Shown: positions 1-64,000 of the stretch, one piece after another
How positions within the stretch are numbered: the stretch's first letter is position 1
Layout: each line of letters begins with the position of its first letter
Source: Candidatus Alistipes faecavium
Lineage (GTDB): Bacteria > Bacteroidota > Bacteroidia > Bacteroidales > Rikenellaceae
Assembly: GCA_019118605.1 (NCBI GenBank)
Contig: DWYP01000018.1
Location: forward strand, 1,102 to 65,101
DNA length: 64,000 nt
Reading direction: 5' to 3'
The notes under the pieces: generated by a model
Databases searched by the model: none
What the model saw: the letters and a program-made list of their open reading frames with translations, nothing else
Told to the model about the DNA's origin: nothing
Translations under genes and position numbers: made by a program

Positions 1-1
1 T

Positions 2-52
2 GCCAACGCCCGGGCCTACAGCGCCGAGCTGAACAGGCGCAAAATCCGCTGA
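2..52 (+). CDS. 3' end of an unidentified upstream gene (partial)
   Basis: Frame 2 reads ANARAYSAELNRRKIR then TGA at 50-52. Almost every third codon position is G/C, as in the confirmed genes. Too short to name. Confidence 0.3.
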   Translation, partial: ANARAYSAELNRRKIR

Positions 53-72
53 CCCCGCAAGACAAAGAAGCC

Positions 73-675
73 ATGCTGACGAAAATCTACGCAGAGAACC
101 CCTCGGAGAGGGAGTTGAGACGGGTGGTCGAGGCCCTCGAAAGGGACGGGGTGGTGATCTATCCCACCGACAGCGTCTACGCCTTCGGATGCTCGGTGCA
201 GTCGCCCAAGGCCGTTGAGCGCCTGCGGCGCATGCGGGGCAAGTCGGCCGACGACATGACGCTCGTCTTTTCGGGCATCGCGCAGGTCGCCGAGTACTGC
301 CGGGTCGACAACGCCGCCTTCCGGATCCTGAAGCGCAACCTCCCGGGGCCCTTCACCTTCGTGCTGCCGGCCTCGTCGCGCATTCCCGACAAGGCCCTCG
401 GGCGGCGCCGCACGATCGGCGTGCGCATACCCTCGAATGCCGTGGCGCGCGCCGTGGTCGAGGCCCTGGGATGCCCGATGGTCACAGCGTCGGTCAAGGA
501 CGACGACGAGGTGGTCGAATATACGACCGATCCCGAGCTGATCGACGAACGCTACGCACGCGAGGTGGCGCTGGTGATCGACGGCGGCATCGGCGACAAC
601 GTCCCGACGACGGTCGTCGACCTGACGGGCGACGAGCCGGAGATCCTGCGCGAGGGAAAAGGGGAGTTGCAGTGA
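73..675 (+). CDS. tsaC: L-threonylcarbamoyladenylate synthase, YrdC/TsaC family
   Basis: 200 aa with ATG at 73. Carries YPTDSVYAFGC near the N-terminus and PGPFTFVL and GVRIPSN downstream, typical of the YrdC/Sua5 fold. Confidence 0.88.
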   Translation: MLTKIYAENPSERELRRVVEALERDGVVIYPTDSVYAFGCSVQSPKAVERLRRMRGKSADDMTLVFSGIAQVAEYCRVDNAAFRILKRNLPGPFTFVLPASSRIPDKALGRRRTIGVRIPSNAVARAVVEALGCPMVTASVKDDDEVVEYTTDPELIDERYAREVALVIDGGIGDNVPTTVVDLTGDEPEILREGKGELQ

Positions 676-723
676 GCGCCTCCCGAAAATACGGATCAGA
701 AAAACAACAAACATATCGAAAGA

Positions 724-1245
724 ATGAAACAGACGAACTTTTGGAACGACGCCGCGTGGTATGGCGTATACATGGCGCTGCTGGCCATCGTCTTCGACAT
801 CACGGGTTTCTATGTGCAGCATGCGCTGCTGTCGCTCTTGTCGCTGCTGCTGTTCATGGGGCTGCTGACGTGGTTCACGAAGAGCCGCGTGGCGCGCTAT
901 GCGACCGACGAGGAGGGATACGGGTACGGACGCTGCCTCGGGTTCATCGTTGCCGTGATGCTCTGCGCCGGGTTCATCGAGGGCGCCTTCGTGAGCGTGG
1001 CGGCCAACTGGCTCTTTGCGGCCAAGTACGACGCCTCGATCGCCCAGTCGATCTCCCTGCTCGAGGAGACCGGATTCTATACCGCCGACATGCTCGAGCA
1101 GATGACCCGCTGGCTCCACTCGCCGCTGTGGCTGATCCTCGGCACGATGTTCGGCTCGGCTGTCAAGGGCGCCTTCTTCGGGCTCTTCATCGCAGCCTTC
1201 GCACGGCGTGAGGCCCGTCCCTTCGCAAACAACAATCCCGAGTGA
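724..1245 (+). CDS. DUF4199-like integral membrane protein
   Basis: 173 aa with several long hydrophobic segments. N-terminus is MKQTNFWNDAAWYGVYMALL. Its TGA overlaps the next ATG (TGATG at 1243-1247). Confidence 0.7.
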   Translation: MKQTNFWNDAAWYGVYMALLAIVFDITGFYVQHALLSLLSLLLFMGLLTWFTKSRVARYATDEEGYGYGRCLGFIVAVMLCAGFIEGAFVSVAANWLFAAKYDASIAQSISLLEETGFYTADMLEQMTRWLHSPLWLILGTMFGSAVKGAFFGLFIAAFARREARPFANNNPE

Positions 1246-2207
1246 TGGAGCGCGCGAAATTGGACATATCGGTCGTCGTGCCTCTCTACAACGAGGCCGA
1301 GTCGCTCCCCGAGCTGGCGGCGTGGATCGACCGCGTGGCCCGCAGCGAAGGGCTGACCTATGAGATCGTGATGGTCGACGACGGGTCGTCCGACGGCTCG
1401 TGGGCGACCATCGAGCGCCTGAAGGCGCAGTACCCCGCCATCCGGGCCATCCGCTTCACGTGCAACTACGGCAAGTCGGCGGCCCTCTACTGCGGGTTTG
1501 CCGCAGCCGAAGGCGAGGTGGTCTTCACGATGGACGCCGACCTGCAGGATTCGCCCGACGAGATTCCCGCCCTGCGGCGCATGATCCTCGAGGAGGGCTA
1601 CGACCTGGTCTCGGGATGGAAAAAGAAACGCCACGACCCGATCGGCAAGCGGTGGCCGAGCAAGTTTTTCAACTGGACGGCCCGCAGCGTCTCGGGCATC
1701 CGGCTCCACGACTTCAACTGCGGGCTGAAGGCCTATCGGCGCAAGGTCGTGAAGTCGATCGAGGTCTACGGGGAGATGCACCGTTTCATTCCGATTCTTG
1801 CCAAGAAGGCCGGATTCCGCCGCATCGGCGAGAAGGTCGTCGACCACCACGCCCGCAAGTACGGGCATTCGAAGTTCGGACTCGAGCGCACGGTCAAGGG
1901 ATACCTCGACCTCATCACGGTGCTGTTCATGACCCATTTCGGGCGATCTCCGATGTACTTCTTCGGGGGGCTCGGGACGGTGATGTTCCTTCTGGGCGGC
2001 GGCACGACGGTGTGGGTCATCGCCGGGAAGCTCTGGAAGCAGGCCCACGGGCTGCCCCTGCGCCCCGTGACCGACCAGCCGCTCTTCTATCTGGCGATCC
2101 TTGCCGTGATCCTGGGCGTGCAGCTCTTCCTGGCGGGATTCCTCGGGGAGCTCATCAACCGCGGGTCGTCGGATCGCAACAAATACCTGATCGACAAAAC
2201 ATTGTAA
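1245..2207 (+). CDS. family 2 glycosyltransferase (polyprenol-phosphate glycosyltransferase-like)
   Basis: Carries VVVPLYNE...VDDGSSDGS...MDADLQD (the GT2 DXD region) plus two C-terminal transmembrane helices. The track start at 1242 is GTG, so I prefer the ATG at 1245. Confidence 0.88.
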   Translation: MERAKLDISVVVPLYNEAESLPELAAWIDRVARSEGLTYEIVMVDDGSSDGSWATIERLKAQYPAIRAIRFTCNYGKSAALYCGFAAAEGEVVFTMDADLQDSPDEIPALRRMILEEGYDLVSGWKKKRHDPIGKRWPSKFFNWTARSVSGIRLHDFNCGLKAYRRKVVKSIEVYGEMHRFIPILAKKAGFRRIGEKVVDHHARKYGHSKFGLERTVKGYLDLITVLFMTHFGRSPMYFFGGLGTVMFLLGGGTTVWVIAGKLWKQAHGLPLRPVTDQPLFYLAILAVILGVQLFLAGFLGELINRGSSDRNKYLIDKTL

Positions 2208-2211
2208 CAAC

Positions 2212-2676
2212 ATGATACAACGCATTCAAACCCTTTATCTTCTGGTCGTTGCGGCGCTCATGGCCGTGACGCTCTTCGTGCCGCTGGCCTGGTTCGCCGC
2301 CGATGGCGCCGAGTACCGTCTCTACGCCTTTTCGCTCCAGACGCTCGAAGGCGGGGCCGTGCAGGGTACGGTCTACATGGGGCTGCTGCTGCTCGCCTCG
2401 TGCCTGCTTCCCCTTGTGACGATCTTCCTCTTCCGGCGGCGGATGCTGCAGATCCGCCTCTGCGTGGTCGAGATGGTGCTGCTGCTGGGTGCCACGGCCA
2501 TGGAGGCGATCTACTACTACCTCAGCGCGCGGGCCTTTTCCGACGCGGCGATGTACGCCCGGGGATTCAAGCCCTCCATCGCGCTGCCGCTGGTCGGACT
2601 GTTCTTCGCCTATCTGGCCGTGCGGGCGATTTTCCGCGACGAACTGATGGTTCGCGCCGCCGACAGGATACGCTGA
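2212..2676 (+). CDS. DUF4293-like membrane protein
   Basis: 154 aa, starts MIQRIQTLYLLVVAALM, about four hydrophobic helices. Begins 4 nt after the GT2 stop. Confidence 0.7.
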   Translation: MIQRIQTLYLLVVAALMAVTLFVPLAWFAADGAEYRLYAFSLQTLEGGAVQGTVYMGLLLLASCLLPLVTIFLFRRRMLQIRLCVVEMVLLLGATAMEAIYYYLSARAFSDAAMYARGFKPSIALPLVGLFFAYLAVRAIFRDELMVRAADRIR

Positions 2677-2823
2677 ACGATAACCCGTTAAGGTCATTCG
2701 ATACCGGGATCCGGAGATGCGCAGCGTCTCCGGATCTTTTCTCTGCCGGGAATACGAATAATAAATTGTCGTTAAATGCGCAAAAAATGCCTGAAAAGTC
2801 TTTGTATATTTGGAAAATAAATA

Positions 2824-2831
2824 TAACTTTG
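2824..2831 (+). promoter_or_regulatory. candidate Bacteroidota -7 promoter box (TAACTTTG)
   Basis: Matches the TAnnTTTG consensus. Lies inside a visibly AT-rich 245-nt spacer, about 90 nt upstream of the ATG at 2922. Confidence 0.35.
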
Positions 2832-2921
2832 AAACCCATTTGCCCCTGTCGGGAACCGGGGAATGGATCGGACAAGAAATATTCGATACGTTAATAAAAA
2901 TTTAACTTAATTGTCAAGAGT

Positions 2922-5231
2922 ATGAAAACCGTGAATTTATGGAAAACATTCCTCTTTTCGGCGTTGACTCTCGCAGCCTTTACCGCCTGCGACAACAATG
3001 AAACCGAGGAAGAGGGAGGAATCCCTTCTATTACTGTTAACGGTGGCGAGACCGCAACGGTCGCCGGCACCTACGAAGAGTGCACGACGGAGGCCGTCGA
3101 GGTCGTATCGTCGGGCAGCTGGACGCTGACGCTGAGCGATCCTTCCGCCTCGTGGTGCACGCCGAGCGCCGTTTCGGGCAGCAAGGGCACCACGCAGCTG
3201 ACCTTCAAGCTGGCAGCCACGACCGCCGACCGTGAGATTACCGCCACGCTGACCACCGCCGGCTCGGTCGAGGGCATTCCGATGACCGACGAGGCCAAGA
3301 TCATCATCAAGCAGAACGCCGGAGGTTCGTCGGCCGTGGAGACCAACGTCGCCGAAGTCCGCGCGCTGGTGGCCGCGATGAACCCCACGATGACCAAGGT
3401 GGACGCTTCGGCCGATATTCTGGCCTTGGGCAACCTGGTAGGTGTCGTCTCGGGTGATCCGGGCGATGCCCCCAACATGGGCAACAAGTACCTGACCGTT
3501 ATCCAGGATACCGACAACGCCGAGAACTCGGGCCTGATGATCAACCATGACAACGTGTCGTCGTGGAAGACCGGACAGCTCCTGCAGATCTCGCTCGAGG
3601 GCGCCCAGGTGCAGAAATACAACGGTACGCTGCAGCTGTCGCTGTCGGACGCCAAGGTGACCGTCCTCGGCGAGGGCGTCGAGATTACTCCCGTGGAGCT
3701 TGCGTCGGTGGCCGACATCGAGAAGTATCAGTCGCAGCTGGTGAAGTTCCCCAACGTGCAGACCGTTACGGAGTATGCCGAGGGTACGACCTATGCTTCG
3801 AAGTACAATGCCGATTTCGTGACCGAGGGCGGCGAGTCCTTCACGGTATACACCAACAAGACCGGCAACGAGAACTTCGGCACGACGGTGATCTCGAACC
3901 TCAGCGGCCCGATCATGGGTATTGCCAACTGCTACCAGAAGAATAACGAGGGCGACGTGACCCTGCAGCTTGTGCCCCGTAATGCCGAGGATGTCGCCGG
4001 CCTGACGAATCCCCGTTTCGTGCTCAAGACTTCGGCTGCTACCATCGCCGAGGTGCTCGAGGGCGGTGAGGGCGCCTACAAGGTGGAGAATGCCACGGTA
4101 GTGGCCGCCACGACGCGTTCGTTCGTCATGCAGGATGCCAGCGGCGTGATACTCGTGTATTGCGACAAAAATACCGTTCCGGAGGTAGGGTCGGTCGTTA
4201 CGGTGGAGGGCCTCGTGAGCCCCTACAGCAACGTGCTGCAGTTCGACAAGCCGACCGTGACCGTAACCGGTACGGGCAGCGTTTCGGAGCCCACGCCCAC
4301 GGTGGTTGACGCTTCGAACATCCAGACGATCATCGACGCCCACAAAGTCGTATTCGTGCAGGTATCTGGCGAGCTGTACAAGGACGGCTCCTACTACAAC
4401 ATGAACTTCAGCTTCGAGACCACCAAGACGGGTTCGATCGACTCGCCGCTGGCCAGCCTCAACCTTGATAACTATTTGGATCAGATGGTGGACATCAAGG
4501 GATGGTTTATTTATACGACTGGCGAGGGTGTCCGCTTCACGGTGGTTGCCACGGAGGTTTCGGCCAACACCACCGCCCCGAACGTGAAGTTCGACAAGGA
4601 TGCACTCAACTTTGACGGTTCGGGCGCCGAGCCGCAGAAGGTCGGCTATACCACGCAGAACGTGACGGGCAGCGTCGAGATGGTGCTCGAAGGAACCGAT
4701 GCCGACAAGTTCGAGATCAGTGCGAAGGACGATTCGTCGGTGACGGTGGCCGTGAAGGGCGACAACACCGGCGATGCAGCCTACGAGGCCTCGCTGGTAG
4801 CCAAGGTCGGCGGCAAGGCGATTGCTTCCGTAGCCCTGACGCAGGCCGTAGCCATTCCCGACGGTTCGAAGCAGGTAACGTTCGTCTTCGCGGAGATGGG
4901 CTTTGAGAATGCCCAGGAGGTGCCTGAAGTAAGCAAAGACGGAATCAAGCTCGCATTTGAGCTGGGTGCGAATACGAACGGCAATACTCCGAAGTACTAT
5001 AGCACCGGCAACGGCCTGCGCACCTATGTAGGCAACACGATTACGATCTCCGGTGCGACGATCACGAGGGCCGAGTTCACGTTCGCGGGTGCCTCCTACA
5101 ACAAGATTGAGGCTTCGGGATATGTTGCCGACGGGGCGACGGGAACCTGGACCGGTTCGGATAAGAGCGTTGTCCTGAATTCGACGGGAACCACGCGTAT
5201 TCAGAAGATCGTGGTGACCTACACCGAATAG
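2922..5231 (+). CDS. surface lipoprotein with a BACON module, repeated OB-like (DUF5689-like) barrels and Ig-like C-terminal modules
   Basis: Lipobox LAAFTAC followed by acidic DNNETEEEGG. BACON-like SGSWTLTLSDPSASWCTPS...TFKL. Two modules resemble the GxVxxD...QD...G OB-type pattern seen again in the 10527 gene. Confidence 0.85.
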   Translation: MKTVNLWKTFLFSALTLAAFTACDNNETEEEGGIPSITVNGGETATVAGTYEECTTEAVEVVSSGSWTLTLSDPSASWCTPSAVSGSKGTTQLTFKLAATTADREITATLTTAGSVEGIPMTDEAKIIIKQNAGGSSAVETNVAEVRALVAAMNPTMTKVDASADILALGNLVGVVSGDPGDAPNMGNKYLTVIQDTDNAENSGLMINHDNVSSWKTGQLLQISLEGAQVQKYNGTLQLSLSDAKVTVLGEGVEITPVELASVADIEKYQSQLVKFPNVQTVTEYAEGTTYASKYNADFVTEGGESFTVYTNKTGNENFGTTVISNLSGPIMGIANCYQKNNEGDVTLQLVPRNAEDVAGLTNPRFVLKTSAATIAEVLEGGEGAYKVENATVVAATTRSFVMQDASGVILVYCDKNTVPEVGSVVTVEGLVSPYSNVLQFDKPTVTVTGTGSVSEPTPTVVDASNIQTIIDAHKVVFVQVSGELYKDGSYYNMNFSFETTKTGSIDSPLASLNLDNYLDQMVDIKGWFIYTTGEGVRFTVVATEVSANTTAPNVKFDKDALNFDGSGAEPQKVGYTTQNVTGSVEMVLEGTDADKFEISAKDDSSVTVAVKGDNTGDAAYEASLVAKVGGKAIASVALTQAVAIPDGSKQVTFVFAEMGFENAQEVPEVSKDGIKLAFELGANTNGNTPKYYSTGNGLRTYVGNTITISGATITRAEFTFAGASYNKIEASGYVADGATGTWTGSDKSVVLNSTGTTRIQKIVVTYTE

Positions 5232-5249
5232 TCGAGGAAACCGACTTAT

Positions 5250-5300
5250 AAACCAACCACTCTTGGCGGGGCCTTCCGTGCCCTGCCAAGAGTTTGGTTT
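5250..5300 (+). terminator. hairpin between the first and second genes (terminator or attenuator)
   Basis: AAACCAAccACTCTTGGC (5250-5267) pairs with GCCAAGAGTTTGGTTT (5285-5300). That gives 9+7 bp with a 2-nt bulge and a 17-nt loop. There is no long T-run beyond the stem. Confidence 0.4.
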
Positions 5301-5354
5301 CTAAAAAGCACTGTAGATCATCTATTTCCTTTTCTACGGATGGTATCTGTCTTC

Positions 5355-6581
5355 ATGAAACGTTCGGGCCTGTCGCTGCTGCTGGCGGCCGCCGTGCTTG
5401 TCCTCTCTGCCGCCTGCGACAAGGAGGATATGCCCGCCGTGAAGTCCTCCGCAAGCCTCGCCGTCCCGGTCGTCGACCCCGTGCAGGGCTCCTGCGGGAT
5501 CATCACGCAGGGCGCCTCCGGAACCGCCTTCACGGCAACGCTGTCGTTCGAATCCGCCTCGGAGCCCTGGTGCTCGTTCGGGGAGTCCGGATCCGTGACA
5601 ACGGCCGTCGGGAAGGTCGGACAGAGCCTCACGCTCTACGTGTCGGCCAATCCGTCGGACACCTACCGCACGGCGGACATCTCGGTGGTCTATGCCGACG
5701 GCTACACCGCGTCGCTGAGCCTTGCGCAGATGCCCGGAACCGTGCCCGCCGACATCGCAAGGGGCTGGGGCGAACTGCCCGCCTATCGCGAGGGCGCCAC
5801 GTTCATCTACAAAAAATACCTTACGACGCTCTCCGGAAACGGTTATTTCTCCGGCGGCCGCTTCCGCAACTTCACCGTCTGCTACGACACGCAGACCCGG
5901 GTGTCGCAATGGGTGGCCTACCCGGTTTTCTACCCCTATTACGAGACCCCGAAGCTGGACCGCGTGAACGCCTTCGGGTACGATCCCAACGACCAGCAGC
6001 CCGCCATTCCGACCTCGGAGCAGCAGAACATCTCGCGCGGATACGGTGCGGGCGGCTACGACCGCGGGCACATGCTGCCCCAGGCCACGCGCTACAACAA
6101 TTACGAGACCAACCGCATGACCTACTACGCCACCAACATGATGCCGCAGAATAGCCGCCTGAACCAGGGGATCTGGGCCTCGCTCGAGGGCAAGGTGCGC
6201 GGATGGGGTCCTCTGCCCAACGGCACGCGCTACGATACGCTCTATGTGGTGACGGGCGCGAGCTTCAAGGATCCCGGGGCGACGATCTCCAACGCCAACG
6301 GCCCGATCACGGTGCCGACGCATTGCTGGAAGGTGCTGCTCAAGCAGAAGGGCAACCTCAACAAGCAGCTCTGGGAACTGGAGGCCGACGAGGTGAAGGC
6401 CATCGGTTTCATCTTCACGAACGATGCGGCGGGGGCCGGGACGTCGCTCCTGGAGGCCGCCTGCACGGTCGGGGAGGTCGAGCAGCTGACAGGTTTCGAG
6501 TTCTTCCCGATGTTGGATCCCGCGGTCGCCGGGCAGGTCAAGAATCGCCTCAATACGGCCGAATGGAGCGGAATATACTGA
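5355..6581 (+). CDS. DNA/RNA non-specific endonuclease (Serratia NucA / Endonuclease_NS family) lipoprotein with an N-terminal BACON-like module
   Basis: Catalytic region is GYDRGHMLPQATR...YYATNMMPQNSRLNQGIWASLE. Lipobox VLSAAC is followed by DKED. The track ORF starts at 5340, but the ATG at 5355 gives a canonical signal peptide MKRSGLSLLLAAAVLVLSAAC. Confidence 0.9.
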   Translation: MKRSGLSLLLAAAVLVLSAACDKEDMPAVKSSASLAVPVVDPVQGSCGIITQGASGTAFTATLSFESASEPWCSFGESGSVTTAVGKVGQSLTLYVSANPSDTYRTADISVVYADGYTASLSLAQMPGTVPADIARGWGELPAYREGATFIYKKYLTTLSGNGYFSGGRFRNFTVCYDTQTRVSQWVAYPVFYPYYETPKLDRVNAFGYDPNDQQPAIPTSEQQNISRGYGAGGYDRGHMLPQATRYNNYETNRMTYYATNMMPQNSRLNQGIWASLEGKVRGWGPLPNGTRYDTLYVVTGASFKDPGATISNANGPITVPTHCWKVLLKQKGNLNKQLWELEADEVKAIGFIFTNDAAGAGTSLLEAACTVGEVEQLTGFEFFPMLDPAVAGQVKNRLNTAEWSGIY

Positions 6582-6621
6582 TGATAATGACCGATATGAA
6601 TCTTAACAACAGCAGAATGTC

Positions 6622-7656
6622 ATGAAGAGACTCTTTTTAACCACGTTGTTTGCCGCTTTGATTGCGGTCGTCTGCTTCGCGCAGAAGCCCTATAAGGTGG
6701 TATTCTACAACTTCGAGAACCTGTTCGACACGATCAACGAACCGGGGGTTCTCGACGACGAGTTCACGCCCGACGCCCCGAAGCGGTGGAATACCGCCAA
6801 GTACACGCGCAAGCTGGCGAACCTCGAACGCGTGCTGTTCGACATCGCCGCCGCGGACAAGGAGTTCCCCATCGTGATCGGCGTCTCGGAGGTCGAGAAC
6901 CGCTCGGTGATGGAGGATGTCATCGCGCAGCCGAAACTCGCCGCCGGGAACTACCGCATCGTCCACTTCGACTCGCCCGATGCGCGCGGTGTCGACGTGG
7001 CGTTCTATTACCGTCCCGACGTCTTCAAGCTCGAGGGCAGCGCCGCCATTCCCTACGTGATGCCCGGGATGCCCGACTTCAAGACGCGCGATTTCGTGAC
7101 CATGTGGGGCACGATCGACCGGGAGCCGTTCTTCTTCCTCGTGAGCCACTGGCCCTCGCGTCTGGGCGGCAAGGAGGCGTCGGCCTCCAAGCGCATGAAC
7201 GCCGCGACGCAGATCCGCCACATCATTGACTCGGTGACGGCCGCGAATCCCGCCACGAAGGTCGTGGTGATGGGTGACCTGAACGACGACGCCACCGACA
7301 GGAGCATCGTCGAGGGTCTGCGCGCCAAGGGCCGCCTCGAGGAGGTCGGTCAGGGCGACATGTTCAACCCCTTCATCGGGGTCTTCAAGGCCGGATACGG
7401 ATCGCTGGCCTATCAGGACGAGTGGAACCTCTTCGACAACATCATCGTCTCGGAGAACCTCGCCACGGGTTCGACCGGGGAGCTCCGCCTGCAGCCCGTC
7501 CGGGACACGAAGTTCTACGGCGGCATTTTCCGGCGTCCCTACATGATCCAGAAGGAGGGACAGTACAAGGGTTATCCTTTGCGTACCTTCGTGGGCAACG
7601 ACTTCCAGGGAGGTTTCAGCGACCACCTGCCCGTCTACATCTACATCGCAAAATAA
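6622..7656 (+). CDS. endonuclease/exonuclease/phosphatase (EEP) family protein, secreted
   Basis: SPI-type signal (VVCFAQ/KP). Then VVFYNFENLFD, SEVEN, VSHWPSR, GDLND and FSDHLPV, which match the EEP catalytic N, E, H, D-N and D-H positions. Confidence 0.88.
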   Translation: MKRLFLTTLFAALIAVVCFAQKPYKVVFYNFENLFDTINEPGVLDDEFTPDAPKRWNTAKYTRKLANLERVLFDIAAADKEFPIVIGVSEVENRSVMEDVIAQPKLAAGNYRIVHFDSPDARGVDVAFYYRPDVFKLEGSAAIPYVMPGMPDFKTRDFVTMWGTIDREPFFFLVSHWPSRLGGKEASASKRMNAATQIRHIIDSVTAANPATKVVVMGDLNDDATDRSIVEGLRAKGRLEEVGQGDMFNPFIGVFKAGYGSLAYQDEWNLFDNIIVSENLATGSTGELRLQPVRDTKFYGGIFRRPYMIQKEGQYKGYPLRTFVGNDFQGGFSDHLPVYIYIAK

Positions 7657-7673
7657 TCTAAACGACGAGTGAT

Positions 7674-10508
7674 ATGAAACTCAAAATTCTACTTATTCTG
7701 ATGCTTGCCGGATTGACGTGCGCCTCCTATGCGCAGGACGGAGGCATCCGCGGCAAGGTGGTTTCGCGCGCCGGGCGCGTGGGCCTGAGCAACGTGAAGG
7801 TGGAGGTCGAGCCGCTGAACCTGTCGATCCGCACCGACAAGAACGGATATTTCGAGGTGGAGAACCTCCCTGCAGGGCAGTACAAGGTGCATTTCGCTAC
7901 CCCGGAGTTCGAACCGCTCGAGCTGGTGGTGCGCGTGGGCTCGGAGCATGTGCAGGATCTTCGTTCGGTGATCCTCGTTCCGTCGAGCCCCCTCGGGAGC
8001 ATCGACGACGCGGTCTTCATGGAGTATGACACCGACTCCCCGGTTTCGGACATGCAGGCCCTTCCCTCGTCGCTGACGGCTTCCGACGACCTGTTCAACA
8101 ACATCGCCTCGTACCGCTTCAGCGAGATGCGCTTCAACGTCCGCGGATACGACTCCCAGTATTCGGACATCTACCTCAACGGCATCCGCTTCAACGACGC
8201 CATGACCGGATACGGCCCGTGGTCGCTGTGGAGCGGTCTGAACGACGCCACGCGCAACCAGGAGGGTGTCGCGGGCCTCGAGATGCTCGATTACGGCATC
8301 GGCGGCATCGGCGGCGCGACGAATGTCAACGCCCGGGCCTCGCAGATGCGCAAGGGCTTCCGCGTGAGCGTCTCGAACGGCACGCAGCTCTACCGCTTCC
8401 GCGCGATGGTATCCTACGGCTCCGGACAGCTCGACAACGGCTGGTCGTACGCCTTCTCGGCGGGCACGCGCCAGGGCGGCAACGGATACGTCGACGGCGT
8501 GTATTACAACTCCTACTCCTATTTCGCCTCGGTGGAGAAGCTCTTCGGGCGCAACCACCGGCTGGGCCTCACGCTCCTTGCGTCGCCTTCGCAGCGCGGC
8601 GCGCAGCAGGCCTCGACCGACGAGGCGTACCGCCTGTTCGGCAACAACTACTACAACCCCAACGTGGGCTATCAGGCCGGGAAGCTGCGCAACTCGCGCG
8701 TGCGCAACATGCACGAGCCCATCGCCATGCTGACCTACACGTGGGACATGTCGGAGAACACGCGCCTGAACGCCGCCACGTCGCTGCGCTTCGGCAAGAA
8801 CGGCTATTCGGCCCTGACGTGGAGCGGCGGCCCCGACCCGCGCGGGGACTATTACCGCTACCTTCCCTCGTCGGATGTCACGCAGATCGTGCCGGGCATC
8901 ACGACCGACCGTACGATCTACTTCTACGCCCTGGATGCCCTCCAGGCCGGGAAGGTGTGGGACGGCATGCTCGACTTCGACGGCTTCTACCACATGAACG
9001 ACTACATCGACACGGAGCTTACCGACCTGGTAGGTGACAGCCGCCGCTCGAACTACATGATCGAGGAGCGCCACACCGACCAGCTGGACTACAACTTCGC
9101 CGCGAGCATCCAGCACAACATGCGCCACAACATGCGCATCGTCGGGGGTGTGAACGTGCGCATGAACCGCACGAACTACTACTCGCAGGTCAAGGATCTG
9201 CTGGGCGGCGACTACTGGTACGACATCGACAAGTTCGCCGAGCGCGACATGGCCAACGTCGAGGCCGCGCAGAACGACCTGGACTACTACTGGCAGACGG
9301 GACATGCCCGGATTGCCAAGGAGGGTGACAAGTACAGCTATTACTACCGTGCGCACATCATGGAGTCGAACGCCTGGGCGAACTATTCGTGGAACCGCGG
9401 AGGTTTCTCGCTGGGCGTGGCCGGAGAGATCGGCTATTCGCAGATGTACCGCGAGGGTATGTGGCGCAAGGGCCTCTTCCCCGACGATTCGAAGGGCGAC
9501 TCGAAGAAGCTCGACTACCTGACCTATGAGGGCAAGCTCGCCCTGGGATACAAGTTCTCCCGGGCGCATGCGCTCGAGGCCAACGTGGCCTACATCCAGC
9601 AGGCCCCGAAGTTCTCCACGGCCTTCGTCTCCCCGCGTACGCGCAACACCGTGACCCCGGGACTCACCACCGAGAAGATCTTCGGCGTGGATCTGACCTA
9701 CAACCTCACGCTGCCCTTCCTCAAGGCCCGGCTGGCCGGATACTACACGACTTTCAAGGATCTTTCGAAGGTCATCTCCTTCTATGACGACACGCGCAGT
9801 TCGTTCACGAACTTCGCCATGAGCGGCATCGACAAGGAGCACTACGGCATCGAGTTCGCGGTGTCGGTTCCGATCTGGAACGGGATTTCGGCCATCGGGG
9901 CCATCAGCTGGGGCGAGTACACCTACACCTCGAATCCCAATTTCGTGCAGACGGTGGACAACATCGACAAGATCGTCCTCGTAGACCGCGTGAACTGGAA
10001 GGGCTACCACGTCGAGAGCACGCCCCAGACGGCCATCAACGTGGGCCTCGACTACCGCGGAGCCCGCAACTGGTTCGCCGGCGTGAATTTCAACTATTAC
10101 GACAACCTCTACCTGTCGATGAACCCCATGTACCGCACCAACAGCGCTTCGCGCTACTACACCGATGTGATCGCTTCGGAGATCTCCAAATCGGATCCCA
10201 ATACGGAGGTGATCCTTTCGGCCGTGAAGTCGATCAAGACGCTGCGGGCCCAGGAGAAGTTCGGCGGCTATTTCACGCTGAGCGCCAACGTGGGCAAGAA
10301 CTGGTACATCGGCAATTACATGCTGGGCATGAGCCTCGAGGTGAAGAACATCCTCAACGACCAGTCGATCCGTACGGGCGGATACGAGCAGATGCGCATG
10401 AACAAGGTGCGCGGCACGGACGGCGAGTACATGTACAGCCGTTTCCCGTCGAAATATTTCTACCTGTTCGGGACGACCTACTTCCTGAACCTCTACATTC
10501 GTTTCTAA
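7674..10508 (+). CDS. TonB-dependent receptor with an N-terminal carboxypeptidase-regulatory-like domain
   Basis: Signal peptide, then GIRGKVVSRAGR...NGYFEVENLPAGQYKVHF, a plug-like DIYLNGIRFND, a long beta-barrel and a terminal aromatic residue (LYIRF). No SusD gene follows. Confidence 0.9.
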   Translation: MKLKILLILMLAGLTCASYAQDGGIRGKVVSRAGRVGLSNVKVEVEPLNLSIRTDKNGYFEVENLPAGQYKVHFATPEFEPLELVVRVGSEHVQDLRSVILVPSSPLGSIDDAVFMEYDTDSPVSDMQALPSSLTASDDLFNNIASYRFSEMRFNVRGYDSQYSDIYLNGIRFNDAMTGYGPWSLWSGLNDATRNQEGVAGLEMLDYGIGGIGGATNVNARASQMRKGFRVSVSNGTQLYRFRAMVSYGSGQLDNGWSYAFSAGTRQGGNGYVDGVYYNSYSYFASVEKLFGRNHRLGLTLLASPSQRGAQQASTDEAYRLFGNNYYNPNVGYQAGKLRNSRVRNMHEPIAMLTYTWDMSENTRLNAATSLRFGKNGYSALTWSGGPDPRGDYYRYLPSSDVTQIVPGITTDRTIYFYALDALQAGKVWDGMLDFDGFYHMNDYIDTELTDLVGDSRRSNYMIEERHTDQLDYNFAASIQHNMRHNMRIVGGVNVRMNRTNYYSQVKDLLGGDYWYDIDKFAERDMANVEAAQNDLDYYWQTGHARIAKEGDKYSYYYRAHIMESNAWANYSWNRGGFSLGVAGEIGYSQMYREGMWRKGLFPDDSKGDSKKLDYLTYEGKLALGYKFSRAHALEANVAYIQQAPKFSTAFVSPRTRNTVTPGLTTEKIFGVDLTYNLTLPFLKARLAGYYTTFKDLSKVISFYDDTRSSFTNFAMSGIDKEHYGIEFAVSVPIWNGISAIGAISWGEYTYTSNPNFVQTVDNIDKIVLVDRVNWKGYHVESTPQTAINVGLDYRGARNWFAGVNFNYYDNLYLSMNPMYRTNSASRYYTDVIASEISKSDPNTEVILSAVKSIKTLRAQEKFGGYFTLSANVGKNWYIGNYMLGMSLEVKNILNDQSIRTGGYEQMRMNKVRGTDGEYMYSRFPSKYFYLFGTTYFLNLYIRF

Positions 10509-10526
10509 CCGAGAAGAGAAAACACC

Positions 10527-11747
10527 ATGAAAAGTCTTAAACTGAAAATAGTATTGGCCGCCCTGGCCGGCCTGGTCGTCTCGGGCTGCTACAACGATTT
10601 CGATACCCCGGCGCCGGAGAAGCTCTACACCGACGAGGACATGACGACGCTCGGCCTGACGCAGATCTCCATCGCGGATGTGAAGGCTCAGTACAGCAAG
10701 GTCTTCGGATCGGTTTCGGGAACGGGAACCAACAACAACGGCTGGGACAACACCAAGACCCTGAAGTTCGGAACGCTGACCTCCGATGAGGAGGATTTCG
10801 TGAGCCTCGAGGGGTGGCCCGAAGCCGCGGGGTACTACATCAAGGGCAAGGTGCTCAGCAGCGACCGTCAGGGCAACGTCTACAAGTCGCTCTACATCTA
10901 CGACGGCACGGCGGCCATCGAGCTGAAACTCTATACGGGCCTCTACCTCGATTACTACCTTAACCTCAATACGATGGAGAGCCAGTGGGTCTACGTGCGC
11001 CTCGACGGGCTCTACCTGGGCAACTACCGCATGATGCTCTCGATCGGCGGCTCGCCGTCGGACGCCATCAACACCTCCGGCACGCACAAGTACTACGCCA
11101 ACTCGAACCTCGACAATCCGAAGATCGCCAAGCTGAACGTCTTCCCCGGGGAGCCGGCCATGCTTGAGGAGTCGGACATCCTCGAGGTCGACGCCACGAA
11201 CTACAAGGATCTCGGCGAGAAGGATCTGGCGCGTTTGGTGCGCTTCAAGAACGTGAAGGTGCGCTACGCAGGCATCCCGAACCAGAGCGGCGTGACCAAT
11301 CCCCCGATGAAGAACGGCACGTTCGACAACCTCTATCCGACGTGGATCGTCACCGACTGGGGTTCGCCCCGTTATGGCGCATGGTACCGCTGGGCCTACA
11401 ACGTCGAGAACGTGCGCCTCTACGGCTCGGTGCTGATCACCTACGACGAGACGGAGACCAATACGGCCAAACCGGGGGTCTATTCGATCCGTACGAGCGG
11501 ATATTCGCAGTTCGCCATGAAACCCATTCCGCGCGACGGCACGGTCGGCACGGTGCTGGGCATCTATGGCGTCTACGGTCAGCGGTGGGATCAGGCGCAG
11601 TTCCAGATCTCGGTGAGCCGCCTCGAGGATCTCGACTTCCCCGCCGAATCGCTGCTGACCGAGGCGGAGATCGAGGCCATGACGCCCGCCGAGTCGTACA
11701 ACCCGCCCGTGAAGAACAACAACGGCGACTACGAGAGCGGCGAATAG
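10527..11747 (+). CDS. DUF5689-like (OB-type) lipoprotein occupying the SusD position
   Basis: Lipobox VVSGC. Carries YYIKGKVLSSDRQGNVYKSLYIYDGTAAIELKL, which fits the DUF5689-type pattern. Begins 18 nt after the TBDT stop. The family name needs an HMM check. Confidence 0.78.
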   Translation: MKSLKLKIVLAALAGLVVSGCYNDFDTPAPEKLYTDEDMTTLGLTQISIADVKAQYSKVFGSVSGTGTNNNGWDNTKTLKFGTLTSDEEDFVSLEGWPEAAGYYIKGKVLSSDRQGNVYKSLYIYDGTAAIELKLYTGLYLDYYLNLNTMESQWVYVRLDGLYLGNYRMMLSIGGSPSDAINTSGTHKYYANSNLDNPKIAKLNVFPGEPAMLEESDILEVDATNYKDLGEKDLARLVRFKNVKVRYAGIPNQSGVTNPPMKNGTFDNLYPTWIVTDWGSPRYGAWYRWAYNVENVRLYGSVLITYDETETNTAKPGVYSIRTSGYSQFAMKPIPRDGTVGTVLGIYGVYGQRWDQAQFQISVSRLEDLDFPAESLLTEAEIEAMTPAESYNPPVKNNNGDYESGE

Positions 11748-11808
11748 GGCGCATTCCTGTTTGCGGCCGTTTTGCCGCCCGTTTCCGCGCCTTTGCGCGG
11801 AGCGCATG

Positions 11809-11848
11809 AAAAAGAGAGGCTGCCACAATCAGTGGCAGCCTCTCTTTT
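11809..11848. terminator. bidirectional intrinsic terminator between convergent genes
   Basis: AGAGAGGCTGCCAC (11813-11826) pairs with GTGGCAGCCTCTCT (11832-11845), a perfect 14-bp stem with a 5-nt loop. It is flanked by A5 and T4. Confidence 0.75.
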
Positions 11849-11883
11849 GGTATCCGGGTCGCAGGGTGCGGCCCGTTTTGCCG

Positions 11884-14718
11884 CTACTCCTCCGCAGCGG
11901 CGGCTTCGAGCCGCATGACGACCTTCACCACGTTGCCGTCGTCGAGGATCTTCCGCGCCAGAGCCTGCACGTCGGCATCGGTCAGCGAGCGCACCGTCTG
12001 CTCGTAGTCGGCCACGTAGTCGAGTCCCGAGCCGTATTTCGCCTGCAGGAAGGAGAGCCATCCGGCATTCTGCTCCAGGGCGTTGTTCCACTCCTTGAGC
12101 AGGAATTCCCGGGTCTTCTCGATGTCTTCGCTCTGCGGGCCCTCCTCGGCGATCCTGCGGATCTCGGCCACGATGATTCCGCACAGCTCGTCGGCCATCT
12201 GCTCGTTGGTGTCGAACGCGATCGCCATGTTGTAGCTCTCCTCGGGAATGTAGGAGGTCGCGCCGCCCACCTGCACGCCGTAGGTGCCGCCCTTCTCCTC
12301 GCGGATCGATACCAGATAGCGCGAGTCGAGCGCCTGCGTGAGGAACGTCATGGCCACCTTGTTCTTCAGGCTGTAGGGCATCTGTCCCGAGTATCCGAAG
12401 TGTACCGAGACCTTGGGCTGCTGCATCGCCACGGTGAAATCCTCCGTCACCTCACCCTCGACCTCGCGCACCTTGTCGTCGGCCCACGTCATCTTTTTCT
12501 TCGACGCGGGGATCGAGCCGATGTACTTCTCGACAAGCGGTTTCAGCACCTCGGGGTCGATGTTGCCCACGAAGGTGAAGACGAAACTGTTGGCATCGGG
12601 GTAGAGTTTCGCGTAGATGGCGGGGAGCTTCCCGAAGTCGAAGGCTGCGAGCTGCTCCTCCTCGAGCATCTGGCGGCGCGGGTGGTTCGCGTAGGTTACT
12701 TCGAGCACCTTGTCCTGCATCAGGTAGTCGGGGTTGCTCTTGACGTTGGCCAGCTGCGCGCGCACCATCTTCATCAGGTTATCGTAGTCCGTGCGGTCGA
12801 AGCGCGGCTGCGTGAAGTTGAGGTAGAGCAGCTGGAGCATCGTCTCGATATCCTTGGGCGAGCAGTAGCCGCTCATGGCGCTGGTGTAGGACTCCACGGA
12901 GGTCTGCACCGAGGCGCTCTTCCCCGTGAGCTGCTTGCGGAGTTCCGTCGAGGAGAACTTCCCGACGCCCGACATCGCATTGATCGACGACATCATCTCG
13001 CCCATGTAGTACTCCTCGTCCGAGAGGCGCGACAGCCCTCCCTTGGCCACGGCGCTCATGCGCACCTCGTCGGCCTTGTAGGTCGTGGGCTTCACGACGA
13101 TCCGCGTGCCGTTTGCGAGCGTCCACTCGATCGTTCCGTAGGCTGCGTCCTCGGAGGTCTTCTTCACCTTCGAACCCTTGAGTTCGGTGCCCTCGGGGAT
13201 CAGCGGCTCCTTGACCACGTCGTCCTCGTATGCCTCGATCTCCGAGTTCATCACCCGCTCGCGGATTGCGAGCAGCTCCCCGGACGTCGGCGTGGCGAGC
13301 CCCTCCTTCTCGGGAGCGGTGACCACGATCACCTGGTTCGTCGGGGTGATGGTCTGCTGTGCGAAGGCGTTCACGGCATCTACCGTAATCATCTTGAGCA
13401 GCATGCTGTCGAGCTGCCATTCGGTTTCGGCGTCGGGAATCGGGCTGTTCTTCTGGTAGTTGCTCAGGTAGTCGTTGACGAACTGTTCGTTCTGGCGGTC
13501 ATTGCGGTTCGTGTACGAACGCTCGGCCTGGCGCAGGAGGTTCTCCTGTGCACGTTCGAACTCGCCCTGCGTGAACCCGAAGCGGCGCACCTTCTCCATC
13601 TCGGTATAGAGGGCCTCGAAGCCGCGGGCCAACTCCCCATCCTGCGTCATGGCGATGTATGCCGTGGCGTTGAGCGTGGGGATTACGCCCAGCACGTCTC
13701 CCGTTCCCATGCCTCCTCCGAGGAACGGCGCGTCGGCCTGCATGGCGAGTTCCTGCAGGCGGGCGTTGGCCATCGTCGAGACATAAGCCTCGATTACGCC
13801 GTTGATCTCGCCCATGACGGTGTTGTTGAACTCCGCGGGTACGGCCGGGCGCTTGATGAAGAGCTGCACCTTCGAGCCCTGCATCTCGGGATCGGTGAAG
13901 ATGCTCACGATCGGCTCCTCGTTGTCGGGAACGGAGATGACCTCCTTTTCGGGGGCCCCGGCCTCGGGAGCCGGGATGTCGGCCATCAGGGTCTTGATCT
14001 GCGCCTCCACGGCCTCGGCGTCGATGTCACCCACGACGATCACGGCCTGGTAGTCGGGACGGTACCATGTGTGATAGAAGTCCTCCAGCTCGTCGTGGTC
14101 GAAACCCTTCAGCCCGTCGAGGTAGCCGATCAGGTTGCGGTGCTCGTACTTCGAGCCCTTGCCCACGGCCTTGAGCATGTTGATCGACGAACGCCACGAG
14201 GCGCCGTCGCGCGTGCGCAGCTCCTCCATAATCACCCCGCGCTCGGAGTCGATCTCCTCGGGTTGGAGGGCGATGAAGTGCGACCAGTCGTGGAGAATCA
14301 GCAGCGCGGAGTCGATGATCCCCTGTCGGGAGGTCGGCACGTCGGAGATGTTGTAGACGGTCTGGTCCCAGGAGGTTCCGGCATTGAGGTTCGCGCCGAA
14401 CTTCACGCCGATCTTTTCGAGATACTCGATAAGCTGCTTTCCCGGGAGGTTTTTCGTGCCGTTGAAGGCCATGTGCTCGAGGAAGTGGGCGAGGCCCTGC
14501 TGGGCGTCGTTCTCCTGAATGGCGCCGACGTTGTGCAGGATGTAGAAGTCGGCCTGTCCTTTGGGTTTTTCGTTGTGGCGGACGTAGTAGGTCATTCCGT
14601 TCGGGAGCGTGCCGGTCCGGAGTTCGGGGTCCGTCGGGATCGGCGCCATGGGATCCATCTGCGCCGAGGCGCTGGCGACGGCAAAGGCCGCGGCAACCAG
14701 CAACAGGATTCTTTTCAT
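11884..14718 (-). CDS. M16 (pitrilysin/insulinase) family zinc peptidase, two-domain
   Basis: 944 aa with a signal peptide and the inverted zinc motif HFLEHMAFNGT (HxxEH). Confidence 0.92.
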   Translation of the reverse strand: MKRILLLVAAAFAVASASAQMDPMAPIPTDPELRTGTLPNGMTYYVRHNEKPKGQADFYILHNVGAIQENDAQQGLAHFLEHMAFNGTKNLPGKQLIEYLEKIGVKFGANLNAGTSWDQTVYNISDVPTSRQGIIDSALLILHDWSHFIALQPEEIDSERGVIMEELRTRDGASWRSSINMLKAVGKGSKYEHRNLIGYLDGLKGFDHDELEDFYHTWYRPDYQAVIVVGDIDAEAVEAQIKTLMADIPAPEAGAPEKEVISVPDNEEPIVSIFTDPEMQGSKVQLFIKRPAVPAEFNNTVMGEINGVIEAYVSTMANARLQELAMQADAPFLGGGMGTGDVLGVIPTLNATAYIAMTQDGELARGFEALYTEMEKVRRFGFTQGEFERAQENLLRQAERSYTNRNDRQNEQFVNDYLSNYQKNSPIPDAETEWQLDSMLLKMITVDAVNAFAQQTITPTNQVIVVTAPEKEGLATPTSGELLAIRERVMNSEIEAYEDDVVKEPLIPEGTELKGSKVKKTSEDAAYGTIEWTLANGTRIVVKPTTYKADEVRMSAVAKGGLSRLSDEEYYMGEMMSSINAMSGVGKFSSTELRKQLTGKSASVQTSVESYTSAMSGYCSPKDIETMLQLLYLNFTQPRFDRTDYDNLMKMVRAQLANVKSNPDYLMQDKVLEVTYANHPRRQMLEEEQLAAFDFGKLPAIYAKLYPDANSFVFTFVGNIDPEVLKPLVEKYIGSIPASKKKMTWADDKVREVEGEVTEDFTVAMQQPKVSVHFGYSGQMPYSLKNKVAMTFLTQALDSRYLVSIREEKGGTYGVQVGGATSYIPEESYNMAIAFDTNEQMADELCGIIVAEIRRIAEEGPQSEDIEKTREFLLKEWNNALEQNAGWLSFLQAKYGSGLDYVADYEQTVRSLTDADVQALARKILDDGNVVKVVMRLEAAAAEE

Positions 14719-14737
14719 ACGGTTCTGATTGGGATTT

Positions 14738-14989
14738 TTAATGTGTAAAACGAATTTCGGTCTGTTTCGTGTTTGCGTCGGCCGCGTCGGGACGGAATTC
14801 CAGCACGTCGCCGGGCTGGCACTCCAGTTCGCGGCAGATCGCCTCGAGGGTCGAAAGCCGGATGGCCCTGGCCTTTCCGTTCTTGAGGATCGAGAGGTTC
14901 GCGGGGGTGATGTCGATGCGTTCGGCCAGCTCGCCGAGCGACATCTTCCGCTTGGCCATCATGACGTCGATGTTGATGATGATAGGCAT
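14738..14989 (-). CDS. XRE/Cro-type helix-turn-helix transcriptional regulator (YozG-like)
   Basis: 83 aa starting MPIIINIDVMMAKRKMSLGELAERIDITPANLSILKNGKARAIRLSTLEAICRELECQPGDVLEF. ATG confirmed at 14989. The track ORF to 15361 is an Arg/Pro-rich upstream extension. Confidence 0.88.
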   Translation of the reverse strand: MPIIINIDVMMAKRKMSLGELAERIDITPANLSILKNGKARAIRLSTLEAICRELECQPGDVLEFRPDAADANTKQTEIRFTH

Positions 14990-15000
14990 GGTGTCGCGTG

Positions 15001-15711
15001 TTAGATGGTCAGTTTCTGCTCCTCGCTGAGGTTCTGGCCGATGGCGAAGACCTCGGCCGAGAAGAGGATCAGCAGGCCCATGATGATCATGGAATAGGAG
15101 ATATGGAGGCTTGTGTCGACCGTCAGGCCGCTGCCGGCGAGGAGTTCCGCGGCCCGGAGGTTCATGGCGCGGCCCAGCAGGCCGTTGAGCAGCTCGGCAA
15201 GGATGGTCAGCACGCCGATCGAGCGCAGGTACCAGACGTTGCGGCGGCCGAGGGGCCGTTCGTCGCGGATCGAGCGGCGCAGCGAGCGGATGATCAGGAT
15301 CATCAGCACGATGACGGCCAGCAGCAGGAGCGGGATGAGCATCGTGAAGGCGTAGATCCATGCACTGCCGCCCAGTGTGCGGAAGGCGATTCCGAGCGGG
15401 GAGATGCCTCCGGCGGGTTCGTCGACGATCAGATTCATGCGCGTGACGACGGGTTCGATTACGGCCTCTGCGGAGCGGATCGGGCTGTTGTCGCCGGTTC
15501 CCCCGACGATGCGCACGTCGCCCAGCAGATAGATCATCCGCGGATCTCCCTGCTGGAGTTTTTCGGCGATTTTCTCACCCATCTGCATTCCGTCGGCGGC
15601 CCCGCGGCAGAAATCGCCCAGCACGCTGTGGACGATGCCCGTGACGATGACCAGGAACAGGGCGATGTAGAGGAACAGGAGCCGCTTGAGGAGCGATTTT
15701 TTGTTCTGCAT
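15001..15711 (-). CDS. DUF2975-like membrane protein, partner of the HTH regulator
   Basis: Multi-helix membrane protein. Its stop lies 11 nt upstream of the HTH ATG. The track start at 15741 is TTG, so I prefer the ATG at 15711 (MQNKKSLLKRLLFLYIALF). Confidence 0.78.
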   Translation of the reverse strand: MQNKKSLLKRLLFLYIALFLVIVTGIVHSVLGDFCRGAADGMQMGEKIAEKLQQGDPRMIYLLGDVRIVGGTGDNSPIRSAEAVIEPVVTRMNLIVDEPAGGISPLGIAFRTLGGSAWIYAFTMLIPLLLLAVIVLMILIIRSLRRSIRDERPLGRRNVWYLRSIGVLTILAELLNGLLGRAMNLRAAELLAGSGLTVDTSLHISYSMIIMGLLILFSAEVFAIGQNLSEEQKLTI

Positions 15712-15758
15712 GGTGACCTGAATTTTTGGTTCGCAGGACAAAGATAGCTATATTTTTT

Positions 15759-15781
15759 CGATAAACAAGTAATATTTATCG
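15759..15781. promoter_or_regulatory. inverted repeat CGATAAA-N9-TTTATCG (possible operator)
   Basis: Perfect 7-bp arms in the AT-rich divergent spacer upstream of the DUF2975/HTH pair. Function is inferred only. Confidence 0.3.
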
Positions 15782-16030
15782 TTTTTCGATATTATTTCGC
15801 CGTAAAACCGTAAATTTGGGCTCTTTGCGCCGGGGAACGGGATGCCGGGCGCGGCGTGCGGCGCATTGTTCCGAACACCGCGAAGCGTGCGGATTTCCGC
15901 CTCTCCGGCGGCGCGGGGGTACCGAAATGCGGGAAAATGCGTATCTTTGACTTCGTTTTAGACAGGATGCGCCTCGGCATAGCCAAACCGGAAAACTCCG
16001 TTTTCGTTTGTCTCTGCACTCGGCTTTCAC

Positions 16031-16038
16031 TATCTTTG
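16031..16038 (+). promoter_or_regulatory. candidate -7 promoter box (TATCTTTG)
   Basis: TAnnTTTG match 23 nt upstream of the ATG at 16061. Confidence 0.35.
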
Positions 16039-16060
16039 CCAGCAACCAAAACGATCGTCT

Positions 16061-16789
16061 ATGGCAGAAATATCGCAATACGCCTACCGCGTCGAGCCGC
16101 AGGAGGTGGACTTCACCCTGCGGGCGACGCTCGCATCGCTCGGGTCGGCGGTGCTCAATACGGCCGGGGTCGACGCCCACGGCAAGGGTTTCGGCGTCGA
16201 CGTGCTGAACGCCGACAACCATTCCTGGGTGCTCTCGCGCATGGCGCTGGAGATCGACGCTCGGCCCCGGCAATATACCGACTATACCGTGGGAACGTGG
16301 ATCAGCGACTACGGACGCGTGCTCTCGACGCGCAACTTCACGCTCACCGACGCCGCGCGACACGAATTCGGACGCGCCGTGACGCAGTGGGCGATGATCG
16401 ACCTCTCGACACGCTCGGCCGTCGACCTTTCGTGGGTGGGGCGCGAGCACGAGGATGCCGTGGTGCCTGTTCCTCCGCCGACCGACAAACCGCGCAAGAT
16501 ACGCTCGGTCACCCCGACGCAGCGCGCCGAACGCCGCGTCGTGTACAGCGACATCGACTTCAACCGCCACGTCAATACGATGCGCTACATCGAGATGATG
16601 CTCGACATGCTGCCCGTGGAGCTGCTGACGCGCGAGGCCCCGGTACGCCTCGACATCCATTTCCTCAGGGAGTGCCGCTTCGGGCAGACCCTTTCGATCG
16701 GCTGCGAGGAGCATGCCGGCGGGGCGCTGTTCGAGATCTCGGGCGACGGCGAAACGGCTGCCGTGCGCGCCGGCATCGAGTGGCGGTAG
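16061..16789 (+). CDS. acyl-[acyl-carrier-protein] thioesterase
   Basis: 242 aa. Starts YRVEPQEVDFTLRATLASLGSAVLNTAG and contains SWVLSRMALEI and DIDFNRHVNTMRYIEM, which fit the tandem hotdog acyl-ACP thioesterase pattern. Confidence 0.85.
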   Translation: MAEISQYAYRVEPQEVDFTLRATLASLGSAVLNTAGVDAHGKGFGVDVLNADNHSWVLSRMALEIDARPRQYTDYTVGTWISDYGRVLSTRNFTLTDAARHEFGRAVTQWAMIDLSTRSAVDLSWVGREHEDAVVPVPPPTDKPRKIRSVTPTQRAERRVVYSDIDFNRHVNTMRYIEMMLDMLPVELLTREAPVRLDIHFLRECRFGQTLSIGCEEHAGGALFEISGDGETAAVRAGIEWR

Positions 16790-16806
16790 CGCCTCCTCCG
16801 GTCTTG

Positions 16807-16851
16807 AAACAGTAACCCCGGGAAACGCGACGTTTCCCGGGGTTACTGTTT
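16807..16851. terminator. strong bidirectional terminator hairpin
   Basis: AAACAGTAACCCCGGGAAACG pairs with CGTTTCCCGGGGTTACTGTTT, a perfect 21-bp stem with a 3-nt loop. It overlaps the GntP stop codon and sits between convergent genes. Confidence 0.8.
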
Positions 16852-18091
16852 ATGCCATGAGCAGGTAGCAGGCCACGCTCGAGAGGGTGAGGGTCAGTCC
16901 CACGGCCGTCTCGTAGGGGATCATCCTGAGGCGTTCGTTCATTTTCATCTCGACAGATCCTCCCGTGGCGTGGAAGAACGACCCGTGGGGGAGGTGATCC
17001 AGCACGGTGGCTCCGGCGTTGACCATCGCGGCTCCCCACACGGCCGAGACGCCCGCCGCGAGGATGATGTCGGCGAACGATGCCGAGGCGATCGTCGCCC
17101 CGGCGGTCGTCGAAGCCGTGGCCGCCGACATCAGGGCCCCGGAGAGCGGCGCGACGGCTGTTTCGCCGATGTTCCAATGCGCGAGCACCGCATCCTTGAT
17201 CGACGAGGCCTTGATGATTCCAGCGATCGTGCCCGTGCCGATGAGCAGTACGGCGACGGGAGCCATCTTCTCGAGCCCGAAGTTGAGGCTCGGCAGCAGC
17301 TCCTGCCAGCGGCGCGTGGCGACGATCCCCACGAGACCTCCCGCGGGCAGAGCGATGAACGGGTCGACGGTCACCCCGGCCAGGGGCCGGAGCACGAGCA
17401 GCAGGATGGCCGTCAGCGGCCCTGCCATGCTGGCCCAAAACGACGGGAGGTCGGCTTGCGGCCCCTCTTCGGGTGTCGCCTCGGGAAGCTCTCCGCGTGC
17501 GGGCGCCAGAGGCAGCAGGACGTAGACCGTGAGCAGCAGCCCGACGATCGCCGGGATGAGGTTCACGAGCATGACCGACGAGAGCGGGGCGTCGAAATTC
17601 TCCGCCGCGATGATCGTGTTGGGATTGGGCGAGACGATGTTTCCGCACTTGCCTCCGGCGACCATCGTGAGCAGCAGGCGGAATTTCGAGATGCCGAGCT
17701 GTCGTCCGAGCATGATGGCCACGGGGGCCACGGTGATGACCGCCACGTCGATGAAGACGCCGGTTCCTGTGAGGAACATCGTCGCCAGGGCCAGGGCCAG
17801 GTAGACATGGCGGTTCCCGAGGCGGCGGACGATGGTGCGCGAGATGGAGGCCGCGCCGCCGGTGCGGATCAGCACGCCCGAGAGCACACCGGCCGAGAGG
17901 ATACGGATGACCGCGGGGATGATCTCCTCGATTCCCGAGATCATGAGGTCGACGGTCTTCAGGAGCGGATACCCGGCGGCGATTCCGCCGATGAGCGCTC
18001 CGAGCATGAGCCCGTAGACGGGCGAGACCTTGCGGATGATCAGGACGATGGCTACCGCCAGTCCCAGAAGTGCTGCCAGGGCGCTGTTCAT
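16850..18091 (-). CDS. GntP family permease (gluconate/glycerate-type anion:H+ symporter)
   Basis: 413 aa polytopic protein starting MNSALAALLGLAVAIVLIIRKVSPVYG. ATG confirmed at 18091. The track ORF to 19132 is a spurious extension through the glycerate kinase gene. Confidence 0.9.
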   Translation of the reverse strand: MNSALAALLGLAVAIVLIIRKVSPVYGLMLGALIGGIAAGYPLLKTVDLMISGIEEIIPAVIRILSAGVLSGVLIRTGGAASISRTIVRRLGNRHVYLALALATMFLTGTGVFIDVAVITVAPVAIMLGRQLGISKFRLLLTMVAGGKCGNIVSPNPNTIIAAENFDAPLSSVMLVNLIPAIVGLLLTVYVLLPLAPARGELPEATPEEGPQADLPSFWASMAGPLTAILLLVLRPLAGVTVDPFIALPAGGLVGIVATRRWQELLPSLNFGLEKMAPVAVLLIGTGTIAGIIKASSIKDAVLAHWNIGETAVAPLSGALMSAATASTTAGATIASASFADIILAAGVSAVWGAAMVNAGATVLDHLPHGSFFHATGGSVEMKMNERLRMIPYETAVGLTLTLSSVACYLLMA

Positions 18092-19239
18092 GGTTTTACG
18101 AGGTATTTCAGGGTTCGCATGATCTGTTCGACGGTGTTTTCGAGGTTTGCCCCGGCGCGCTCCGGACGCATGGCCTCGGCGAGCGTCACCGGGCCCGGGA
18201 CGATCGGGAAGACGGCCGTGAACCCGTTGTCGGTAAGGGGCCCGGGCTCCTCCACGGAGCCTCCGAGGGCGATGACGGGGATCTGCTGCCGGCGCGCTGC
18301 CGCGAGGATGCCGCAGGGCACCTTGCCGTGCAGGGTCTGGGCGTCGAGCCGCCCCTCGCCCGTGAGGACGAGATCCGCGCCGCGGAGCATGTCTTCGAAA
18401 CCTATCGCGTCGAGCAGCATCTCGATGCCCGGGACGAGCCGCGCGTGCAGCAGGCTCTTCATCCCGGCGCCGAGGCCTCCGGCGGCTCCCGCTCCGGGAA
18501 CCGTGGCGATCGGTGTGCCGGTGTGCCGCTCCACGACGCGGGCAAAGTTGCGCAGCCCCTCGTCGAGGCGCTCGATCATCTGTCGGTCGGCGCCCTTCTG
18601 CCGCGCGAAGACGTGCGCGGCGCCCTGGGGCCCGAAGAGCGGGTTGTCGACGTCGCACGCCACGGTGAACTCCGCCCCGTGCAGCTCCTCCATGGCCCCG
18701 CGGTCGTCGATCGTGCGCAGCTCCGCGAGCGAGCCTCCCGTTCCGTCGAGCTCCCGGCCCCGGTCGTCGAGCAGCCGGAACCCGAGGGCGCGGAGCATGC
18801 CGCAGCCTCCGTCGTTGGTCGCGCTGCCGCCGATTCCGATCAGGAACTTCCGGCAGCCCGCACGCAGGGCGTCGGCGATCATCTCGCCGAGCCCGAAGGT
18901 GGAGGTCTGCCACGGGTTCCGCTCGCTGTCGGCGAGCAGGGTCAGGCCGCTTGCGGCGGCCATCTCCATCACGGCGGTGCATCCGCCGTCGATCCATCCG
19001 TATTGCGCCTCGATCGGGCGCATCAGCGGGTCGTGGACCCGGACTGTGCGCCGCGATCCCCCGAGTGCCCGGACAATGGCCTCGGTGGTGCCCTCGCCGC
19101 CGTCGGCGACAAGGGCCGTCACGGTCTCGCACCCGGGAAAGAGGTGCCCGATGGCGGTCTGCGCCCGGGCCGCCGCCTCCTCCGAGGAGAGCGACCCCTT
19201 GAACGAGTCGAAGGCCAGTACGACTTTTTTCAGTTCCAT
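18088..19239 (-). CDS. glycerate kinase
   Basis: 383 aa starting MELKKVVLAFDSFKGSLSSEEAA...ALVADGGEGTTEAI, with GGSATNDGGCGML further on. There is an ATGA 4-nt overlap with the GntP start. ATG confirmed at 19239. Confidence 0.92.
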   Translation of the reverse strand: MELKKVVLAFDSFKGSLSSEEAAARAQTAIGHLFPGCETVTALVADGGEGTTEAIVRALGGSRRTVRVHDPLMRPIEAQYGWIDGGCTAVMEMAAASGLTLLADSERNPWQTSTFGLGEMIADALRAGCRKFLIGIGGSATNDGGCGMLRALGFRLLDDRGRELDGTGGSLAELRTIDDRGAMEELHGAEFTVACDVDNPLFGPQGAAHVFARQKGADRQMIERLDEGLRNFARVVERHTGTPIATVPGAGAAGGLGAGMKSLLHARLVPGIEMLLDAIGFEDMLRGADLVLTGEGRLDAQTLHGKVPCGILAAARRQQIPVIALGGSVEEPGPLTDNGFTAVFPIVPGPVTLAEAMRPERAGANLENTVEQIMRTLKYLVKP

Positions 19240-19264
19240 AAGCAGTAGCAGGTTTTCATGCCGT

Positions 19265-20839
19265 TCATCTCCAGGCGGTCGCTTCCCGGCGCCACTCCCG
19301 GAGCTTTTGCTGCTCGCGGGGCGTTGCCGGGGCGGTCGACCCCGGATAGTTGGGCGAATATATGATTTTTTCGGTAATGATCTGCAGCTCTCCGTTGCGG
19401 ACATAGCGCGCGTCGCGCTCCGCGAGGTGCGCGGTCAGCCGCGTGCGCCATGTGCGCAGCTCCGCGGCGTATTGCTCCTCTCCGGCCAGGTCGCGGCACT
19501 CCCCGGGGTCGTTCTCCAGGTCGAAGAGCTGCTCCTCGCCCGTGCGGGCGTTGCGGATGTATTTCCGGCGCCCGTCGGTCAGGGCCATCCAGCAGTTCTC
19601 CGGTTCGTAGATCTGGGCATGCTCCAGGTCGATGTATTCGCGCCACGGCGCCCCGGGGTCGGCGATCAGTCCGAGCACCGAGCGTCCGTCCATGTCGTCG
19701 GGAACCCCGCAGCCTGCGGCTTCGAGCATCGTCGGAAGGACGTCGCGCAGTTCGACAACCTGGCTGCGGCGTTCGTTCACCCCTCCGCAGCGGTCCCGCA
19801 TGTCGGCCGGGAGCCGTACGATGAAGGGTATCCTTGCCGAACCTTCGTAGGGGTATGTCTTGCGCCAGTGGTTGTGGTCGCCCAGCATGTCGCCGTGATC
19901 CGAGAGGAAGATAATCAGACAGTCGTCGTAGATGCCCTTCTCCTTGAGGGCCTCGACGATCCGTCCGATCTCGTAGTCGATGAACGAGATGCTCGCATAG
20001 TAGTATTTCCTTGCCCGGAGGGCCACCGAATCGCCGAAATCGCCGTAGCAGGCGTCGGAGGTCTCGGGAGTGTCCGGACGTGCGAAGCGCTCGCTCCATG
20101 CGCTGCGGAACGGGAGGGGGATCTGCTCCCCGTCGTAAAGCGCGACGAACCGTTCGGGCGGGTCGTAGGGGCTGTGGGGCCGTGCGAACGACACCTTCAG
20201 GAACAACGGATCCCCGAGGGCGTAGGCGTCGATCATCTCGATGGCTGTCTGGGCCGTCCAGGCTGTCGGGTGCAGGCGTTCGTCGAGCGGGTAGGGGGCG
20301 GCATAGTGGGAATTCCAGCTGATATGCAGCGTGTCGGGATTGATCCCCGGGGCATGGAGCTTGAACCAGTCGCGGTAGTCGCTCACGAATCCGTCCTGCT
20401 CGATGCGGCCGCTTTCGTCGACCAGCGTGCCGTTGAATCCGTGAAGCGTCTTCTGCGGGAACCAGTGCATCTTCCCGATTCCGAAGGTGTAGTACCCGGC
20501 CTCGCCCAGCATGCGCGGCATCTCGTAGCGGTAGTGTTCGGCGACGCGTCCGTATCCGAGCATGCCGTGGTGCCAGGGCGCGAGTCCCGTGAGTAGCCCC
20601 GCACGTGCGGGCGTGCTGCTCGGCACCGAGGAGTAGGCGTGGGTGAAGAGCGTTCCCTCGGCGGCCAGGCGGTCGAGGTTGGGTGTGTGGATGTGGGGAT
20701 TCACCGCCCCCAGGCAGTCGCCGCGGAACTGGTCGGCAACGATCAGAATGATGTGCGGCTGCCCGACGGTGCGGGCGGCGGCCGGGACTCCTGCCGCGGC
20801 CGCCGCTCCGATCATCAGGATTTTGTCGGCGCGGTACAT
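19265..20839 (-). CDS. S1 family sulfatase, Ser-type active site
   Basis: HIILIVADQFRGD...TPNLDRLAAEGTLFTHAYSSVPSSTPARAGLLTGLAPWHHGM. The formylglycine motif reads S-T-P-A-R, so Ser replaces Cys. Confidence 0.9.
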   Translation of the reverse strand: MYRADKILMIGAAAAAGVPAAARTVGQPHIILIVADQFRGDCLGAVNPHIHTPNLDRLAAEGTLFTHAYSSVPSSTPARAGLLTGLAPWHHGMLGYGRVAEHYRYEMPRMLGEAGYYTFGIGKMHWFPQKTLHGFNGTLVDESGRIEQDGFVSDYRDWFKLHAPGINPDTLHISWNSHYAAPYPLDERLHPTAWTAQTAIEMIDAYALGDPLFLKVSFARPHSPYDPPERFVALYDGEQIPLPFRSAWSERFARPDTPETSDACYGDFGDSVALRARKYYYASISFIDYEIGRIVEALKEKGIYDDCLIIFLSDHGDMLGDHNHWRKTYPYEGSARIPFIVRLPADMRDRCGGVNERRSQVVELRDVLPTMLEAAGCGVPDDMDGRSVLGLIADPGAPWREYIDLEHAQIYEPENCWMALTDGRRKYIRNARTGEEQLFDLENDPGECRDLAGEEQYAAELRTWRTRLTAHLAERDARYVRNGELQIITEKIIYSPNYPGSTAPATPREQQKLREWRREATAWR

Positions 20840-20849
20840 GACACAACGA

Positions 20850-23123
20850 TTAAATCAGCTCCTTGCCGGCCGTCGGCGTGAAATCCCGGTTGTCGAGGAA
20901 CTCCTCGCACTGCATCTCCGCGCGGTAGCGTGCATGCACGGCCTTGCAGGCCTCGATCTCGTCGCCCGACGGCTCGGTGGGGTAGCTCTCGTGTCCCAGA
21001 GTCCACTGCCATTCCCACTCCCTGCTCGACGCCGCGAATGCCTTGTAGGCGGCTTCGTCCATCGTGTAGCCCGCCGCGCGGATCGCCTCGAAGAAGCGTT
21101 CCCACCGCGGGGCGTAGTAGCCCGACATCATGCCCGACCACTGCCGGCAGGCGTAGTCGGCGATGCGGCACTCCTTGTTGCCCCACGTCGTGATCAGGTT
21201 GCGGGCATTCTGTTCGTAGAGGTCGCTCTCCGCGGGTGTCGTGCCCATTGCCCGGGCGTCGCGGAGCCAGCGGCCCAGCAGGAACTCCCCGCGTGTGGCG
21301 AGCACCGTGTCCAGATCGCCGATCAGGGCGAGGAACCGCTCCGCGGCCTGCTCGAAACCTTCGCGGTCGTGCCGCCCGAGCGCCTCGACGAAACGCTGCT
21401 GCAGCACCGAGGCGTAGTTGGCCAGCACCTGCCGCGTGATGTCGGTCAGGTCGTAGCGGAATCCGTCGCTCGCGGCCAGCGTGTCGGCGCAGGCGATCAT
21501 TCCGTCCCAGGCCTCCACCAGCGTGCGGTTCTTGTAGTGCAGGCGGATGTTGGTCGTCCCCTCGGGATTGCGCTTCAGCGTCGGACGCCCGGTGATGATC
21601 GACTCGTTGCCGCCGTTTGTCAGCTCGTTCTCATAGAGCGTCGGGAGCATTTTGTTCCAGGCCGCAATGGCCGTGGGGGAGGTTTTGCCGTAACGCCGGG
21701 TCGTGTACTCCGTGACGAACGTTCCGAGGTCGACGGGCGTGTCGCGCCAGACGTTCTCGAGAAAGAGCGCATAGATGAACGGATTCTGCTCGATGCCCTC
21801 CATCGTCAGGCCGATGCCGCGCATGTTGCCGGCCGCGGGGTCGTGCAGCGCCGCGGCGGGGTCGTTGGCCACGCTGCGGGCATTCCCCGAGAAGGTGATG
21901 TTCTGCCCGAAGTTGTGGAGCATGCACCAGATCCACTGCTTTCCGTCGTAGGCGTTCGTCTGTTTCCAGATCGGATAGCGCTCGCTCCAGAGGTCGAGGA
22001 CGATCATGTGCTCGTCGGGAACGGCCGAGAGCAGCGCCTCGATCTCCTTCTCGCCCCAGAACTCCCGGTCGTGGTAGAAGAGCCACCCCTGCATGACCCA
22101 CGTCGCTTCGGGGTCGCTCGCACGCATCGAGTCGAAGACCTTGCGGCTGATCTGGCTCAGGTAGAGCGAATCGTTCGTCGGGGGCAGGTTCTCGTTGAAC
22201 GTGTCGGCCGAATAGAGGTGGTTGGTGCCGTAGAGTCGCGTCTGCTCCTCGATGAACATCGAGCCGATGCGCGTGAAGAGCTCCTCGTCGGGGTCGAGGA
22301 TGCACACCTCGGGGAATTCGACCCACGAGGTCTTGCGCACCGCCGCGTCGGGGAACTTCTTCACGAAGGCGGGCGGCACGTGCCCGGTGAATGCCGGCAG
22401 CACGGGGGTCATGCCCAGCGCCCGCTCGCCGTGCAGGATGAAGCGCTGCAGCTCCTCGTGGCGGTCGATGAACGACTGGGGCAGGGGGCCTCCCCACCCG
22501 TCGAGGTTGCCCATCCAGAACCAGTTGAAATAGGCCGGGCCGCTGAAGAAGTCCTTCAGGTCGTCGTCCGAGAATCCCAGCTTGCGGTAGACCCGCTGCC
22601 ACACGGAGTTCTGCCCCGTGACGGCCAGCGGCATGTTGATGCCGTTCAGGGCCATGAAGTCGATCTCGCGCTGCCACCGGGCCTCGTCCCACCAGCTCAT
22701 CGTATAGTTGAACGTGCAGTAGTTCAGGTAGTAGCGGTACTTGTAGGGCGACGTGCGCTCCGTGCGGTCGGCAGGAACCGGCAGCTCCTCGGGCAGGTCG
22801 AGATTCGTGCCGCACCAGGTGATCTGGCAGTTGCAGTACCTCTCCAGGTAGTACTTCAGGGCGCTGGCCGCCGAAACGCCGTCGTTGCCTTCGAGCACGA
22901 TGCGCCCGTCGTGTCCGTAGAGGGCGAAGTAGTCCTTGCCGTCCTTCTGCACGCCCGTGACGTTGACCTCGAAGGCCCCGGCGTGCTCCGGGCCCACGAC
23001 GCGCCCGATCAGGGCGATGACCGCCCCGGCCTGCCTGTCGGGCGTGCAGACGCTCTTGGGCGCCCGGTTGCACGCGAGCATCAGCAGGCTGACGAGGGTC
23101 AGGAGTATGGTTTTGTATTTCAT
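20850..23123 (-). CDS. GH89 alpha-N-acetylglucosaminidase (NAGLU family), copy B
   Basis: 757 aa with an N-terminal lipoprotein signal. Carries GRIVLEGNDGVSAASALKYYLERYCNCQITWCG and YYLNYCTFNYTMSWWDEARWQREIDFMALNGINMPLA. Confidence 0.92.
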   Translation of the reverse strand: MKYKTILLTLVSLLMLACNRAPKSVCTPDRQAGAVIALIGRVVGPEHAGAFEVNVTGVQKDGKDYFALYGHDGRIVLEGNDGVSAASALKYYLERYCNCQITWCGTNLDLPEELPVPADRTERTSPYKYRYYLNYCTFNYTMSWWDEARWQREIDFMALNGINMPLAVTGQNSVWQRVYRKLGFSDDDLKDFFSGPAYFNWFWMGNLDGWGGPLPQSFIDRHEELQRFILHGERALGMTPVLPAFTGHVPPAFVKKFPDAAVRKTSWVEFPEVCILDPDEELFTRIGSMFIEEQTRLYGTNHLYSADTFNENLPPTNDSLYLSQISRKVFDSMRASDPEATWVMQGWLFYHDREFWGEKEIEALLSAVPDEHMIVLDLWSERYPIWKQTNAYDGKQWIWCMLHNFGQNITFSGNARSVANDPAAALHDPAAGNMRGIGLTMEGIEQNPFIYALFLENVWRDTPVDLGTFVTEYTTRRYGKTSPTAIAAWNKMLPTLYENELTNGGNESIITGRPTLKRNPEGTTNIRLHYKNRTLVEAWDGMIACADTLAASDGFRYDLTDITRQVLANYASVLQQRFVEALGRHDREGFEQAAERFLALIGDLDTVLATRGEFLLGRWLRDARAMGTTPAESDLYEQNARNLITTWGNKECRIADYACRQWSGMMSGYYAPRWERFFEAIRAAGYTMDEAAYKAFAASSREWEWQWTLGHESYPTEPSGDEIEACKAVHARYRAEMQCEEFLDNRDFTPTAGKELI

Positions 23124-23139
23124 GTCGCAGAGACGTTTT

Positions 23140-25299
23140 TTATTCGACGGTGAGTACCAGTTCGCGGGCCTTTTCGACCGGGTTGTCGAAGGGCTCCGTA
23201 CAGGTGTAGGAGGTCGACTGGATCCACGCCTCCTCCCAGGCGGGCAGCTCCTCGGGATGCTCCGAGAAGCGGATCTCCAGCCGCGGGATGTAGTAGTCGC
23301 GGATCATGCCGCTCCAGAATCGCGCGGCATAGTCCTCCTGAAATCCTCCCCAGGTCGTGATGAGCCGCTTGGCATTGGCCGTGTAACGCTGCCGGAGCTC
23401 CTCGTCCGGCGCGGCCTTCCCGGCATAGCCCACCCATTCCGAGAGGCGGTAGTCGGGGTGCGAGGCCAGCAGGCGGTCGGCCTCGAGCAGGATGCCGACA
23501 CTCTTTTCCAACTCTTCGGAAGCCTGTGTCCGGTCTCCCCGGTCGCGTGCGGCGCAGGCCTTCTCATAATGGCGGTCAGCGACCTCTCCGAGCCAGAGCG
23601 CCGCGAACTCGACCGCATCGTTGCGGTAGAGCTCCGACTCCCCGCATGTTTCCGCACTCTCGAGGAAGAGCCGTACGGCATGCCCGAAGTCGTCGTTCAG
23701 CGCGTGTCCGTTGGGACGCCGCTTGTCGGGGTCGACCGTCTGCCACGTGAAGCGCGGATAGGAGTAGAGCGATCCGTAGACGCTTTTGCACAGCAGCGCC
23801 CACGCCTGCTCCATACCGGCGTTGCAGTGCCCGTAACGGGCCCGGCAGTAGCCGCGGATCCACTCGTCGAGCGGAATCGCCGTGCGGCTCCAACCCATGT
23901 CGGCGAGCAGTTCGTAGACCACCTCGTTGTTCTCCAGCCCTTCGGGCGCCGACCCGAATCCCACGAGGTTGTGCGACAGGGGCGACGCGAGGGCTTCGGC
24001 CGACCCCGAGGCGTACATCTCCAGGTCACCCGTCGGCAGCACCTTGCCGCCGAAGTTGGGCACGTAGCTGTAGATCCAGTTCTTGCCGTAGAATCCGTCG
24101 TGCACCTTCCAGGTCTGCTCCGTGTGCCATACCCATTTGGGATAGTCGTTGCCCAGGTCGATGATAATCATCCCGTCGTCGGGCACGCGGCTCAACAGCG
24201 CCTGCATGCTCTCGCGGTCCCAGAAATCGTGCTGGTATCCGAAGGTCCATCCCTGCGTGACCCATACGGCCTCGGGGTCTCCGGCACGGATCGAGCGGTA
24301 GATGGCCTCTCCGTAGTCGGCCAGGATGCGGTGCTTGGCCTCCTGGTCGGCGGGGTCCACCGGAAGGCGCATTTCGTTGAAACTGTCGGAGAGAAAATAG
24401 CGCGCCTTGCCGAACTCGGCCTCCCACTCCTGGATGAACATCGCTCCGATCTGCTCGAAGTAGGGCGAGTCGGGAGCCAGCACGCAGGCGTTGTACGAGG
24501 CGTCGAAACCTCCCCATTCGAGCGGCGTGTAGGATATTTCGGGGTGCTTGGCCAGGAAGGCCGGGGGCACGAACCCCGCGAAGGCCGGGGCGACGGGTTC
24601 CATGCCGAGCTCGCGCATGCGGTCGAGAATTTGGTGCTGGAGGGCGATCTGCGCCTCGTGCCAGCTCGCGGGCAGCGGGCCGTCGAATCCGTTGAGGTTG
24701 CCCATGCGGTGCCAGGGCAGGTGGGCGGCTCCGGTGAAGAAGGAGGCGATCTCCTCGTCCGCGAGCCCGAGCTTGAGCCATACGCGGCGGGCGATGGCCT
24801 CGCTGGCGACGCTCGCCAGGGGCATGTTCACGCCGTGGAGGGCCATCCAGTCGATCTCCTGCGACCAGCGCTCCCAGTCCCAATAGGGCGCGGTGTATCC
24901 GAACGTGCAGACATTGAGAAAGTAACGCAGCCGGTAGGGCGAGGAGTTCTGCTCCTCGTAGTCGGGCCACCGGGCGGGTATGTCGAGGTGCTTGCCGCTC
25001 CATGTGACCATCGAGTGGCAGGCGTTTTTCAGGTAGCGGTTGAAGGCGTAGCACAGCGCCGAAGGGCTGCTACCCTCGATGCGGAGGCGTCCCTCGCTGG
25101 CCGTGATGCGGTAGCTGTCCAGACCGTCGGCGGCGGGTTCCGTGAGCTGCAGGTCGATGTCGCCGCAATCGCGTCCGAGCGTGCGCTCGAGGACTCCCCG
25201 CACGGCTTCGGTCGTTTCGCTGCGCTCCGGGCGGCAGCCGGGGAGCGCCAGCAGCACCGTCGCAAGGAGCATCGCGGCGCATGTTCTGATGATTTTCAT
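23140..25299 (-). CDS. GH89 alpha-N-acetylglucosaminidase (NAGLU family), copy A
   Basis: 719 aa starting MKIIRTCAAMLLATVLLALPGC. Carries RIEGSSPSALCYAFNRYLKNACHSMVTWSG and YFLNVCTFGYTAPYWDWERWSQEIDWMALHGVNMPLA. ATG confirmed at 25299. The track ORF is extended to 25443. Confidence 0.9.
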   Translation of the reverse strand: MKIIRTCAAMLLATVLLALPGCRPERSETTEAVRGVLERTLGRDCGDIDLQLTEPAADGLDSYRITASEGRLRIEGSSPSALCYAFNRYLKNACHSMVTWSGKHLDIPARWPDYEEQNSSPYRLRYFLNVCTFGYTAPYWDWERWSQEIDWMALHGVNMPLASVASEAIARRVWLKLGLADEEIASFFTGAAHLPWHRMGNLNGFDGPLPASWHEAQIALQHQILDRMRELGMEPVAPAFAGFVPPAFLAKHPEISYTPLEWGGFDASYNACVLAPDSPYFEQIGAMFIQEWEAEFGKARYFLSDSFNEMRLPVDPADQEAKHRILADYGEAIYRSIRAGDPEAVWVTQGWTFGYQHDFWDRESMQALLSRVPDDGMIIIDLGNDYPKWVWHTEQTWKVHDGFYGKNWIYSYVPNFGGKVLPTGDLEMYASGSAEALASPLSHNLVGFGSAPEGLENNEVVYELLADMGWSRTAIPLDEWIRGYCRARYGHCNAGMEQAWALLCKSVYGSLYSYPRFTWQTVDPDKRRPNGHALNDDFGHAVRLFLESAETCGESELYRNDAVEFAALWLGEVADRHYEKACAARDRGDRTQASEELEKSVGILLEADRLLASHPDYRLSEWVGYAGKAAPDEELRQRYTANAKRLITTWGGFQEDYAARFWSGMIRDYYIPRLEIRFSEHPEELPAWEEAWIQSTSYTCTEPFDNPVEKARELVLTVE

Positions 25300-25341
25300 G
25301 GGCAAAGGTTTGGGTGTGGTTGGCATGTGCGGTCGGGATTG

Positions 25342-25425
25342 TCCCTGCGCGGCGCAGGGAGACCCGTAAGGAGAAATTGCCGACTCTCGGGGCCGGCAAT
25401 TTCTCTTTTTTCGGATCGTGATCCG
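25342..25425. terminator. cluster of three hairpins in the 128-nt spacer upstream of GH89 copy A
   Basis: TCCCTGCGC-g-GCGCAGGGA at 25342-25360. GAGAAATTGCCG (25371-25382) pairs with CGGCAATTTCTC (25394-25405), followed by T6 on the + strand. CGGATC-gt-GATCCG at 25412-25425. Confidence 0.45.
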
Positions 25426-25427
25426 CA

Positions 25428-26696
25428 TTACAGTTCCTCGCACTGAACCTTGATGTTCAGGTAAACCGGCTTGCCGAAGAGCTCCTCGGCAAGTTCCTGG
25501 TCGATGCGTCCGTCAACGAAGGTGTCCTTGTCGTCGTAGATCTGCGAGATGTACATCAGGCCGTAGTAGTAAACCGGATTCTCATCGGTTCCGCGCTTCG
25601 AGCGGCAGATGATGTAGTCTCCGGCGCGGAAGTTCTCCTCCAGGGCGGCCGTAGCCTTCTGTCCGGCGTTGGTCCAGCGGCGCAGGTAGGTCTGGAGCGT
25701 CAGGCTCGTGGGGTTGTCGATCTCTCCGAGGGTGCTGTTGTCCAGGTCGCGCTGGAGGGCTCCCAGCTGGTAGAAGGCGCGCATCTTGTCGGCCGTGGTC
25801 GAAGCCTCGGAGTCGATGCTGATGAAGAGCTTGTCGATGTAGGTGTAGAGCTCGGCGTTGTAGTCCTCGCCGATCCACGACCCTGCAATGCGATAGAACT
25901 GGAAGTCATAGTCGATGTTCTCGTCCTTGATTCCGTGTCCGTCCACCTCGTAGAGGTCGCACTGACGGCCCGTCGTACCGCCGCCCAGGGACGATGCGCG
26001 CAGCGAGCTGAACATGTAGCCGCGCTGTCCGCCGATGTAGGCGTTGTTCTTGGTGTTCTGGAGCACGTTCAGGAAGCACATGCTGCCGTTCTTGCCGTCA
26101 ACGGCACGCAGCTCCGAGAGGGAGAGGATGTGCTGTACCTCGCCGTTGACCTCCACGCCGTGCATCGAGAAGAACGACTTCGTGTCGGAACCGGCTCCGG
26201 TGCCCTCGTTGGGATAGGTCTCGGGATCGTTGTCATGCGTGGCGACCTTGTAGTCGGCATACAGCGCGGCGGTCTCGTTCATCCATACCGTACCCTTCGA
26301 CTCACCCGTTACGCTGCTGACGGGATAGTAGGTCGTGCAGCTGAGGTCTCCGGCATAGAGCACCACCTCGAGGGCCGTGATCTCCTTCGAGTCGGGGAAG
26401 AAGAGAAAGTCGATTCCGTTGTTTGCGATTTCGAACTCCTGCGGGTCTCCGACTGCCGTGTAGGCGCCTTCGGAACCCTTGACACCCGTTACGCAACCTC
26501 CGGTGAGGGTGTTCTGGGTCTCGATCGAGGCCTTGATGCTGACGGGCTCTCCGTATACGAGCGCCGAGGGAATCTCTTCCGAAAGGGTAATGGTGGCCTC
26601 GAAGGTCGTGGGTTCCGCTTCGTTTTTGTCGTTCCCGCACGAGGTGGCGGCAAAGGCAAGCAGCATGGATGCTGCGAACATAGATAACTTTTTCAT
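25428..26696 (-). CDS. surface lipoprotein of unknown function (422 aa)
   Basis: Lipobox FAATSC followed by GNDKNEAEP. I recognise no catalytic motif. Codon bias is coding-like and its position in the PUL is typical of SusE/F-like or novel proteins. Confidence 0.8.
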   Translation of the reverse strand: MKKLSMFAASMLLAFAATSCGNDKNEAEPTTFEATITLSEEIPSALVYGEPVSIKASIETQNTLTGGCVTGVKGSEGAYTAVGDPQEFEIANNGIDFLFFPDSKEITALEVVLYAGDLSCTTYYPVSSVTGESKGTVWMNETAALYADYKVATHDNDPETYPNEGTGAGSDTKSFFSMHGVEVNGEVQHILSLSELRAVDGKNGSMCFLNVLQNTKNNAYIGGQRGYMFSSLRASSLGGGTTGRQCDLYEVDGHGIKDENIDYDFQFYRIAGSWIGEDYNAELYTYIDKLFISIDSEASTTADKMRAFYQLGALQRDLDNSTLGEIDNPTSLTLQTYLRRWTNAGQKATAALEENFRAGDYIICRSKRGTDENPVYYYGLMYISQIYDDKDTFVDGRIDQELAEELFGKPVYLNIKVQCEEL

Positions 26697-26748
26697 TTGA
26701 GTGTTTGTTTAGTGGTGATTAGTGTATGTTTGGAAATGTATTGTCGTT

Positions 26749-27516
26749 TCAACGAATCGTAACCTCCGAGAGCACGGGGAAATGATCCGAGAGCCGGCTG
26801 TCGGTGCACCGCTTCGTGGCGTTCAGACGGATAGGGTCGCTTCCGCGGTAAAAGATGTGGTCGATTTTGATCTCCGCATCCTTGACCGGATAAGTCGGCT
26901 CGGCGTTCGTCAGCGGCATCCAGCCGTTCGAGGTCAGGCGCCGGATCTCCCGGGTGTCGGGCTCGGCGTTCATGTCCCCGGCCAGGAAGGTCGGGTGGGG
27001 AGCCTGCGCGAAGTAGGCGTTGATGAATCCCGCCTGTTCGTAACGCGCCTCGGGAGTGCTGACCTCCAGGTGTGTGCACGCAAAGGTCACGATGCGCTTG
27101 TCGGGCATCTCGACGTCGACCACGAGCATGACGCGCTGTTCGGCCTTCCCGTCCTGCGGGAGCAGCACCCTCTCGGATCGCAGGATCGGGTATTTGCTCA
27201 GGATGCCGATTCCGTAATACCCGCCCTTGTAGTCGAGGGCCTTGCCGTAGGCGGTGAACATGCCCGTCGCGCTGCCCAGCTCGTTGACGAACCGCACGTG
27301 GTGCTGCTGCGGGGCGCGTTCGCGCTGCGTGTCCCAGTCGCACTCCTGCAGGGCGACCAGGTCGGGCTGCTGGCTGGCGATGTATTCTCCGATCTGCTTC
27401 ATGGAGGCGATCTCTCCGAAGCGGAGGTTGTAGCTCATGATGCGCAGGTCGAGCTCCTGGGCCGCGGAGGCTCCGTGGAGCATCAGCGCGGAGAGAAGTA
27501 TCAGAATGTGTTTCAT
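26749..27516 (-). CDS. small secreted EEP-fold phosphodiesterase/nuclease-like protein (paralog 2)
   Basis: 255 aa with an SPI signal. Carries IMSYNLRFG, LVALQECDW, FACTHLEV, LAGDMNAEPD, IDHIF and LSDHFPV, which match the EEP catalytic pattern. Confidence 0.88.
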   Translation of the reverse strand: MKHILILLSALMLHGASAAQELDLRIMSYNLRFGEIASMKQIGEYIASQQPDLVALQECDWDTQRERAPQQHHVRFVNELGSATGMFTAYGKALDYKGGYYGIGILSKYPILRSERVLLPQDGKAEQRVMLVVDVEMPDKRIVTFACTHLEVSTPEARYEQAGFINAYFAQAPHPTFLAGDMNAEPDTREIRRLTSNGWMPLTNAEPTYPVKDAEIKIDHIFYRGSDPIRLNATKRCTDSRLSDHFPVLSEVTIR

Positions 27517-27523
27517 GTCGGAA

Positions 27524-28345
27524 TCAGAGTTTTTCGATGGACACGGAGTAGCAGGGCAGGGTCGCCAGGGTTCCGGGGTCGATCGTGCGGCATACGTACC
27601 CCACGGGGGTCAGGACGAGCAGGTCGTAGTCCGAAGACTTGCTCCCGGCGAACGCGATGCGGTAGTTGCGCAGGTTGTATTTCAGCCATTCGGCAACCTC
27701 CTCCTTGATGGATTCGCGGATCGATCCCACGACGATTCCCGAGGTCTGGAGCTGGCTGCTCCGCCCGGCGACGAGCGTCTCGATCTGCTCCTGGGTGTCG
27801 AAGCGCGTGGTGTAGAGGGTCACGGTCGCGGGCTGCGACAGCGGCGCCGAGACGGTGCATCCGGAGATCTTGAGCGGCCCTTCCCACACGGCGTCGATCT
27901 CGCTGGCCTGGTTGCGCGTGACGATTCCTGTTCCCTGCACATGGTCCGAGGTCTCCTCGGTCTGCACGAAATAGGAGAAGCTCCGCGTGGCGAGGCCGAT
28001 CTCCACCTGCGGAAGCGGCTCCCCGAGCCGGAAGTCCGCACGCTCGAAGAGGTACATCAGCACCTCCTCTGTCGAGGGGCTGATCCAGTCGGCAACGTCC
28101 GCGGGGTCGACGTTCCCGAAGAGCGTTTCGTCGCTGAGCGTCGTCAGCACGCGCAACTGCAGAAGGTTGCTGCTGTTGACCTCCTCCGGAGGCTCGGGAG
28201 CGACGTATTCCGTATTTTCGTTCCCGCCGTCGCCGTCGCCCGGGTCGGGCCCCGGTGCGGGCTCCTCCGAAGAGGAGGATTCCCCGCAGGCCGCCAGGAG
28301 CGCCACGGCCCCGAACAGCCATATGAATGATCTTTTCAGTTTCAT
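27524..28345 (-). CDS. surface lipoprotein of unknown function (273 aa)
   Basis: Lipobox LLAAC followed by a Ser/Glu/Pro/Gly/Asp-rich linker (GESSSSEEPAPGPDPGDGDGG). Sandwiched 3 and 7 nt from the two EEP genes. Confidence 0.8.
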   Translation of the reverse strand: MKLKRSFIWLFGAVALLAACGESSSSEEPAPGPDPGDGDGGNENTEYVAPEPPEEVNSSNLLQLRVLTTLSDETLFGNVDPADVADWISPSTEEVLMYLFERADFRLGEPLPQVEIGLATRSFSYFVQTEETSDHVQGTGIVTRNQASEIDAVWEGPLKISGCTVSAPLSQPATVTLYTTRFDTQEQIETLVAGRSSQLQTSGIVVGSIRESIKEEVAEWLKYNLRNYRIAFAGSKSSDYDLLVLTPVGYVCRTIDPGTLATLPCYSVSIEKL

Positions 28346-28348
28346 GGG

Positions 28349-29137
28349 TTATTCCGATTCATAGGTTAGGTCGGCAATCAGGCAGCAGTGGTCCGACAGC
28401 CCGGGCTGGGCGTCGACCTTGAAGAGCGAGCAGCTCCAGTTCTTCGGGAAGCCCATGATGTAGTCCAGGCGCCGGTTGGGGCCGCTCGAGGGGATGGTGA
28501 AGTCGGTCGTTCCGCCGAGGTTCTGCCAGTTGATCCGCGCATAGGCCACCGTATTGCTTTCGGGCGTGGCGTTGAAGTCCCCCGCGATGAGGGTGGGGAC
28601 GTCGGGCTCCTTGAGCAGCTCGGAGTTGTAGTCGGCGATGTTCTTGACCCTCAGGTCTTCCGACTCTACGGCCAGATGCACCGATGCCACGCGTACGGTG
28701 TTTCCGTCGGGCAGCTGGACATAGATCCATCCGCAGGCCCGGGGCTCCTTGGCTCCGTCGGGCTCGGAGATGACCTTCCCGGCCCGGTAATAGGGGTATT
28801 TGCTGATGACCGCCACGCCGAAGCCTCCGCCCTGGTAGACGAACGACTGGCTGTAGTAGGGGAACATGTTGAGCCCCGAAGCGATCTCCGTGAGCAGATC
28901 CTTGTTGCCGTTGCGGGTCGTGAAGTTGTCCATCTCCTGCAGCACGATCACGTCGGGATCGTACTGGCGGATGAAATCCACGTAGGGCTGCGCCTTGTAG
29001 CCGGCATAGGATCCACCCTCCTTCATGTTGATCGACATCAGCCTCAACGACAGGCTCTTCTGGGCCAGTATGGTTTGCGGGAGCGCCGTGAAGCACACGA
29101 ACGCCGAGAGGATTCCGATAAGTCGTTTCATGGTCAT
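28349..29137 (-). CDS. small secreted EEP-fold phosphodiesterase/nuclease-like protein (paralog 1)
   Basis: 262 aa. Carries LMSINMKEG, VIVLQEMDN, ASVHLAV, IAGDFNATPE, LDYIM and LSDHCCL. An alternative ATG at 29131 gives MKRLIGIL. Confidence 0.88.
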   Translation of the reverse strand: MTMKRLIGILSAFVCFTALPQTILAQKSLSLRLMSINMKEGGSYAGYKAQPYVDFIRQYDPDVIVLQEMDNFTTRNGNKDLLTEIASGLNMFPYYSQSFVYQGGGFGVAVISKYPYYRAGKVISEPDGAKEPRACGWIYVQLPDGNTVRVASVHLAVESEDLRVKNIADYNSELLKEPDVPTLIAGDFNATPESNTVAYARINWQNLGGTTDFTIPSSGPNRRLDYIMGFPKNWSCSLFKVDAQPGLSDHCCLIADLTYESE

Positions 29138-29144
29138 GTGTCGT

Positions 29145-30836
29145 TTAGTCCCATCCGGGGTTGTTGGGCAGCAGGTTGGGGTTGAGCTGCGACTGCTTGA
29201 ACGGTACGGAGAGCAGGTAGTGCTTCGGGTCGACGAACGTGCGGCCGGTCTCGATCACCAGGTACTCTTCGCCGTTGACGCTCTTCCATGTCAGGTCGTC
29301 GAGGTCGATCGACAGACGCGAGGGATCGAGCCAGCTGCGCTTCACGCCCAGCAGGTCTTCGCCCAGCAGCGGCCCCTGCTTCCAGCGGATGATGTCGAAA
29401 TAGCGGTGTCCCTCGAAGAAGAGCTCCACGCGGCGCTCGCGGCGGATCTCGGTGCGCAGGTCCGAACCCTGCGGGAGCTTGCTCAGCTCGAGGTGCACCA
29501 TGCCGACGCGGTCGCGCAGCTTGTTGATGGTCTTGTCGATGTCGTCCTGCGTCACGTTCCCGAGCTGCTCCTTGGCCTCGATGTAGTTGAGCAGCACCTC
29601 GGCATAGCGCAGGATGATGATGTCGTTGTCGTCGTGTCCGACCGACCCCACGGTGCTCGGCTCCACGTACTTGCGCAGGTAGTATCCCGAATAGGTCATG
29701 CAGCCCGAGCGCATGTTGACAAGCAGCGGGTAGGTGAACAGCTGCGGGTCGGTGTTGTTCACATCGCCTCCGATGCCGCCCTCCCAGGGGGTGTTGGGCT
29801 GGAGGATCGACTGCGTCATGCGGGGGTCGCGGTGCTCGAAGACCTCCTCGTAGGTCGATACCGACGCGGGATCCCAGATCTCGCCCTCGTCGGTCAGATA
29901 CGACTCGATGGTCGACTTCGTGGGCACGAAACGCGAATAGTCGTTCGGCACCCAGATCTCGCGCGAGAGGTTGTGCGACGTGCGGGCGTCCTCGCCGAGC
30001 TCGTAGTTGTAGACGAAGGCCAGCAGGGTCTCGTGGTTCGCGGCGTTGCGCGAGGCGCGTCCGGTGTAGTTGAACAGGTTCGTATAGTCCGCGTCGGGAT
30101 TGCCCGTGGAGTAGAGACCGTAGTATGTGGAGGCCATGGCCCGCTCGGCGGCGTTCACGGCGTCGGCATACCGCTCGTTGTAGAGGTAGATGCGCGAGAG
30201 CAGCGCCAGGGCCGCGGTCTGCGACACGCGCCCGAACTCGTCGCTCCCGGCCTCGATGTACTCCGGAAGTGCGAGGTAGTGCTCCTCGAGGTCCTTCGTG
30301 ATGGCGTCGATGACATCCGCCCGCTTGTCGCGCCCGCGGTACACGTCCGGGGAGTCGACGTTCAGCTCGTCGGTGATGTAGGGCACGTCGCCGAAGTAGG
30401 AGGTGAGCATCCAGTAGTTGTAGGCGCGGTAGAAGTAGGCCTCGGCGGCGAAGCGCTCCTTGACCTCGTCGCTGACGTTCACGGCGCGCTTGTAGTTGTT
30501 CAGATAGTAGTTCGTGCGTCCGATGTAGGTGTAGGACTCCGTCCAGATGGTGTTGATCTGGCTGATGTCGGTGGCGTAGTTGCCGCCTCCGATGGTGCGG
30601 AATGCCGTGGTCACGGCCCACGGGGCGCTCTCGGCCATGGCTTCGGTCATGTTGAGCCAGTATTTTCCGCGCAGCGACCCGGTAAAGGTGTTTGCGACGC
30701 TTTTGACGTGCTCCTCGGTCTGCCAGAAGTTTTCGTCCGTGATCTGGTCGAGCGGGTAGCGGTCCAGGAAGGCATCGTTGCAGGAGCCTGCGAGCAGGCC
30801 CGTCAGGCAGAGGCTGTATAATAATAATCTTTTCAT
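29145..30836 (-). CDS. susD: SusD/RagB family outer-membrane lipoprotein
   Basis: MKRLLLYSLCLTGLLAGSCNDAFLDRYPLDQITDENFW is a typical SusD N-terminus, with TPR-like helices and C-terminal RWKQG...NPGW. ATG confirmed at 30836. Confidence 0.92.
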   Translation of the reverse strand: MKRLLLYSLCLTGLLAGSCNDAFLDRYPLDQITDENFWQTEEHVKSVANTFTGSLRGKYWLNMTEAMAESAPWAVTTAFRTIGGGNYATDISQINTIWTESYTYIGRTNYYLNNYKRAVNVSDEVKERFAAEAYFYRAYNYWMLTSYFGDVPYITDELNVDSPDVYRGRDKRADVIDAITKDLEEHYLALPEYIEAGSDEFGRVSQTAALALLSRIYLYNERYADAVNAAERAMASTYYGLYSTGNPDADYTNLFNYTGRASRNAANHETLLAFVYNYELGEDARTSHNLSREIWVPNDYSRFVPTKSTIESYLTDEGEIWDPASVSTYEEVFEHRDPRMTQSILQPNTPWEGGIGGDVNNTDPQLFTYPLLVNMRSGCMTYSGYYLRKYVEPSTVGSVGHDDNDIIILRYAEVLLNYIEAKEQLGNVTQDDIDKTINKLRDRVGMVHLELSKLPQGSDLRTEIRRERRVELFFEGHRYFDIIRWKQGPLLGEDLLGVKRSWLDPSRLSIDLDDLTWKSVNGEEYLVIETGRTFVDPKHYLLSVPFKQSQLNPNLLPNNPGWD

Positions 30837-30873
30837 GTTTCGAACGATGTGTGTGTTTGGTTGATTCATGCTG

Positions 30874-33800
30874 CTACTTGAAGGAGATGTTCAGTCCGAA
30901 GACGAACGTCTTGACCTGCGGATAGTATCCGCCGCTCGAGACCGGGGTCTCGGGGTCGTAGGCGTAGAAGAAGTCGCTCTTCGTGAAGAGGTTGTCGATG
31001 GAGACGTAGAAGCGGCAGTTGTTGATGTGCGCCTTCGATACCCACTTCTTCGGCAGCGTATATCCGATCTGGATGTTCTTCAGACGCAGGTACGAGGCAT
31101 CCTCGAGCCAGAAGGTCGAGAAGGTGCTCTGGTTGAAGCTCGTGTTGTAGGTCAGACGCGGGTAGGAGGCGTTCGGATCGGGGTTGTTGACCACGTGATA
31201 GCGCTCCAGGTGCACCTTCTGGGGGTACCCGGCCTGATCCTGGAAGGCGTGGCGGGCGCTTCCCGTGAGGTATCCGTCGCACTTGCCCACACCCTGCAGC
31301 ATGAAGCTGAAGTCCAGGTTCCGCCAGGCGAGGTTGCCGCGCAGGCTGTAGGTGTAGCGGGGGATGTTGCTCCCGATGACCACGCGGTCGTACTCGGGCG
31401 AGATGCGTCCGTCGGGCACTCCGTCGGGGCCGCTGATGTCCATGTACTTGATGTCGCCGGGCTCATAGTCGTAACCCGTTACCACGGGGATGTTGGGAAG
31501 CTCGTACTTCTGCGTCGCCTCGTCGTAGAGGTCGAAATCCTCGGGCATCATGAGCCCCGTTGCGATGTATCCGTAGAATGCATCGATCGGGTCGCCCACG
31601 CGGCGGATCTGGTAGCCGCTCAGGTCGGCGGTCGTGTCGCCCAGGGAGGTGATCTTGTTCTTCACGTCCGAGAGGTTGAAGCCGATGCCGTAGGAGATCT
31701 CCCCGATGCGGTCCTGCCAGTTGATGTCGATCTCCCAGCCGCGGTTGTTCACCGATCCGAGGTTCTCCTCGGGCCAGTCGGAGCCGATCTGTGCGGGGTA
31801 GGTGCGTTTGAGCAGCGTGCGGTCGGTGTTCTTGTCATACCAGTCGAAGGTCAGCGACAGGCGGTTGTTGAAGAACGACGCGTCGATACCGATGTCGAGC
31901 ATCTTGATCTGCTCCCACGTCAGGTTGGGGTTCGCGAGGATGCTCTGGATGTATCCCGTCGTGGCGTTGCCGCCGATGAGCGAGATGCCCGAGGAGTAGG
32001 TCTCCAGCACGCCCAGATAGGGGTAGTTCGACGATCCGACATACTGGTTTCCGAGCATTCCGTACGAAGCGCGGAGCTTGAGGTTGTCCACCACGCGGCG
32101 CGTTGCGGCCATGAACGACTCCTCCGAGAGGCGCCATCCTGCGGAGAACGACGGGAACCATCCTCCGCGGTTGTCCTTGTGGAAGCGCGACGAGAGGTCG
32201 TAGCGGAGATTCATCTCGAGCAGGTAGCGCTCGTCGAAATTGTAGCTCAGGCGTCCGAATCCCGAACGCAGGGCCCATTGCGTGGCGTCGGAGTCGTTGC
32301 TCATCGTCGAGGCGTCGCCGAGGTTGAGCGTCGGATCCTTTTCGGTGGAGAGGTTGTTGCGCGAGGCCTCGAAGTTCCGCTCCACGTAGACCTCCTGCTC
32401 CATGCCGACGACGCCGCTGATGCGGTGCCGGTTGATCGTGTAGTCGAAGTCGGTCTGCAGGATGAGGGTCTGCTGCGTATGGCGGTAGTCGCGGTTCGAG
32501 AGCGAGTTGGGCGAGTTGTAGAGCACCGAGGCTCCGGTATCGGGGTTTACGAAATTGATGGTCTTCTTGAGCGTCTGCCGCAGGGCGTTGTAGGAGGAGT
32601 AGTTGTAGGTGGCCGTGGCGCTCCATCCCTTGAGGATGTTCACCTTCAGGCTCTCGAGCAGCGAAACCTCCTCGACGTCGGTCGAGGTTCTTCCGCCGTC
32701 GGTCAGCACGGCGACCGGGTTGGTGTTGCCGCCTCCGTAAGCCCAGCTTCCGTCGGTGTAGCGCACCGGGACGTTGGGCGCGATGCGCATGGCGTTGTAA
32801 ATCGCGCCGCCGCCGCTCGAGAGCGACGTCAGCGGGGAGGTGATGTTGCGGATGGTGTATCCGATGTTGGAGGAGAGGGTGATGATCTTGGCGATCTTCG
32901 TGTCCATCTTGTAGCGGATGTTGTGGCGCTGCTCGCCCGTGGAGTTCCCGACGGTCAGACCGTCCTGGTCGAAGTAGCGGTAGCTGAGGCGGTATCCCGT
33001 CTCACCGAACGATCCGACGACCGAGGCTCCGTAGCTCTGCTGCAGGGCGTGGTCCTTGATTACCTCGTCGACCCAGTTCGTATTGGCGTAGAGATTGGGC
33101 ATCGTGCCGTTCGTCACGGCGTCGAACTGCTCCTGGTTCCAGGCCGTGGAGACTCCGATGTTCGTGCGGGCCTCGTTGTCGAGGGTCATGTACTCGATGG
33201 CGTCGCACATCTCCGGAAGGCGCGTGGGGGTCTGGATGCCCATGTAGGCGTCGAAGGTGATCTGCGGCTCGGTGTTTCCCGCGAGTTTGCGCGTGGTGAC
33301 CAGCAGGACGCCGTTGGCGCCGCGGGCTCCGTAGATCGAGGCCGAGGCGGCATCCTTGAGCACCGAGACGCTCTCGATGTCGTCGGGGTTGATCGACGTG
33401 ATGTCGCCCTCGACGCCGTCGACCAGGATCAGCGGGTTGGAGTTGCCGATCGTACCGATACCGCGGATGCGGATGGTCGTATTCGCGTTGCCGGGCTGTG
33501 CCGTGGAGTTGATGACCGTCACGCCGGGGAGCAGGCCCTGGAGTCCGCTCGAAAAGGTCGCCATGGGGCGCGAGGCGATGTCCTCGCTCGAGATGGCCGA
33601 GACCGAACCCGTGAGGTTGACCTTCTTCTGCACGCCGTATCCTACGACCACGACGTCCTCGAGCACCTGCGTGTCGTTTTCGAGTACGATGTTGAGTTCG
33701 GTCTGCGCGCCGATCTGCACCTCCTGACGGTCATATCCCAGGAAGGAGAACTGCAGGGTCTGACCCGGGGCCGCTTCGATGGAGAAGGCCCCGTTGACGT

Positions 33801-34287
33801 CGGTGACCACGCCGCGGCTGGTGCCCTTGACGATGACGCTCGCGCCGATGATCGGCTCTCCGGTGGAGGATTTCACCACTCCGGTGATATGCCCCGGGGC
33901 AGCCTGTGCCGCCGCTGCGGCCTTCCCTTCCGGGAGGGGTTTCACGACGATGCGCTTTCCCTCGATGGCGGCCGTGAGCCGCTGTGCGGCCAGCACACGG
34001 TTGACGACGTCGATGACCTTCTCGTTCGAGGCCCGGACGTTCACCGGGAGGGTCAGGTCTATTTCGTTGTTGTTGTACGCGAAGGTGTAGCCGCTCAGCT
34101 GCTCGACCTGTTCGATGAAGTCCTTGACGGAACTCTTCTCCCCGGCCATGTTCAGGGAGATCGTCTTGTCCTGAGCTTCGGCCGGGAGCAGCGCGAAGAG
34201 AGCCAACACGAGTGCAATGATCGACTTCCGCACGGACAAGGCCGTGCCGGAGGCTTTCCAGCGTTGGGATTGTTTCATGTCTGTCAT
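30874..34287 (-). CDS. susC: SusC/RagA TonB-linked transporter with an N-terminal STN signalling domain
   Basis: 1137 aa. An STN-like segment (VKDFIEQVEQLSGYTFAYNN...) precedes the carboxypeptidase-regulatory-like domain. TonB box is EDVVVVGYG. Plug and barrel follow, and the protein ends FGLNISFK. Confidence 0.93.
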   Translation of the reverse strand: MTDMKQSQRWKASGTALSVRKSIIALVLALFALLPAEAQDKTISLNMAGEKSSVKDFIEQVEQLSGYTFAYNNNEIDLTLPVNVRASNEKVIDVVNRVLAAQRLTAAIEGKRIVVKPLPEGKAAAAAQAAPGHITGVVKSSTGEPIIGASVIVKGTSRGVVTDVNGAFSIEAAPGQTLQFSFLGYDRQEVQIGAQTELNIVLENDTQVLEDVVVVGYGVQKKVNLTGSVSAISSEDIASRPMATFSSGLQGLLPGVTVINSTAQPGNANTTIRIRGIGTIGNSNPLILVDGVEGDITSINPDDIESVSVLKDAASASIYGARGANGVLLVTTRKLAGNTEPQITFDAYMGIQTPTRLPEMCDAIEYMTLDNEARTNIGVSTAWNQEQFDAVTNGTMPNLYANTNWVDEVIKDHALQQSYGASVVGSFGETGYRLSYRYFDQDGLTVGNSTGEQRHNIRYKMDTKIAKIITLSSNIGYTIRNITSPLTSLSSGGGAIYNAMRIAPNVPVRYTDGSWAYGGGNTNPVAVLTDGGRTSTDVEEVSLLESLKVNILKGWSATATYNYSSYNALRQTLKKTINFVNPDTGASVLYNSPNSLSNRDYRHTQQTLILQTDFDYTINRHRISGVVGMEQEVYVERNFEASRNNLSTEKDPTLNLGDASTMSNDSDATQWALRSGFGRLSYNFDERYLLEMNLRYDLSSRFHKDNRGGWFPSFSAGWRLSEESFMAATRRVVDNLKLRASYGMLGNQYVGSSNYPYLGVLETYSSGISLIGGNATTGYIQSILANPNLTWEQIKMLDIGIDASFFNNRLSLTFDWYDKNTDRTLLKRTYPAQIGSDWPEENLGSVNNRGWEIDINWQDRIGEISYGIGFNLSDVKNKITSLGDTTADLSGYQIRRVGDPIDAFYGYIATGLMMPEDFDLYDEATQKYELPNIPVVTGYDYEPGDIKYMDISGPDGVPDGRISPEYDRVVIGSNIPRYTYSLRGNLAWRNLDFSFMLQGVGKCDGYLTGSARHAFQDQAGYPQKVHLERYHVVNNPDPNASYPRLTYNTSFNQSTFSTFWLEDASYLRLKNIQIGYTLPKKWVSKAHINNCRFYVSIDNLFTKSDFFYAYDPETPVSSGGYYPQVKTFVFGLNISFK

Positions 34288-34354
34288 TTTAAGTTTGTAA
34301 ATTGTAGTCAGGTGGATTGGCGGATTGTCGGGCCTTTCGGGGCCGTGTTGCCGG

Positions 34355-35347
34355 TCAGTGGTAGATACGGATATAGCGGTCGTTGATCCGGCGGTATCGC
34401 AGGTTGGCGAGTGTCGTCGTAAGGTCGAGCGTCGTTTCGAGCTTGTCGGCCTCGAGCGTGAAGGAGAGTCCGATCGAGGTGTCGACGTCGGGGTCGACCT
34501 GGAAGCGGATGTTGTAGCGGTGTTCCAGGTCGGTCAGGATGTCCTTCAGCGGGGTGTTTTCGAAGACGATGGAGTCGTTGAGCCAGTTGCAGTAGTTGCT
34601 TGCCGCGACATGTTTGATCGTGAACTGCTGCGAGCGGGTGTCGTAGACGCAGCTCTCGTCGGGGCTGAGCTGCAGGGGGGCGCGCAGCCGGTCGCTGAGG
34701 ATCTCGACGCGGCCGCTGAGCAGCGTGACCTCGTTCGTGCCGAAGGCCTCGACGTTGCAGGCGTTGAAACTTGTCCCGAGGACCTTCACCTGCATTTGCC
34801 CGAGCTCTACGATGAACGGACGCAGCGAATCCTTCCGGACGTTGAAAAAGGCCTCTCCGTCGAGCCGTACGTGGCGCTGTCCCTTTCTGGAAAACTCCTT
34901 GGAGTAGGTCAGCCGGGACTCCGAATTGAGCCATACGACCGTATTGTCGGGCAGCGTGATGCGGCCCTTGCAGTTCTCGGCCGTGACGAAGGTCGTCGTG
35001 GTGCGGGAGGCGGCGAGGTGCCTGACGACGTACAGGTCGGCGATCACGATCCCCGCAACGAGAATGGCCGCAGCCGCGGGCCACATCCGCAGCAGGCGCG
35101 CGCGGAATGTCCTGCGTGCGGGGGCGAGACCCATTTCGGCATGGAGCCTGCGGAGTTTCTGGCCGTAGTTCTGTTTTTCGATGTCGAGCACCTCTGCGGG
35201 GTCGAGGCGGTTCCACTCCTCGTGCAGGAGGGCCTCCTTCTGTTCCGCATCCTTCTCCTCCAGGCACCAGCGCCGGAACATCTCCCGGGCTTTCGGGGGC
35301 ATGGGGTGGTGCAGGAACAACCGGATTATCTTTCTCGAGAGATCCAT
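34355..35347 (-). CDS. FecR-family anti-sigma factor
   Basis: 330 aa with one transmembrane segment (AAAILVAGIVIADLYVV). The periplasmic FecR/DUF4974-like region carries LPDNTVVWLNSESRLTY...LDGEAFFNV. Confidence 0.9.
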   Translation of the reverse strand: MDLSRKIIRLFLHHPMPPKAREMFRRWCLEEKDAEQKEALLHEEWNRLDPAEVLDIEKQNYGQKLRRLHAEMGLAPARRTFRARLLRMWPAAAAILVAGIVIADLYVVRHLAASRTTTTFVTAENCKGRITLPDNTVVWLNSESRLTYSKEFSRKGQRHVRLDGEAFFNVRKDSLRPFIVELGQMQVKVLGTSFNACNVEAFGTNEVTLLSGRVEILSDRLRAPLQLSPDESCVYDTRSQQFTIKHVAASNYCNWLNDSIVFENTPLKDILTDLEHRYNIRFQVDPDVDTSIGLSFTLEADKLETTLDLTTTLANLRYRRINDRYIRIYH

Positions 35348-35417
35348 CTTTGCATGTTTTACAATATAAAGACGGACAACGGCGGCTTATCCCTAAACCG
35401 ATCGGGATTTTTTTTCG

Positions 35418-35447
35418 AAAAAAAGAAAAAATCCGCCTCCGGGGCGG
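35418..35447 (-). terminator. intrinsic-terminator-like element between the sigma and anti-sigma genes
   Basis: The minus strand reads CCGCC-ccgga-GGCGG followed by ATTTTTTCTTTTTTT. The stem is short (5 bp), so this may be only an attenuator. Confidence 0.4.
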
Positions 35448-35503
35448 TCAGAAACCTCCAGCCTTGCGGATTTCCGCTGCGGCCTGCGGCTCCGAATGGG
35501 GCG

Positions 35504-36064
35504 TCAGATGAAGAAGAGAAGCAGGATCTGGATAACCTTTTTCAGCTCGTTGACGGCCATGCGGATGTGGTACTCCACGCTCTTCTGCGAGATGCCCAGC
35601 TTGCGGGCGATCTCCTGCTGGGGGATTCCGTCGTAACGGTTCATGCGGAAGATCTTCCGGCGCTGTGCGGGCATCTTCTCGACGGCCAGGTCGATGATCA
35701 GCAGCAGGTCGCGTCGGTCGACCTTTTCGGCAAGGTCTTCCGAGAGGAACTCTCCGACGTCCATCTGCCGGGAGCTCTCCCGGTAGCGGGAGCGCACGGC
35801 CTTGCGCTCGAAAAGGTCGAAGAGCGCATTCTTTGTCATGCGGAAGAGGTAGCTCTTGAACGAGCGCACACCGTCGAGCGAATCCCTGCTTTCCCAGAGT
35901 TTCAGAAACAGGTCATGGGCGAGGTCTTCGGCTTCGCTCCGGTCCTTGAGCATACAGTACGCAAAGGCCTCCACATGCGCTGCGTAGCGCATGTAGATCG
36001 CATCGAAAGCGTTGCTGTCGCCTTGTTTCAGCTGTTGAAGTAACTCTTCGTCTGTAGGACGCAT
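35504..36064 (-). CDS. ECF-type RNA polymerase sigma-70 factor
   Basis: 186 aa starting MRPTDEELLQQLKQGDSNAFDAIYMRY...DLAHDLFLKLW (region 2), with IPQQEIARKLGISQKSVEYH (region 4 HTH). ATG confirmed at 36064. The track ORF is extended to 36169. Confidence 0.9.
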   Translation of the reverse strand: MRPTDEELLQQLKQGDSNAFDAIYMRYAAHVEAFAYCMLKDRSEAEDLAHDLFLKLWESRDSLDGVRSFKSYLFRMTKNALFDLFERKAVRSRYRESSRQMDVGEFLSEDLAEKVDRRDLLLIIDLAVEKMPAQRRKIFRMNRYDGIPQQEIARKLGISQKSVEYHIRMAVNELKKVIQILLLFFI

Positions 36065-36267
36065 GACCGGTTGAATCAAACGTGTGGATATGATTCTGAT
36101 CCTTCGGCCCGGGCGCCGATCCCGACGGGACTGGGCGTTTGGGGGCCGGTTTGCAGTCGGACGCGGCAAAACTAAATATATTTTTTTGTTTCTGCAACAT
36201 CCTCCCGGATTCCGGGGCGGCTGACGTGATTTATAACGGAAATGTCATGCGTTTCGTGTGAAATACG

Positions 36268-36275
36268 TATATTTG
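36268..36275 (+). promoter_or_regulatory. TAnnTTTG box (TATATTTG) ending 4 nt before the GT4 start codon
   Basis: Exact consensus match. The spacing would put the transcription start at or next to the ATG at 36280. Confidence 0.3.
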
Positions 36276-36279
36276 TCCT

Positions 36280-37419
36280 ATGAAAATTACCATCCTGGGA
36301 CCTGCACATCCCTATCGTGGCGGGCTGGCGTCGATCATGGAGATCATGGCCCGCACCTTCGCACGGCGCGGCGACGAGGTGCGGATCCGGACTTTCACGC
36401 TGCAATACCCCTCGCTGCTGTTCCCCGGCGAGAGCCAGACGGTGACGACCCCTCCGCCCGCCGACCTGCATATCACGCGCTGCGTCAACACGATGAATCC
36501 GTTCAACTGGTGGCGGGTCGGGCGTGCGATCCGCCGCGAGCGTCCCGATTTCGTGCTGCTGAAATACTGGACGCCCTTCATGGCGCCCTGCTTCGGCACC
36601 ATCGCACGCCTCGCGCGCCGCAACGGCCATACGAAGATCCTCTGCCAGATCGACAACGTCGAACCCCACGAACACCACCTCACCGACCGCCTCTTCAACC
36701 GCTACTTCCTGCGCGCGGTCGACGGGTTCGTCTACATGTCCGAGCAGGTGCACCGCGAGCTGGAGGCCTATACCGCGGTCCCGGCGCTCTTCTCGCCCCA
36801 TCCGCTCTTCGAGAACTTCGGCGAGCGGCTCGAACGTTCGGAGGCGTGCGTGCGCCTGGGTCTCGACCCCTCGCTCCGCTACGTGCTCTTCTTCGGGCTC
36901 GTGCGCGACTACAAGGGCCTCGACCTGCTGCTCGCGGCCTGGGCCCGGCTCCGCCGCGACGGGCAGACCGAAGGGCGGCGGCTGATCGTCGCCGGGGAGT
37001 TCTACACCTCGAAGGAGCCCTACCTGCAGCAGATCGCCCGCGAGGGGCTGCAGGACGAGGTGCTGCTGCACGACCGGTTCATTCCCGACGCCGAGGTGCG
37101 CTGCTACTTCTCGGCGGCCGATTTCGTCGTCCAGCCCTACAAGACCGCCACGCAGAGCGGCGTGACGCAGATCGCCTACCAGTTCTGCCTGCCGATGGTC
37201 GTCACACGCGTCGGGGGCCTCCCCGAGATCGTTCCCGACGGCCGCGTGGGGTATGTCTGCGAACCCTCGCCCGAGGGGGTTGCCGGGGCCATCGTCCGCA
37301 TGTGGGAGGGCGACACGCTCGAGCGTTTCCGCGAGAACTGCGTCGAGGAGCGGCGGCGTTTCTCGTGGGAGGAGATGTGCAGCCGCATTACGGAACTCTA
37401 CCGTCTGCTGGCGAAGTGA
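36280..37419 (+). CDS. family 4 (GT-B) glycosyltransferase
   Basis: 379 aa starting MKITILGPAHPYRGGLAS. The C-terminal half carries the GT4 E-x7-E-like region (ATQSGVTQIAYQFCLPMVVTRVGGLPEIV). Confidence 0.88.
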   Translation: MKITILGPAHPYRGGLASIMEIMARTFARRGDEVRIRTFTLQYPSLLFPGESQTVTTPPPADLHITRCVNTMNPFNWWRVGRAIRRERPDFVLLKYWTPFMAPCFGTIARLARRNGHTKILCQIDNVEPHEHHLTDRLFNRYFLRAVDGFVYMSEQVHRELEAYTAVPALFSPHPLFENFGERLERSEACVRLGLDPSLRYVLFFGLVRDYKGLDLLLAAWARLRRDGQTEGRRLIVAGEFYTSKEPYLQQIAREGLQDEVLLHDRFIPDAEVRCYFSAADFVVQPYKTATQSGVTQIAYQFCLPMVVTRVGGLPEIVPDGRVGYVCEPSPEGVAGAIVRMWEGDTLERFRENCVEERRRFSWEEMCSRITELYRLLAK

Positions 37420-37518
37420 CCGCCCGTGCGGCATCCGATGCCGGGGCTGCCTCAAAGACGAGGGCCTGCCGTAAGAGAATGCGGCAGGCCCTCGTTGTTT
37501 CCGGATGCAGGCCCGGAG

Positions 37519-38889
37519 CTATTTCCTGATGTTCGGAAGCTCGAGACCGTATCCCTTTCTGCGATCCTCGATCTTGAGGTAGAAGCTGAAGATGAAGGCC
37601 AGGATGCCGAACGTCGAGAAGATAATCATCGGGGCCGTATATCCGCCCGTGGCGTCGAGCACCAGTCCGATGAGCAGCGGCACGAGGCAGAGCCCGACGT
37701 TCTGGATCCAGAAGATCAGGCAGTAGGCCGATCCGAGGATCTTCGCGTCGATGATCTTCGGCACCGAGGGCCACAGGGCCGCGGGGACGAGCGAGAACGA
37801 CACGCCGAGCGTCACGACGAGCAGCAGGGCGAGCCATTTCGACGGGAAGGCCGGCAGCAGGAAGGCGAAACTCAGGTGGCAGACGATCATGATTACGGCG
37901 CCGACCATGAGCATCGTGGCGCCCTTGCCGCGGAAGTCGAGCATCGCTCCGAGCAGCGGGGTGAGGAGCATGGCCAGGATGGGGAAGCAGCTGAAGAGCC
38001 GCGAGGCCGCCTCGGCGTCGATCTGGAGCGTCACCTCGAGGAAGTTGGGCGCATAGCGCTGGAAGGGGAAGATCGCCGAGTAGTAGAGCACGCAAAGCAG
38101 CGCCACGAGCCAGAACATCTTGCTGCGGAAGATCAGCCCGAGGTCGCGGACGTGGAACTCCTCGTCGGAGGATTTCTGTTCCTTCATCTCACCGGCGGCG
38201 ATCAGCTGCCGGTCGAGCTTGCGGTCCATGTATACGAAGACGGTGTAGCAGAGCAGTCCGATGACGAGCAGCGCGGTGCAGAAGGCCACGGGGGCCACGA
38301 TCGACTTGTCGTAGTGGTTCGAGATCATCGGCGCGAGCCACATCACGGCGAAGACGCCCAGGCGCGCAATGGCCATCTCGAGACCCATTGCGAGTGCCAT
38401 CTCCTTGCCTTCGAACCACTTGGCGATGGCTTTCGAGACGGTCGTCCCGGCCATTTCGCATCCGCAGCCGAAGATCATGAAACCCAGCGAGGCCATCTTG
38501 GCGCTTCCGGGGAACGCCACCCACCAGCTGTTGAGCCAGGCGCAGAACTCCGTGGTCTGGAACCAGTCGGAGATCCCGACGAACTTGATCGTCGCGCCGA
38601 TGACCATCAGCGAGGCCGAGAGCAGGCCCGTGAAGCGGATTCCCATCTTGTCGAGGATGATGCCCGCGAAGATCAGGAAAAAGAAGAAGACGTTGAGGAA
38701 GTACTCCGAGGAGGCGTAGGTTCCGAACGTTGCGCTGTCCCAGCCCCGGGCCGATTCGATGAGCGACTTGAGCGGAGACATCACGTCGACGAACATGTAG
38801 CCGAAGAACATCATCAGGGCGATGAGCACCAGAGCCGTCCACCGGGCTACCGGGGAGTCGTTGAGTTTGCGTTGGATAGTTGCTGCCAT
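37519..38889 (-). CDS. MFS transporter
   Basis: 456 aa with about 12 hydrophobic helices and a central loop rich in charged residues (DRKLDRQLIAAGEMKEQKSSDEEF). Confidence 0.86.
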   Translation of the reverse strand: MAATIQRKLNDSPVARWTALVLIALMMFFGYMFVDVMSPLKSLIESARGWDSATFGTYASSEYFLNVFFFFLIFAGIILDKMGIRFTGLLSASLMVIGATIKFVGISDWFQTTEFCAWLNSWWVAFPGSAKMASLGFMIFGCGCEMAGTTVSKAIAKWFEGKEMALAMGLEMAIARLGVFAVMWLAPMISNHYDKSIVAPVAFCTALLVIGLLCYTVFVYMDRKLDRQLIAAGEMKEQKSSDEEFHVRDLGLIFRSKMFWLVALLCVLYYSAIFPFQRYAPNFLEVTLQIDAEAASRLFSCFPILAMLLTPLLGAMLDFRGKGATMLMVGAVIMIVCHLSFAFLLPAFPSKWLALLLVVTLGVSFSLVPAALWPSVPKIIDAKILGSAYCLIFWIQNVGLCLVPLLIGLVLDATGGYTAPMIIFSTFGILAFIFSFYLKIEDRRKGYGLELPNIRK

Positions 38890-38909
38890 AGATCGTTATG
38901 TTTGAATTG

Positions 38910-40898
38910 TTAGTTGTCGGCCGATGCGTATCGTTTGAGCATCTCGTAGGCTTCGAGGATGCCCAGCTCCCCGGCCTTCGAGAGGTCGAGGCACCCCTTG
39001 CGGGTGTCCTTCATGAAGATCTGGATCACGCCCCGGTTGTAGTATGCCTCGGCGAACGAGGGGTTCAGCTCGATGGCCTTCGAATAGTTCTCGAAGGCCT
39101 CGGGAAGGCGTCCCGAGAGCGCCTCGAGGTTGCCGCGGTTGTAGTACGCCTGCGCGAAGTCGGGGAAGAGCTTGATCGCCTTGTTCAGGTCGGCGATCGC
39201 CTCGTCGTAGTTGTACGTGCGCTTCGAATTGTTGTTCAGCCGGTTGGCGGGATCCGAGTCGATGGTGATCCGCTGGTAGGAGTTGTCGATCGAGGAGATG
39301 AAGTCGATCATCTCGGCGCGTGTCGTCGAACGGTTCAGGTAGAGGAACGGGTTCGAGGGATTCTGCTCGATGGCCGAGGTGTAGGTGCTCACCGAACTGG
39401 TGTACTGCTTGATGAGCAGCTGCGTGATGCCGCGTTCGAAGAGCAGCGTCCACGAGGCGTCGCCCGCATTGATCCGCTCGGCATACTGCCTGTCGTAGAT
39501 CACCAGCGAGTCGGCGGGAATATTGCTCTCGCGGCATGTGAGCGTGAGGGCGCGGTTGCCGATGCGCTTGAGGAAGTCCTCGACGCGCTGCAGGCGGTAG
39601 ACGCCCGATACCGGCACCGAATCCGGACGCAGGAGCGTGAACTTGAACAGCGGCAGCAGGCGCATCTCCTCGTGTCCTCCGTTGTGGCCCGTGATGCGCT
39701 CGAAGCTTCCTCCCGCGAGGTTGCTGTCGAACGACAGCAGGCGGTCGAAGTGCTGCGTCGTGTCGGCGAAGATCGAATAGGTGCTGTCGCTCAGGCGCGA
39801 GCGGTATTCGGCGATCTTCCGCTGGGCCGTTTCGCGGTCTTGCCGGGCGCCTTTGGGATCCTGGAGCAGCTCGCGCAGCCGCCCGCGGTAGATGTAGGCG
39901 TTTGCGAAGTCCGGGTAGAGCTTGATCGCCTCGGTGTAGTCGTCGACGGCCTTCTCGATCTCCCCGAGCTGTGCGTGCACCCCCGCGCGGTTGTAGTAGA
40001 CCAGCACGTTGTTCGGCGAGTAGAGCGCCACGCGGTCGTAATCCTCCAGGGCGCGGTTGTAGTCGCCGATCTGCGTGCGGAGCATCGCGCGGTTGAAGTA
40101 TGTCAGCGAGTTGGTCGAGTCGAGCTGGATCACCTTGTCGAAGTCGGCAAGGGCGAGCATCGGGCGGTTCGTCGCATTGTAGACCAGCGCGCGGTTGAAG
40201 TAGGAGAGCAGGTACGTCGAGTCGCACTCGATGGCCTTGTTGAAATCCGCCTCGGCCTCCTCGTAACGGCCCTGATCGAGGTAGAGGCCTCCGCGGCGGT
40301 TGTATCCGTTGGGGTATTCGCGGTTGGTGCGGATCGCGGTGTTGAAGTTCTCGTAGGCCCGGACGGTATCCTTGAGGTGGAGGTAGCTCAGACCCCGGCA
40401 GATAAAGGCGTCGGCGACCTTGTTCTCCTGGCGGATGAACTTGTCGAAGTCCTCGATGGCCTCCTTGAACTGCTGGTTCAGCAGGCGCGTGACGCCCCGG
40501 CTGTAGTAGGGCCCGGGGAGGTCGGGCCGCAGCTCGATGGCCTCGCGGAAGTCGTGCAGGGCGTCGTCGTAGTTGCCCAGGCGCGAGCGCGTGATGGCGC
40601 GGTAGGTGTAGGCCTGCGTGTAGACGGGATTCAGGCGGATGGCCGTGGAGAAATCCTCCTCGGCGCCGAGCAGGTCGTCGAGGTTGTATTTGGCGATGCC
40701 GCGCAGGAAATACCCTTCATAGGCCTCGTCGTCGACGCGCAGCAGGGTGTTCAGCGTGCGGATGGCCGCCTGGTAGTCGTTGTTCATCATGCACGAACGC
40801 CCCATCCAGAAAAAATATTCCCGGTTGTACTGCGCCCGCGAGGGGAGTACGCAGCACAGCATGAGTCCCGTGATGATGGCGATGAGGGTCTTGCGCAT
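38910..40898 (-). CDS. tetratricopeptide-repeat protein, secreted
   Basis: 662 aa with a signal peptide. Many consecutive 34-aa TPR units (A..F..AI.L.P....AY..RG pattern). Confidence 0.86.
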   Translation of the reverse strand: MRKTLIAIITGLMLCCVLPSRAQYNREYFFWMGRSCMMNNDYQAAIRTLNTLLRVDDEAYEGYFLRGIAKYNLDDLLGAEEDFSTAIRLNPVYTQAYTYRAITRSRLGNYDDALHDFREAIELRPDLPGPYYSRGVTRLLNQQFKEAIEDFDKFIRQENKVADAFICRGLSYLHLKDTVRAYENFNTAIRTNREYPNGYNRRGGLYLDQGRYEEAEADFNKAIECDSTYLLSYFNRALVYNATNRPMLALADFDKVIQLDSTNSLTYFNRAMLRTQIGDYNRALEDYDRVALYSPNNVLVYYNRAGVHAQLGEIEKAVDDYTEAIKLYPDFANAYIYRGRLRELLQDPKGARQDRETAQRKIAEYRSRLSDSTYSIFADTTQHFDRLLSFDSNLAGGSFERITGHNGGHEEMRLLPLFKFTLLRPDSVPVSGVYRLQRVEDFLKRIGNRALTLTCRESNIPADSLVIYDRQYAERINAGDASWTLLFERGITQLLIKQYTSSVSTYTSAIEQNPSNPFLYLNRSTTRAEMIDFISSIDNSYQRITIDSDPANRLNNNSKRTYNYDEAIADLNKAIKLFPDFAQAYYNRGNLEALSGRLPEAFENYSKAIELNPSFAEAYYNRGVIQIFMKDTRKGCLDLSKAGELGILEAYEMLKRYASADN

Positions 40899-40939
40899 GG
40901 CGGAGGTTTCTTTCTCTTAACGCGTTTCGGGCCGATTTA

Positions 40940-41821
40940 TTATTCCGGGTCGTAGCCGAATCGTTTCAGCTGGCGTTCGTTGTTGCGCCAGTCGTCGCTG
41001 ACCTTGACGAAGAGCTGCAGGAAGACCTTCTTTCCGAGGAACTGCTCGAGGTCTTCGCGGGCGGTCTGCCCGACGCGTTTGAGTTTTTCGCCCTTGTGTC
41101 CGATGAGGATGCCCTTCTGGGAGTCGCGCGCCACGTAGATCGTCGCGGCGATGCGGTCGATCGTCGGCTCCTCCTTGTACGCGTCGATGGCGATCTCGCA
41201 GCAGTAGGGGATCTCCTTGTCGTAGAAGCGCAGGATCTTCTCGCGGATGATCTCCGAGGCGAAGAAGCGCAGGGTCTTGTCGGTGAGGGTGTCCTTGGGG
41301 TAGAAGGCCGGGCCTTCGGGCAGCAGTTCGAGGATCGTGCGGAAGAGCCCCTCGATGTTGAACTGCTCGCGGGCCGAGACCGGCACGATACGGGCCTCGG
41401 GAAGTGTCTCGTGCCACTTCTCGACCAGGGCGTCGAGCGCCGCGGGGTTCGAGAGGTCGACCTTGTTGATGACGACGATCGTCGGGATCCTGCTGTGCCG
41501 GATGTTTCCGAGGATCTCGGCCGCGCGGTCCGTCTGTTCGACGGTGTCGGTGACGTAGAGGATCACGTCGGCATCCGTAAGGGCTCCGGTGACGAAGCGC
41601 ATCATCGACTCCTGGAGTTTGTAGGCGGGTTTCAGAATCCCCGGGGTGTCGGAGTAGACGATCTGGAAATCCTCTCCGGAGACGATTCCCATGATGCGGT
41701 GGCGGGTGGTCTGGGCCTTGGCGTTGATGATCGAGAGGCGTTCGCCGACCAGCGCGTTCATGAGCGTGGATTTCCCGACGTTGGGATTTCCGATGATGTT
41801 TACGAAGCCCGATTTGTGCAT
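40940..41821 (-). CDS. era: GTPase Era
   Basis: 293 aa. Carries GFVNIIGNPNVGKSTLMNAL (G1), DTPG (G3), NKVD (G4) and a C-terminal KH domain. ATG confirmed at 41821. Confidence 0.93.
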   Translation of the reverse strand: MHKSGFVNIIGNPNVGKSTLMNALVGERLSIINAKAQTTRHRIMGIVSGEDFQIVYSDTPGILKPAYKLQESMMRFVTGALTDADVILYVTDTVEQTDRAAEILGNIRHSRIPTIVVINKVDLSNPAALDALVEKWHETLPEARIVPVSAREQFNIEGLFRTILELLPEGPAFYPKDTLTDKTLRFFASEIIREKILRFYDKEIPYCCEIAIDAYKEEPTIDRIAATIYVARDSQKGILIGHKGEKLKRVGQTAREDLEQFLGKKVFLQLFVKVSDDWRNNERQLKRFGYDPE

Positions 41822-41849
41822 GATTTCCCGAAAATTGAGGATAACTTCG

Positions 41850-41857
41850 CAAAGATA
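41850..41857 (-). promoter_or_regulatory. candidate -7 box (TATCTTTG on the minus strand) for era
   Basis: TAnnTTTG match 29 nt upstream of the era ATG. Confidence 0.35.
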
Positions 41858-41944
41858 GGGATAAATAGCCCCTTCTGCAAACACGCAGGCGATTATTTCC
41901 GCGTGAAATGCGTCTTTCGGAGGCCGCCCTGCGCCCCGTGCGCG

Positions 41945-41978
41945 AAAAATCCCAGGATCGGCCGATCCTGGGATTTTT
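41945..41978. terminator. perfect 34-nt palindrome, bidirectional intrinsic terminator
   Basis: AAAAATCCCAGGATCGG / CCGATCCTGGGATTTTT, a GC-rich stem flanked by A5 and T5-6. Lies between ffh and the era promoter. Confidence 0.7.
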
Positions 41979-42062
41979 TCGGGGATATTTTTTTCGGGGA
42001 TTTTTTCGGGAATATTTTCCGGGGGGGGGTATTTTTCGGGATAATTTTCGGGGGTGTTTTCC
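41970..42062. repeat. seven degenerate tandem units G3-9-A/T-T4-7-C (T-tract repeat)
   Basis: Units start at 41970, 41981, 41996, 42008, 42021, 42038 and 42050, with lengths 11, 15, 12, 13, 17, 12 and 13 nt. Includes a G9 run at 42021-42029. Confidence 0.85.
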
Positions 42063-42070
42063 GGCGGGAA

Positions 42071-42128
42071 GTCCGCCCGTCCGCCGCCCGTCCGTCCGTC
42101 CGTCCGCCCGTCCGCCTCCCGCCGCCCG
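42071..42128. repeat. CCG-rich simple-sequence block with (TCCG)4 core
   Basis: (TCCG)4 at 42091-42106. It is flanked by the direct repeat GTCCGCCCGTCCGCC at 42071-42085 and 42102-42116. Lies immediately 3' of the ffh stop on the sense strand. Confidence 0.85.
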
Positions 42129-42133
42129 GAGGC

Positions 42134-43468
42134 TTACCGCCGACGCATCATGCCGCCCGGCATCTTGGGCATCTTCAGCCCGCCGCCCGCAACGGCCTTC
42201 ATCATCTTGCGCGTGTCGTCGAACTGCTTCATCAGCCGGTTCACGTCCGCCACGGTCGTGCCCGAACCCTTGGCTATGCGCTCGCGGCGCCGTGCGTTGA
42301 TGATCTCCGGGTGCTCGCGCTCCGCAGGGGTCATCGACGAGATAATCGCCTCGGTCTGCTTGAACACGTCGTCCGGAATGTCGACGTTCTTGAGCATCTT
42401 GCCCATGCCCGGGAGCATCGAGGCCAGATCCTTGATGTTCCCCATCTTCTTGATCTGCTGGATCTGCGAGATGAAGTCGTTGAAATTGAACTGGTCCTTG
42501 ACCAGCTTCTTCTTCAGCTTGCGGGCCTCCTCCTCGTCGAACTGCTCCTGCGCACGCTCCACAAGCGACACGACGTCGCCCATGCCGAGGATGCGGTCGG
42601 CCATGCGCTCCGGGTGGAACACCTGCAGGGCATCCATCTTCTCGCCGCTGGAGATGAACTTCAGGGGCTTGTTCACGACCGAACGGATCGAGATGGCCGC
42701 ACCGCCGCGGGTGTCTCCGTCGAGCTTCGTGAGCACCACGCCGTCGAAGTCGAGGCGTTCGTTGAACTCCCGGGCCGTGTTCACGGCGTCCTGTCCCGTC
42801 ATGGCGTCGACGACGAAGAGCGTTTCGGAGGGATTCACGGCCGCCTTGATCGCGGTGATCTCCTGCATCATCGCCTCGTCGACGGCCAGACGTCCGGCGG
42901 TATCGACGATCACGACGTTGTAACTCTTCTGACGGGCGTAGCGGATGGCGTTCTGGGCGATCTCCACAGGGTTGCGGTTCCCCTCCTCGGTGTAGACCTC
43001 CACGCCGACCTGCTCCCCGAGGACCTTCAGCTGGTCGATGGCCGCGGGACGGTAGACGTCACCGGCGACGAGCAGCACCTGACGTCCCTTCTTGCTCTTG
43101 AGCATCGCGGCGAGCTTCCCGGAGAAGGTGGTCTTACCCGAACCCTGGAGTCCGGCGATCAGAATCACCGCGGGGGTGCCCTCGAGACGGATGTCGGAGG
43201 CCGTGCCGCCCATGAGCTGTGCCAGCTCGTCGCGCACGATCTTGGTCATCATCTGCCCCGGCTTGACGGCCTTGAGCACATCCTGGCCCAAGGCCTTCTG
43301 CTTCACCTCGTCGGTGAACGACTTGGCGACCTTGTAGTTGACGTCGGCGTCGATCAGCGCCCGGCGGATCTCCTTGAGCGTCTCGGCGACGTTGATCTCC
43401 GTGATGCGGCCCTCGCCCTTGAGGATCTTGAACGACCGTTCGAGTTTGTCGGTCAGGTTTTCGAACAT
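42134..43468 (-). CDS. ffh: signal recognition particle protein Ffh
   Basis: 444 aa. Carries GLQGSGKTTFSGKLA, DTAGRL and TKLDGD, an M domain rich in Met, and a C-terminal GGLKMPKMPGGMMRRR. Confidence 0.95.
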   Translation of the reverse strand: MFENLTDKLERSFKILKGEGRITEINVAETLKEIRRALIDADVNYKVAKSFTDEVKQKALGQDVLKAVKPGQMMTKIVRDELAQLMGGTASDIRLEGTPAVILIAGLQGSGKTTFSGKLAAMLKSKKGRQVLLVAGDVYRPAAIDQLKVLGEQVGVEVYTEEGNRNPVEIAQNAIRYARQKSYNVVIVDTAGRLAVDEAMMQEITAIKAAVNPSETLFVVDAMTGQDAVNTAREFNERLDFDGVVLTKLDGDTRGGAAISIRSVVNKPLKFISSGEKMDALQVFHPERMADRILGMGDVVSLVERAQEQFDEEEARKLKKKLVKDQFNFNDFISQIQQIKKMGNIKDLASMLPGMGKMLKNVDIPDDVFKQTEAIISSMTPAEREHPEIINARRRERIAKGSGTTVADVNRLMKQFDDTRKMMKAVAGGGLKMPKMPGGMMRRR

Positions 43469-43501
43469 ATCTGTCTAAATTACTATCTTTTTCGTTTCGC
43501 G

Positions 43502-43509
43502 CAAAGGTA
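43502..43509 (-). promoter_or_regulatory. candidate -7 box (TACCTTTG on the minus strand) for ffh
   Basis: TAnnTTTG match 34 nt upstream of the ffh ATG. Confidence 0.35.
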
Positions 43510-43556
43510 AGAAATTATTCGATTACGCACAACCGGACGCCGATTTTTGTAATGCC

Positions 43557-43595
43557 GAAGCGGGAAGCCCGGCACATGCCGTGACTTCCCGCTTC
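43557..43595 (-). terminator. hairpin downstream of the lipocalin-like gene
   Basis: GAAGCGGGAAG (43557-43567) pairs with CTTCCCGCTTC (43585-43595), an 11-bp stem. There is no clear U-tract. Confidence 0.4.
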
Positions 43596-43651
43596 GCGGT
43601 GCGTTTCCCTCCGGGTCCCGCTTCCGGACGCGCAGGGGAGGTGTCTGCCGG

Positions 43652-44152
43652 TTATTCTTCCTCCTCCTCGCCGGCGATCTCGTCCTTGTACTGGTCGAGG
43701 ATCTCCTGCGGAATATCGTCGCAGCGTTCGTAGATCGAGACATTCCCGGCGTCGTCGGTGGCGATCCACGTCATTCTATCCGCGTAGAGGTCGCGGATGA
43801 TGTAGCGACTCGTCCAGTCGCCGTTCTCGTAGTCGTACATGCCGCGGATGACCGAACCCAGCGATTCATCGGTGTAGAGGTTGTAGGAGCCCGTAATGCG
43901 TCGCGGGCCGAAACTGTCGAGGTTCTGGTAGATCGTGAAGGTGTTGCCGTCGCGGTACGCAAGCTCGAGGTAGACGTAGCTGCCTTCGGCCAGTTCGGCC
44001 CCGTTGTTCCAAGAGGCGAGCTTCCACGTGCCCGAGATGTTGTAGAGCGAGACCTCGAGTCCCGGATCTTCGTAGCTTTTGTCCTTCTCGCAGCCCGTGA
44101 ATGCGGTTGCGGCGAAGAGCAGCAGAAGGGTGGATTTCAGAAAATTTTTCAT
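43652..44152 (-). CDS. lipocalin-like lipoprotein
   Basis: 166 aa starting MKNFLKSTLLLLFAATAFTGC followed by EKDKSYED. Carries GTWKLASWNNG, typical of lipocalin-like beta-barrel proteins, and an acidic tail EEEEE. ATG confirmed at 44152. Confidence 0.72.
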   Translation of the reverse strand: MKNFLKSTLLLLFAATAFTGCEKDKSYEDPGLEVSLYNISGTWKLASWNNGAELAEGSYVYLELAYRDGNTFTIYQNLDSFGPRRITGSYNLYTDESLGSVIRGMYDYENGDWTSRYIIRDLYADRMTWIATDDAGNVSIYERCDDIPQEILDQYKDEIAGEEEEE

Positions 44153-44166
44153 ATCGTTGTCAATTG

Positions 44167-44994
44167 TTATTCGCGTTGTTTCGTGTTGTCGCTGTCGGCG
44201 CCGATGCGGACGGTGATGCTGCTCTGCAGCGGGGAGAGCCCCAGCCCCTTCAGCACGACCGGAACCCGCTGCGGGACGCGTCCTTCCGAGGGTACGAAGC
44301 GGACGATCAGTTCGCCCAGCCTTCCGGGAGCGAGCTCCGCGGGCGAGAACTCCGCCTCGATGCAGGGGGGCAGCAGATTGCCGTCGACCCGGATCCGGAG
44401 CGTATCTTTCCCGCCGTTGAGGCATTCGATGCTTTCGGCCTGCAGAACCCCTCCGTTGAAGCGTATCTCCTCCTGCTTGAGCAGCAGCGAACCCCGGGCG
44501 TGGGGATAGGCGTAGGTCGGGTGCGTCGAGGGGACGACCTGCCCCGCGAGTACGAGTACCGCCGTGGGAGCCTTGTCCGAGAGCTGCGTGAAGAGGAAGA
44601 TCTTACGCTGGAAACGCCCCGGATGCCCTTTCGGGTGGTAGGTCACCGTGAAGGTGCGCGTCTGCCCGGGCAGCACCGGCTGCCGGTCGTATTCGGTCAC
44701 GGCGCATCCGCAGGTGGTACCCGTGCGGGTGATGACCAGCGGCTGTTCCCCGGTGTTCCGCCACCGGAACGTGAAGCTTTTCGGCCCGTCGTCCTCGCCG
44801 ATGTCGCCCGTGTCGATGTGCGTCGTCTCGAAGCGCATCGCTCCGGATCCCGGCGCCAGCGCGGGGTTGGCAAGACTGTCGAGCCGCTCGCGGGGAATCG
44901 TGCGGATCTGGCCGCGGGCCGGGGCGGCGGCCAGAAGTACCGCTGCCGCCCCGAGCACGGGCAGAATGTTCCGTATGACTCCTCCGAACCGCAT
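44167..44994 (-). CDS. DUF1573 domain protein (two Ig-like modules), secreted
   Basis: Carries HIDTGDIGEDDGPKSFTFRWRNTGEQPLVITRTGTTCGCAV...FTVTYHPKGHPGRFQRKIFLFT, the DUF1573 hallmark with the C-G-C motif. Confidence 0.83.
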   Translation of the reverse strand: MRFGGVIRNILPVLGAAAVLLAAAPARGQIRTIPRERLDSLANPALAPGSGAMRFETTHIDTGDIGEDDGPKSFTFRWRNTGEQPLVITRTGTTCGCAVTEYDRQPVLPGQTRTFTVTYHPKGHPGRFQRKIFLFTQLSDKAPTAVLVLAGQVVPSTHPTYAYPHARGSLLLKQEEIRFNGGVLQAESIECLNGGKDTLRIRVDGNLLPPCIEAEFSPAELAPGRLGELIVRFVPSEGRVPQRVPVVLKGLGLSPLQSSITVRIGADSDNTKQRE

Positions 44995-45003
44995 CTCCCC
45001 AGA

Positions 45004-47103
45004 TCAGAGCCAGCCGCTGCCGTTCGCCGACTTGCGCACGGTGATGTTGAACGTATGCGTCTGGTTGTTGCTGGCCGTGATCGAGGCGGTCGTGGCACCC
45101 TCGGCCACGCCGGTGAAGACGGCCTTCCCGTCCTTGATCTCTCCGGTGGCGATCGAGGAGTCGCCGATCTGGAGCGAGTAGGTCAGCGTCTCTCCGTCGA
45201 GGAAGTAGCGGGCGGGATCCTCCGTGACGGAGTTCTCGGCGCCGATTCCGAGGTAGATGTTCGGGAACGAGACGCTCGTTCCGGCCTGTTCGCCGGCCAC
45301 GGCCGACAGCAGCAGGTTGGCATCGGTCATGCCTCCGACGCATCCGTAATATTGCGAAAGAGGTACGCTCACATACCGGGTTTTGCCGATCTCCGTAACG
45401 TAGGAATAGTAGTATTTCGTGCCGACCTGATATTCGTCGATGGGCCTTACGCTGTTGACGAGCAGTTTGCGGAATTCGGCGGCCTTGAAGTGCTTGCGCA
45501 GCTGTGCGGCATAGGAGAGGCCCAGGGCGGCGACACCCGAAACATGCGGGCAGGCCATCGACGTACCCTCCATATAACCGTATCCGGTGTCGTTGCTTAC
45601 CTGCGGGGGCAGCGTCGAGAGCACGCAGCCGACGGATCCGACCTGATGGTCGTCGTCGTAGAACTCGAAATAGTAGTCCTGGTCGCCTCCCGGCGCCGAG
45701 ATGTCGGTAAAGGTTCCGTAGTTCGAGAAGGTCGAGATCGTGTAGTCGGGGGCCGTGGCGTTCACAGAGACGCAGTACTCGGCGGCTCCGGGGAAACCTC
45801 CGGCTGCGGCGTACTCGTTCCCCGAGGCGAAGATCGGGATGCCGCCCTCGATCGGGCCGTTGGGCGATCCGGCATTGTAGACGAAGTAGTCGAGCGCAGC
45901 CTTCTCCAGCGGGCAGTACTGCTCCCACTCCTCTTCGGTGGCGAATCCCGGGGTGTTCTCGTATCCGTTTGCGGCGCTCGAGGTGTATCCCCAGCTGCAC
46001 TGCAGGATGACGGCCCCGTTGTCGGCCGCATACTTGATGGCGCGTACCAGACTGATGGAGTTGCTGGCGGAGTTCCCCGAGAAGATCTGGCACGACATGA
46101 CCTTGACTCCGGGATTCTGCTCCGTACCTCCGGCGATCGAGGCGATGCCGATGCCGTTGTTGTTGCGCGCGGCGATGACGCCTGCCACGTGCGTGCCGTG
46201 GCCCGTATCGGCCGAGGCGTCGCACGAGATGACTCCCGTATTGTCGATGAAGTTGTATCCGTAGTAGTCTCCGGCGTATCCGTTTCCGTCGTTGTCGGTA
46301 TGCGAGGCGTAGGTCTCCTTCTCATTCACCCACATGTTGGCCTGAAGATCGGGATGGCGCCAGTAGATTCCTTCGTCGAGGACGGCCACGACGATCGACG
46401 GATCGCCCGTCGAACGCTCCCAAGCCTTTTCGCAGTTGATGTCCGCGCCGGCGACGAATTTCTTCTTGCCGACTTCGGCATCCTCGTCGGGGCCGATCAC
46501 GTAATCGGCCAGATAGCCCCGGTTGATGATGTGCCACTGCCATTTGAGCAGCTGGTCGTTGTAGACGTATCCGTTGGCGCCGTCGGCCCGGGTGACGGGC
46601 CCTTCGAGCAGGTTCCGCGAGATCGGAATGGCCTTGCGGTCGGTGCGGTACGCCCGCTTGACGGTGCGGTTGGGCGTCGCGGTCTGAACCTCTCCGAGCT
46701 GCGAAAGCCGGGCAATGACCTCGTCCACGGTGTAGGCATCGCTGAAACGTACCACATACCACAGGTGCAGTCCGGCCTCGCGCGTGCGCGCCTCGTGCTG
46801 TGCATCCACCGGGAAGATGCGCTCCAGCTCGCAGTCACCGAGCAGGTCGAGCACCTCGTCGACCGAAAGGATTCCCGAGCGCGTCGCAGCGGCGCCGCTG
46901 CGGGTCTTGGCAAGCCCCCGTTCGTCGAGGATGTCGCTGACGTAGGGCGAGAATTTCACGACAACTTCCCCTGTCATCTCGGTCGGCTCCGAGCCGCTTT
47001 CCGGCGCCTGGGGCGTCGGCTCGGCAATCTTTTCGGAGCAGGCACTGAAGGCGATCAGCGACAGGGCGCTGAAGGCCGTTAAAAGATATTTGTTCATTTT
47101 CAT
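45004..47103 (-). CDS. S8 (subtilisin) family serine peptidase lipoprotein
   Basis: Catalytic triad contexts are VAVLDEGI (Asp), HGTHVAGVIAA (His) and GTSMACPHVSGVAAL (Ser). Lipobox is IAFSAC. The C-terminus has a Big_2-like Ig module. Confidence 0.92.
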   Translation of the reverse strand: MKMNKYLLTAFSALSLIAFSACSEKIAEPTPQAPESGSEPTEMTGEVVVKFSPYVSDILDERGLAKTRSGAAATRSGILSVDEVLDLLGDCELERIFPVDAQHEARTREAGLHLWYVVRFSDAYTVDEVIARLSQLGEVQTATPNRTVKRAYRTDRKAIPISRNLLEGPVTRADGANGYVYNDQLLKWQWHIINRGYLADYVIGPDEDAEVGKKKFVAGADINCEKAWERSTGDPSIVVAVLDEGIYWRHPDLQANMWVNEKETYASHTDNDGNGYAGDYYGYNFIDNTGVISCDASADTGHGTHVAGVIAARNNNGIGIASIAGGTEQNPGVKVMSCQIFSGNSASNSISLVRAIKYAADNGAVILQCSWGYTSSAANGYENTPGFATEEEWEQYCPLEKAALDYFVYNAGSPNGPIEGGIPIFASGNEYAAAGGFPGAAEYCVSVNATAPDYTISTFSNYGTFTDISAPGGDQDYYFEFYDDDHQVGSVGCVLSTLPPQVSNDTGYGYMEGTSMACPHVSGVAALGLSYAAQLRKHFKAAEFRKLLVNSVRPIDEYQVGTKYYYSYVTEIGKTRYVSVPLSQYYGCVGGMTDANLLLSAVAGEQAGTSVSFPNIYLGIGAENSVTEDPARYFLDGETLTYSLQIGDSSIATGEIKDGKAVFTGVAEGATTASITASNNQTHTFNITVRKSANGSGWL

Positions 47104-47115
47104 AGCGTCAATTCG

Positions 47116-48885
47116 TTATCGGGTCGAAGAGTCCGAGGAATCCGAAGAATCCGAGGATGCGGAGTCGTCCTCCATGTTGGCAAGGTACTTCTTCGTGTAC
47201 TCCTGGTAGTAATAGTTCATGTTCGAGGGCACGTTGCTGAATCCTGCGAGGTTGCCTGCCTCGTCCTTACCCTCCTGGGAGAAGAACAGCGTGTAGGGGT
47301 CCCACCAGTCGAGCGCCGGATGCCAGAGAATCCAGTCGGGGAGCTTTCCGGTCAGACGGTTGAAGTTCAGGGCGAACATCTTCAGCTGCGGCATGACGCG
47401 CTTGACCGTAAGGAGCCTGCGGGGCAGCGTGTCGGCGCTGTTGGCGATGTCGGCCTCGGTATAGTAACCTACCGAAGAATCGTCCTCGAAGGAGGGGATT
47501 TCGCCCTGGAGATAGTTCACCGAGAGGATCAGCGTGTCGAGACCCGTCACGGCCTCCCCCTTCTTGTTGGTTCCGGGCTCCCAGCGGAGCAGCCGCGAGG
47601 GGAAGTCTCCGAACTCCTTGGTGTTGGGATCGTAGGCCGTCTCCTGGTAGAAGCCGCCGAAATTGGTCGAGATGTCGTTGCTCAGGTCATAGATCAGCCG
47701 ACGCTGGTTGTTCGCCATTTTCAGGACGTGCAGCTTCGGGAAGTTGTCGGGATTGATGATCTCGGGGATCTTCTCGAAGTTGTTGCTTCCCAGGTCGAGG
47801 TACTCGAGCTCCTTGAGGTTGGTGAAATCCTCGTGGAGGGAGGTAAGTCCGTATGCGCCGATGGTCAGACGCTTCAGGTGCTCCAGCTTGCAGATGTATT
47901 CGCCCGTGTCGAGGTTCAGCTGGAAGGTGTTGACGTTGCTGTAGAACTGCAGCTCCTCGGCGCCCGTCAGGTACTGCACCTCGAAGGGAAGCCCCTCCTT
48001 GGTCGAGAACATGAAGAAGCGTGCATACTTGACGCGTCCCTTCAGGGAGTCGACGTATCCGTCCATGCCCTCCTCCCAGAGGGTGACTCCGGACCAGTTG
48101 TCCATCTTCTCGCCCGAGCTTTCCCAGTTGGTGGCCCAGACGGCAAGCGAGCGGGCGATGCTGAGCAGCGCCACGGAGTCACCCTCGCGGGTGCCGCGCT
48201 TGATCTCCTCGGCGGCGTTCTGACGGATGGTCAGGTTGTCGTTCTGCGCGAGCATGTCGCTCGTTACGCCGCTGTCGGAGGTCGGGACGAACGTGATTTC
48301 GGCCGTGCGCTCCATGGGTACCGAGTTGATGCCCCAGGTGAAACGGACGGTAACCTCCCGGGGGCGCAGCCCGCGGTCGAGGTTCACGTCGAAGCGGTCG
48401 GTCTTGACCCAGTTTGCCACCTCGTCGGGAATCTTCACCTCGAAGTCCACGTTGGTCTTGACGCGTACGTCGAAATGCCGCTCGTCGAGCGAGGCGTAGT
48501 TTTCAATCGAGATTTCGGGTTCGTCGAGCGTGATGGCGTAGTCGAAGCCCTTCTGCTCGATCTTCACCTCCTGGTATTCGGCGCTGTTGTCGGATTTGGT
48601 GATACGCACGACGCCGCTGCGCACCTGGTTGGTGAGCGCCGAGTCGATGATCAGCCGACACTCCTTGCTGCCTTTTCCGTTGGCGGGCGAGACGGTGATC
48701 CAGGGCACGGACGCCGAGGCTACCCAGCTGTCGTTCGACGAAACCCGGATGCGTTCGGTGCCGCCTACGGCCTCGACGGTGAAGGTCTTGTTGTCGATGC
48801 CGAAGGAGTTGTTCTCGTCGTTCGTGCATCCGGACAGGGCGGCTGCGGCGAGAACCGATAATGCGATATAATTCCGTATTTTCAT
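47116..48885 (-). CDS. BACON-domain plus leucine-rich-repeat surface lipoprotein
   Basis: Lipobox ALSGC followed by TNDEN. Two BACON-like modules (SNDSWVASASVPWITVSP...). LRR units follow (LKELEYLDLGSNNFEKIP, LHVLKMANN, LDTLILSVNYLQGEIP). The tail is Ser/Asp-rich. Confidence 0.87.
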   Translation of the reverse strand: MKIRNYIALSVLAAAALSGCTNDENNSFGIDNKTFTVEAVGGTERIRVSSNDSWVASASVPWITVSPANGKGSKECRLIIDSALTNQVRSGVVRITKSDNSAEYQEVKIEQKGFDYAITLDEPEISIENYASLDERHFDVRVKTNVDFEVKIPDEVANWVKTDRFDVNLDRGLRPREVTVRFTWGINSVPMERTAEITFVPTSDSGVTSDMLAQNDNLTIRQNAAEEIKRGTREGDSVALLSIARSLAVWATNWESSGEKMDNWSGVTLWEEGMDGYVDSLKGRVKYARFFMFSTKEGLPFEVQYLTGAEELQFYSNVNTFQLNLDTGEYICKLEHLKRLTIGAYGLTSLHEDFTNLKELEYLDLGSNNFEKIPEIINPDNFPKLHVLKMANNQRRLIYDLSNDISTNFGGFYQETAYDPNTKEFGDFPSRLLRWEPGTNKKGEAVTGLDTLILSVNYLQGEIPSFEDDSSVGYYTEADIANSADTLPRRLLTVKRVMPQLKMFALNFNRLTGKLPDWILWHPALDWWDPYTLFFSQEGKDEAGNLAGFSNVPSNMNYYYQEYTKKYLANMEDDSASSDSSDSSDSSTR

Positions 48886-48899
48886 GATTCTGAAGGCTG

Positions 48900-51659
48900 T
48901 TATTCGAGCATGTCGGGGCAGTTGATGATATTCTGCGATTTATCGTATATGAGGTTGTAGGCTCCGGCCTGCCAGTAGTAGCAGATGTCCGAGGCATCGA
49001 ACGTGATGTTGGGGTTGTCGCTGATATCGAGGTTGTAGATCAGATAGGAGATCGTGTCGTCGATTTTGCGCAGGTCGTTCGAGCCCAGGAAGAGGCCGCG
49101 CAGTCCCGTGTGCTTGTAGATTCCCGTGGGCCACTCCTTCATGCAGCGTGCGCCGTTGGCGTCGCGCTGTCCGCGCACGGCGTAGACCGTGAGGCTCAGG
49201 GCGTCGGTCGGCTCCCAGGGGAACTTCGTGAAGGCGTTGTACGAAAGGTCCACGCCGTAGAGATAGGGCATGTTCCCGGCATGGAAGTCCTTGGGCAGCT
49301 CCTTGATCCGGTTGTATGTGAAGTCCAGCGAAATGAGGTTGGCCATGTTCTCGGGCTTCGCGCAGGTGAAGCAACCCTCTTCGAAGGACTCCAGGCCGTT
49401 TCCGCTGAGGATGATGTAGCTGATCTTCGAATTGCTCTTGGCCATGCATGCGGGGTACTCCTTGATCTGGTTCCCCGAGAGCGTGAAGGTGGTGACGTTG
49501 ATACCCTGGTAGGTGCCGTTGTCGGCGTTCTGGAACCGCTCGATCTTGTTGTATGCGAAGTTGGCCCCCGAGAGGTAGTAGGGGGAATTGCTGGTGAAGA
49601 TGTCGGGGACCTCCGTGAGGTTGTTGTACGACGCGGAGAAGGTCTCCAGGTTGTCGGTGTTGCAGAAGATCCGTCGACCGTTGACCTCGACCGTTCCGAA
49701 TCCCGTGATCTGGTTGTTGTCGAAATAGAGCTGTGCAGGCATGAAATCGTTGCCGAAGGACTCGATGACGCCCGAGATCTTGTTGTTCGACAGGTCGAGC
49801 AGTCCGAGCGACTCCATGCCGGCGATCTCCTTCGGGACGCTCGTCAGGTTGTTGTCGCGGGCGTAGAGCATCTGCACCACGTTCTTCGACTTCCCGGTGG
49901 CGATTCTTACGAGTGCGTCCCGGAGTTCGGTGTCGGTCCATCCGGGGATGGTGGCGGTTCCGGAGTTGCAGGAGATGTTCACCTGGATGAGCGCGGGCAT
50001 CTCGCCGATCGTCGCGGGCAGTCCGTGCATGTTGGGGCAGTTGTAGATCTCGAGCAGCGTGCACGACTTGAGGTGGCAGATCGAATCGGGGAGCATCTCG
50101 ATCGGGCTGTTGCCGATGTAGAGGTACTCGAGTTTCGAGAGGCGCCCGATGTCGTTGGGCAGGCTCAGGAGGTTGTTGCAGAAGCGTCCGGCGATTACAT
50201 CCTTCGGAGCGATCTGGCGGTGGCGTCCGGTTTTGCGGTCGATGAGCTGCTCCTCGGTGTAACCCTCCTCGTAGAGGCTCATCGCGGGGCTTGTGAGGTT
50301 ATGCTCCTTGAGCGCCAGGGCGCACGGATACGACATCTGCGGCATCGGGTGGATGGCCTGCAGATACTGCTTGTTGTACTCCAGACGGTTGCGGTTGCGC
50401 TCGGCGAGCGACTTCGACTGGTCGAGGGCCGGATCATACGTTCCGGTATTCATGTCGTTGTGCGTGCCGAGGTAGAGCTCCACCAGCTCGGTGAGCTGTC
50501 CGATGGCTGCGGGCATGTGTCCGCTGATGCCGAACTCGCTGAGGACGATCTTGGCCACGCGGCCGTTCGAGTGGATCTCGACGCCGGGCTGGTCGCTCCA
50601 CAGGTCGGGCGACTTGTTGAAATCCCAGTTGCAGCCCTTGTTGTAGTCCTGGCCGCCGTAGTACCAGTTGGGGCCGTCGAGCGCCTCCCAGATGGCCTTC
50701 AGCGCGTAGTTGTCTTTCATGTACTCGTCGGCCTCATAGAGTTTGACGGAGACCTTGGCATCGACGGTTTCGTTGTCCACGACCGTGAAGTTGCACGTCT
50801 CGGGAAGTTTGTCGGTGCAGGTTTCGAGCAGGGTCTTGTTGGCGTCGTAGGTCACGTAGCCGACGATCTCGTAGGTTCCCGCGGGCAGCGAGAAGAGCGA
50901 GTCGCAGGTGATCGACGAGGTCTGGTATCCGAACTCGTCGCTCTCGATGTCCTCCTCGTCGAAGTGGATGGAGAAGTCGGCCTTGAGATAGGTGTACGTG
51001 ATGTCCGGCTCGTCGGTGTTGACCTTGTGGATGGTCACGTCGAAATATTTGATCTCGTCGAAGGTGTATTCGCGGGTGCGGTCCGTGGCGCGCGTGGGCG
51101 CGGGGTCGTAACCCAAATGATCCTCATCGAATCCCTCGATGTTTTTTCTCAGGTTGAAGCGCACCTTTCCGCGGGGCGTAACCTTGGCCGTGAGGTCGTG
51201 TACGGTGAGGCCTCCGGCCACCACCTCGAGCTGGTAGTTCGCCGTGGTGCCGCGGTAGAGCTGTTCGTCGTTCACGTCGTAGAGAATGAACGTAACGATT
51301 TCATACGTGCCGGCCAGGAGCTGGATCTTGTCGCTTCGCAGGCCGAATTCGGCGCTTTCCTTGTCCGCATAGTTGAGCGTCATGGTTTGCGCGATGGTGG
51401 TGTTCCCCGACAGCAGACGGATTTCCAGTTTGCAGGCATCGGCCAGGTAGTCGAGTTCGTCCACGATGGCGCGGGTTCCGGCCTCGGCGGTCGCATCGGA
51501 CGGCATCTGGACGGCCCCTTCCTTGTAGAGCTTGAACTGTACGTATCCGTAGTCCTGCTCGCGGTTGTCGATTCCGTCATCGTTGGTGCAGGCTCCGGAG
51601 AACAGAACGGCCAGGCAGGCAACGGTGGCGAATATTGCTTTGTTTCTGAAAAGTTTCAT
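48900..51659 (-). CDS. large leucine-rich-repeat surface lipoprotein (Ig-like N-terminal modules plus about 15 LRRs)
   Basis: Lipobox LFSGAC followed by TNDDG. The N-terminal third has three repeated beta-sandwich-like modules. A long LRR array follows (LTELVELYLG, LSKLEYLYIGNSPIEMLP, LGLLDLSNNKISG, and others). Confidence 0.87.
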   Translation of the reverse strand: MKLFRNKAIFATVACLAVLFSGACTNDDGIDNREQDYGYVQFKLYKEGAVQMPSDATAEAGTRAIVDELDYLADACKLEIRLLSGNTTIAQTMTLNYADKESAEFGLRSDKIQLLAGTYEIVTFILYDVNDEQLYRGTTANYQLEVVAGGLTVHDLTAKVTPRGKVRFNLRKNIEGFDEDHLGYDPAPTRATDRTREYTFDEIKYFDVTIHKVNTDEPDITYTYLKADFSIHFDEEDIESDEFGYQTSSITCDSLFSLPAGTYEIVGYVTYDANKTLLETCTDKLPETCNFTVVDNETVDAKVSVKLYEADEYMKDNYALKAIWEALDGPNWYYGGQDYNKGCNWDFNKSPDLWSDQPGVEIHSNGRVAKIVLSEFGISGHMPAAIGQLTELVELYLGTHNDMNTGTYDPALDQSKSLAERNRNRLEYNKQYLQAIHPMPQMSYPCALALKEHNLTSPAMSLYEEGYTEEQLIDRKTGRHRQIAPKDVIAGRFCNNLLSLPNDIGRLSKLEYLYIGNSPIEMLPDSICHLKSCTLLEIYNCPNMHGLPATIGEMPALIQVNISCNSGTATIPGWTDTELRDALVRIATGKSKNVVQMLYARDNNLTSVPKEIAGMESLGLLDLSNNKISGVIESFGNDFMPAQLYFDNNQITGFGTVEVNGRRIFCNTDNLETFSASYNNLTEVPDIFTSNSPYYLSGANFAYNKIERFQNADNGTYQGINVTTFTLSGNQIKEYPACMAKSNSKISYIILSGNGLESFEEGCFTCAKPENMANLISLDFTYNRIKELPKDFHAGNMPYLYGVDLSYNAFTKFPWEPTDALSLTVYAVRGQRDANGARCMKEWPTGIYKHTGLRGLFLGSNDLRKIDDTISYLIYNLDISDNPNITFDASDICYYWQAGAYNLIYDKSQNIINCPDMLE

Positions 51660-51702
51660 AGAAAACCTTGTCTTGTAAACTCTTTAATTATAGCTTGTTG
51701 AA

Positions 51703-51736
51703 AACGGAGCCCCGCCCCATTCAACGGGGCTCCGTT
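51703..51736 (-). terminator. intrinsic terminator after the BACON lipoprotein gene
   Basis: AACGGAGCCCCG pairs with CGGGGCTCCGTT, a perfect 12-bp stem with a 10-nt loop. On the minus strand the stem runs into TTTT. Confidence 0.6.
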
Positions 51737-51752
51737 CTTCAGTGGGCGTCAG

Positions 51753-53435
51753 TTAGTAGTTGCGTACGCAGACGATGCGGCCGACAACGTTGGAACCCTG
51801 ATAGAGCGCGATGGTACCCTTGACTCCGGTTTCGCACGGGTTGACATTCATGCTGACAACCATGCTGGTCTTACCGGGCATATCGGACCATGACTCTGCG
51901 TCGAGCCATTTCGCATCGAGATATTCCTCGCTGACTCCGATAAAGGTGTAGTCGAACGAACCCTTGATGGACAGTATGATGCTGCCGCCCTCGCAGCCTT
52001 CAGTGTTGTAGGTCAGGCGGTAGATGGGCACTCCGTTCATGAACTCGTCGCCGAAATTCATCAGGTAATCGTCCTCATAGAAGTAGTTCTCCGAGTCGAT
52101 GACCTCCCATTTGGCGCTGCCGTTGTCGAACATGTGCTGGGAGCCGGCGTTGGGGCTGATCGAGAATCCGCTCACGCTGCTGCTGGCGCCGTCCTGCGTG
52201 ATCGAGGCGTAGACATACTGTTTGTACTCCTCCTTGATGTCCGTACCAGCATCGTTAAACAGGTCGTAATCGGGGTCCGTGATATTGGCAGCGACGGTCT
52301 GCGGCAGGGCGAGCAGGGTGGCCGTGCGCTCCTCTCCGGTATTGGCCGCAACACTCACCGTGTAGGTGTGCTGCTGGAACACTCCGCCGTTTTCATCCCA
52401 CGTATCCTCGATCGTTACCCAATCGGTCAGGTAATACCACTGTTCGCGGAGATCGACCGCGTAGATCTTGAGTCCCTTGGTGCTGGAAACGGTGGTCGAG
52501 AGGTTGTCGTAGAGGGTCTCGTCGCTTCCCAGCGACTGGCTGACGTACTTGCCGTCGGCATTGAACGTGAAGGTCGCATTCATGTCCGAATACGGGAAGC
52601 GGATCAGGTCGCGGAATGCGGGAATCGACACGCAGTATTTGTTGTGCGCGTTGTTGCCGGGATCCTCGTTCTTGTCGATGGAGGCGTCGTAGAAGTCGAT
52701 CACACCTACGGCACCGTCCTGGTTCTCTTCGGTGAGGCTGGCGGTTACCACTACCTGATAGGCGCCGTCCTCGTCGGCGATGGCCGTCGGGGTTACCTCG
52801 AGCCACGAGGGTGCCGAAGCGAGCCAGTCGAAGTTGCTCTTGCTCTTGAACGTGTACGTGTAGCTTCCGACGCGGAGCGGCCACTTGAGCTCGATGGTGC
52901 CTTCGGGAGCGGTCTCCGGCGTCTCGGTGCCGGTGTACTTCGTCATGGCCGTTTCCGAATACTCGTAGGGAATGACGAAGTCGTCCTCATTCGTGTCGTA
53001 GGCCGAAGCGTAGAACTCGAACTCGCGGATGGCCGCTGCGCGGCTGATCTTCGCGATGATCTGGGACTCTCCGCCCATGGTGAGCGACACCTCGCAGGTC
53101 GGGGCGTCGTCGAAGGCTTCCTGTTCGGTCGTGGCGACCGTGACGGTCACGGGCGAGGTGCTGGCCTTGCCGGAGATCGAGCTGACAGGCATCTCACCGT
53201 CGCGCAGCTCGAACCACTTGGAGGTCTCGGCATCGGTGGGGATGCTGACCGTCCAGTCGAGGTTCGGAGTGAAGGTGACATCACACGACGTCTCTCCGAC
53301 CTGGATCGTCAGGTTCTGAAGTTCCGGGAATACGGGAGGGGTATTCTCTTCTGCCTCGGACGTATCACAGGCTGTGGACAGCATGGCGGCGCTGACCAGC
53401 AGAGCCGATGTCCAATGTAGAATCATTCTTTTCAT
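51753..53435 (-). CDS. surface lipoprotein with BACON-like modules, function unknown
   Basis: MKRMILHWTSALLVSAAMLSTAC followed by DTSEAEE. Repeated segments resemble BACON (TFTPNLDWTVSIPTDAETSKWFEL and FKSKSNFDWLASAPSWLEVTP). The track start at 53447 is also possible. Confidence 0.8.
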   Translation of the reverse strand: MKRMILHWTSALLVSAAMLSTACDTSEAEENTPPVFPELQNLTIQVGETSCDVTFTPNLDWTVSIPTDAETSKWFELRDGEMPVSSISGKASTSPVTVTVATTEQEAFDDAPTCEVSLTMGGESQIIAKISRAAAIREFEFYASAYDTNEDDFVIPYEYSETAMTKYTGTETPETAPEGTIELKWPLRVGSYTYTFKSKSNFDWLASAPSWLEVTPTAIADEDGAYQVVVTASLTEENQDGAVGVIDFYDASIDKNEDPGNNAHNKYCVSIPAFRDLIRFPYSDMNATFTFNADGKYVSQSLGSDETLYDNLSTTVSSTKGLKIYAVDLREQWYYLTDWVTIEDTWDENGGVFQQHTYTVSVAANTGEERTATLLALPQTVAANITDPDYDLFNDAGTDIKEEYKQYVYASITQDGASSSVSGFSISPNAGSQHMFDNGSAKWEVIDSENYFYEDDYLMNFGDEFMNGVPIYRLTYNTEGCEGGSIILSIKGSFDYTFIGVSEEYLDAKWLDAESWSDMPGKTSMVVSMNVNPCETGVKGTIALYQGSNVVGRIVCVRNY

Positions 53436-53497
53436 AAGGCATTGCATTTTAGAACTATAATTAAAGAGAATGGGGATTTATGATGTTTGCATTGCGA

Positions 53498-54448
53498 TTA
53501 TTCCGGTCTTTGCGGAATGCGTGCCCCCGACATATTCTCTTCCTCCTTGAGCCGTATGGCCTCCTCGAGCGACACCCACTCCAGGATGTTGTAGTAGTTG
53601 CCTACGGCGCCCACCATGTTGCCCATGTCCTTGAGGTAGACATAGAGCCAGATGGTGGCGTAACGCTGGCAGGTGTTGTAATAGGAGTCGTAGTAGGGGC
53701 TCACGGTACCCAGGATCTTGTCGTCGGCATTGATCTGTCCGAAAACCGTCTGCTCGTCGCTCAGCACCTGATCTTCATCCATCTCCACGAGCGGTTCGGC
53801 CGGATCGTCCGTATTCAGCCGCATCGTCACGTCGTATCCGTCATAGAGGAAGTCGCGCAGGATGATCGTGTTCGGCTCCGTGGGGTGCTTCTCGGTGAGG
53901 ATCAGCCGCTGATAGCTCGTATCCAGGGCGCTGGGGTAGTCGTAGAGCAGCAGCGAGGTCACCACGCACCATCCGGTGAAGGTCTCCGGGTCGTACGGAC
54001 ATCCTTTGTAAAGAACGACTTTCGTCTTGTCGTAATCGGTATAGAGATTGCTCCAGTTCAACTGATCGGGCATCACCAGCTTGAGGATGAATCCCAGCGA
54101 ATCGGTGTCCTGGATATGATCGTAGCTGCCTGCCACCTCGACATTGGCGGTTCGTTCCCCGGCCTTGATGGTGATCGTGTTGGAGCGCAGGCGGTAGTGA
54201 TATCCCTCGATGGCCGTGCTTCCCTTGTCGATCACCTCGACGCCGATCGTACGGTCGTAGTCGCACGCCACGGTCGAGGCGATCGGAATGTTGAAATAGG
54301 CCTCGTCCTGGAATACCATGTTGGTCGACATCGTGTCGGCGAACAGAATGTATTCCGCGTCGGAATAGGTCTTTTCGTCCGAGTTACAACCCGTTGCGAG
54401 GATTCCCGTGAATCCGGCCGCAAGCAGGAATGTGGTAATTCGTCTCAT
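53498..54448 (-). CDS. DUF4843-like lipoprotein
   Basis: Lipobox ILATGC. Lies immediately after susD, as DUF4843 genes usually do. Carries DRTIGVEVIDKGSTAIEGYHYRL. The family name needs an HMM check. Confidence 0.72.
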   Translation of the reverse strand: MRRITTFLLAAGFTGILATGCNSDEKTYSDAEYILFADTMSTNMVFQDEAYFNIPIASTVACDYDRTIGVEVIDKGSTAIEGYHYRLRSNTITIKAGERTANVEVAGSYDHIQDTDSLGFILKLVMPDQLNWSNLYTDYDKTKVVLYKGCPYDPETFTGWCVVTSLLLYDYPSALDTSYQRLILTEKHPTEPNTIILRDFLYDGYDVTMRLNTDDPAEPLVEMDEDQVLSDEQTVFGQINADDKILGTVSPYYDSYYNTCQRYATIWLYVYLKDMGNMVGAVGNYYNILEWVSLEEAIRLKEEENMSGARIPQRPE

Positions 54449-54475
54449 GGTTTGTATCTGTTAATCCTTGTTTCG

Positions 54476-55987
54476 TTAGTTGTTGCTTTCGTTGGGCTCG
54501 ATTTCCGAACCGGGGGCTTCCAGTTCGTGGCGCGGGATGGGCCATACGAAGCGCGGGTCGTCGGCCTCGATCTTGAGCGAGCTGCCCTCGGGAAGCGAGC
54601 ACGACTGGGGCGTGCGTTCGAATCCCATGTGCCAGCGCTTGAGGTCGTTGAGACGGAATCCCTCCATGTAGAGCTCGCGGACGCGCTCCTCGGAGATCGT
54701 CTCCTTCCAGTTGCTCTGGCTGACGGTGACGGCTCCGGCGCCGCCGCTGAAGCGCTTCGTGCGCAGGGCGGTGAGGTCCTTGCTGGCCGCCGAGTAGTTC
54801 GGCGTCGGGAGGTTGCAGTAGGCCTCGGCGCGGATCAGGTACTGCTCGGCCAGGCGGAACAGCTTGGGCATCGACACCATGTAGATGTTCGCCGAGGAGA
54901 TGAAGTTCCGGTTTCCGAAATACTTGATCAGAAGGGGCCATGTCAGGCCGTTGGCATATCCCGTCGTGTACTGGTAGAAATAGGCGTTGTAGCGCAGGTC
55001 GTTGGAGGTGTAGGAGTTGAGCACCCACTCTGCCGGAACGTAGTCGGGATAGGTGTAGGTATAGTCGCGGTTCGAGTTGAGGAACACCTGCCCGAGGGCG
55101 CCTCCGTAGGAGGTCGTCGTGAAGCCGATCTTCCAGATGATCTCGAAGCTCGAGTCATAGTTCCACATGTAGGTGAGGTAGGTGTCGGTCTCCGAATAGT
55201 TGACCGTGCCGTCGGCGAGCTTGAAGACATCGTTCTCGATGACCTTCGTCGCATAGTCGATGGCCGTCTGCCAGTCCTGCATGTAGAGCGCCACGCGGGC
55301 ATGCAGCGCCTGGGCGGCGGCCGCGGTGGCGTAGATCGTATTGTACTGGTCGTAGTCGTTGTCGAGCAGCGATTCGGCCATCTTCAGGTCGTCGAGGACG
55401 AACTGGTAGGAGGCCTTGAGCGAGGCGCGTTTCATGGGTTCGGGCTCGGAATACTTCGAGCGCAGCACCACGCCGAGTTCCTTGTCGGCCGTTTCGGGAT
55501 CGTAGGCCTTGCAGAAGCACTCGAGGAGTTTCGAGTAGCAGAGTGCGCGGACCGTGTAGATCTCGCCGGTGTACATGTCGAGGTAGTCGATGTTGTCGAC
55601 GTCGGTCTCCTGGGCCTTCACCTGGTCGACGCGCTCGAGGAAGAAGTTGCATCGTCCGATGATGGCGTAGAGTCCGGCATAGACGGATTCTACGTCGGTG
55701 TCGGTGGAGAGGATGTTCCAGAGCCAGGCGGGACCGTATGTATTCGAGAAGTCCTCGACGGCATAGGCCAGGTCGGCCTGGATGTCGGGCATGACGGTGA
55801 GGGTCCCGCTGAAGAGCGAGCTGCTTTTCAGTCCGGCATAGATTCCGGTCAGGATCTGTTCCGCGTCTTCGAAGGTCTGCATGGCCTCGCCTTCGGGGAT
55901 GGCCGATTCGGGCAGTTTGTCGAGACACGACGAGGTCGCGCCTACCAGCAGCATTGCGGCGATAAGGGTTTTTATATTTCGTAACAT
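54476..55987 (-). CDS. susD: SusD/RagB family outer-membrane lipoprotein
   Basis: MLRNIKTLIAAMLLVGATSSCLDKLPESAI, helical SusD-like body, C-terminal RWHMGFERT...WPIPRHELE. The track start at 55999 is TTG, so I prefer the ATG at 55987. Confidence 0.9.
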   Translation of the reverse strand: MLRNIKTLIAAMLLVGATSSCLDKLPESAIPEGEAMQTFEDAEQILTGIYAGLKSSSLFSGTLTVMPDIQADLAYAVEDFSNTYGPAWLWNILSTDTDVESVYAGLYAIIGRCNFFLERVDQVKAQETDVDNIDYLDMYTGEIYTVRALCYSKLLECFCKAYDPETADKELGVVLRSKYSEPEPMKRASLKASYQFVLDDLKMAESLLDNDYDQYNTIYATAAAAQALHARVALYMQDWQTAIDYATKVIENDVFKLADGTVNYSETDTYLTYMWNYDSSFEIIWKIGFTTTSYGGALGQVFLNSNRDYTYTYPDYVPAEWVLNSYTSNDLRYNAYFYQYTTGYANGLTWPLLIKYFGNRNFISSANIYMVSMPKLFRLAEQYLIRAEAYCNLPTPNYSAASKDLTALRTKRFSGGAGAVTVSQSNWKETISEERVRELYMEGFRLNDLKRWHMGFERTPQSCSLPEGSSLKIEADDPRFVWPIPRHELEAPGSEIEPNESNN

Positions 55988-56004
55988 GGTTGTCGTCAAT
56001 CGTT

Positions 56005-58953
56005 TTAGAACATGAGGTCGAGGCCGAAGGTGAATTGCCGCGACATGGGGTACTGGGCCTGGTACATGTTGCCCACGCCTTCGGGGTCGAGACCCGAGAA
56101 CTTGGTGAACGTCAGCAGGTTCTGCGCCTGGGCATAGATTTTCAGGCCGCTGATGAACCGGGTCTTGCGGATCAGTTCCTCGGGGAATGTGTAGCTGATC
56201 ATGAGGTTCTTCAGACGCAGGAAGGAGGCATCTTCGAGCAGCCGGTCGTCGAATTCGGTATAGACGCCGTGGCGGGGGATGTCGGTGTTGTCACCGGGCT
56301 GTTTCCAGCGGTCGAGCAGGCGTCGCGACTGGTTGTAGGTGCTGAACCGGCCGTTCGATTCGTCGAAGTAGTGGTCGTTGTTCATCATCCAGCGGTCGGC
56401 GACCCAGGAGAACTGCGCCGAGAGGGAGATTCCCTTCCAGGCGAGGGTCGTCCCGAAGCCTCCGGCCCAGGGGGCGTTCATGCTTTTCCCGACGAGGACC
56501 TTGTCTTCGTCGCGCATTTCGGTGGTTATTTCGCCGTCCTTGGTGTACCAGAGGGCGTCGCCGTTGGCGGGGTTCACGCCGGCGAAGCGGTTGACGTAGA
56601 ACTCTCCGGAGTCGTGTCCGACGACGAGTTTCATCGACGTGGCGGCCATTTCATACTCCTGTACGCCGTTGTAGAGCTCGACGATCTTGTTTTTGTTGTA
56701 GGAGACGTTTGCGTTGAGCGACCACATGAAGCCCTTGGTTGCGACGACCGTACCGGAGAGGTTGATTTCGGCGCCGCGGTTGACCATCACGCCGATGTTG
56801 TCCCAATAGTATCCGTAACCCTTGTAGGCGTAGGACTGGGGCACCTGCATGAGCATGTCGGTGGTGCGTTTGTTGTAGAGTTCGAGGTCGACGTTGAGCC
56901 GGTTCCAGAATCCGAGGTGGAAGGCGAGGTTCGTGGTCCAGAGCTTCTCCCACCCGAGGTCCTCGCTGGCGGGCTGGCTGGGGGCCATACCGGCATTGCC
57001 GTAGTAGTCGAGGCCTCCGCTCACGAGGGCCAGGTGCACGTAGTTGTTCGGTACGGAGGAGTTGCCCGAGGTACCGGTGCTGACGGCGATCTGGGCGTTG
57101 GTGAGCCAGCGCCGTGCCCCCTCCATGAAACCTTCGTTGCGGAGGTTCCACATGAAGCCCAGGGACCAGAATCCGGCCCAGCGGCGGTTGGCGCCGAAGC
57201 GCGACGAGGCGTCGGCACGGATCGAGAAGTCGGCATAGTAGCGGTCGTCGTAGTTGTACTCGCCACGCCCGAAGAACGAGAGGTAGGCATAGTCGTTGTC
57301 GGTGGTGTCGAGCCACGACGAGGTGCGGGTACCGGAGGAGATATTGACGAGTTTGTCGTTGTTCTGGCCTTCGGTGAGGATCGAGAAGTCCTCGTAGTGG
57401 TAGTCGAGGCCCTCCTGGCCGAGGAGGAAGTTGAAGGCGTGCTTGCCGTTTACGCGGAACTGGTAGTTCAGGGTATTGGTGACCGAGAGCGTGAGGCCGT
57501 CGGTGGACATGCGCTGGGCGCTTCCTTCGCCGAGGTTGGGGGCATAGCTCGGGGTGGAGGAGCCGAACCCGGTCATGTGGGTGTAGTCGACGTTGAACTG
57601 CGACTTGAAGGTCAGGCCGTCGATGATGGTCGCTTCGGCGAAGAGGCTCGACACGAGTTTGTATTTCTTGTATTCGCGGCGGTTGTTTTCGAGCCATTCG
57701 ATGGGGTTCTGCCCGTCTCCGAGCCAGGAGCCGTCATTTACCGAAGCGAGCGATCCGTCGGGACGATACGGGTTCCAGTAGGGGAGCATGAAGCGGGCCG
57801 CGGAGATCGGGGTGACGAGCCTGTATTCGCCGTCGTCGGCCTGCTCGATGTTCTGGTAGTTGAGCATGGTGTTGGTCCCGATCTTGAGCCACTTTGCGGC
57901 GCGCTGTTCGATGTTGGCGCGGATGGAGTATCGGTCGAAGTCCGATCCCAGGGCGATACCCTCCTGGCTGTAATATCCTCCCGAGACGTAATAGTTGGTC
58001 TTCTCGGTGGCTCCCGACACGGAAACCTCGTAGTTCTGAAGCATGGCGGCGTTGTTGTACACCTCGTCGAGCCAGCAGATGTCGGTCTTGCTCAGCAGGT
58101 CGTAGTCCTTGCCGGTCGTCAGGCCGATCTCCTTTTCATACTGGATGCGCTCGGCGGTGTTCATCAGGTCCCAGTTTCCCTTTGCCAGCTGCGAGAAACC
58201 CAGTTGCATGCGGTATGTGATGTTGGGTTTCGAGGCCATCTGTCCGCGCTTGGTGGTGATTACCACCACGCCGTTTGCGGCGCGGGCTCCGTAGATCGAG
58301 GTCGACGAGGCGTCCTTGAGCACCGAGATCGACTCGATGTCGGCGGGGTTGATGGCGTTGAAGTCGGCGCTGGAGATCGCCACGCCGTCGAGGATGAAGA
58401 GCGGGGCGGTTCCGGAGTTGATCGAGTTGGTGCCTCGGATGCTGAGGGTGGCGGCCACGCTGGGCTCACCCGAGCTGGAGAGGACCGTCAGGCCGGGGAC
58501 CTGACCCTGGAGGGCCTGATCGAAGGCTGCCGTGGGGGTGCTTTCGATCTTTTCGGCCTTCACGGTCGAGACGGACCCTGCGATGGTACCCTTTTTGCGG
58601 ACGCCGTAGGCGATGACCACCACGTCGTCGAGGGCCTGTGCTTCGGGCTGGAGTTCGACGTCGTGGGTTACGGTGGAGGCGCCGTCGGGCACGGTGAATT
58701 CTACGACTTGATAACCGATGTAATGATAGGTTAGGGTAGTGCCGGGAGTTACGGCGATGACATACGACCCGTCGACGAGTGTACTGACGCCGCTGTTGTT
58801 CCCGGAAATCACATGTACGCCGATCAGAGGTTGTTTATCCTCTGCGGATGTGACGACTCCGCTGACCGTGACGGTTCCCCCCCCCTGAGCAAGGGCAGGT
58901 AGAGAACACATCAGGAAAGCGAATTTCAGGAGTAGAAATTTAGTTTTTTGCAT
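56005..58953 (-). CDS. susC: SusC/RagA TonB-linked outer-membrane transporter (no STN domain)
   Basis: 982 aa. Signal peptide, carboxypeptidase-regulatory-like domain, TonB box DDVVVIAYG, plug (IESISVLKDASSTSIYGARAANGVVVITTKRG), barrel, ends FGLDLMF. Confidence 0.93.
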   Translation of the reverse strand: MQKTKFLLLKFAFLMCSLPALAQGGGTVTVSGVVTSAEDKQPLIGVHVISGNNSGVSTLVDGSYVIAVTPGTTLTYHYIGYQVVEFTVPDGASTVTHDVELQPEAQALDDVVVIAYGVRKKGTIAGSVSTVKAEKIESTPTAAFDQALQGQVPGLTVLSSSGEPSVAATLSIRGTNSINSGTAPLFILDGVAISSADFNAINPADIESISVLKDASSTSIYGARAANGVVVITTKRGQMASKPNITYRMQLGFSQLAKGNWDLMNTAERIQYEKEIGLTTGKDYDLLSKTDICWLDEVYNNAAMLQNYEVSVSGATEKTNYYVSGGYYSQEGIALGSDFDRYSIRANIEQRAAKWLKIGTNTMLNYQNIEQADDGEYRLVTPISAARFMLPYWNPYRPDGSLASVNDGSWLGDGQNPIEWLENNRREYKKYKLVSSLFAEATIIDGLTFKSQFNVDYTHMTGFGSSTPSYAPNLGEGSAQRMSTDGLTLSVTNTLNYQFRVNGKHAFNFLLGQEGLDYHYEDFSILTEGQNNDKLVNISSGTRTSSWLDTTDNDYAYLSFFGRGEYNYDDRYYADFSIRADASSRFGANRRWAGFWSLGFMWNLRNEGFMEGARRWLTNAQIAVSTGTSGNSSVPNNYVHLALVSGGLDYYGNAGMAPSQPASEDLGWEKLWTTNLAFHLGFWNRLNVDLELYNKRTTDMLMQVPQSYAYKGYGYYWDNIGVMVNRGAEINLSGTVVATKGFMWSLNANVSYNKNKIVELYNGVQEYEMAATSMKLVVGHDSGEFYVNRFAGVNPANGDALWYTKDGEITTEMRDEDKVLVGKSMNAPWAGGFGTTLAWKGISLSAQFSWVADRWMMNNDHYFDESNGRFSTYNQSRRLLDRWKQPGDNTDIPRHGVYTEFDDRLLEDASFLRLKNLMISYTFPEELIRKTRFISGLKIYAQAQNLLTFTKFSGLDPEGVGNMYQAQYPMSRQFTFGLDLMF
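58877..58885 (-). repeat. homopolymeric G9 tract inside the susC coding sequence
   Basis: Nine consecutive C on the + strand, so G9 on the sense strand, at CDS nt 69-77 (codons Q23-G26, ...LALAQGGGT...). Confidence 0.95.
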
Positions 58954-59633
58954 AGTGAAATTACTTTCTGACGCTGCAAAAGAAGGGATTTTCCATGATT
59001 AAAACAAGCCCGGTTTTGTGCCGGAATGTAAGCGGTTCGGAGGATATCCGCGGCTCGGGGGTGTTTTTTAAATTATTTAAGATGTTGATTTGTAGAGTAT
59101 TGGTATATTTGTTACGAATTGTAATCACGATGGGGTCAAAAAAGTAAAAAAAGTTCGCCGAAAAGGCCATTTTGGGCGTCGAACTGTTATGTTTTTTCGA
59201 CTCCGGAGGCCGGAGACCGGACTGGAAGGAGCCGGAAACGACTGCCGGACGAAGGAGACCCGGAAGGGGCTTTGAAGTGCGGAAATCGGCCTTGTAAGGC
59301 CATATAATGCCGATTTCGGGCTTTTGTGCCCTGCTTTGGCCCCGTTTGCAAGGTTCTGCTATTGAACTTTTTCGGCGTGATTTGTCGGGGAAGTGTCGAA
59401 TGGAAATATTATGTGTTTCGAAACTTACAGATTGTAAGCATATGGCATTTCGATGCTATCAAAATGGAAATTTCAGGGCCTTCGGAACTCTTCCGGAATG
59501 CCCGGCTTGCCGACCGTTTTGAAAACTTTTTGGAGGGGTTTCGTTTTCAACTTCGATGGGGACATCCGAACCCGCTCCGCCCATCGCAAAACCTCCGCCC
59601 GCTCTTGGCTCCTGTTCCCCGAAAAGGAGGCCC

Positions 59634-59676
59634 CTTCCGATCCTGCCTCCCTTCCGATCCTGCCTTCCGATCCGGC
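59634..59676. repeat. three tandem CTTCCGATCC(T/G)GC units
   Basis: Units at 59634, 59651 and 59664. They are followed by the inverted repeat CGGCTCCGG...CCGGAGCCG, which encloses a C9 run (59682-59690). Confidence 0.8.
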
Positions 59677-59733
59677 TCCGGCCCCCCCCCGATCCGGCCC
59701 CGGAGCCGCTCTCCGACCGCTCCTCCCGGCACC

Positions 59734-60327
59734 TCAGCGGAGCAGCCCGGCTTCGTAGTAGACCACGATCTGCTCGATGATGCGATCCTCCCCCTCCCGG
59801 TCGTACTCCGACTTGAGATCCTGCCCGAAGATCTTCGACACCCCCTGCCAGAATCCCGCGATGAACCCGCCCCGGAACTCCCGCAGCACTTCGTAGGCCG
59901 TGTATTGCGTTTCGCGGTCGATGAGCTTCAGCAGCACCTTGCCCTGTGTGCGGGTCATGCGCTTCAGTACGGGCGTATATTCGGCCTTGATCTCGTCGTA
60001 GACCTTGCGGATGTGGGCTTTCTGCTCCTTCTTCGTCGGCAGGTGTGCGAGCTCCGTCTCCAGGGCGCGGAGCTTGTCGCGGGCGATCTGGGCGATGGGG
60101 TAGACCTTGATCACCGCGTCGACCAGCCTCCGGTAGCGGCGCAGGTCGGCCGGGCGGCTGAAGACATAGACCGGAAGAATGTGCACCAGCGGCGTGGAGT
60201 CGCCCTGCTCGACCGTCCACTCCTGGTGCATGAACCCGCGTCCTCCCTGTGCCCGGGCGCAGGGCGCCGCGAGGAGGAGCAGCAGCGTCGGCAGCAGCAG
60301 ACGGCGGATGTTTCGCAAAGGTCGCAT
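59734..60327 (-). CDS. DUF4294 domain protein, secreted
   Basis: 197 aa starting MRPLRNIRRLLLPTLLLLLAAPCARA. Carries LPVYVFSRP, KVYPIAQIA, TRTQGKVLLKLIDRETQYTAYEVLREFRGGF and FGQDLKSEYD. ATG confirmed at 60327. Confidence 0.8.
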   Translation of the reverse strand: MRPLRNIRRLLLPTLLLLLAAPCARAQGGRGFMHQEWTVEQGDSTPLVHILPVYVFSRPADLRRYRRLVDAVIKVYPIAQIARDKLRALETELAHLPTKKEQKAHIRKVYDEIKAEYTPVLKRMTRTQGKVLLKLIDRETQYTAYEVLREFRGGFIAGFWQGVSKIFGQDLKSEYDREGEDRIIEQIVVYYEAGLLR

Positions 60328-60530
60328 GTGCAAATGTACGTTTTTTTCTCGGGCCGCGGTCCATGCCTTTTCCCGAAAAACGCCGCTGCCGGAAGGAATA
60401 TTGTGGTCGGGGCCCGATTTCGCAATGTGCCCGGAAAAGATTATCTTTGCGCCGCCGGGGCGGAGGTGTGTCGTAAACCGCCGGAAGGCGGACGCCGGCG
60501 GCAACTGATAAACCAAAAAAAGAGGAAACG

Positions 60531-60905
60531 ATGCTTGAAAAAGGACTTTCGGCCAGCAGCGAGACGACAGTCTGCGAACAGAATACGGCCGCAGTGATGG
60601 GTTCGGGCGATCTGCCCGTATTTGCCACCCCCGCGATGGTGGCGCTGATGGAGCATGCCGCGATGAAGGCCGTGGCGGCGCACCTTCCCGAGGGGTCGAC
60701 GACGGTCGGCGCCGAGATGAATGTCTCGCATATCAAACCCTCGGCATTGGGAACGGTCGTCACCGCCACGGCGGTGCTGACCGAGGCCGAGGGGCGCAGG
60801 CTGGTCTTCAACGTCGGGGCCCGCGATGCCGAGGGGCTGATCGGCGAAGGGGTGCACGTGCGCTACGTTGTCGACCGGGAGCGGTTCATGGGCAAACTCC
60901 GCTGA
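60531..60905 (+). CDS. hotdog-fold thioesterase family protein
   Basis: 124 aa. Carries MGSGDLPVFATPAMVALMEHAA...GAEMNVSHIKPSALG...EAEGRRLVF, a single hotdog pattern. Confidence 0.78.
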   Translation: MLEKGLSASSETTVCEQNTAAVMGSGDLPVFATPAMVALMEHAAMKAVAAHLPEGSTTVGAEMNVSHIKPSALGTVVTATAVLTEAEGRRLVFNVGARDAEGLIGEGVHVRYVVDRERFMGKLR

Positions 60906-60982
60906 GCGGCGGAACCCCGTTGCGAAGAGGCAGCGCGAAGGAATTCCTTCGCGCCGCCTCGTTTCCGTATCGGGGCAGCCCG

Positions 60983-62332
60983 TCAGAGCACCGTAAAGAT
61001 GAGGTGCTCGAGGTAGATGACGGCGATTCCCGCGACGTATCCGGCCAGGGCAAGCAGCGTGATGCGCTTGAGGTACCATGCGAAGTTGATCTTCTCGAGG
61101 CCCATCGCCACGACGCCGGCGGCCGAACCGATGATGAGCATGCTTCCGCCGACACCTGCGCAGTAGGTGAGCAGATGCCAGAACAGCCCGTCCTGCACGA
61201 ATGCCTGCGTGAAGGCCGGGTCGACGCTTGCGGCGACCGCCGCCGTGTCGGCTACGGGGTACATGCCCATGCAGGCAGCGACCAGCGGAACGTTGTCGAC
61301 CACCGACGAGAGGACGCCGATCGAGCCGGCGATGGTGAAGACCTCATGAATGTTCCTGTCGAGCCAGTCGGCCATGTGGGTGAGGATCCCGGCGGTCTGG
61401 AGCGCTCCGACGGCCATCAGGATGCCGAGGAAGAAGAGGATCGTCGGCATGTCGATGTGCTTGAGGACCTTCGAGATGCGGGGCTGTATCGACTCCTCGA
61501 GGTTGCGCAGGTTGCGTTTGCGGTAGAAGATCAGTTCCGAGAGGATCCACATCACGCCGAGGGAGATCATCATGCCCATGTAGGGAGGGAGTCCGGTGAT
61601 GCCTTTGAATACCGGGACGAAGAGCAGGCTCAGGATGCCGACCACGAGCATGAACTTGCGCAGCCGCGGGCCGATGCCCTGGGGGTATCCCGTGGTGAGC
61701 TGCTCGGAGGAGACCGGCTCGGCGTCGTTGTCGTGGACGAAGCGGCAGGCAATGGCCGTGGGGATGATGACCGAGACCAGACACGGGAGGATGAGGTTCG
61801 CGACGAGGTTGGCGGCCGTGACGTTTCCGCGCATCCAGAGCATGATGGTCGTCACGTCGCCGATGGGCGACCATGCGCCGCCGCTGTTCGCGGCGATGAC
61901 GATCACCCCGGCGAAGAGCCACCGCTCGGACTTGTCGGCGATCAGGCGCCGCAGGAGCATGACCATGATGATCGTGGTGGTCATGTTGTCGAGGACCGCC
62001 GACATGAAGAAGGTGATCGTCGAGAGGAGCCAGAGGAGTTTGTGTTTGTTGCGTGTGGTGATCTGGTCGGTGATGACTCCGAAACCTCCGTAGGAGTCGA
62101 TCAGGTCGACGATGGTCATGGCCCCGATCAGGAATACGAGGATTTCGCAGGTGTCTCCGAGGTTGTCGATCAGTTCGTGCTGGATGTGGGGGTCGTTGCC
62201 CAGCAGGCTGAAGACGGTCCAGATCGCCCCGGCCATCAGCAGGGCGATGGCGGTCTTGTCGATCTTTGTCTTGTGCTCGAGGGCGATGAATACGTAGCCC
62301 ACGACGAAGAGCAGAATCATGGATGTGATCAT
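60983..62332 (-). CDS. nhaD: NhaD-type Na+/H+ antiporter (ArsB/NhaD permease superfamily)
   Basis: 449 aa polytopic protein starting MITSMILLFVVGYVFIALEHKTKIDKTAIALL, with SAVLDNMTTT and SSVVDNVPLV repeated motifs. Confidence 0.85.
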   Translation of the reverse strand: MITSMILLFVVGYVFIALEHKTKIDKTAIALLMAGAIWTVFSLLGNDPHIQHELIDNLGDTCEILVFLIGAMTIVDLIDSYGGFGVITDQITTRNKHKLLWLLSTITFFMSAVLDNMTTTIIMVMLLRRLIADKSERWLFAGVIVIAANSGGAWSPIGDVTTIMLWMRGNVTAANLVANLILPCLVSVIIPTAIACRFVHDNDAEPVSSEQLTTGYPQGIGPRLRKFMLVVGILSLLFVPVFKGITGLPPYMGMMISLGVMWILSELIFYRKRNLRNLEESIQPRISKVLKHIDMPTILFFLGILMAVGALQTAGILTHMADWLDRNIHEVFTIAGSIGVLSSVVDNVPLVAACMGMYPVADTAAVAASVDPAFTQAFVQDGLFWHLLTYCAGVGGSMLIIGSAAGVVAMGLEKINFAWYLKRITLLALAGYVAGIAVIYLEHLIFTVL

Positions 62333-62433
62333 AACAAGTTCTGTTTGCGTTTGACGGTAAATTTAACAACGGGGACGGAAGGCCCCGTATTGCATAATTT
62401 CGGCGTGCGGATTGTAATTTGTAAAATTTTCGT

Positions 62434-62441
62434 TATCTTTG
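62434..62441 (+). promoter_or_regulatory. candidate -7 box (TATCTTTG) for tRNA-Gln
   Basis: TAnnTTTG match ending 22 nt before tRNA position 1. Confidence 0.4.
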
Positions 62442-62463
62442 CCAGCGCTTTCGAGCGCATGTT

Positions 62464-62534
62464 TGAGCTGTGGTGTAATGGTAACACAGCAGATTTTGGT
62501 TCTGTCGTTCTGGGTTCGAATCCCGGCAGCTCAA
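62464..62534 (+). tRNA. tRNA-Gln (anticodon UUG)
   Basis: Manual fold. Acceptor TGAGCTG/CAGCTCA with the U1:A72 typical of bacterial tRNA-Gln. D arm GTGT/ACAC. Anticodon arm GCAGA-TTTTGGT-TCTGT. T arm CTGGG-TTCGAAT-CCCGG. Discriminator is A. No encoded CCA. Confidence 0.9.
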
Positions 62535-62578
62535 CACGACGAGGGTGGCCCATCCGGATGGGTCACCCTCGTTCGTGT
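62534..62578. terminator. long near-perfect palindrome after the tRNA (bidirectional terminator)
   Basis: ACACGACGAGGGTG + GCCCATC pairs with GATGGGT + CACCCTCGTTCGTGT, about 20 bp with one bulge. Lies between the tRNA (+) and a minus-strand gene. Confidence 0.6.
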
Positions 62579-62601
62579 TAGGTCTCGCGCACATTGTTCA
62601 A

Positions 62602-62838
62602 TCATTCTTTTTGTTTCACTCTCTCGCGGATCCGGCGGGCCGAGCCCGGGAGCCGTCCTTCGACGGCATCGGCGGCACGGAGGGTCGTCTCCTTCATTCT
62701 GTTTCCGGCCCGGGCGTGTTGTCCCCGGGCGCAACGTGTGGCGGCGTCGATCCGCCCGGCCAGGAGGTCCACGGCCTCCTTGGCTGCTTCGGCGGTCCGG
62801 TCGATCCGGGCGTCGATCCTTTCACGGTCCATACGCAT
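62602..62838 (-). CDS. small charged helical protein, unknown function
   Basis: 78 aa rich in Arg/Ala/Glu/Asp. Starts 6 nt after the stop of the yeaQ-like gene, so operon-like. No motif recognised. Confidence 0.45.
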   Translation of the reverse strand: MRMDRERIDARIDRTAEAAKEAVDLLAGRIDAATRCARGQHARAGNRMKETTLRAADAVEGRLPGSARRIRERVKQKE

Positions 62839-62844
62839 CGGAGC

Positions 62845-63096
62845 TCAGCGGATCCGGCGGTGGTTGACGATGGCGGCGATCCACAGCAGGACGACCGCTC
62901 CGATGACGGCCGTTGCGAGGCTTCCGAGGGTTCCCACGGGCACCAGCCCGAGGAGCGAGAGGATCCAGCCTCCGAGCAGTCCTCCGACGAGTCCGACGAT
63001 GAGGTTGCCCAGCAGTCCTGCGCTGCCGCCCTTGACGATCAGGTTGGCGAGCCACCCGGCCGCCAGACCGATCAGAAGATACCATATAAAATACAT
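62845..63096 (-). CDS. GlsB/YeaQ/YmgE family stress-response membrane protein
   Basis: 83 aa: MYFIWYLLIGLAAGWLANLIVKGGSAGLLGNLIVGLVGGLLGGWILSLLG, with Gly-zipper helices. ATG confirmed at 63096. The track ORF is extended to 63441. Confidence 0.85.
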   Translation of the reverse strand: MYFIWYLLIGLAAGWLANLIVKGGSAGLLGNLIVGLVGGLLGGWILSLLGLVPVGTLGSLATAVIGAVVLLWIAAIVNHRRIR

Positions 63097-63184
63097 AGCG
63101 CCAAAAATTTGTTCGATTCCGGAGGGGTGCAAAATCCGTTCCGAAACCGTGCCGCGCGTAGGCGAATCTTCCCGGCGGAGGTTG

Positions 63185-63287
63185 TTGCAAATCCTCCTGC
63201 CCGGCGGCCGTTGCAAAACCTCCCGGACAGCGGCCGTTGCGAATCTTTCCGTCCGGCGGCCTTGCGAATCTTCCCGTCCGGCGGCCG
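63185..63287. repeat. tandem 25-26-bp repeats (four clear copies plus degenerate flanking copies)
   Basis: TTGCAAATCCTCCTGCCCGGCGGCCG at 63185. TTGCAAAACCTCCCGGACAGCGGCCG at 63211. TTGCGAATCTTTCCGTCCGGCGGCC at 63237. TTGCGAATCTTCCCGTCCGGCGGCCG at 63262. There is a degenerate copy from about 63160 and a partial TTGCGGGG at 63288. Confidence 0.88.
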
Positions 63288-63316
63288 TTGCGGGGTCGGG
63301 TGGGGGATGCCGCGGC

Positions 63317-63565
63317 TCAGAGGGCCTTTTCCAGGGCCTGCGCGAGCTGGTCGGGACACGAGGTTCCCTTCCCGCGGCAGTCGATTCCCCGGAGCCGTGC
63401 GACGGCCTCCGCGGCCGGCATGCCGCACACGAGGGCCGCAACGCCCTGGGTGTTCCCGTGGCACCCTCCCGTGAAGGCGACGCGGCGAATGACGCCGTCC
63501 TCGAGGTCGATGTCGATTTGTCGCGAGCAGGTGCCCTGGCACGTATGGCTGATATGGCGTATCAT
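63317..63565 (-). CDS. TSCPD-domain small protein (TIGR03905-like)
   Basis: 82 aa: MIRHISHTCQGTCSRQIDIDLEDGVIRRVAFTGGCHGNTQG...CRGKGTSCPDQLAQAL. ATG confirmed at 63565. Confidence 0.8.
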   Translation of the reverse strand: MIRHISHTCQGTCSRQIDIDLEDGVIRRVAFTGGCHGNTQGVAALVCGMPAAEAVARLRGIDCRGKGTSCPDQLAQALEKAL

Positions 63566-63670
63566 GGCTGACGGTCTGTTGGCGGCCCAAAGGTACGAAT
63601 CGGCGGGGTAAAAACCAAAAAAACGGGGGTTGAGATGCAACCCCCGTCGATATTTTCCCGCTCCGGCGGA

Positions 63671-63997
63671 CTATTGGCGCTGGAGATCCGAGTTGTCGGC
63701 CACGACCATGTTCTTGTCGATGCGCAGCGTGACGTTGCTGTCGACCTCGATGAGCAGCGAGGTCTCCTTGACCTCCTTGACGGTGCCGTAGATACCTCCG
63801 GCGGTGATTACCTTGTCGCCTTTTTTCAGGCCGTCGCGGAAGGCCTGCATCTGCTTGCGGCGCTTGGCCTCGGGACGCCACATGAAGAGCCACAGGACGA
63901 GCACCATGAGGGCGATCGTGATGATGAAGCCGTACTGCTGCATGAAGGTGGGATTCTGCATGGGATCCACGGGTGGCGTTTGAAGGAAATTGATCAT
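63671..63997 (-). CDS. yajC: preprotein translocase subunit YajC
   Basis: 108 aa with one transmembrane helix. Carries WRPEAKRRKQMQAFRDGLKKGDKVITAGGIYGTVKEV, typical of YajC. Confidence 0.9.
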   Translation of the reverse strand: MINFLQTPPVDPMQNPTFMQQYGFIITIALMVLVLWLFMWRPEAKRRKQMQAFRDGLKKGDKVITAGGIYGTVKEVKETSLLIEVDSNVTLRIDKNMVVADNSDLQRQ

Positions 63998-64000
63998 AAC

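Follow-up and report, generated by a model that had tools for sequence, protein, structure and literature searches.

What would a TonB-dependent transporter without a SusD partner import when it is encoded among nucleases? The question is raised by a five-gene locus (positions 2922-11747) of Candidatus Alistipes faecavium, located in a stretch of 64,000 nucleotides (assembly GCA_019118605.1, contig DWYP01000018.1) that was analyzed here and is referred to as the window. The five genes are co-directional on the plus strand and are separated, from gene 1 to gene 5, by gaps of 123, 40, 17 and 18 nt, the ORFs being as the preliminary description of this DNA had them. The locus is flanked by a DUF4293 gene on one side and on the other by an M16 peptidase gene, which is convergent with it. 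Domain searches identified DUF5689 in genes 1 and 5, Endonuclease_NS in gene 2 and Exo_endo_phos_3 in gene 3. The latter two are the only enzymes; no carbohydrate-active enzyme was found in the locus and no SusD_RagB or SusD-like match in any of the five proteins, and the earlier claim that the unit lacks SusD, glycoside hydrolase and regulator was borne out by the domain scan.

The preliminary description proposed a nucleic-acid counterpart of a PUL and knew of no functional description of such a gene set. The idea was right, yet the system is already known: the same model was published for the ddbABCDEF locus (DNA depletion in Bacteroidales) of B. thetaiotaomicron (Sharan et al., PNAS 2025, PMC12478041), a B. 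thetaiotaomicron locus of the same gene order as the window exists, and related loci were treated in a second PNAS paper (2022, PMC8851478) and a Riemerella study (PMC8459023). Judged by homology and gene order, the locus is very probably the Alistipes counterpart of the ddb DNA-utilization locus. The ddb locus encodes nucleases with SPII signals, an EEP-type nuclease with an SPI signal, a TBDT together with its DUF5689 partner, and an accessory protein of SPII type, and DdbA, DdbB and DdbF were active as nucleases in recombinant assays (PMC12478041). Depletion of DNA and formation of uracil and xanthine both require the locus; deletion abolished depletion, and complementation phenotypes and gnotobiotic mouse data were also reported (PMC12478041). 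DNA was a poor sole source of C, N or P and was converted to uracil and xanthine instead (PMC12478041); therefore, "utilization" may not mean growth on DNA, and the earlier suggestion that DNA serves as P, N or C source lacks support. Four ddb subtypes (Bt1, Bt2, Pv1 and Pv2) have been distinguished (PMC12478041).

The transporter is encoded by gene 4 (7674..10508, plus strand; 944 aa), the counterpart of DdbC, which carries an N-terminal CarboxypepD_reg domain and a weak Plug match (E = 0.0075). A search against NCBIfam at E <= 0.1, SusC/RagA models included, returned zero matches for this protein, and a true SusC/SusD pair on the minus strand of the same window (29145-34287) scored normally. 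The gene 4 transporter is not SusC-type and has no SusD partner. Aligned over its full length (944/915 residues), it shares 54.0% identity with the B. thetaiotaomicron GCA_009021235.1 (L085) transporter, and an equal value was obtained with the transporters of B. caecimuris (L057) and L086. Assignment to a ddb subtype calls for BLASTP E <= 1e-15, >50% identity and >75% coverage to the subtype reference DdbC (PMC12478041); the identity of gene 4 lies above 50% when measured against the L085 transporter, a comparator not confirmed to be the published WP_055220680.1 (Bt2) or WP_008762511.1 (Bt1).

Directly upstream of the transporter gene lies gene 3 (6622..7656, plus strand; 344 aa), the DdbB counterpart, predicted to encode an EEP-fold nuclease (Exo_endo_phos_3, PF19580, E = 1.9e-111). 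All EEP motifs are present (FYNFENL at 28, with N/E; SEVEN at 89; SHWPS at 175; GDLND at 218; SDH at 333), and the protein is 67% identical to its L085 equivalent. A type-I signal peptide ending in CFAQ before KPYK was recognized by eye, without SignalP, and the product is probably periplasmic; gene 3 would thus supply the SPI nuclease that adjoins the transporter in ddb loci.

The surface (SPII) nuclease, of which a ddb locus has at least one, is predicted to be the product of gene 2 (5355..6581, plus strand, with an alternative ATG at 5340; 408 aa). Its Endonuclease_NS domain (E = 2.7e-37) is of the NucA/Serratia DNA/RNA non-specific type, with intact DRGH (236-239), NMMPQ (261-265) and SLE (276-278) motifs. 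Among solved structures, those of Anabaena NucA (1ZM8/2O3B, E ~1e-12) are the best relatives, with alignments spanning the catalytic motifs DRGH, N and E; the DRGH His, the Mg-binding Asn of NMMPQ and the conserved Glu align with those of NucA and the Serratia marcescens nuclease (beta-beta-alpha-metal fold). Anabaena NucA and the Serratia marcescens nuclease are free secreted proteins, whereas gene 2, set in a transporter locus, encodes a lipoprotein that carries a BACON domain at its N-terminus. Identity to the L085 equivalent is 33%. The lipobox LSAAC, with DKED after it, conforms to the export signal C(xx)(D/E)(D/E) of PMC12478041, and the acidic residues after the lipobox Cys of genes 1 and 2 and the plain signal peptide of gene 3 were as previously described upon re-reading.

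Gene 5 (10527..11747, plus strand; 406 aa) starts 18 nt past gene 4 and encodes the counterpart of DdbD, a DUF5689 lipoprotein (E = 1.2e-23) with the lipobox VSGC followed by YNDFD. Its position is that of DdbD, directly beside the transporter, and we propose it as a substrate-binding lid or partner of gene 4. In B. thetaiotaomicron a DdbC-DdbD complex was predicted, and a DNA-binding p202 HIN/OB-like fold was attributed to DdbD (PMC12478041). The AlphaFold2 model of gene 5 (pLDDT 78, pTM 0.81) is mostly beta, and Foldseek gave no PDB match at E <= 1e-3. The 50 best sub-significant matches (E 0.008-0.14; TM ~0.18-0.3) are nearly all OB-fold DNA/RNA-binding-domain proteins, for the most part subunits of MCM helicases or the N-terminal domains of such subunits, with AspRS in addition; p202 is absent from these 50, and no carbohydrate-binding module is found among the weak matches. 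The model thus hints weakly at an OB fold.

Gene 1 (2922..5231, plus strand; 769 aa) encodes a predicted surface lipoprotein with a lipobox ending in AFTAC and followed by DNNETEEE. DUF5689 was found at residues 141-358 (E = 1.3e-13), and the remainder comprises a second beta-rich region, an Ig-like segment and a C-terminal domain. The BACON domain previously noted for this protein (~residues 73-118) stayed below the Pfam cutoff (21.6 bits vs 25); BACON was detected in gene 2, where scanning the N-terminal segment by itself gave 25.2 bits. By analogy with SusE/F or DdbE, we propose the gene 1 product as an accessory surface DNA-binding protein.

Co-occurrence of these genes, suggested earlier as a check, was surveyed in loci L002-L084, which comprise three further Alistipes loci and, from the genome scan, 80 species loci, the denominators being loci with enough flank. 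The EEP gene is directly 5' of the transporter gene in 73/77 loci and the DUF5689 gene directly 3' in 74/76; the NucA gene adjoins in 61 of 72, with 7 more nearby, and a large upstream ORF is present in 54 of 55, 48 of them with a lipobox. The NucA-EEP-TBDT-DUF5689 core is syntenic in ~85-97% of the informative loci among the 80 related species loci, and the gene set is conserved across Bacteroidales. On B. thetaiotaomicron contig WCSN01000069 (L085), Endonuclease_NS, Exo_endo_phos_3, TBDT and DUF5689 follow one another in the order of the window locus, and L086 and B. caecimuris L057 additionally have an upstream BACON/DUF5689 lipoprotein. The DUF5689 proteins of the window and B. thetaiotaomicron are 35-38% identical.

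The locus of B. thetaiotaomicron VPI-5482 is further away. The BT3560-BT3563 operon of this strain (Bechon et al., PNAS 2022, PMC8851478) resembles the window locus in its TBDT, hypothetical protein and lipoprotein nuclease(s); the phenotype studied there is bile-dependent biofilm formation, and conserved synteny of BT3560-3564 in Alistipes was already noted. The 80 top-ranking relatives of gene 4 do not include the VPI-5482 transporter, and BT3560-BT3563 is therefore a more distant subtype. That paper also describes a second type of locus in B. thetaiotaomicron, which has a gene with a BACON domain and a homologue of BT3563 that shares 34% identity with the VPI-5482 protein. From this description, the gene order and the locus length (8776 bp in L086 vs 8758 bp published), the window locus is probably of subtype Bt2; if so, the DNA degradation reported for Bt2 is only partial.

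Both ddb and the window locus have a surface nuclease of SPII type, a SusD-less TBDT with an EEP-type SPI nuclease encoded directly 5' and a DUF5689 lipoprotein directly 3', and an extra accessory lipoprotein of SPII type, arranged in a PUL-like logic. They differ in that the window has five genes rather than six, with DdbE and DdbF absent from their published positions; its accessory BACON/DUF5689 lipoprotein and NucA nuclease are encoded 5' of the core, whereas DdbE and DdbF lie downstream in the described Bt1 locus. The window locus belongs to another host genus, Alistipes, and to another chromosomal site, between DUF4293 and M16 peptidase; the surface components are ~28-38% identical.

The spacer upstream of gene 1 (2677-2921, 245 nt) is AT-rich, as had been reported (GC 0.49 vs ~0.62 around it), and contains a putative Bacteroidota-type promoter (2801..2831, plus strand), read from the sequence as a -33 TTTG (2801-2804) and a -7 TAACTTTG (2824-2831) that are 19 nt apart and ~90 nt 5' of the gene 1 ATG. 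Both boxes are kept in four Alistipes loci (the window, L002, L004 and L014), and a promoter function would follow from the known Bacteroides consensus. At the other end, the bidirectional terminator-like hairpin described earlier was recovered (11810..11848, common to the locus and the M16 peptidase gene): its core is made of 14 perfect pairs (11813-11826 with 11832-11845), extended to 17 by the A/U flanks (AAA plus AGAGAGGCTGCCAC against GTGGCAGCCTCTCT plus TTT), with z = -7.6 against shuffles. A further terminator-like hairpin (5259..5293, plus strand; 14-bp stem followed by TTGGTTTCT; z = -5.8) splits gene 1 from gene 2. It occurs at the same position in Alistipes L002-L004, where the stem sequences diverge yet still pair, and a strong hairpin is present there in 39 of 54 related loci. 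Because this conserved hairpin lies in the 123-nt gap after gene 1, a single operon, as first claimed, is uncertain and unsupported; the hairpin may act as an attenuator, a terminator or a stabilizer.

For the Alistipes locus we infer every functional step, the transported species and the transcriptional layout. Extracellular DNA, possibly also RNA, would be caught at the surface by the lipoproteins of genes 1 and 5, the latter capping the transporter as SusD does SusC. The surface-anchored NucA-type endonuclease (gene 2) would cleave the polymer to fragments, which would be imported through the TonB-dependent transporter (gene 4) and degraded further by the periplasmic EEP nuclease (gene 3), the products entering nucleotide and nucleobase metabolism. 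Surface binders, an endo-acting enzyme at the cell surface, a TonB-dependent importer whose lid is a lipoprotein and an exo/endo enzyme in the periplasm, with SPII proteins outside and SPI proteins inside, are likewise found in Sus-like PULs; in contrast to these, the window locus is without SusD and glycoside hydrolases, and its enzymes are nucleases. A Sus-like PUL would have an adjacent SusC-family (TIGR04056-type)/SusD pair and carbohydrate-active enzymes, neither of which was found in the locus.

Three other roles for the locus were weighed. It is improbable that its main role is remodelling of eDNA in the matrix for bile-dependent biofilm, with nutrient or nucleobase gain secondary. PMC8851478 does report BT3563 of the related B. 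thetaiotaomicron locus as an extracellular DNase required for such biofilm; a clinical isolate was used to test the 34% homologue from the second type of locus, and the contribution of BT3563-type DNases was concluded to be widespread in the species. A biofilm role is compatible with, and not exclusive of, the ddb-type explanation, but it leaves unexplained why the transporter, its DUF5689 partner and the periplasmic nuclease are so tightly conserved. Very improbable is uptake of DNA by the transporter-DUF5689 pair for natural transformation, the nucleases processing incoming DNA rather than feeding metabolism. Markerless deletion of RA0C_RS04915 (TBDT-like) or RA0C_RS04920 (DUF5689) abolished transformation in Riemerella anatipestifer (PMC8459023), and this pair shares with the window a CarboxypepD_reg-type outer-membrane barrel and an adjacent DUF5689 protein; homology to Riemerella and an adjacent ddbB-like gene were noted in PMC12478041. 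Binding of dsDNA was proposed for RA0C_RS04920, which differs in having DUF5017 in addition to DUF5689, and a NucA lipoprotein was not described for the pair (PMC8459023). The gene 4 family, with 735 clusters of 50% identity at E <= 1e-30 and several Bacteroidota orders covered by the 30 sampled clusters with names, extends to named members in Flavobacteriia (Lutibacter), Chitinophaga and Saprospira. However, with a non-specific endonuclease at the surface and another nuclease in the periplasm, transforming DNA would tend to be destroyed, and among characterized relatives the Bacteroides metabolic locus is the closest by identity (54%), ahead of the Flavobacteriia type (~30%, the value expected for Riemerella as judged from the Flavobacteriia representative P0346). 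No ComEC, DprA or ComF family member was found among the scanned subset of ORFs in the 64-kb window.

Endonuclease_NS enzymes cleave DNA and RNA alike, the best solved relatives of gene 2 are the sugar-non-specific NucA and Serratia nucleases, and OB folds of tRNA-anticodon type occur in several gene 1-position proteins. A preference for RNA or another phosphodiester polymer over DNA is nevertheless extremely unlikely: the sequence holds nothing to tell the two substrates apart, and in the homologous B. thetaiotaomicron system it was DNA that was assayed, the system being needed for its depletion (PMC12478041).

Gene 1 is the fastest-evolving, hypervariable member of the gene set. Among 48 proteins at this position (the window's own and 47 from related loci), BACON was found in 31, DUF5689 in 20, PF01336 in 11 and PF13742 in 5, canonical nucleic-acid-binding OB folds being present in 11-16 of the 48 loci. 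It is doubtful, yet conceivable, that the gene 1 position is held by a hypervariable BACON plus DUF5689/OB-fold family acting as a specificity or dosage module, or that the Alistipes system imports intact DNA. If true, the gene 1-position module would select dsDNA, ssDNA or RNA, or set the amount captured, and could account for the differing DNA-depleting activity of the published subtypes.

The five-gene locus is an uncharacterised member of the ddb type in an uncultured Alistipes species. All genes lie on the plus strand, and the coordinates and gaps of the preliminary description were recovered unchanged: gene 1 (2922-5231, 769 aa), gene 2 (5355-6581, 408 aa, with an alternative in-frame ATG at 5340), gene 3 (6622-7656, 344 aa), gene 4 (7674-10508, 944 aa) and gene 5 (10527-11747, 406 aa), separated by 123, 40, 17 and 18 nt. 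Pfam searches of all five proteins bore out the domains assigned earlier. Gene 1 carries DUF5689 (E = 1.3e-13) and a BACON match slightly below threshold, and gene 2 carries Endonuclease_NS (2.7e-37) with an N-terminal BACON domain (25.2 bits when the segment was scanned alone). Exo_endo_phos_3 spans the full length of gene 3 (1.9e-111), gene 5 contains DUF5689 (1.2e-23), and gene 4 has a carboxypeptidase-regulatory-like N-terminal domain of the type found in Bacteroidota TonB-dependent transporters, together with a weak Plug match. Gene 4 gave zero matches in NCBIfam, so no SusC/RagA-type model was matched. Neither a SusD, a CAZyme nor a regulator was found among the genes of the unit, in agreement with the first reading. 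The nuclease domain of gene 2 was aligned to Anabaena NucA (1ZM8/2O3B; E ~1e-12) across the DRGH histidine, the NMMPQ asparagine and the conserved glutamate, and all EEP nuclease motifs are present in gene 3 (N/E 28-33, SEVEN 89, SHWPS 175, GDLND 218 and SDH 333). No PDB sequence was matched by genes 1, 3 or 5 in profile or single-sequence searches. Inspection by eye revealed a lipobox followed by acidic residues in genes 1, 2 and 5 and type-I signal peptides ending in ...AQ in genes 3 and 4, as had been proposed for the lipoproteins and the EEP protein. Two other ORFs in the window had no exact-protein match; both are spurious opposite-strand ORFs.

The ddbABCDEF locus was defined in B. thetaiotaomicron by Sharan et al. 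(PNAS 2025; PMC12478041). DdbA and DdbF are SPII nucleases, DdbB is an SPI nuclease, DdbC is the TonB-dependent transporter, DdbE is an SPII accessory protein, and DdbD is a DUF5689 lipoprotein that is predicted to dock on DdbC and structurally resembles the dsDNA-binding p202 domain (PMC12478041). Nuclease activity was shown for DdbA, DdbB and DdbF, and deletion of ddb, for which complementation was done, abolished DNA depletion and lowered uracil and xanthine in vitro and in gnotobiotic mice (PMC12478041). The authors likened ddb to the Sus PUL and tied DdbCD to RA0C_RS04915/04920 of Riemerella anatipestifer (PMC12478041), which are transformation genes (PMC8459023). PMC8851478 describes the BT3560-3563 operon, whose DNase acts in bile-dependent biofilm, as well as conserved synteny of the region in Alistipes and, in some B. 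thetaiotaomicron strains, another type of locus that includes a BACON-domain gene. Prior publications already cover this type of system, the mechanistic model, the links to PULs and to transformation, and the occurrence of the system in Alistipes. The preliminary description was therefore wrong in knowing of no functional account, since ddb (PMC12478041) and BT3560-3563 (PMC8851478) had been described, and its PUL-like model of surface cutting, import and periplasmic completion is essentially the one published for ddb (PMC12478041). What this locus adds to these accounts is small: a hypervariable position for the BACON/OB lipoprotein and a hairpin conserved inside the locus.

Membership of a ddb subtype is defined by a transporter of >50% identity and >75% coverage (PMC12478041). 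The window transporter is 54.0% identical over its full length to that of a B. thetaiotaomicron locus, L085 (GCA_009021235.1, WCSN01000069), which has the order Endonuclease_NS, Exo_endo_phos_3, transporter and DUF5689; identities of the other proteins are 67% (EEP), 33% (NucA) and 35-38% (DUF5689). The five genes of L086, a related locus, occupy 8776 bp, against 8758 bp published for Bt2. The six-gene A-F order of Bt1 corresponds to BT3558-3563 of strain VPI-5482, whose transporter was absent from the best 80 matches of the window transporter. Given this length match and this absence, comparison of gene order and length indicates that the window locus probably belongs to subtype Bt2.

The closest named relatives of gene 4 are proteins of A. 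timonensis and A. megaguti (79% each), and an ENA sequence is 99% identical. Using a 12-sequence transporter alignment as query, one genome per GTDB species was scanned and the best 80 loci were taken. These were mostly from Alistipes, Rikenellaceae or Tidjanibacter, and also included Bacteroides reticulotermitis, Bacteroides sp. CAG:443 and B. caecimuris, with transporters 53-54% identical to that of the window. The B. caecimuris locus (L057) has the gene order and Pfam content of the window, its transporter and those of L085 and L086 share 98.6-99.9% mutual identity, and its DUF5689 protein matched a partial B. thetaiotaomicron sequence, encoded on the L085 contig, at 96% identity over 64% of the query. 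Among loci L002-L084 with sufficient flanking sequence, an EEP gene lay directly upstream of the transporter in 73 of 77 and a DUF5689 gene directly downstream in 74 of 76; the NucA gene was adjacent in 61 of 72 and nearby in another 7, and a large ORF was located 5' of NucA in 54 of 55, 48 of these ORFs having a recognisable lipobox. The wider transporter family comprised 735 clusters at 50% identity (below E = 1e-30). Named members in 30 sampled clusters belonged to Alistipes, Tenuifilaceae, Saccharicrinis, Saprospira, Chitinophaga and Lutibacter, the rest being MAGs; no Bacteroides, B. thetaiotaomicron DdbC being sought, occurred among these 30 representatives.

In three other Alistipes loci (L002-L004) the five genes are alike and the chromosomal site is the same as in the window, with DUF4199, GT2 and DUF4293 genes upstream (window 2212-2676) and M16 peptidase, HTH_26 protein and DUF2975 genes on the opposite strand downstream (window 11884-15361). 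An additional sulfatase is inserted 3' of gene 5 in L002. The Bacteroides flanks are unrelated to these (AAA-ATPase/PDDEXK_9 upstream, DUF4010/MgtC downstream), which is consistent with movement of the locus as a cassette. Both the AT-rich spacer of 245 nt before gene 1 and the perfect 14-bp terminal hairpin of the preliminary description were found again. G+C is ~49% in the spacer versus ~62% in the window, and the spacer holds TTTG (2801-2804) and TAACTTTG (2824-2831) boxes, 19 nt apart, both kept in the equivalent spacers of the three other Alistipes loci. The Bacteroidota promoter consensus is of the -33/-7 type, and the pair fits a candidate promoter of this kind. After gene 5, 11813-11826 pairs with 11832-11845 through 14 perfect pairs, reaching 17 pairs with the flanking A and U runs (z = -7.6 against shuffles), with the convergent M16 peptidase gene opposite.

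A second hairpin, of 14 bp and followed by a U-rich tract (5259-5293), lies in the 123-nt gap after gene 1. It recurs at the same position in L002-L004, where the loop-proximal sequence has changed and pairing is retained. Strong hairpins between gene 1-like and NucA genes were detected in 39 of 54 related loci from Alistipes, Rikenellaceae and Bacteroides (L002-L079 regions); their stems measure 11-20 bp, often with A-run and T-run flanks, and sequences vary while pairing is kept. Of the 15 loci with no strong hairpin, 14 were scored on the default 40-nt stretch alone, which suggests gaps too short to hold one. In the window, no TAnnTTTG box was found between the hairpin and gene 2, so a second promoter seems less likely than partial termination or RNA processing. 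The element may be an internal terminator, an attenuator or an mRNA-stabilising structure that sets how much gene 1 is made relative to the core genes.

The near-identical contig L001 (ENA ERZ16268042 scaffold_314; 97-99% identical to the window) shares the gene content and site of L002-L004, and there genes 1 and 2 form one 1193-aa ORF (L001:2474-6055) with DUF5689 and Endonuclease_NS domains. This contig lacks ~79 nt relative to window 5189-5267, namely the last ~10 codons and stop of gene 1 and the left arm of the hairpin. The two genes are separate in all three other Alistipes loci. An evolved NucA fusion protein was rejected: with the signal peptide and lipobox of gene 2 kept internally, the ORF looks like the product of a strain-level deletion or an assembly error.

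Gene 1 is, as judged from alignments, the variable part of the locus. Within Alistipes its identity falls to 30-36%, versus 67-79% for the transporter, and between the window and Bacteroides the DUF5689 segment alone can be aligned (28%). Of 48 proteins at this position scanned with Pfam, one from the window and the other 47 from related loci, 31 contain BACON, 20 contain DUF5689, 5 contain PF13742 and 11 contain PF01336, the canonical nucleic-acid-binding OB fold (best E = 8e-17); RMI2, CDC24_OB3 and BOF OB-fold matches are isolated cases. These OB folds, more than gene 1 itself, support a putative nucleic-acid-binding role of the position. The C-terminal domain of gene 1 (~115 aa; residues 651-769, window 4872-5228) has no Pfam match and recurs at 33-41% identity, again C-terminally, in otherwise unalignable gene 1-position proteins of distant loci, including L020, L029, L031, L072, L075 and L078; docking or anchoring is a possible function of this conserved module. 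For gene 5, an AlphaFold2 model from 20 close Alistipes homologues (72-88% identical) reached pLDDT 46, and addition of Bacteroides homologues raised it to pLDDT 78 and pTM 0.81. This model gave no Foldseek match in PDB at E <= 1e-3. Nearly all of its best 50 weak matches are OB-fold DNA or RNA binders, such as MCM subunits or their N-terminal domains and aspartyl-tRNA synthetase; carbohydrate-binding modules are absent from these 50. Structural support from this model for the OB-like fold proposed for gene 5 is weak.

In the best-supported reading, whose functional steps all draw on homology with the Bacteroides system, extracellular nucleic acid would be captured at the surface by genes 1 and 5 and cut endonucleolytically by the NucA lipoprotein; fragments would be imported by the gene 4 transporter using TonB energy and degraded further in the periplasm by the EEP nuclease. 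A glycan PUL was rejected from locus content, there being no SusD, no CAZyme and a transporter that is not SusC-type. The remaining rivals are partly compatible with this reading and not fully exclusive of it. RNA could be the preferred substrate, as NucA enzymes are sugar-non-specific, but sequence does not discriminate here.

[quoted passage not shown] Remodelling of matrix eDNA for biofilm, which PMC8851478 demonstrates for BT3563, would leave the conserved transporter module unexplained. The capture, import and degradation reading accounts best for the locus.

Elsewhere in the window, a partial classical PUL occupies 19265-34287 on the minus strand, with SusC-like (30874-34287; Plug 3e-20) and SusD-like (29145-30869) genes, a NAGLU alpha-N-acetylglucosaminidase identified by domain scan (23140-25443), and a second NAGLU (20850-23123) and a sulfatase (19265-20839) assigned by ORF length match to L001 only. 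Judging by these enzymes, the PUL may act on mucin-type glycans or glycosaminoglycans of the host. The stretch is followed by genes for an MFS transporter (37519-38889) and for a TPR protein (38910-40898). A second SusD-less TonB-dependent receptor (56005-58953, minus) has BACON (51753-53447) and BACON plus LRR (47116-48885) proteins nearby; with a DUF4458 plus LRR protein (48900-51659) and an S8 subtilase (45004-47103), all on the minus strand, this cluster (45004-58953) could be surface protein- or peptide-related. A plus-strand tRNA gene (62464-62534) was the sole Rfam match in the window at the gathering threshold.

Alistipes is an abundant gut genus, and these results extend a recently characterised DNA-processing system to it. 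The five-gene form, with an accessory lipoprotein and NucA placed 5' of the core, is the common Rikenellaceae layout and is also found in some Bacteroides. For annotation, DUF5689, PF19580 and this transporter clade can be named together as a nucleic-acid uptake module, which may help to predict which gut taxa convert dietary or host DNA to nucleobases.

Follow-up and report, generated by a model that had tools for sequence, protein, structure and literature searches.

A Sus-like locus of EEP-fold enzymes, GH89 lipoproteins and a glycerate module, possibly directed at a teichoic-acid-like polymer

The window, a stretch of 64,000 nucleotides from Candidatus Alistipes faecavium, contains a Sus-like polysaccharide utilization locus (PUL) that is under ECF-sigma/anti-sigma control. 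Its proposed substrate is a teichoic acid of the type of the C. difficile lipoteichoic acid PS-III, which bears glycerate and has its alpha-GlcNAc/GlcN units linked by phosphodiesters; to this assignment we give about an even chance. The locus enzymes match this polymer bond for bond, so that the locus may, if the proposal is true, be the first known system feeding on a Gram-positive teichoic acid.

Gene order, control elements and binding proteins

Thirteen minus-strand genes occupy positions 16850-36064 (Table 1). Recomputation reproduced their order and coordinates, and from SusD onward the gaps are 7, 3, 7, 52, 128, 16, 10 and 25 nt, followed by a 4-nt overlap. The gene order, gaps, divergent intergenic region and terminator with a 21-bp stem described in the first-pass annotation were thus all borne out, and a Pfam search upheld each of its family assignments, with a weak match for STN and a partial one for GntP_permease. 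The 21-bp-stem hairpin sits between the permease gene and the convergent gene of an acyl-ACP thioesterase. Long plus-strand ORFs across the locus gave zero Pfam matches; in this genome, with its 62% GC, they are shadow ORFs. Spacing and synteny suggest that the locus genes are co-transcribed. Possible breaks lie at the T-run hairpin between the sigma and fecR genes and at the strong hairpins between lipoprotein 2 and GH89a.

Table 1. Features of the locus and its borders (window coordinates)
Feature	Position	Strand	Remarks
Hairpin, perfect 21-bp stem + 3-nt loop	16807..16851	.	sequence read; bidirectional terminator candidate
GntP/CitMHS-superfamily permease, 413 aa	16850..18091	-	PF02447, 79 bits, partial; 4-nt overlap with kinase
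Class I glycerate kinase, 383 aa	18088..19239	-	PF02595, 479 bits; TIGR00045; without signal peptide
Ser-type S1 sulfatase, BT1918 (S1_46) kind, 524 aa	19265..20839	-	PF00884; formylglycine motif S75-T-P-A-R
GH89b, alpha-N-acetylglucosaminidase-family lipoprotein, 757 aa	20850..23123	-	NAGLU_N, NAGLU, NAGLU_C
GH89a, alpha-N-acetylglucosaminidase-family lipoprotein, 719 aa	23140..25299	-	NAGLU_N, NAGLU, NAGLU_C
Two stable hairpins, 14-bp + 8-bp stems	25342..25405	-	128-nt gap lipoprotein 2/GH89a
Lipoprotein 2, 422 aa	25428..26696	-	N-terminal Ig-like domain + conserved C-terminal domain
EEP2, secreted EEP-fold enzyme, 255 aa	26749..27516	-	PF03372, 89 bits
Lipoprotein 1, 273 aa	27524..28345	-	candidate surface glycan-binding protein
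EEP1, secreted EEP-fold enzyme, 262 aa	28349..29137	-	PF03372, 85 bits; SPI-type signal peptide
SusD-like lipoprotein, 574 aa from first ATG	29145..30869	-	SusD_RagB, SusD-like_3
SusC-like TonB-dependent transporter, N-terminal signalling extension, 1137 aa	30874..34287	-	Plug, CarboxypepD_reg/CarbopepD_reg_2, weak STN
FecR-type anti-sigma factor, 330 aa	34355..35347	-	Pfam FecR + FecR_C
Motif CCGTCTTTATATTGTAAA, 10 nt 5' of fecR	35358..35375	-	candidate (ECF-type?) promoter element
All-GC 5-bp hairpin, then ATTTTTTCTT	35433..35447	-	directly 3' of sigma gene; candidate terminator/attenuator
ECF-type sigma-70 factor, 186 aa	35504..36064	-	Pfam Sigma70_r2, Sigma70_r4_2, Sigma70_ECF
Divergent intergenic region, 215 bp	36065..36279	.	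between ECF sigma gene and GT4 gene
GT4 glycosyltransferase gene	36280-37419	+	divergent neighbour of ECF sigma gene

Sigma factor, FecR, extended SusC and SusD follow each other in the same order as in the ECF-sigma/anti-sigma host-glycan PULs of Bacteroides, which signal across the envelope via the N-terminal extension of SusC; in B. thetaiotaomicron this type of control is typical for host-glycan PULs. For the STN domain noted earlier in SusC there is a weak N-terminal Pfam match at residues 67-117, which with 23.7 bits falls under the cut-off of 28.4. In the window's other SusC, nothing corresponds to the first 133 residues. SusD is called with 563 aa in the related locus L001. Upstream of fecR, the candidate promoter motif occurs once in the window (expected 0.01), and CCGTCTTTA-N-TGTAAA is kept at this place in L005, L006 and L007. 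A T/A-run palindrome 3' of the sigma gene is also present in L005 and L006; hairpin plus T-run sites like that at 35433-35447 are no more frequent in the region than expected by chance. The gap between lipoprotein 2 and GH89a is predicted to fold as RNA with -51.3 kcal/mol (z = -5.15 versus shuffles).

The two lipoproteins show no homology to each other, and Pfam and NCBIfam searches assigned them to zero families; for the conserved C-terminal domain of lipoprotein 2 a PDB match was absent as well. Both carry a lipobox cysteine with acidic residues after it (in lipoprotein 1 Cys20, then GESSSSEE). The putative binding proteins are acidic (pI 4.2-4.8), which runs counter to a simple charge complementarity with a polyanion.

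A conserved core followed by a glycerate module

Comparing the neighbourhoods of orthologous loci, as suggested in the first-pass annotation, revealed that 47 related loci share a colinear susC-susD-EEP1-lipo1-EEP2-lipo2, among them 43 GTDB species representatives from several Bacteroidales families, and the lipoprotein 1 gene invariably lies between both EEP genes. The locus is thus widespread in gut Bacteroidales; one of its carriers is the isolate Porphyromonadaceae sp. NP-X (L033). Two GH89 genes, an anciently diverged pair, come next in most loci, and the series EEP-lipoprotein-EEP-lipoprotein-GH89-GH89 is colinear in Rikenellaceae, Cryptobacteroides, Tidjanibacter, Paludibacteraceae and others. 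EEP1 and EEP2 share 29% identity and GH89a and GH89b 34%, and each of the four is conserved separately at 41-79% identity; these old paralog pairs imply four distinct specificities. In some loci a GFO/IDH/MocA enzyme takes the place of GH89. Moreover, versions of the locus were found in MAGs that, by their record names, seem to stem from digesters, bioreactors and biofilms, where host glycans are unexpected.

The strict conservation of gene order across families argues against a mosaic of unrelated units, a reading that takes the EEP enzymes for nucleases acting on extracellular DNA and treats GH89s, sulfatase and kinase as independent genes. DNases do belong to the EEP fold, and the hairpins in the sigma/fecR and lipoprotein 2/GH89a gaps would suit such a mosaic; however, a typical nuclease locus exists separately elsewhere in the window, and the nearest structural relative of the EEP2 model is a sugar phosphatase. 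Hardly any weight is given to this explanation.

Judged from the comparative sequence data, glycerate kinase and permease are the most informative part of the locus. Among the 31 related loci with at least 7 kb of downstream sequence, a glycerate kinase stands right behind the core in 28, belonging to class I/GlxK (PF02595) in 20 and to the unrelated DUF4147/MOFRL class (NF041176, 4e-67) in 8; in the other 3 it was undetected. The window's kinase scores 462.6 bits against a TIGR00045 cut-off of 168. Every glycerate kinase has a permease partner: the class I kinase-permease pair stands behind the core in 20 loci, and the MOFRL loci use a different, canonical GntP. The window's permease is predicted to be a glycerate importer. 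This non-homologous replacement indicates glycerate as a product, and kinases from two unrelated families in 28 of 31 loci narrow the substrate to a glycerate-containing polymer, e.g., PS-III, and speak against the earlier view of kinase and permease as passengers.

A glycerate-free alpha-GlcNAc phospho-polymer, such as poly-GlcNAc-1-phosphate or a teichoic acid of ribitol- or glycerol-phosphate decorated with alpha-GlcNAc, would require that the kinase-permease pair is an unrelated metabolic unit that is merely adjacent. The combination of EEP and GH89 fits such polymers, and the 25-nt gap by itself is no proof of functional linkage. However, 28 of 31 loci retain the adjacency despite the kinase replacement, genes for ribitol or glycerol-phosphate handling are absent, and the NagX-like gene of sister loci (see below) implies GlcN residues, which fit PS-III better. 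GlcNAc-1-phosphate polymers, named as candidates before, leave the glycerate module unexplained, as do ribitol- and glycerol-phosphate teichoic acids, and this type of substrate is considered very unlikely.

Enzymes of the locus and their known relatives

An alignment of 17 orthologs shows no variation at the catalytic residues of EEP1 (N37, E68, H154, D187/N189, D225, D249/H250), and those of EEP2 are likewise invariant in its ortholog alignment. A relationship of the two enzymes to BT3783 is undetectable by sequence, but the AF2 model of EEP2 (pLDDT 86) has as top Foldseek match 3MPR/4C1R, i.e., the mannosyl-6-phosphatase BT3783, with a small lead over other EEP structures and a sequence identity of ~19%. 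BT3783 acts as PUL phosphatase on phosphorylated yeast mannan and is, next to BT2630, one of the EEP-fold phosphatases of the B. thetaiotaomicron yeast alpha-mannan PULs (Cuskin et al., 2015; PMC4978465). EEP1 is predicted to be a sugar phosphodiesterase or phosphatase and EEP2 a sugar-6-phosphate phosphatase or phosphodiesterase; their substrates cannot be read from sequence. Like the alpha-mannan PULs, this is proposed to be a SusC/SusD locus for a microbial cell-wall glycan with a phosphodiester-linked sugar and combines exo-glycosidases with a predicted EEP-fold sugar phosphatase. Unlike them, it encodes GH89 rather than GH38, GH76, GH92, GH99 and GH125, two EEP paralogs alternating with two novel lipoproteins, and the glycerate kinase and permease.

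Both GH89s have their closest match in human NAGLU (4XWH), GH89a with 2e-117 and GH89b with 3e-172, and retain the Glu motifs (FNE with PEG in GH89a, FNE with MEG in GH89b). They have the three-domain catalytic module in common with C. perfringens CpGH89 (PDB 2VC9/2VCC), which acts on alpha-GlcNAc-capped mucin. In contrast to CpGH89 they are without CBM and other extensions, and they are two diverged paralogs with other predicted aglycones in a phosphoesterase-containing PUL. To our knowledge, GH89 activity is known on a1,4-GlcNAc linked to Gal or uronic acid, and we know of none on a1,3-GlcNAc or a glycerate aglycone. In at least nine sister loci, including those of one very prevalent gut species, a NagX-like transmembrane glucosamine N-acetyltransferase (NF046061, 3e-79) stands at the position of the sulfatase; the gene is absent from the window's locus. 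Pairing it with GH89s suggests a lysosome-like logic of acetylating terminal alpha-GlcN and then cleaving it, as in the heparan-sulfate exo-pathway (NAGLU, HGSNAT, glucosamine sulfatases), from which the locus differs by being without uronic-acid enzymes, by its phosphoesterases and glycerate catabolism, and by its bacterial periplasmic setting.

With BT1918, an S1_46 3S-GlcNAc sulfatase (PDB 7OZ8; bioRxiv 10.1101/2021.07.23.453482), the sulfatase shares 57% identity (5e-181), the Ser-type FGly motif and the sugar-binding residues (equivalents of Y94, R143, W173, N174, R327 and Y408). Unlike BT1918 it is embedded in a PUL, yet it is no conserved PUL member, and 3S-GlcNAc need not be what the subfamily naturally acts on. 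As it was found in 8 of 31 loci at variable positions, it does not belong to the core, and sulfation, considered possible earlier, is no defining property of the substrate. S1_46 homologs elsewhere lie in housekeeping neighbourhoods outside PULs. The enzyme is accessory to the locus, with no role assigned in the PS-III scheme.

These enzymes could also belong to a host-glycan PUL trimming alpha-GlcNAc caps from the ends of heparan sulfate or from gastric-type mucin O-glycans that are capped with a1,4-GlcNAc, with GH89 as NAGLU, the NagX-like protein as HGSNAT and a 3-O-sulfatase. The ECF-sigma/FecR/STN-SusC architecture, the closeness of both GH89s to human NAGLU, the BT1918-like sulfatase and the NagX-like genes favor this. 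However, galactosidase, glucuronidase, iduronidase, lyase and a second sulfatase are absent from the window's locus and the conserved core, and the locus is without the mucin or GAG enzymes usual in Bacteroides host-glycan PULs. Moreover, the two conserved EEP enzymes and the twice-recruited glycerate kinase are unaccounted for, the distribution of the sulfatase and the housekeeping neighbourhoods of its homologs fit poorly, and Paludibacteraceae that appear to be non-host also have the locus conserved. A host glycan is thus regarded as an unlikely substrate.

PS-III as candidate substrate

The PS-III repeat, ->P-6)-a-GlcNAc(or GlcN)-(1-3)-a-GlcNAc-[1-2-glycerate]-(6->, has exactly two alpha-GlcNAc linkages, with GlcN in part of the residues, and one each of glycerate aglycone and 6,6'-phosphodiester, and occurs in chains of 1-10 repeats; the number of hydrolytic enzymes equals its number of bond types. 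In a literature search it was the sole documented polymer to combine a glycerate aglycone and a phosphodiester with two linkages of alpha-GlcNAc/GlcN, and a paper describing such a locus was not found. The earlier idea of a phosphodiester-bridged, alpha-GlcNAc-bearing, teichoic-acid-like polymer gains support from the colinear core, the EEP2 model being nearest to a PUL sugar-6-phosphatase, and the apparently non-host MAGs; its caveat that sequence alone does not decide the substrate is upheld.

Against PS-III stands the S1_46 sulfatase in the window's locus, as the polymer has no known sulfation. The known GH89 specificities, the lack of the NagX-like gene in this locus, the acidic binding proteins, the host-glycan type of control and the three loci without a detected kinase count against it, too. 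Furthermore, in the sources checked PS-III-type polymers are documented for C. difficile only, and the locus by far exceeds this species in prevalence (3918 blocks list the EEP2 ortholog P0130), so that other producers must be assumed. The sulfatase, this prevalence and the hint at sugar variation given by GFO/IDH/MocA enzymes favor another glycerate-containing phosphoglycan, perhaps one so far undescribed, such as a capsule, glycosyl-glycerate conjugates or a different cell-wall polymer of bacteria or archaea, to which the colinear core and the glycerate module apply equally. However, the literature searches yielded no alternative polymer with all required features, and we see in this a possible but doubtful substrate class.

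For PS-III, every step of the following pathway is what we infer. SusD and the two surface lipoproteins would capture the short chains and SusC would import them, and binding would signal via the SusC extension to FecR and the ECF sigma factor. In the periplasm, one EEP would cleave the 6,6'-phosphodiester and the other would strip the leftover 6-phosphate, analogous to BT3783 on mannose-6-phosphate. One GH89 might take off the terminal a1,3-GlcNAc and the other split GlcNAc-a1,2-glycerate. The permease would import glycerate, which the kinase would convert to phosphoglycerate for glycolysis, and the released GlcNAc would enter general catabolism. In many sister loci, the NagX-like membrane acetyltransferase might re-acetylate terminal GlcN residues, turning them into GH89 substrates.

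Layout and regulation of the locus

Recomputing starts, stops and spacers reproduced exactly the thirteen minus-strand genes of the first-pass annotation, including the gaps of 7, 3, 7, 52, 128, 16, 10 and 25 nt from SusD onward and the 4-nt overlap of kinase and permease, and its gene assignments are all backed by Pfam. The sigma gene carries Sigma70_r2, Sigma70_r4_2 and Sigma70_ECF, i.e., it encodes an ECF factor with regions 2 and 4, and the adjoining anti-sigma gene matches FecR and FecR_C. Plug and CarboxypepD_reg/CarbopepD_reg_2 are found in SusC and SusD_RagB in SusD, the two genes being separated by 4 nt. The STN domain of SusC is a weak match, lying where expected (residues 67-117) but falling short, with 23.7 bits, of the Pfam cut-off of 28.4; the orthologs of SusC are likewise flagged as weak STN, and the window's other SusC is without the N-terminal extension. 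The glycan-degrading enzymes encoded on the same strand beside susC/susD, i.e., the products of two GH89 and two EEP genes, keep their order in 47 related loci. Judged by this domain content, the locus is a Sus-like PUL under ECF/anti-sigma control, which is an already known kind of system.

The thirteen genes may be co-transcribed. Recomputation also bore out the perfect 21-bp stem of the hairpin between the convergent genes at the distal end and the divergent region that parts the sigma gene from a GT4 glycosyltransferase gene. Long plus-strand ORFs over the locus were ruled out as real genes: they match no Pfam family and are shadows of the high GC content (about 62% in the window). The motif CCGTCTTTATATTGTAAA upstream of fecR is kept in the three closest Alistipes loci (L005, L006, L007) and is a candidate for a sigma-dependent promoter element. 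Together with the all-GC hairpin and T-run after the sigma gene, it suggests that sigma is transcribed apart from fecR and the downstream genes. Moreover, a gap of 77-130 nt before GH89a recurs among orthologous loci, and the two hairpins that it holds in the window may serve for attenuation or RNA stabilisation where the uptake module gives way to the enzyme module. A scan for terminator and promoter consensus sequences gave counts not above chance.

Positions of features in the window and in loci from other genomes and metagenomes (L handles)
Feature	Sequence	Position	Strand	Remarks
Thirteen-gene locus	window	16850-36064	minus	
Hairpin between convergent genes	window	16807-16851		21-bp stem
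Divergent region before sigma gene	window	36065-36279		
All-GC hairpin with T-run, after sigma gene	window	35433-35447	minus	
Motif CCGTCTTTATATTGTAAA	window	35358-35375	minus	10 nt upstream of fecR; single occurrence in window
Two very stable hairpins, 128-nt gap lipo2/GH89a	window	25342-25405	minus	-51.3 kcal/mol, z = -5.15
NagX-like gene	L003	15746-16858		also L012, L014, L015, L017, L030, L045
NagX-like gene	L048	16541-17653		
Canonical GntP with DUF4147/MOFRL set	L032	11295-18001		also L019, L020, L029, L031, L033, L035, L040
Rearranged Cryptobacteroides locus	L014	11219-21206		
457-aa protein and 493-aa EEP	L003	19324-21269		also L045
S1_46 homolog	L051	9001-10548		
S1_46 homolog	L052	9001-10500		
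S1_46 homolog	L053	9001-10566		
Nucleic-acid-type cluster	window	2922-11747	plus	
Second SusC/SusD locus	window	44167-58953	minus	
Flanking genes	window	11884-14718	minus	
Flanking genes	window	38910-40898	minus	

Predicted enzymes and lipoproteins

Both EEP proteins match PF03372 above threshold (85 and 89 bits), carry an SPI-type signal peptide each, and keep the metal-binding and catalytic residues (N, E, H, D-x-N, D and S-D-H) invariant across their ortholog alignments. EEP1 and EEP2 share 29% identity and align with an hhalign E-value of 3e-53, i.e., they are paralogs. Single-sequence searches of both against the PDB gave nothing useful, and profile searches resulted in weak, generic matches to TDP2, ExoIII, APE1, sphingomyelinase, nocturnin and uncharacterised structural-genomics proteins; these matches do not point to a substrate. 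For the AlphaFold model of EEP2 (pLDDT 86) the top Foldseek match is 3MPR (E 3e-16, TM 0.69; identity about 19%), a structure of BT3783, of which a further structure, 4C1R, is found at rank 9. BT3783 is a mannosyl-6-phosphatase of the yeast-mannan PUL of B. thetaiotaomicron (PMC4978465). It was not matched in the sequence-profile searches with EEP1 and EEP2, and its lead over neutral sphingomyelinase, nocturnin and TDP2 in the Foldseek search is small; because of this small margin, the kinship of EEP2 to BT3783-type sugar-6-phosphatases that the model suggests is treated as a lead and not as an assignment.

Neither lipo1 nor lipo2 matches a Pfam or NCBIfam family. In both, the lipobox Cys is followed by acidic residues, a Bacteroidetes-type stretch suggesting that these lipoproteins are surface-exposed. 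The lipo2 model (pLDDT 82) comprises an N-terminal Ig-like domain and a conserved C-terminal domain; Foldseek matched only the former (TM below 0.2), the latter being without PDB counterpart, and the exact lipo2 sequence has no database record. As lipo1 and lipo2 have nothing in common beyond the signal peptide, a simple tandem duplication of a two-gene EEP-lipoprotein unit was rejected, the EEPs being paralogous and the lipoproteins unrelated. Likewise, electrostatic binding of a polyanion via charge complementarity found no support, mature lipo1, lipo2 and SusD all being acidic.

GH89a and GH89b both contain the N-terminal, TIM-barrel and C-terminal NAGLU domains (Pfam E-values 1e-20 to 1e-143), and human NAGLU (4XWH) is closest to both of them (2e-117 for GH89a, 3e-172 for GH89b). 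The glutamate motifs aligned to 4XWH read FNEM and PEG in GH89a and FNEN and MEG in GH89b, and we take the FNE and PEG motifs to hold the two catalytic glutamates of NAGLU. The two proteins, sharing 34% identity, are predicted alpha-N-acetylglucosaminidases.

The sulfatase carries a Ser-type formylglycine motif (S75-T-P-A-R-AGLLTG) that fits C/S-x-P/A-x-R, and its closest characterised member is BT1918 (PDB 7OZ8; 5e-181, 57% identity over 472 aligned residues). BT1918 belongs to S1_46 and takes the 3-O-sulfate off 3S- and 3S,6S-GlcNAc, the N-acetyl group being required (bioRxiv 10.1101/2021.07.23.453482). Its sugar-binding residues Y94, R143, W173, N174, R327 and Y408 are all kept in the window's sulfatase and are identical in eight locus-linked orthologs, bar one Y-to-F exchange at the Y94 position. 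Furthermore, S1_46 homologs of 56-59% identity are present in Draconibacterium, Dysgonomonas and one further genome (L051-L053) in housekeeping neighbourhoods and not in PULs, with ribBA directly preceding the gene in L051 and L053; these contexts put in question what the subfamily acts on and offer no explanation for the sulfatase of the window.

The kinase scores 462.6 bits against TIGR00045 (cut-off 168.45) and 479 bits against PF02595 (positions 1-371 of 372), by which it is classed as a class I glycerate kinase (GlxK/GarK). The permease matches PF02447 partially (79 bits, positions 5-248 of 440), as well as CitMHS and Na_H_antiport_2, and lies far below the cut-offs of the NCBIfam GntP models; it is best called a putative permease of the ion-transporter superfamily.

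Conservation and variation among related loci

In the protein collection 1386 homologs of lipo2 are present, none of them annotated. Scanning a single genome for each species resulted in 43 loci, and metagenome look-ups added L001-L004, giving a mapped set of 47, as well as L048-L050, which were read from gene tables only and stand outside this mapping. The 43 scan loci belong to uncultured Alistipes (84-85% identity), Rikenellaceae, Tidjanibacter, Cryptobacteroides, Muribaculaceae, Paludibacter/Paludibacteraceae and one isolate, Porphyromonadaceae sp. NP-X. The comparison of gene neighbourhoods, proposed at the first pass, showed that order and orientation of susC-susD-EEP1-lipo1-EEP2-lipo2 are constant in the 47 loci as far as the contigs reach. 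The paralogs are kept separately, with identities of 41-77% for EEP1, 44-76% for EEP2, 57-77% for GH89a and 55-79% for GH89b. So strict a synteny excludes a mosaic of unrelated genes.

Downstream genes were counted in those loci, 31 in number, whose sequence runs on for about 7 kb or more beyond lipo2. Both GH89 genes are present in 26 of these, a glycerate kinase directly downstream in 28 and a permease in 30; the S1_46 sulfatase is found in only 8 of the 31 and has no fixed place, following GH89b or the permease, separating the GH89 genes or lying on the opposite strand. The kinases belong to unrelated families, i.e., class I in 20 loci, as in the window, and DUF4147/MOFRL in eight Paludibacteraceae-type loci, where the protein is placed among glycerate 2-kinases by NCBIfam (NF041176, 4e-67) and has as its partner a canonical GntP permease (286 bits), other than the one of the class I loci. 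That two non-homologous glycerate kinases were independently recruited beside the same core is strong comparative evidence for glycerate as a predicted product of the pathway. A glycerate-free teichoic acid or a poly-GlcNAc-1-phosphate as the substrate would leave this kinase module unexplained and is regarded as very improbable.

Many loci encode at the sulfatase position a 370-aa membrane protein, which has no Pfam match and aligns end to end with NagX (NF046061, 3e-79, below the equivalog cut-off), a transmembrane glucosamine N-acetyltransferase (NCBIfam NF046061). Its bearers include one extremely prevalent gut species, the corresponding EEP2 ortholog (P0130) being listed in 3918 blocks; in the window no such gene was found. 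The NagX-like gene suggests a substrate in which part of the terminal residues is alpha-GlcN without an acetyl group. Five Paludibacter loci (L018, L019, L020, L029, L032) have a GFO/IDH/MocA oxidoreductase in place of the GH89 genes, and four of these five also contain a third EEP and a 491-aa protein. Both additions, the 491-aa protein having a choice-of-anchor Q domain, are part of the Paludibacteraceae-type versions with the DUF4147/MOFRL kinase. The Cryptobacteroides locus L014 contains three GH89 genes and a rearranged order of permease, NagX-like gene and kinase; in L003 and L045 a 457-aa protein (weak F5/8 type C/discoidin match) and a further EEP of 493 aa are encoded beyond the permease.

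The regulator type, the NAGLU-like GH89 enzymes, the analogy of the NagX-like protein to HGSNAT and the BT1918-like sulfatase would also suit a PUL for host glycans, i.e., alpha-GlcNAc-capped mucin or the ends of heparan sulfate. However, such a substrate leaves the EEPs and the doubly recruited glycerate kinase unexplained, every other enzyme for these glycans is missing, and some locus-bearing MAGs come, judged by their record names only, from bioreactors, digesters and biofilms. A host-glycan substrate is therefore considered unlikely.

Candidate substrates and neighbouring loci

The two old GH89 paralogs suggest a substrate with two different alpha-GlcNAc linkages, and the two different EEP enzymes suggest phosphoester bonds that need both of them. 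Taken together, the conserved functions appear to call for two alpha-GlcNAc linkages, some alpha-GlcN, phosphoester bonds and glycerate. The first-pass reading of the substrate as a phosphodiester-bridged alpha-GlcNAc polymer is supported and made more specific by the conserved EEPs, the GH89s and the glycerate module: the substrate is probably some glycerate-containing alpha-GlcNAc phosphoglycan of microbial origin.

PS-III-type lipoteichoic acid (LTA) is a vaccine antigen of C. difficile. The PS-III repeat is ->P-6)-a-D-GlcNAc-(1-3)-a-D-GlcNAc-[1-2-glyceric acid]-(6->, with GlcN replacing the first GlcNAc in about 30% of the repeats and a water-soluble variant containing mostly GlcN (PMC13558421). 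Its 1-10 repeats are anchored by triglucosyl-diacylglycerol, and the polymer shows broad conservation across clinical isolates (PMC13614052). A chain of this length is expected to be within the range that a SusC could handle. Each conserved enzyme of the locus seems to map to one feature of the repeat, and because every one of them finds such a match a PS-III pathway is proposed. One EEP would be a new sugar 6,6'-phosphodiesterase and one a GlcNAc-6-phosphatase, the GH89s would have new specificities for a1,3-GlcNAc and GlcNAc-a1,2-glycerate, two new surface-lipoprotein families would take part, and kinase and permease would form a dedicated glycerate salvage module. To our knowledge, no GH89 enzyme is known to act on PS-III aglycones.

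The chances of this PS-III-type teichoic-acid model are about evenly balanced. The sulfatase, for which an unsulfated polymer offers no role, the missing NagX-like gene in the window's own locus and the acidic putative binding proteins are misfits, and a glycerate-containing polymer other than PS-III is a serious alternative. In the sources checked no PS-III-type LTA is documented outside C. difficile; a possible similar LTA in Peptostreptococcus anaerobius is not relied on here. As the locus is far more prevalent than C. difficile, the PS-III model requires similar polymers in other anaerobic Firmicutes. It is directly testable because the repeat and fragments thereof have already been chemically synthesised (PMC13558421, PMC13614052).

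Closest in logic to the locus is the yeast-mannan PUL of B. thetaiotaomicron, which likewise combines exo-glycosidases with EEP-fold phosphatases, BT3783 and BT2630 dealing with phosphorylated cell-wall mannan (PMC4978465). In the literature no description was found of a locus that combines two EEPs alternating with two novel lipoproteins, two GH89s and a glycerate salvage pair, and searches combining GH89, PULs, SusC/SusD or Bacteroidota with teichoic acids gave nothing relevant and no teichoic-acid PUL. Tentatively, and with somewhat more doubt than confidence, the locus is put forward as the first PUL dedicated to a Gram-positive LTA of the PS-III type, with a complete bond-by-bond pathway and widespread in gut and digester Bacteroidales. 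If true, Bacteroidales PULs, known to act on dietary, host and fungal glycans, would also draw on the teichoic acids of Gram-positive neighbours, and a route by which bacterial necromass is recycled, in the gut as in anaerobic digesters, would come to light. Glycerate-bearing teichoic acids would be far more widespread than the one documented species, with PS-III-like forms common among anaerobic Firmicutes and a regular food source. Moreover, two unannotated lipoprotein families and two EEP clades would gain functions, and new GH89 specificities would be predicted. The enzymes would be candidates for dismantling a conserved C. difficile LTA antigen, useful as analytical tools and possibly in studies of colonisation resistance.

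Elsewhere in the window, a plus-strand cluster encodes two DUF5689 proteins (the first of 769 aa), a DNA/RNA non-specific endonuclease, an Exo_endo_phos_3 protein (372 bits) and a large CarboxypepD_reg outer-membrane protein of 944 aa; its content resembles that of a locus for using extracellular nucleic acids, separate from the EEPs described here. A second SusC/SusD locus, on the minus strand and without glycoside hydrolase, contains DUF4984/DUF4843, BACON, leucine-rich-repeat, DUF4458/LRR, S8 subtilase and DUF1573 proteins and may target proteins or glycoproteins. The genes flanking the locus bear no relation to it; their products include an M16 peptidase pair-domain protein, a DUF2975 protein, an acyl-ACP thioesterase, an MFS transporter and a TPR protein of 662 aa.

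Follow-up and report, generated by a model that had tools for sequence, protein, structure and literature searches.

Gene content and order of the locus

The window, i.e. the whole stretch of 64,000 nucleotides that was analysed, carries a locus of nine genes, all on the minus strand. The first gene (56005..58953) codes for a SusC/RagA-type TonB-dependent transporter of 982 amino acids, which has the Pfam domains CarboxypepD_reg, Plug and TonB barrel; an STN domain was absent from it in the Pfam search. It is followed by the genes of a SusD/RagB-family lipoprotein (507 aa, 54476..55999; SusD-like_3 and SusD_RagB), an accessory DUF4843/DUF4984 lipoprotein (316 aa, 53498..54448; DUF4984, E 3.5e-42) and a BACON-containing lipoprotein (564 aa, 51753..53447; E 1.9e-7). 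The other five genes (43652-51659) encode two LRR lipoproteins of 919 aa (48900..51659) and 589 aa (47116..48885), a 699-aa lipoprotein subtilase of the S8 family (45004..47103), a 275-aa DUF1573 protein (44167..44994) and a lipocalin-like lipoprotein of 166 aa (43652..44152), whose start codon is the ATG at 44152 and not the beginning of the 257-aa open reading frame at 44425. A check of the reading frames gave gaps of 14, 12, 9 and 14 nt between these five genes, as claimed in the sequence-only reading, which regarded them as a self-contained operon.

The comparison with other genomes does not agree with the latter view. The order described above was constant across 99 related loci (80 from records mostly of Alistipes, Tidjanibacter and other Rikenellaceae, and 19 from further genomes), all deviations being due to contig ends or to a divergence of the fourth gene that put it beyond detection. 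It was identical in 16 genomes of the same genus and a neighbouring family, and was also kept in a genome of a different family (G053), where a DUF5003 protein occupies the fourth position instead of the BACON protein. The predicted synteny of the five genes thus holds far beyond this genome, and the SusC-SusD-DUF4984-BACON unit precedes them in every locus with enough flank, so that they make up the distal half of the nine-gene locus. In the related loci the genes of either half are separated by median gaps of 9-18 nt, and the two halves by one of 97 nt. In the Pfam domain search the subtilase was the sole enzyme among the nine genes, neither these genes nor those adjoining them contained a CAZyme domain, and the nine-gene locus includes no regulator gene.

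Both hairpins postulated to flank the five genes are real. A GC-rich hairpin located between the two halves (51703..51736, minus strand) has a 12-bp stem followed by UUUU and a folding energy of -32.1 kcal/mol (z -5.65); it may be an internal terminator or attenuator. The hairpin after the last gene (about 43557..43595, minus strand; -37.2 kcal/mol, z -5.94) is not followed by a U-tract. Hairpins of -20 kcal/mol or stronger occur at the equivalent place between the halves in 42 of 78 related loci, and the combination of a strong hairpin with a U-tract at this place means that expression may differ between the halves, which counts against the uptake system proposed below.

The locus is conserved in Alistipes of the gut and in relatives of this genus, and is the counterpart of the Bacteroides thetaiotaomicron PUL BT0206-14, which is catalogued but uncharacterised. 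The gene contents match: BT0207-08 are SusD and DUF4984 proteins, and BT0211-13 a BACON protein, an S8 peptidase and a DUF1573 protein (PMC10434189). The nine B. thetaiotaomicron genes respond together in expression arrays and are up-regulated as one unit (PMC2709373), which bears out, for the counterpart, the expectation that the five genes are co-expressed with the Sus genes. The earlier remark that no characterised system of this composition is known is correct inasmuch as no function has been assigned, but the type was already catalogued as this PUL, and structures of its LRR protein exist.

The subtilase and its small lipoprotein partner

The subtilase has the Pfam domains Peptidase_S8_N and Peptidase_S8. 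Its Asp/His/Ser triad, described earlier as intact, was found to be D243, H302 and S515, and these residues, together with the oxyanion residue N429, are invariant in 76 orthologues; judged by its sequence, the enzyme looks catalytically competent. The lipobox Cys22 is followed by a linker, an I9-like propeptide (~42-152), the catalytic domain (~220-560) and a C-terminal beta-sandwich (~610-690). The AlphaFold2 model (pLDDT 86.8) also shows the I9-like N-domain, and Foldseek aligned ~600 columns with pro-Tk-subtilisin, pro-subtilisin E, EpiP and SUB1. The C-terminal beta-sandwich seen in the model had no Pfam match. The closest solved relatives include the tissue-degrading deseasin MCP-01, AprV2 and BprV of D. 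nodosus, and mirolase. The tail of the propeptide, N-R-T-I/V-K-R-A-Y152, is conserved. Because the lipid anchor is N-terminal to the propeptide, the catalytic domain would lose its anchor if autoprocessing took the classical course.

The 166-aa protein had no Pfam match at threshold (Lipocalin_4 reached 16.1 bits, the cut-off being 22.4). AlphaFold2 modelled it (pLDDT 90.7) as an up-and-down barrel of 8 strands plus a C-terminal helix, for which Foldseek found lipocalins, potempin E and 2mhd. The description as a small lipocalin-like lipoprotein was therefore appropriate for the fold, but the protein is not a generic fifth member of the group, because its relatives adjoin S8 paralogues. Of the 13 S8 paralogues in six further Alistipes loci, 10 are directly followed by a homologue (E 1e-12 to 1e-21), 45 of 54 matches to the family have an S8 match at a distance of at most 1.5 kb, and, counted from the other side, 47 of 63 S8 matches have a relative of the small lipoprotein nearby. 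Such two-gene modules also form tandem arrays, and they occur in further SusCD loci that lack LRR proteins. The protein belongs to a small unannotated family, and its linkage marks it as a dedicated partner of the S8 enzymes, a putative inhibitor or tether.

It is possible, though at rather less than even chances, that the partner is a self-protective inhibitor of the co-encoded subtilase, analogous to the potempins of Tannerella forsythia, small beta-barrel lipoproteins of the outer membrane, each co-transcribed with the peptidase that it inhibits (PMC9890683). Besides this precedent, the tight pairing with S8 paralogues and their duplication as pairs, the 8-stranded barrel of a lipoprotein, the match to potempin E (target-normalised TM 0.66) and the conserved G-D-W on the loop of 10 residues that joins strands 5 and 6 are consistent with such a role. 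It must be noted, however, that the sequence resembles no potempin, that generic lipocalins match the fold at least as well, that the subtilase already has its own inhibitory propeptide, and that PotC, the potempin inhibiting a subtilase, is an OB fold and not an 8-stranded barrel (PMC9890683). In some loci the domain is the C-terminal module of surface lipoproteins of 490 to 835 aa that adjoin S8 genes, and this fusion fits docking or tethering at least as well. We therefore also consider, again tentatively, that the small lipoprotein may be a membrane tether or adaptor, which keeps the mature enzyme on the surface after the anchored propeptide has been cleaved off. The position of Cys22 and the lipoprotein nature of the partner, whose N-terminus is strongly acidic and of the export type, point in this direction, but cleavage at K-R-A-Y152 is assumed by analogy only, and the propeptide could remain bound and act as the tether itself.

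Transporter, LRR proteins and accessory proteins

The transporter is, within the PDB, nearest to RagA, the peptide importer of P. gingivalis (6sli_B, E 3.2e-168, 565 bits), compared to 378 and 320 bits for the solved dextran- and levan-type glycan SusCs and 122 bits for BT2264; this makes RagA the best match among the few solved SusC structures and is not proof of a peptide cargo. RagAB is described as an importer of oligopeptides (bioRxiv 10.1101/755678). RagB was among the top PDB matches of the SusD protein (61.6 bits, the best match having 70 bits), which is not nearer to RagB than to SusD proteins without an assigned ligand. The DUF4843/4984 lipoprotein, found in every related locus whose flank was long enough, had no relative in the PDB. 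The BACON protein at the fourth position is fast-evolving, with a median orthologue identity of 27% as opposed to 50-70% for its neighbours.

LRR arrays are protein-protein recognition modules. In the 919-aa protein Pfam detected two DUF4458 modules, LRR_10 and LRR_8/LRR_4, so that two of the three suggested Ig-like modules were confirmed, as was the long LRR array. This protein has at least 2468 database relatives and matches the PDB entries 4ECN (E 2.6e-148) and 4ECO, both of which are structural-genomics structures of this type of LRR protein. In the 589-aa protein the LRRs and the Ser/Asp-rich C-terminal tail were present as described, but only one of the two predicted BACON modules was above threshold. 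In the related loci its gene is always directly downstream of the 919-aa gene. The more distant loci of the type found in G110 retain SusCD and the LRR pair without the subtilase; this argues against the LRR proteins being simply recognition subunits of the protease and, as such a transporter can do without proteolysis, also counts against the function proposed below.

Four of the five distal products are lipoproteins, as proposed: practically every orthologue has the lipobox Cys, with Asp/Glu enriched at positions +2 to +4, and they look surface-directed. The DUF1573 protein has a type I signal peptide, no lipobox and a conserved mature N-terminal Gln. Its DUF1573 domain (53-151, E 3.8e-28) is accompanied by a weak second copy (E 0.086). 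The motif Cys95-Gly-Cys97 (CxC) was found in 81 of 81 orthologues, and the NCBIfam model OS_HP2 (seleno)protein matched below its cut-off.

Possible function of the locus

We consider it somewhat better than an even guess that these five genes form the accessory arm of a RagAB-type outer-membrane uptake locus, which captures protein, cleaves it and imports the peptides. The two LRR lipoproteins, displayed on the surface and possibly forming a complex with the other components, would capture a proteinaceous ligand, and the subtilase, made as a zymogen, would cut it to oligopeptides. These would be imported across the outer membrane via TonB by the RagA-like SusC with its SusD lid and the DUF4843/4984 and BACON lipoproteins. 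The small lipoprotein would hold the mature subtilase at the membrane after removal of the propeptide, or restrain it and so protect the cell's own surface, and the DUF1573 protein could be a periplasmic helper, possibly in thiol-disulfide chemistry on the cargo or on cysteine-capped LRR proteins. The link to SusC/D, which had been put forward as a mere possibility, is far stronger than that, considering the constant linkage, the RagA-like SusC and the B. thetaiotaomicron arrays.

BACON domains are usually linked to glycan-targeting proteins, which counts against peptide import. It is conceivable, but improbable, that the locus serves a glycan or glycoconjugate, that SusCD imports a non-peptide ligand bound by the LRR and BACON proteins, and that the subtilase is a housekeeping enzyme, which only matures or trims the surface lipoproteins of its own locus, in the way PrtP processes PrcA in the dentilisin complex of Treponema denticola. 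Two of the nine proteins contain BACON domains, the G110-type loci work without the subtilase, and expression of BT0206-14 depends on outer-membrane proteins of the glycan PUL BT3983-88 (PMC2709373). The subtilase does resemble dentilisin PrtP, but weakly (66 bits against the NCBIfam cut-off of 300), and the S8-partner modules lacking LRR proteins indicate that this S8 family is not tied to LRR processing. Moreover, a comparison of the nine query proteins with ~100 loci revealed no CAZyme in or beside the nine genes, and the solved glycan SusCs are much more distant from SusC than RagA is.

A role in adhesion and in interaction with the host or with microbes, with the LRR lipoproteins acting in a BspA-like or leptospiral manner, the subtilase degrading matrix or defence proteins of the host and the SusCD link being secondary, appears quite unlikely. 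The host targets named for it are immunoglobulin, complement, mucin and collagen. Protein recognition by LRR arrays, matches to the leptospiral LIC LRR and fibronectin-binding LRR families, which were well below threshold, and the tissue-degrading enzymes among the nearest solved S8 peptidases would suit this role. However, the comparison with BspA made earlier is an analogy only, as the repeats are outside the BspA-type LRR family of Pfam, and the constant place downstream of a RagA-like SusCD in ~100 loci is what one expects for nutrient capture and not for an adhesin that stands by itself. The median orthologue identity of the LRR proteins is 50%, an ordinary rate similar to that of the subtilase, and lacks the hypervariability expected of host-facing adhesins.

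Returning to protein capture and peptide import, it counts against this reading that a B. thetaiotaomicron BT_0212 mutant did not lose EspB cleavage, the sole proteolytic activity tried (PMC6282197). What is new in this type of locus is the pairing of the small lipoprotein barrel with S8 enzymes, the position of the S8 anchor upstream of the propeptide, the CxC motif of the DUF1573 protein and the occurrence of the LRR pair without the subtilase. The locus probably harvests protein rather than sugar.

Gene content and conservation of the locus

The five minus-strand genes at 43652-51659, taken by the sequence-only reading for a tight operon forming a system of its own, make up the accessory arm of a nine-gene RagAB-type locus that is conserved and already catalogued, although uncharacterised. 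The arrangement stood, as the ORF coordinates bear out the gaps of 14, 12, 9 and 14 nt, but the idea of a separate system did not. In the first product, a 919-aa protein (48900-51659), Pfam finds two DUF4458 modules, LRR_10 and LRR_8/LRR_4; two of the three Ig-like modules attributed to this protein were verified by Pfam, the third was not. Similarly, the 589-aa protein (47116-48885) had been credited with two BACON modules, of which Pfam confirms one, together with LRRs. The genes that follow encode a 699-aa protein with Peptidase_S8_N and Peptidase_S8 domains (45004-47103), a 275-aa DUF1573 protein (44167-44994) and a 166-aa lipocalin-like lipoprotein (43652-44152). The real start of the last gene is the ATG at 44152 (MKNFLKSTLLLLFAATAFTGC...); a 257-aa frame ending at the same place (43652-44425) overlaps the DUF1573 gene.

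The four upstream genes, also on the minus strand, encode a SusC-type transporter (56005-58953; CarboxypepD_reg_2, Plug and TonB_dep_Rec_b-barrel domains), a SusD-type lipoprotein (54476-55999; SusD-like_3 and SusD_RagB), a DUF4843/DUF4984 lipoprotein (53498-54448) and, directly downstream of the latter and just before the five-gene half, a BACON-containing lipoprotein in fourth position (51753-53447). The adjacent susC-like and susD-like genes identify the unit as a SusC/RagA-SusD/RagB locus. Within 58954-60811 of the window, a spacer of ~780 bp upstream of susC contains no credible ORF, and the overlapping long ORFs at 59326-60597 (plus strand) and 59459-60811 (minus strand) have no Pfam match.

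Synteny of the five genes was checked in relatives, and their order was the same in every locus with sufficient flank. A full-length orthologue of the S8 protein, 46-75% identical, is present in 16 of the 24 genomes sampled from this genus and in a single genome from another family; the ~19 kb around each of them keep the nine-gene order, down to 35-47% identity. When the alignment of the 919-aa protein was scanned against one genome per species, at least 555 relatives were recovered, the best 80 of which belong to Alistipes, Tidjanibacter, Rikenellaceae, Bacteroidales and Cryptobacteroides. Gene order was identical in all of these 80 loci: 59 contained all nine genes, in six only the fourth gene was undetectable, and the remaining loci were cut by contig ends. 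The order SusC, SusD, DUF4984, variable lipoprotein, DUF4458-LRR, BACON-LRR, S8, DUF1573, small lipoprotein was thus seen in ~100 loci. The downstream neighbour in the window, ffh, adjoins the locus in the closest relatives only, which argues that the nine genes move as a block.

On a wider scale, the 919-aa family occurred in 4 of 201 evenly sampled genomes of the order, and a database search with this protein returned only close Alistipes relatives among its best 120 matches. One complete genome of another family (G053, 4.87 Mb) has the complete array of nine genes, in which a DUF5003 protein takes the fourth position. In the closest complete genome (G004, 3.27 Mb in one contig; locus at G004:C1:2372876-2391966) the orthologous SusC is broken up into four frames, an internal TAG interrupts the S8 match and the BACON-LRR frame continues into S8; these oddities reflect either a decaying locus or indel errors of the assembly.

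Across the loci, the first two junctions have median gaps of 9 and 18 nt; the fourth gene follows after 48 nt and the 919-aa gene after 97 nt, and within the five-gene half the medians are 12-16 nt. Both hairpins reported at the borders of the five genes are real, judged by folding energy: the upstream one (51703-51736; -32.1 kcal/mol, z -5.65) is followed by UUUU, the downstream one (-37.2 kcal/mol, z -5.94) by no U-tract. In 42 of 78 loci the 919-aa gene is preceded by a hairpin of -20 kcal/mol or stronger, thus this element appears to be an internal terminator or attenuator, which is frequent but not universal. It must be noted that a scan of the window for sigma-70-type promoters and terminators, a type of scan uninformative for Bacteroidales, found 8 terminator-like sites against 8.5 expected.

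Median identities to the window proteins, calculated without the six closest loci, were 70% for SusC, 60% for SusD, 55% for the DUF4984 protein, 50% and 49% for the 919-aa and 589-aa LRR proteins, 52% for S8, 35% for DUF1573 and 46% for the small lipoprotein. The BACON lipoprotein (51753-53447) evolves far faster than its neighbours (27% vs. 49-70%). This fourth position is the variable one of the locus, and perhaps a determinant of its specificity.

The transporter and its known relatives

The closest PDB sequence to SusC is Porphyromonas gingivalis RagA, matched over the full barrel (E 3.2e-168, 565 bits), compared with 378 bits for the dextran-type, 320 bits for the levan-type and 122 bits for the BT2264 transporter; the matches included the PDB families 5t3r/6zaz and 8aa4 of glycan SusC systems. 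In sequence, SusC is thus more similar to RagA than to the glycan SusCs. RagAB imports oligopeptides (bioRxiv 10.1101/755678). The closeness to RagA is the main sequence-based argument for a peptide cargo, and we regard it as suggestive, not conclusive.

The comparison with RagAB (PDB 6sli, 6sm3) extends to the SusD/RagB-type lid lipoprotein and to the absence of an STN signalling domain from the transporter. There are, however, clear differences. RagAB is a two-gene unit, whereas the transporter here is followed by seven accessory genes. The gingipains that feed RagAB are secreted by the type IX system and encoded elsewhere, whereas this locus has a lipoprotein protease of its own and two LRR proteins. 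Moreover, the SusD bears just a distant likeness to RagB (61.6 bits), and three structural-genomics SusD proteins of unknown ligand rank above RagB with 63-70 bits. A second system worth comparing is the four-component SusCD complex BT2261-2264 (PDB 5fq6-8), in which a peptide-like ligand was bound. It resembles our locus in having two extra small lipoproteins directly downstream and in being free of CAZymes; on the other hand, BT2264 is distant from the SusC studied here, and the DUF4984 protein has no detectable sequence relative in the PDB.

The closest counterpart is the Bacteroides thetaiotaomicron locus BT0206-14, in which BT0207 is annotated as SusD, BT0208 as DUF4984, BT0211 as a BACON protein, BT0212 as an S8 peptidase and BT0213 as DUF1573 (PMC10434189). 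As far as the published annotations list them, gene content and order agree with the window; it must be kept in mind that B. thetaiotaomicron belongs to a different Bacteroidales family and that the likeness rests on these annotations. Among 14 control genomes, B. thetaiotaomicron was the only one with both DUF4458 and Peptidase_S8_N. BT0206-14 has been treated as one polysaccharide utilisation locus without a regulator of its own (Martens et al. 2009, PMC2709373). In a mutant of the anti-sigma factor BT3992 the expression of all its genes goes up jointly, and this requires the Sus-like proteins BT3983-88 (PMC2709373). The lack of a linked regulator is a point of likeness with our locus, next to which no CAZyme and no ECF sigma/anti-sigma pair, hybrid two-component system or SusR was found. 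A BT_0212 mutant retains EspB-cleaving activity (PMC6282197). The comparison with BT0206-14 gives the locus type a name but does not explain how it works. The literature we found on the locus assigns no substrate or mechanism to it, and our search of the literature found no description of this gene composition.

The subtilase, its small partner and the DUF1573 protein

Pfam assigns the 699-aa protein to Peptidase_S8 with an E-value of 2.4e-41. Its catalytic triad had been described as intact, and the residues D243, H302 and S515, in the order typical of subtilisin, are indeed invariant in 76 orthologues, as is the oxyanion residue N429. The AlphaFold2 model (pLDDT 86.8, pTM 0.88) consists of a beta-alpha-beta-beta-alpha-beta domain (residues 42-147), a linker, the catalytic domain and a C-terminal beta-sandwich (~610-690). 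Foldseek aligned ~600 columns with pro-forms (pro-Tk-subtilisin, pro-subtilisin E, EpiP, SUB1) vs. ~450 with mature subtilases (deseasin MCP-01, mirolase, AprV2), which argues that the N-terminal domain is an I9-like propeptide; the Peptidase_S8_N match, the modelled domain and the structural alignments fit an I9-type propeptide. The domain ends in a conserved N-R-T-I/V-K-R-A-Y152, and by comparison with the end of the subtilisin BPN' propeptide the K-R-A-Y152 region is the likely site of autoprocessing. The lipobox Cys22 is N-terminal to this putative propeptide, thus classical processing would part the mature enzyme from its lipid anchor.

Other subtilase systems were compared with the locus. 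The protease as a type IX secretion cargo was ruled out: it has a lipobox, and a C-terminal sorting domain was not detected. Dentilisin of Treponema denticola (PrtP-PrcA-PrcB) resembles the system proposed here as a surface lipoprotein subtilase acting in a complex with partner lipoproteins from one operon, but its partners are unrelated to those found here and it lacks a transporter. The NCBIfam PrtP model NF033595 gave 66.4 bits against a cut-off of 300, thus the S8 protein is not a member of that family. A genome of the same family but another genus (G162:C9:26000-48700) contains nine tandem Peptidase_S8_N matches, eight full-length and one partial, in frames of 850-960 aa; at E up to 1e-5 the lipocalin-like partner family was not detected in this genome. 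Peptidase_S8_N also occurs in giant frames of 2300-2600 aa in several Bacteroidales families (G053:C1:4281200 and 567896, G089, G178, G187, G041, G110:C3); in these, the same type of subtilase is built on a different and far larger plan.

The AlphaFold2 model of the small lipoprotein (pLDDT 90.7) is an 8-stranded up-and-down barrel with C-terminal helices (149-165). The top Foldseek matches are the lipocalins Blc, sandercyanin and Bla g 4; further matches are the B. uniformis protein 2mhd and potempin E of Tannerella forsythia, the E-values of the matches being between 1e-3 and 1e-2. By its model the protein has the lipocalin fold, with Pfam Lipocalin_4 below its gathering score (16.1 vs. 22.4 bits, E 0.022). 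In the PDB the only sequence-profile match is 2mhd, an uncharacterised protein (E 0.015). The family is small and unannotated: 765 of 1.84 billion representatives belong to it at E up to 0.001, and in the order-wide sample it was found only alongside this locus type.

The small lipoprotein is a dedicated partner of the S8 protease. At other Alistipes loci 10 of 13 S8 paralogues of the same architecture directly precede a homologue of it (hmmsearch E 1e-12 to 1e-21). Among these loci there are S8-partner pairs arrayed in tandem as well as layouts in which SusC, SusD and an 800-aa lipoprotein are followed by S8 and partner. In 25 genomes, 45 of the 54 matches to the small-lipoprotein family lie within 1.5 kb of an S8 match, and 47 of the 63 S8 matches have a family member within that distance. 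In some loci, surface lipoproteins of 490-835 aa adjoining S8 carry the domain as their C-terminal module. The pairing in other Alistipes loci is a new finding. Two arrays (G010:C51:10000-29900 and G013:C16:6000-25900) have four tandem S8 lipoprotein genes after a unit of SusC, SusD and an 820-aa lipoprotein; in each, three of the four S8 genes precede a 153- to 169-aa homologue of the partner. A fusion of lipocalin and S8, suggested by a long open frame on G020:C72, was rejected, the domain belonging to a separate lipoprotein. This ~835-aa protein (G020:C72:1380-3980) ends 12 nt before the start of S8, carries the lipocalin-like domain at its C-terminus and has no domain assigned elsewhere.

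As to what the partner does, it could be an inhibitor of the protease or a membrane tether of its mature form, and we consider the two about equally likely. As an inhibitor it would be analogous to the potempins, a group of small lipoprotein barrels of the outer membrane whose genes are transcribed together with those of the peptidases that they block (PMC9890683). In T. forsythia every KLIKK peptidase gene adjoins a gene for such a lipoprotein beta-barrel (PMC9890683), an arrangement similar to that found here, PotE and PotB are 8-stranded up-and-down barrels, and the KLIKK subtilase mirolase is detectably related to our S8 protein. The placement is of the potempin type also in that all orthologues have a lipobox and the barrel fold is paired with S8 at the frequency described. 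On the other side, the potempin genes are located upstream and the partner gene here usually downstream of the peptidase gene, KLIKK peptidases are type IX cargo whereas this S8 is a lipoprotein, and the potempin that inhibits a subtilase has an OB fold. The PDB profile search with the small lipoprotein found no potempin and hence no sequence homology to this group.

The DUF1573 protein has a type I cleavable signal peptide and no lipobox. It contains Cys95-Gly-Cys97 in 81 of 81 orthologues, matches an NCBIfam (seleno)protein family below threshold and has no sequence relative in the PDB. CxC motifs can mimic protein disulfide isomerase, and the CGC motif may, hypothetically, have a redox role. 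The mature N-terminus, directly after the cleavage site, is conserved as Q-I-R-(T/I)-I-P-(R/Q)-x-x-L-D-S. Such conservation, which includes the N-terminal Gln, points to a strand with a function at the N-terminus or to an end formed by pyroglutamate. The paralogous S8 loci lack DUF1573, thus the protein goes with the LRR-type locus and not with S8.

Possible function and its implications

We think that the most likely function, somewhat better supported than an even chance, is that the LRR lipoproteins capture protein, the lipoprotein subtilase cleaves it and the peptides are imported; the lipocalin-like partner would control the enzyme or tether it. Recognition by LRRs and cleavage by S8 had already been proposed for the five genes. 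This interpretation held in part: the nine-gene synteny with a RagA-like SusCD agrees with it, but one genome (G110) has two loci with SusC, SusD, DUF4984, BACON, DUF4458-LRR, BACON-LRR and a third DUF4458-LRR protein and without S8. From these loci it appears that the LRR pair belongs to the transporter and that the protease is an optional addition.

The locus could instead serve a glycan or glycoconjugate, with the subtilase as a maturation protease. In the glycan utilisomes of Bacteroides, such as the levan and dextran systems, a SusC2D2 core works with a lipoprotein that binds glycan at the surface and with an endo-enzyme likewise at the surface, and our locus has the same plan of susC and susD followed by surface binding lipoproteins and one surface endo-acting enzyme. 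Our locus differs, however, in its enzyme, a serine endopeptidase in place of a glycoside hydrolase, and in having LRR arrays as binding proteins; a sensor/regulator is absent, and the partner lipoprotein and the DUF1573 protein are extra. Pfam finds no glycoside hydrolase, lyase or esterase domain within the nine genes, which do not conform to the strict definition of a polysaccharide utilisation locus (a CAZyme and usually a linked sensor/regulator); we consider this explanation improbable. An adhesion or host-interaction module seems to us about as improbable, if not slightly more so.

The lipoproteins of the locus, the LRR proteins among them, are predicted to be at the surface: orthologues of the four lipoproteins of the five-gene half and of the DUF4984 and BACON proteins all have the lipobox Cys, with Asp/Glu enriched at +2 to +4, a pattern which matches the lipoprotein export signal described for Bacteroidota. 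The likeness to BspA proposed for the LRRs did not survive, as Pfam detects LRR_8, LRR_4, LRR_1, LRR_14 and LRR_10 only and no BspA-type LRR family at E up to 0.01. The 919-aa protein matches PDB 4ECN (E 2.6e-148), which we take to be the B. thetaiotaomicron LRR protein BT_0210.

Going beyond protein capture, cleavage and peptide import, one may speculate about a 'proteolytic utilisome'. This would be the first Sus-type system to use LRR lipoproteins, instead of glycan-binding proteins, for capturing folded proteins. Two of its components would be new to science: a lipocalin-like lipoprotein family of obligate partners (inhibitor or tether) of lipid-anchored pro-subtilases, and an Ig-fold DUF1573 protein in which the CGC motif reduces or isomerises disulfides. 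The DUF1573 protein would then open disulfide-bonded prey proteins for cutting and import, and the dependence of BT0206-14 on BT3983-88 would mean that the protein part of glycoproteins is eaten once they are deglycosylated. We regard this full version as rather unlikely, perhaps one chance among several.

Protein and peptide acquisition by gut Bacteroidales is far less understood than glycan acquisition, and Alistipes are protein-fermenting bacteria repeatedly linked to diet and disease. Because every Rikenellaceae locus sampled has the same nine-gene layout and the genetically tractable B. thetaiotaomicron carries this locus type as well, the biology of such a 'protein utilisation locus' is directly testable. 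If the protein-uptake reading fails, the locus is a widespread transporter of unknown cargo. If it is true, it would extend the utilisome concept from glycans to proteins, explain what is done by LRR lipoproteins that for years have been known by their structures only, and add a new family of protease partners possibly controlling surface proteolysis, which can affect host proteins.
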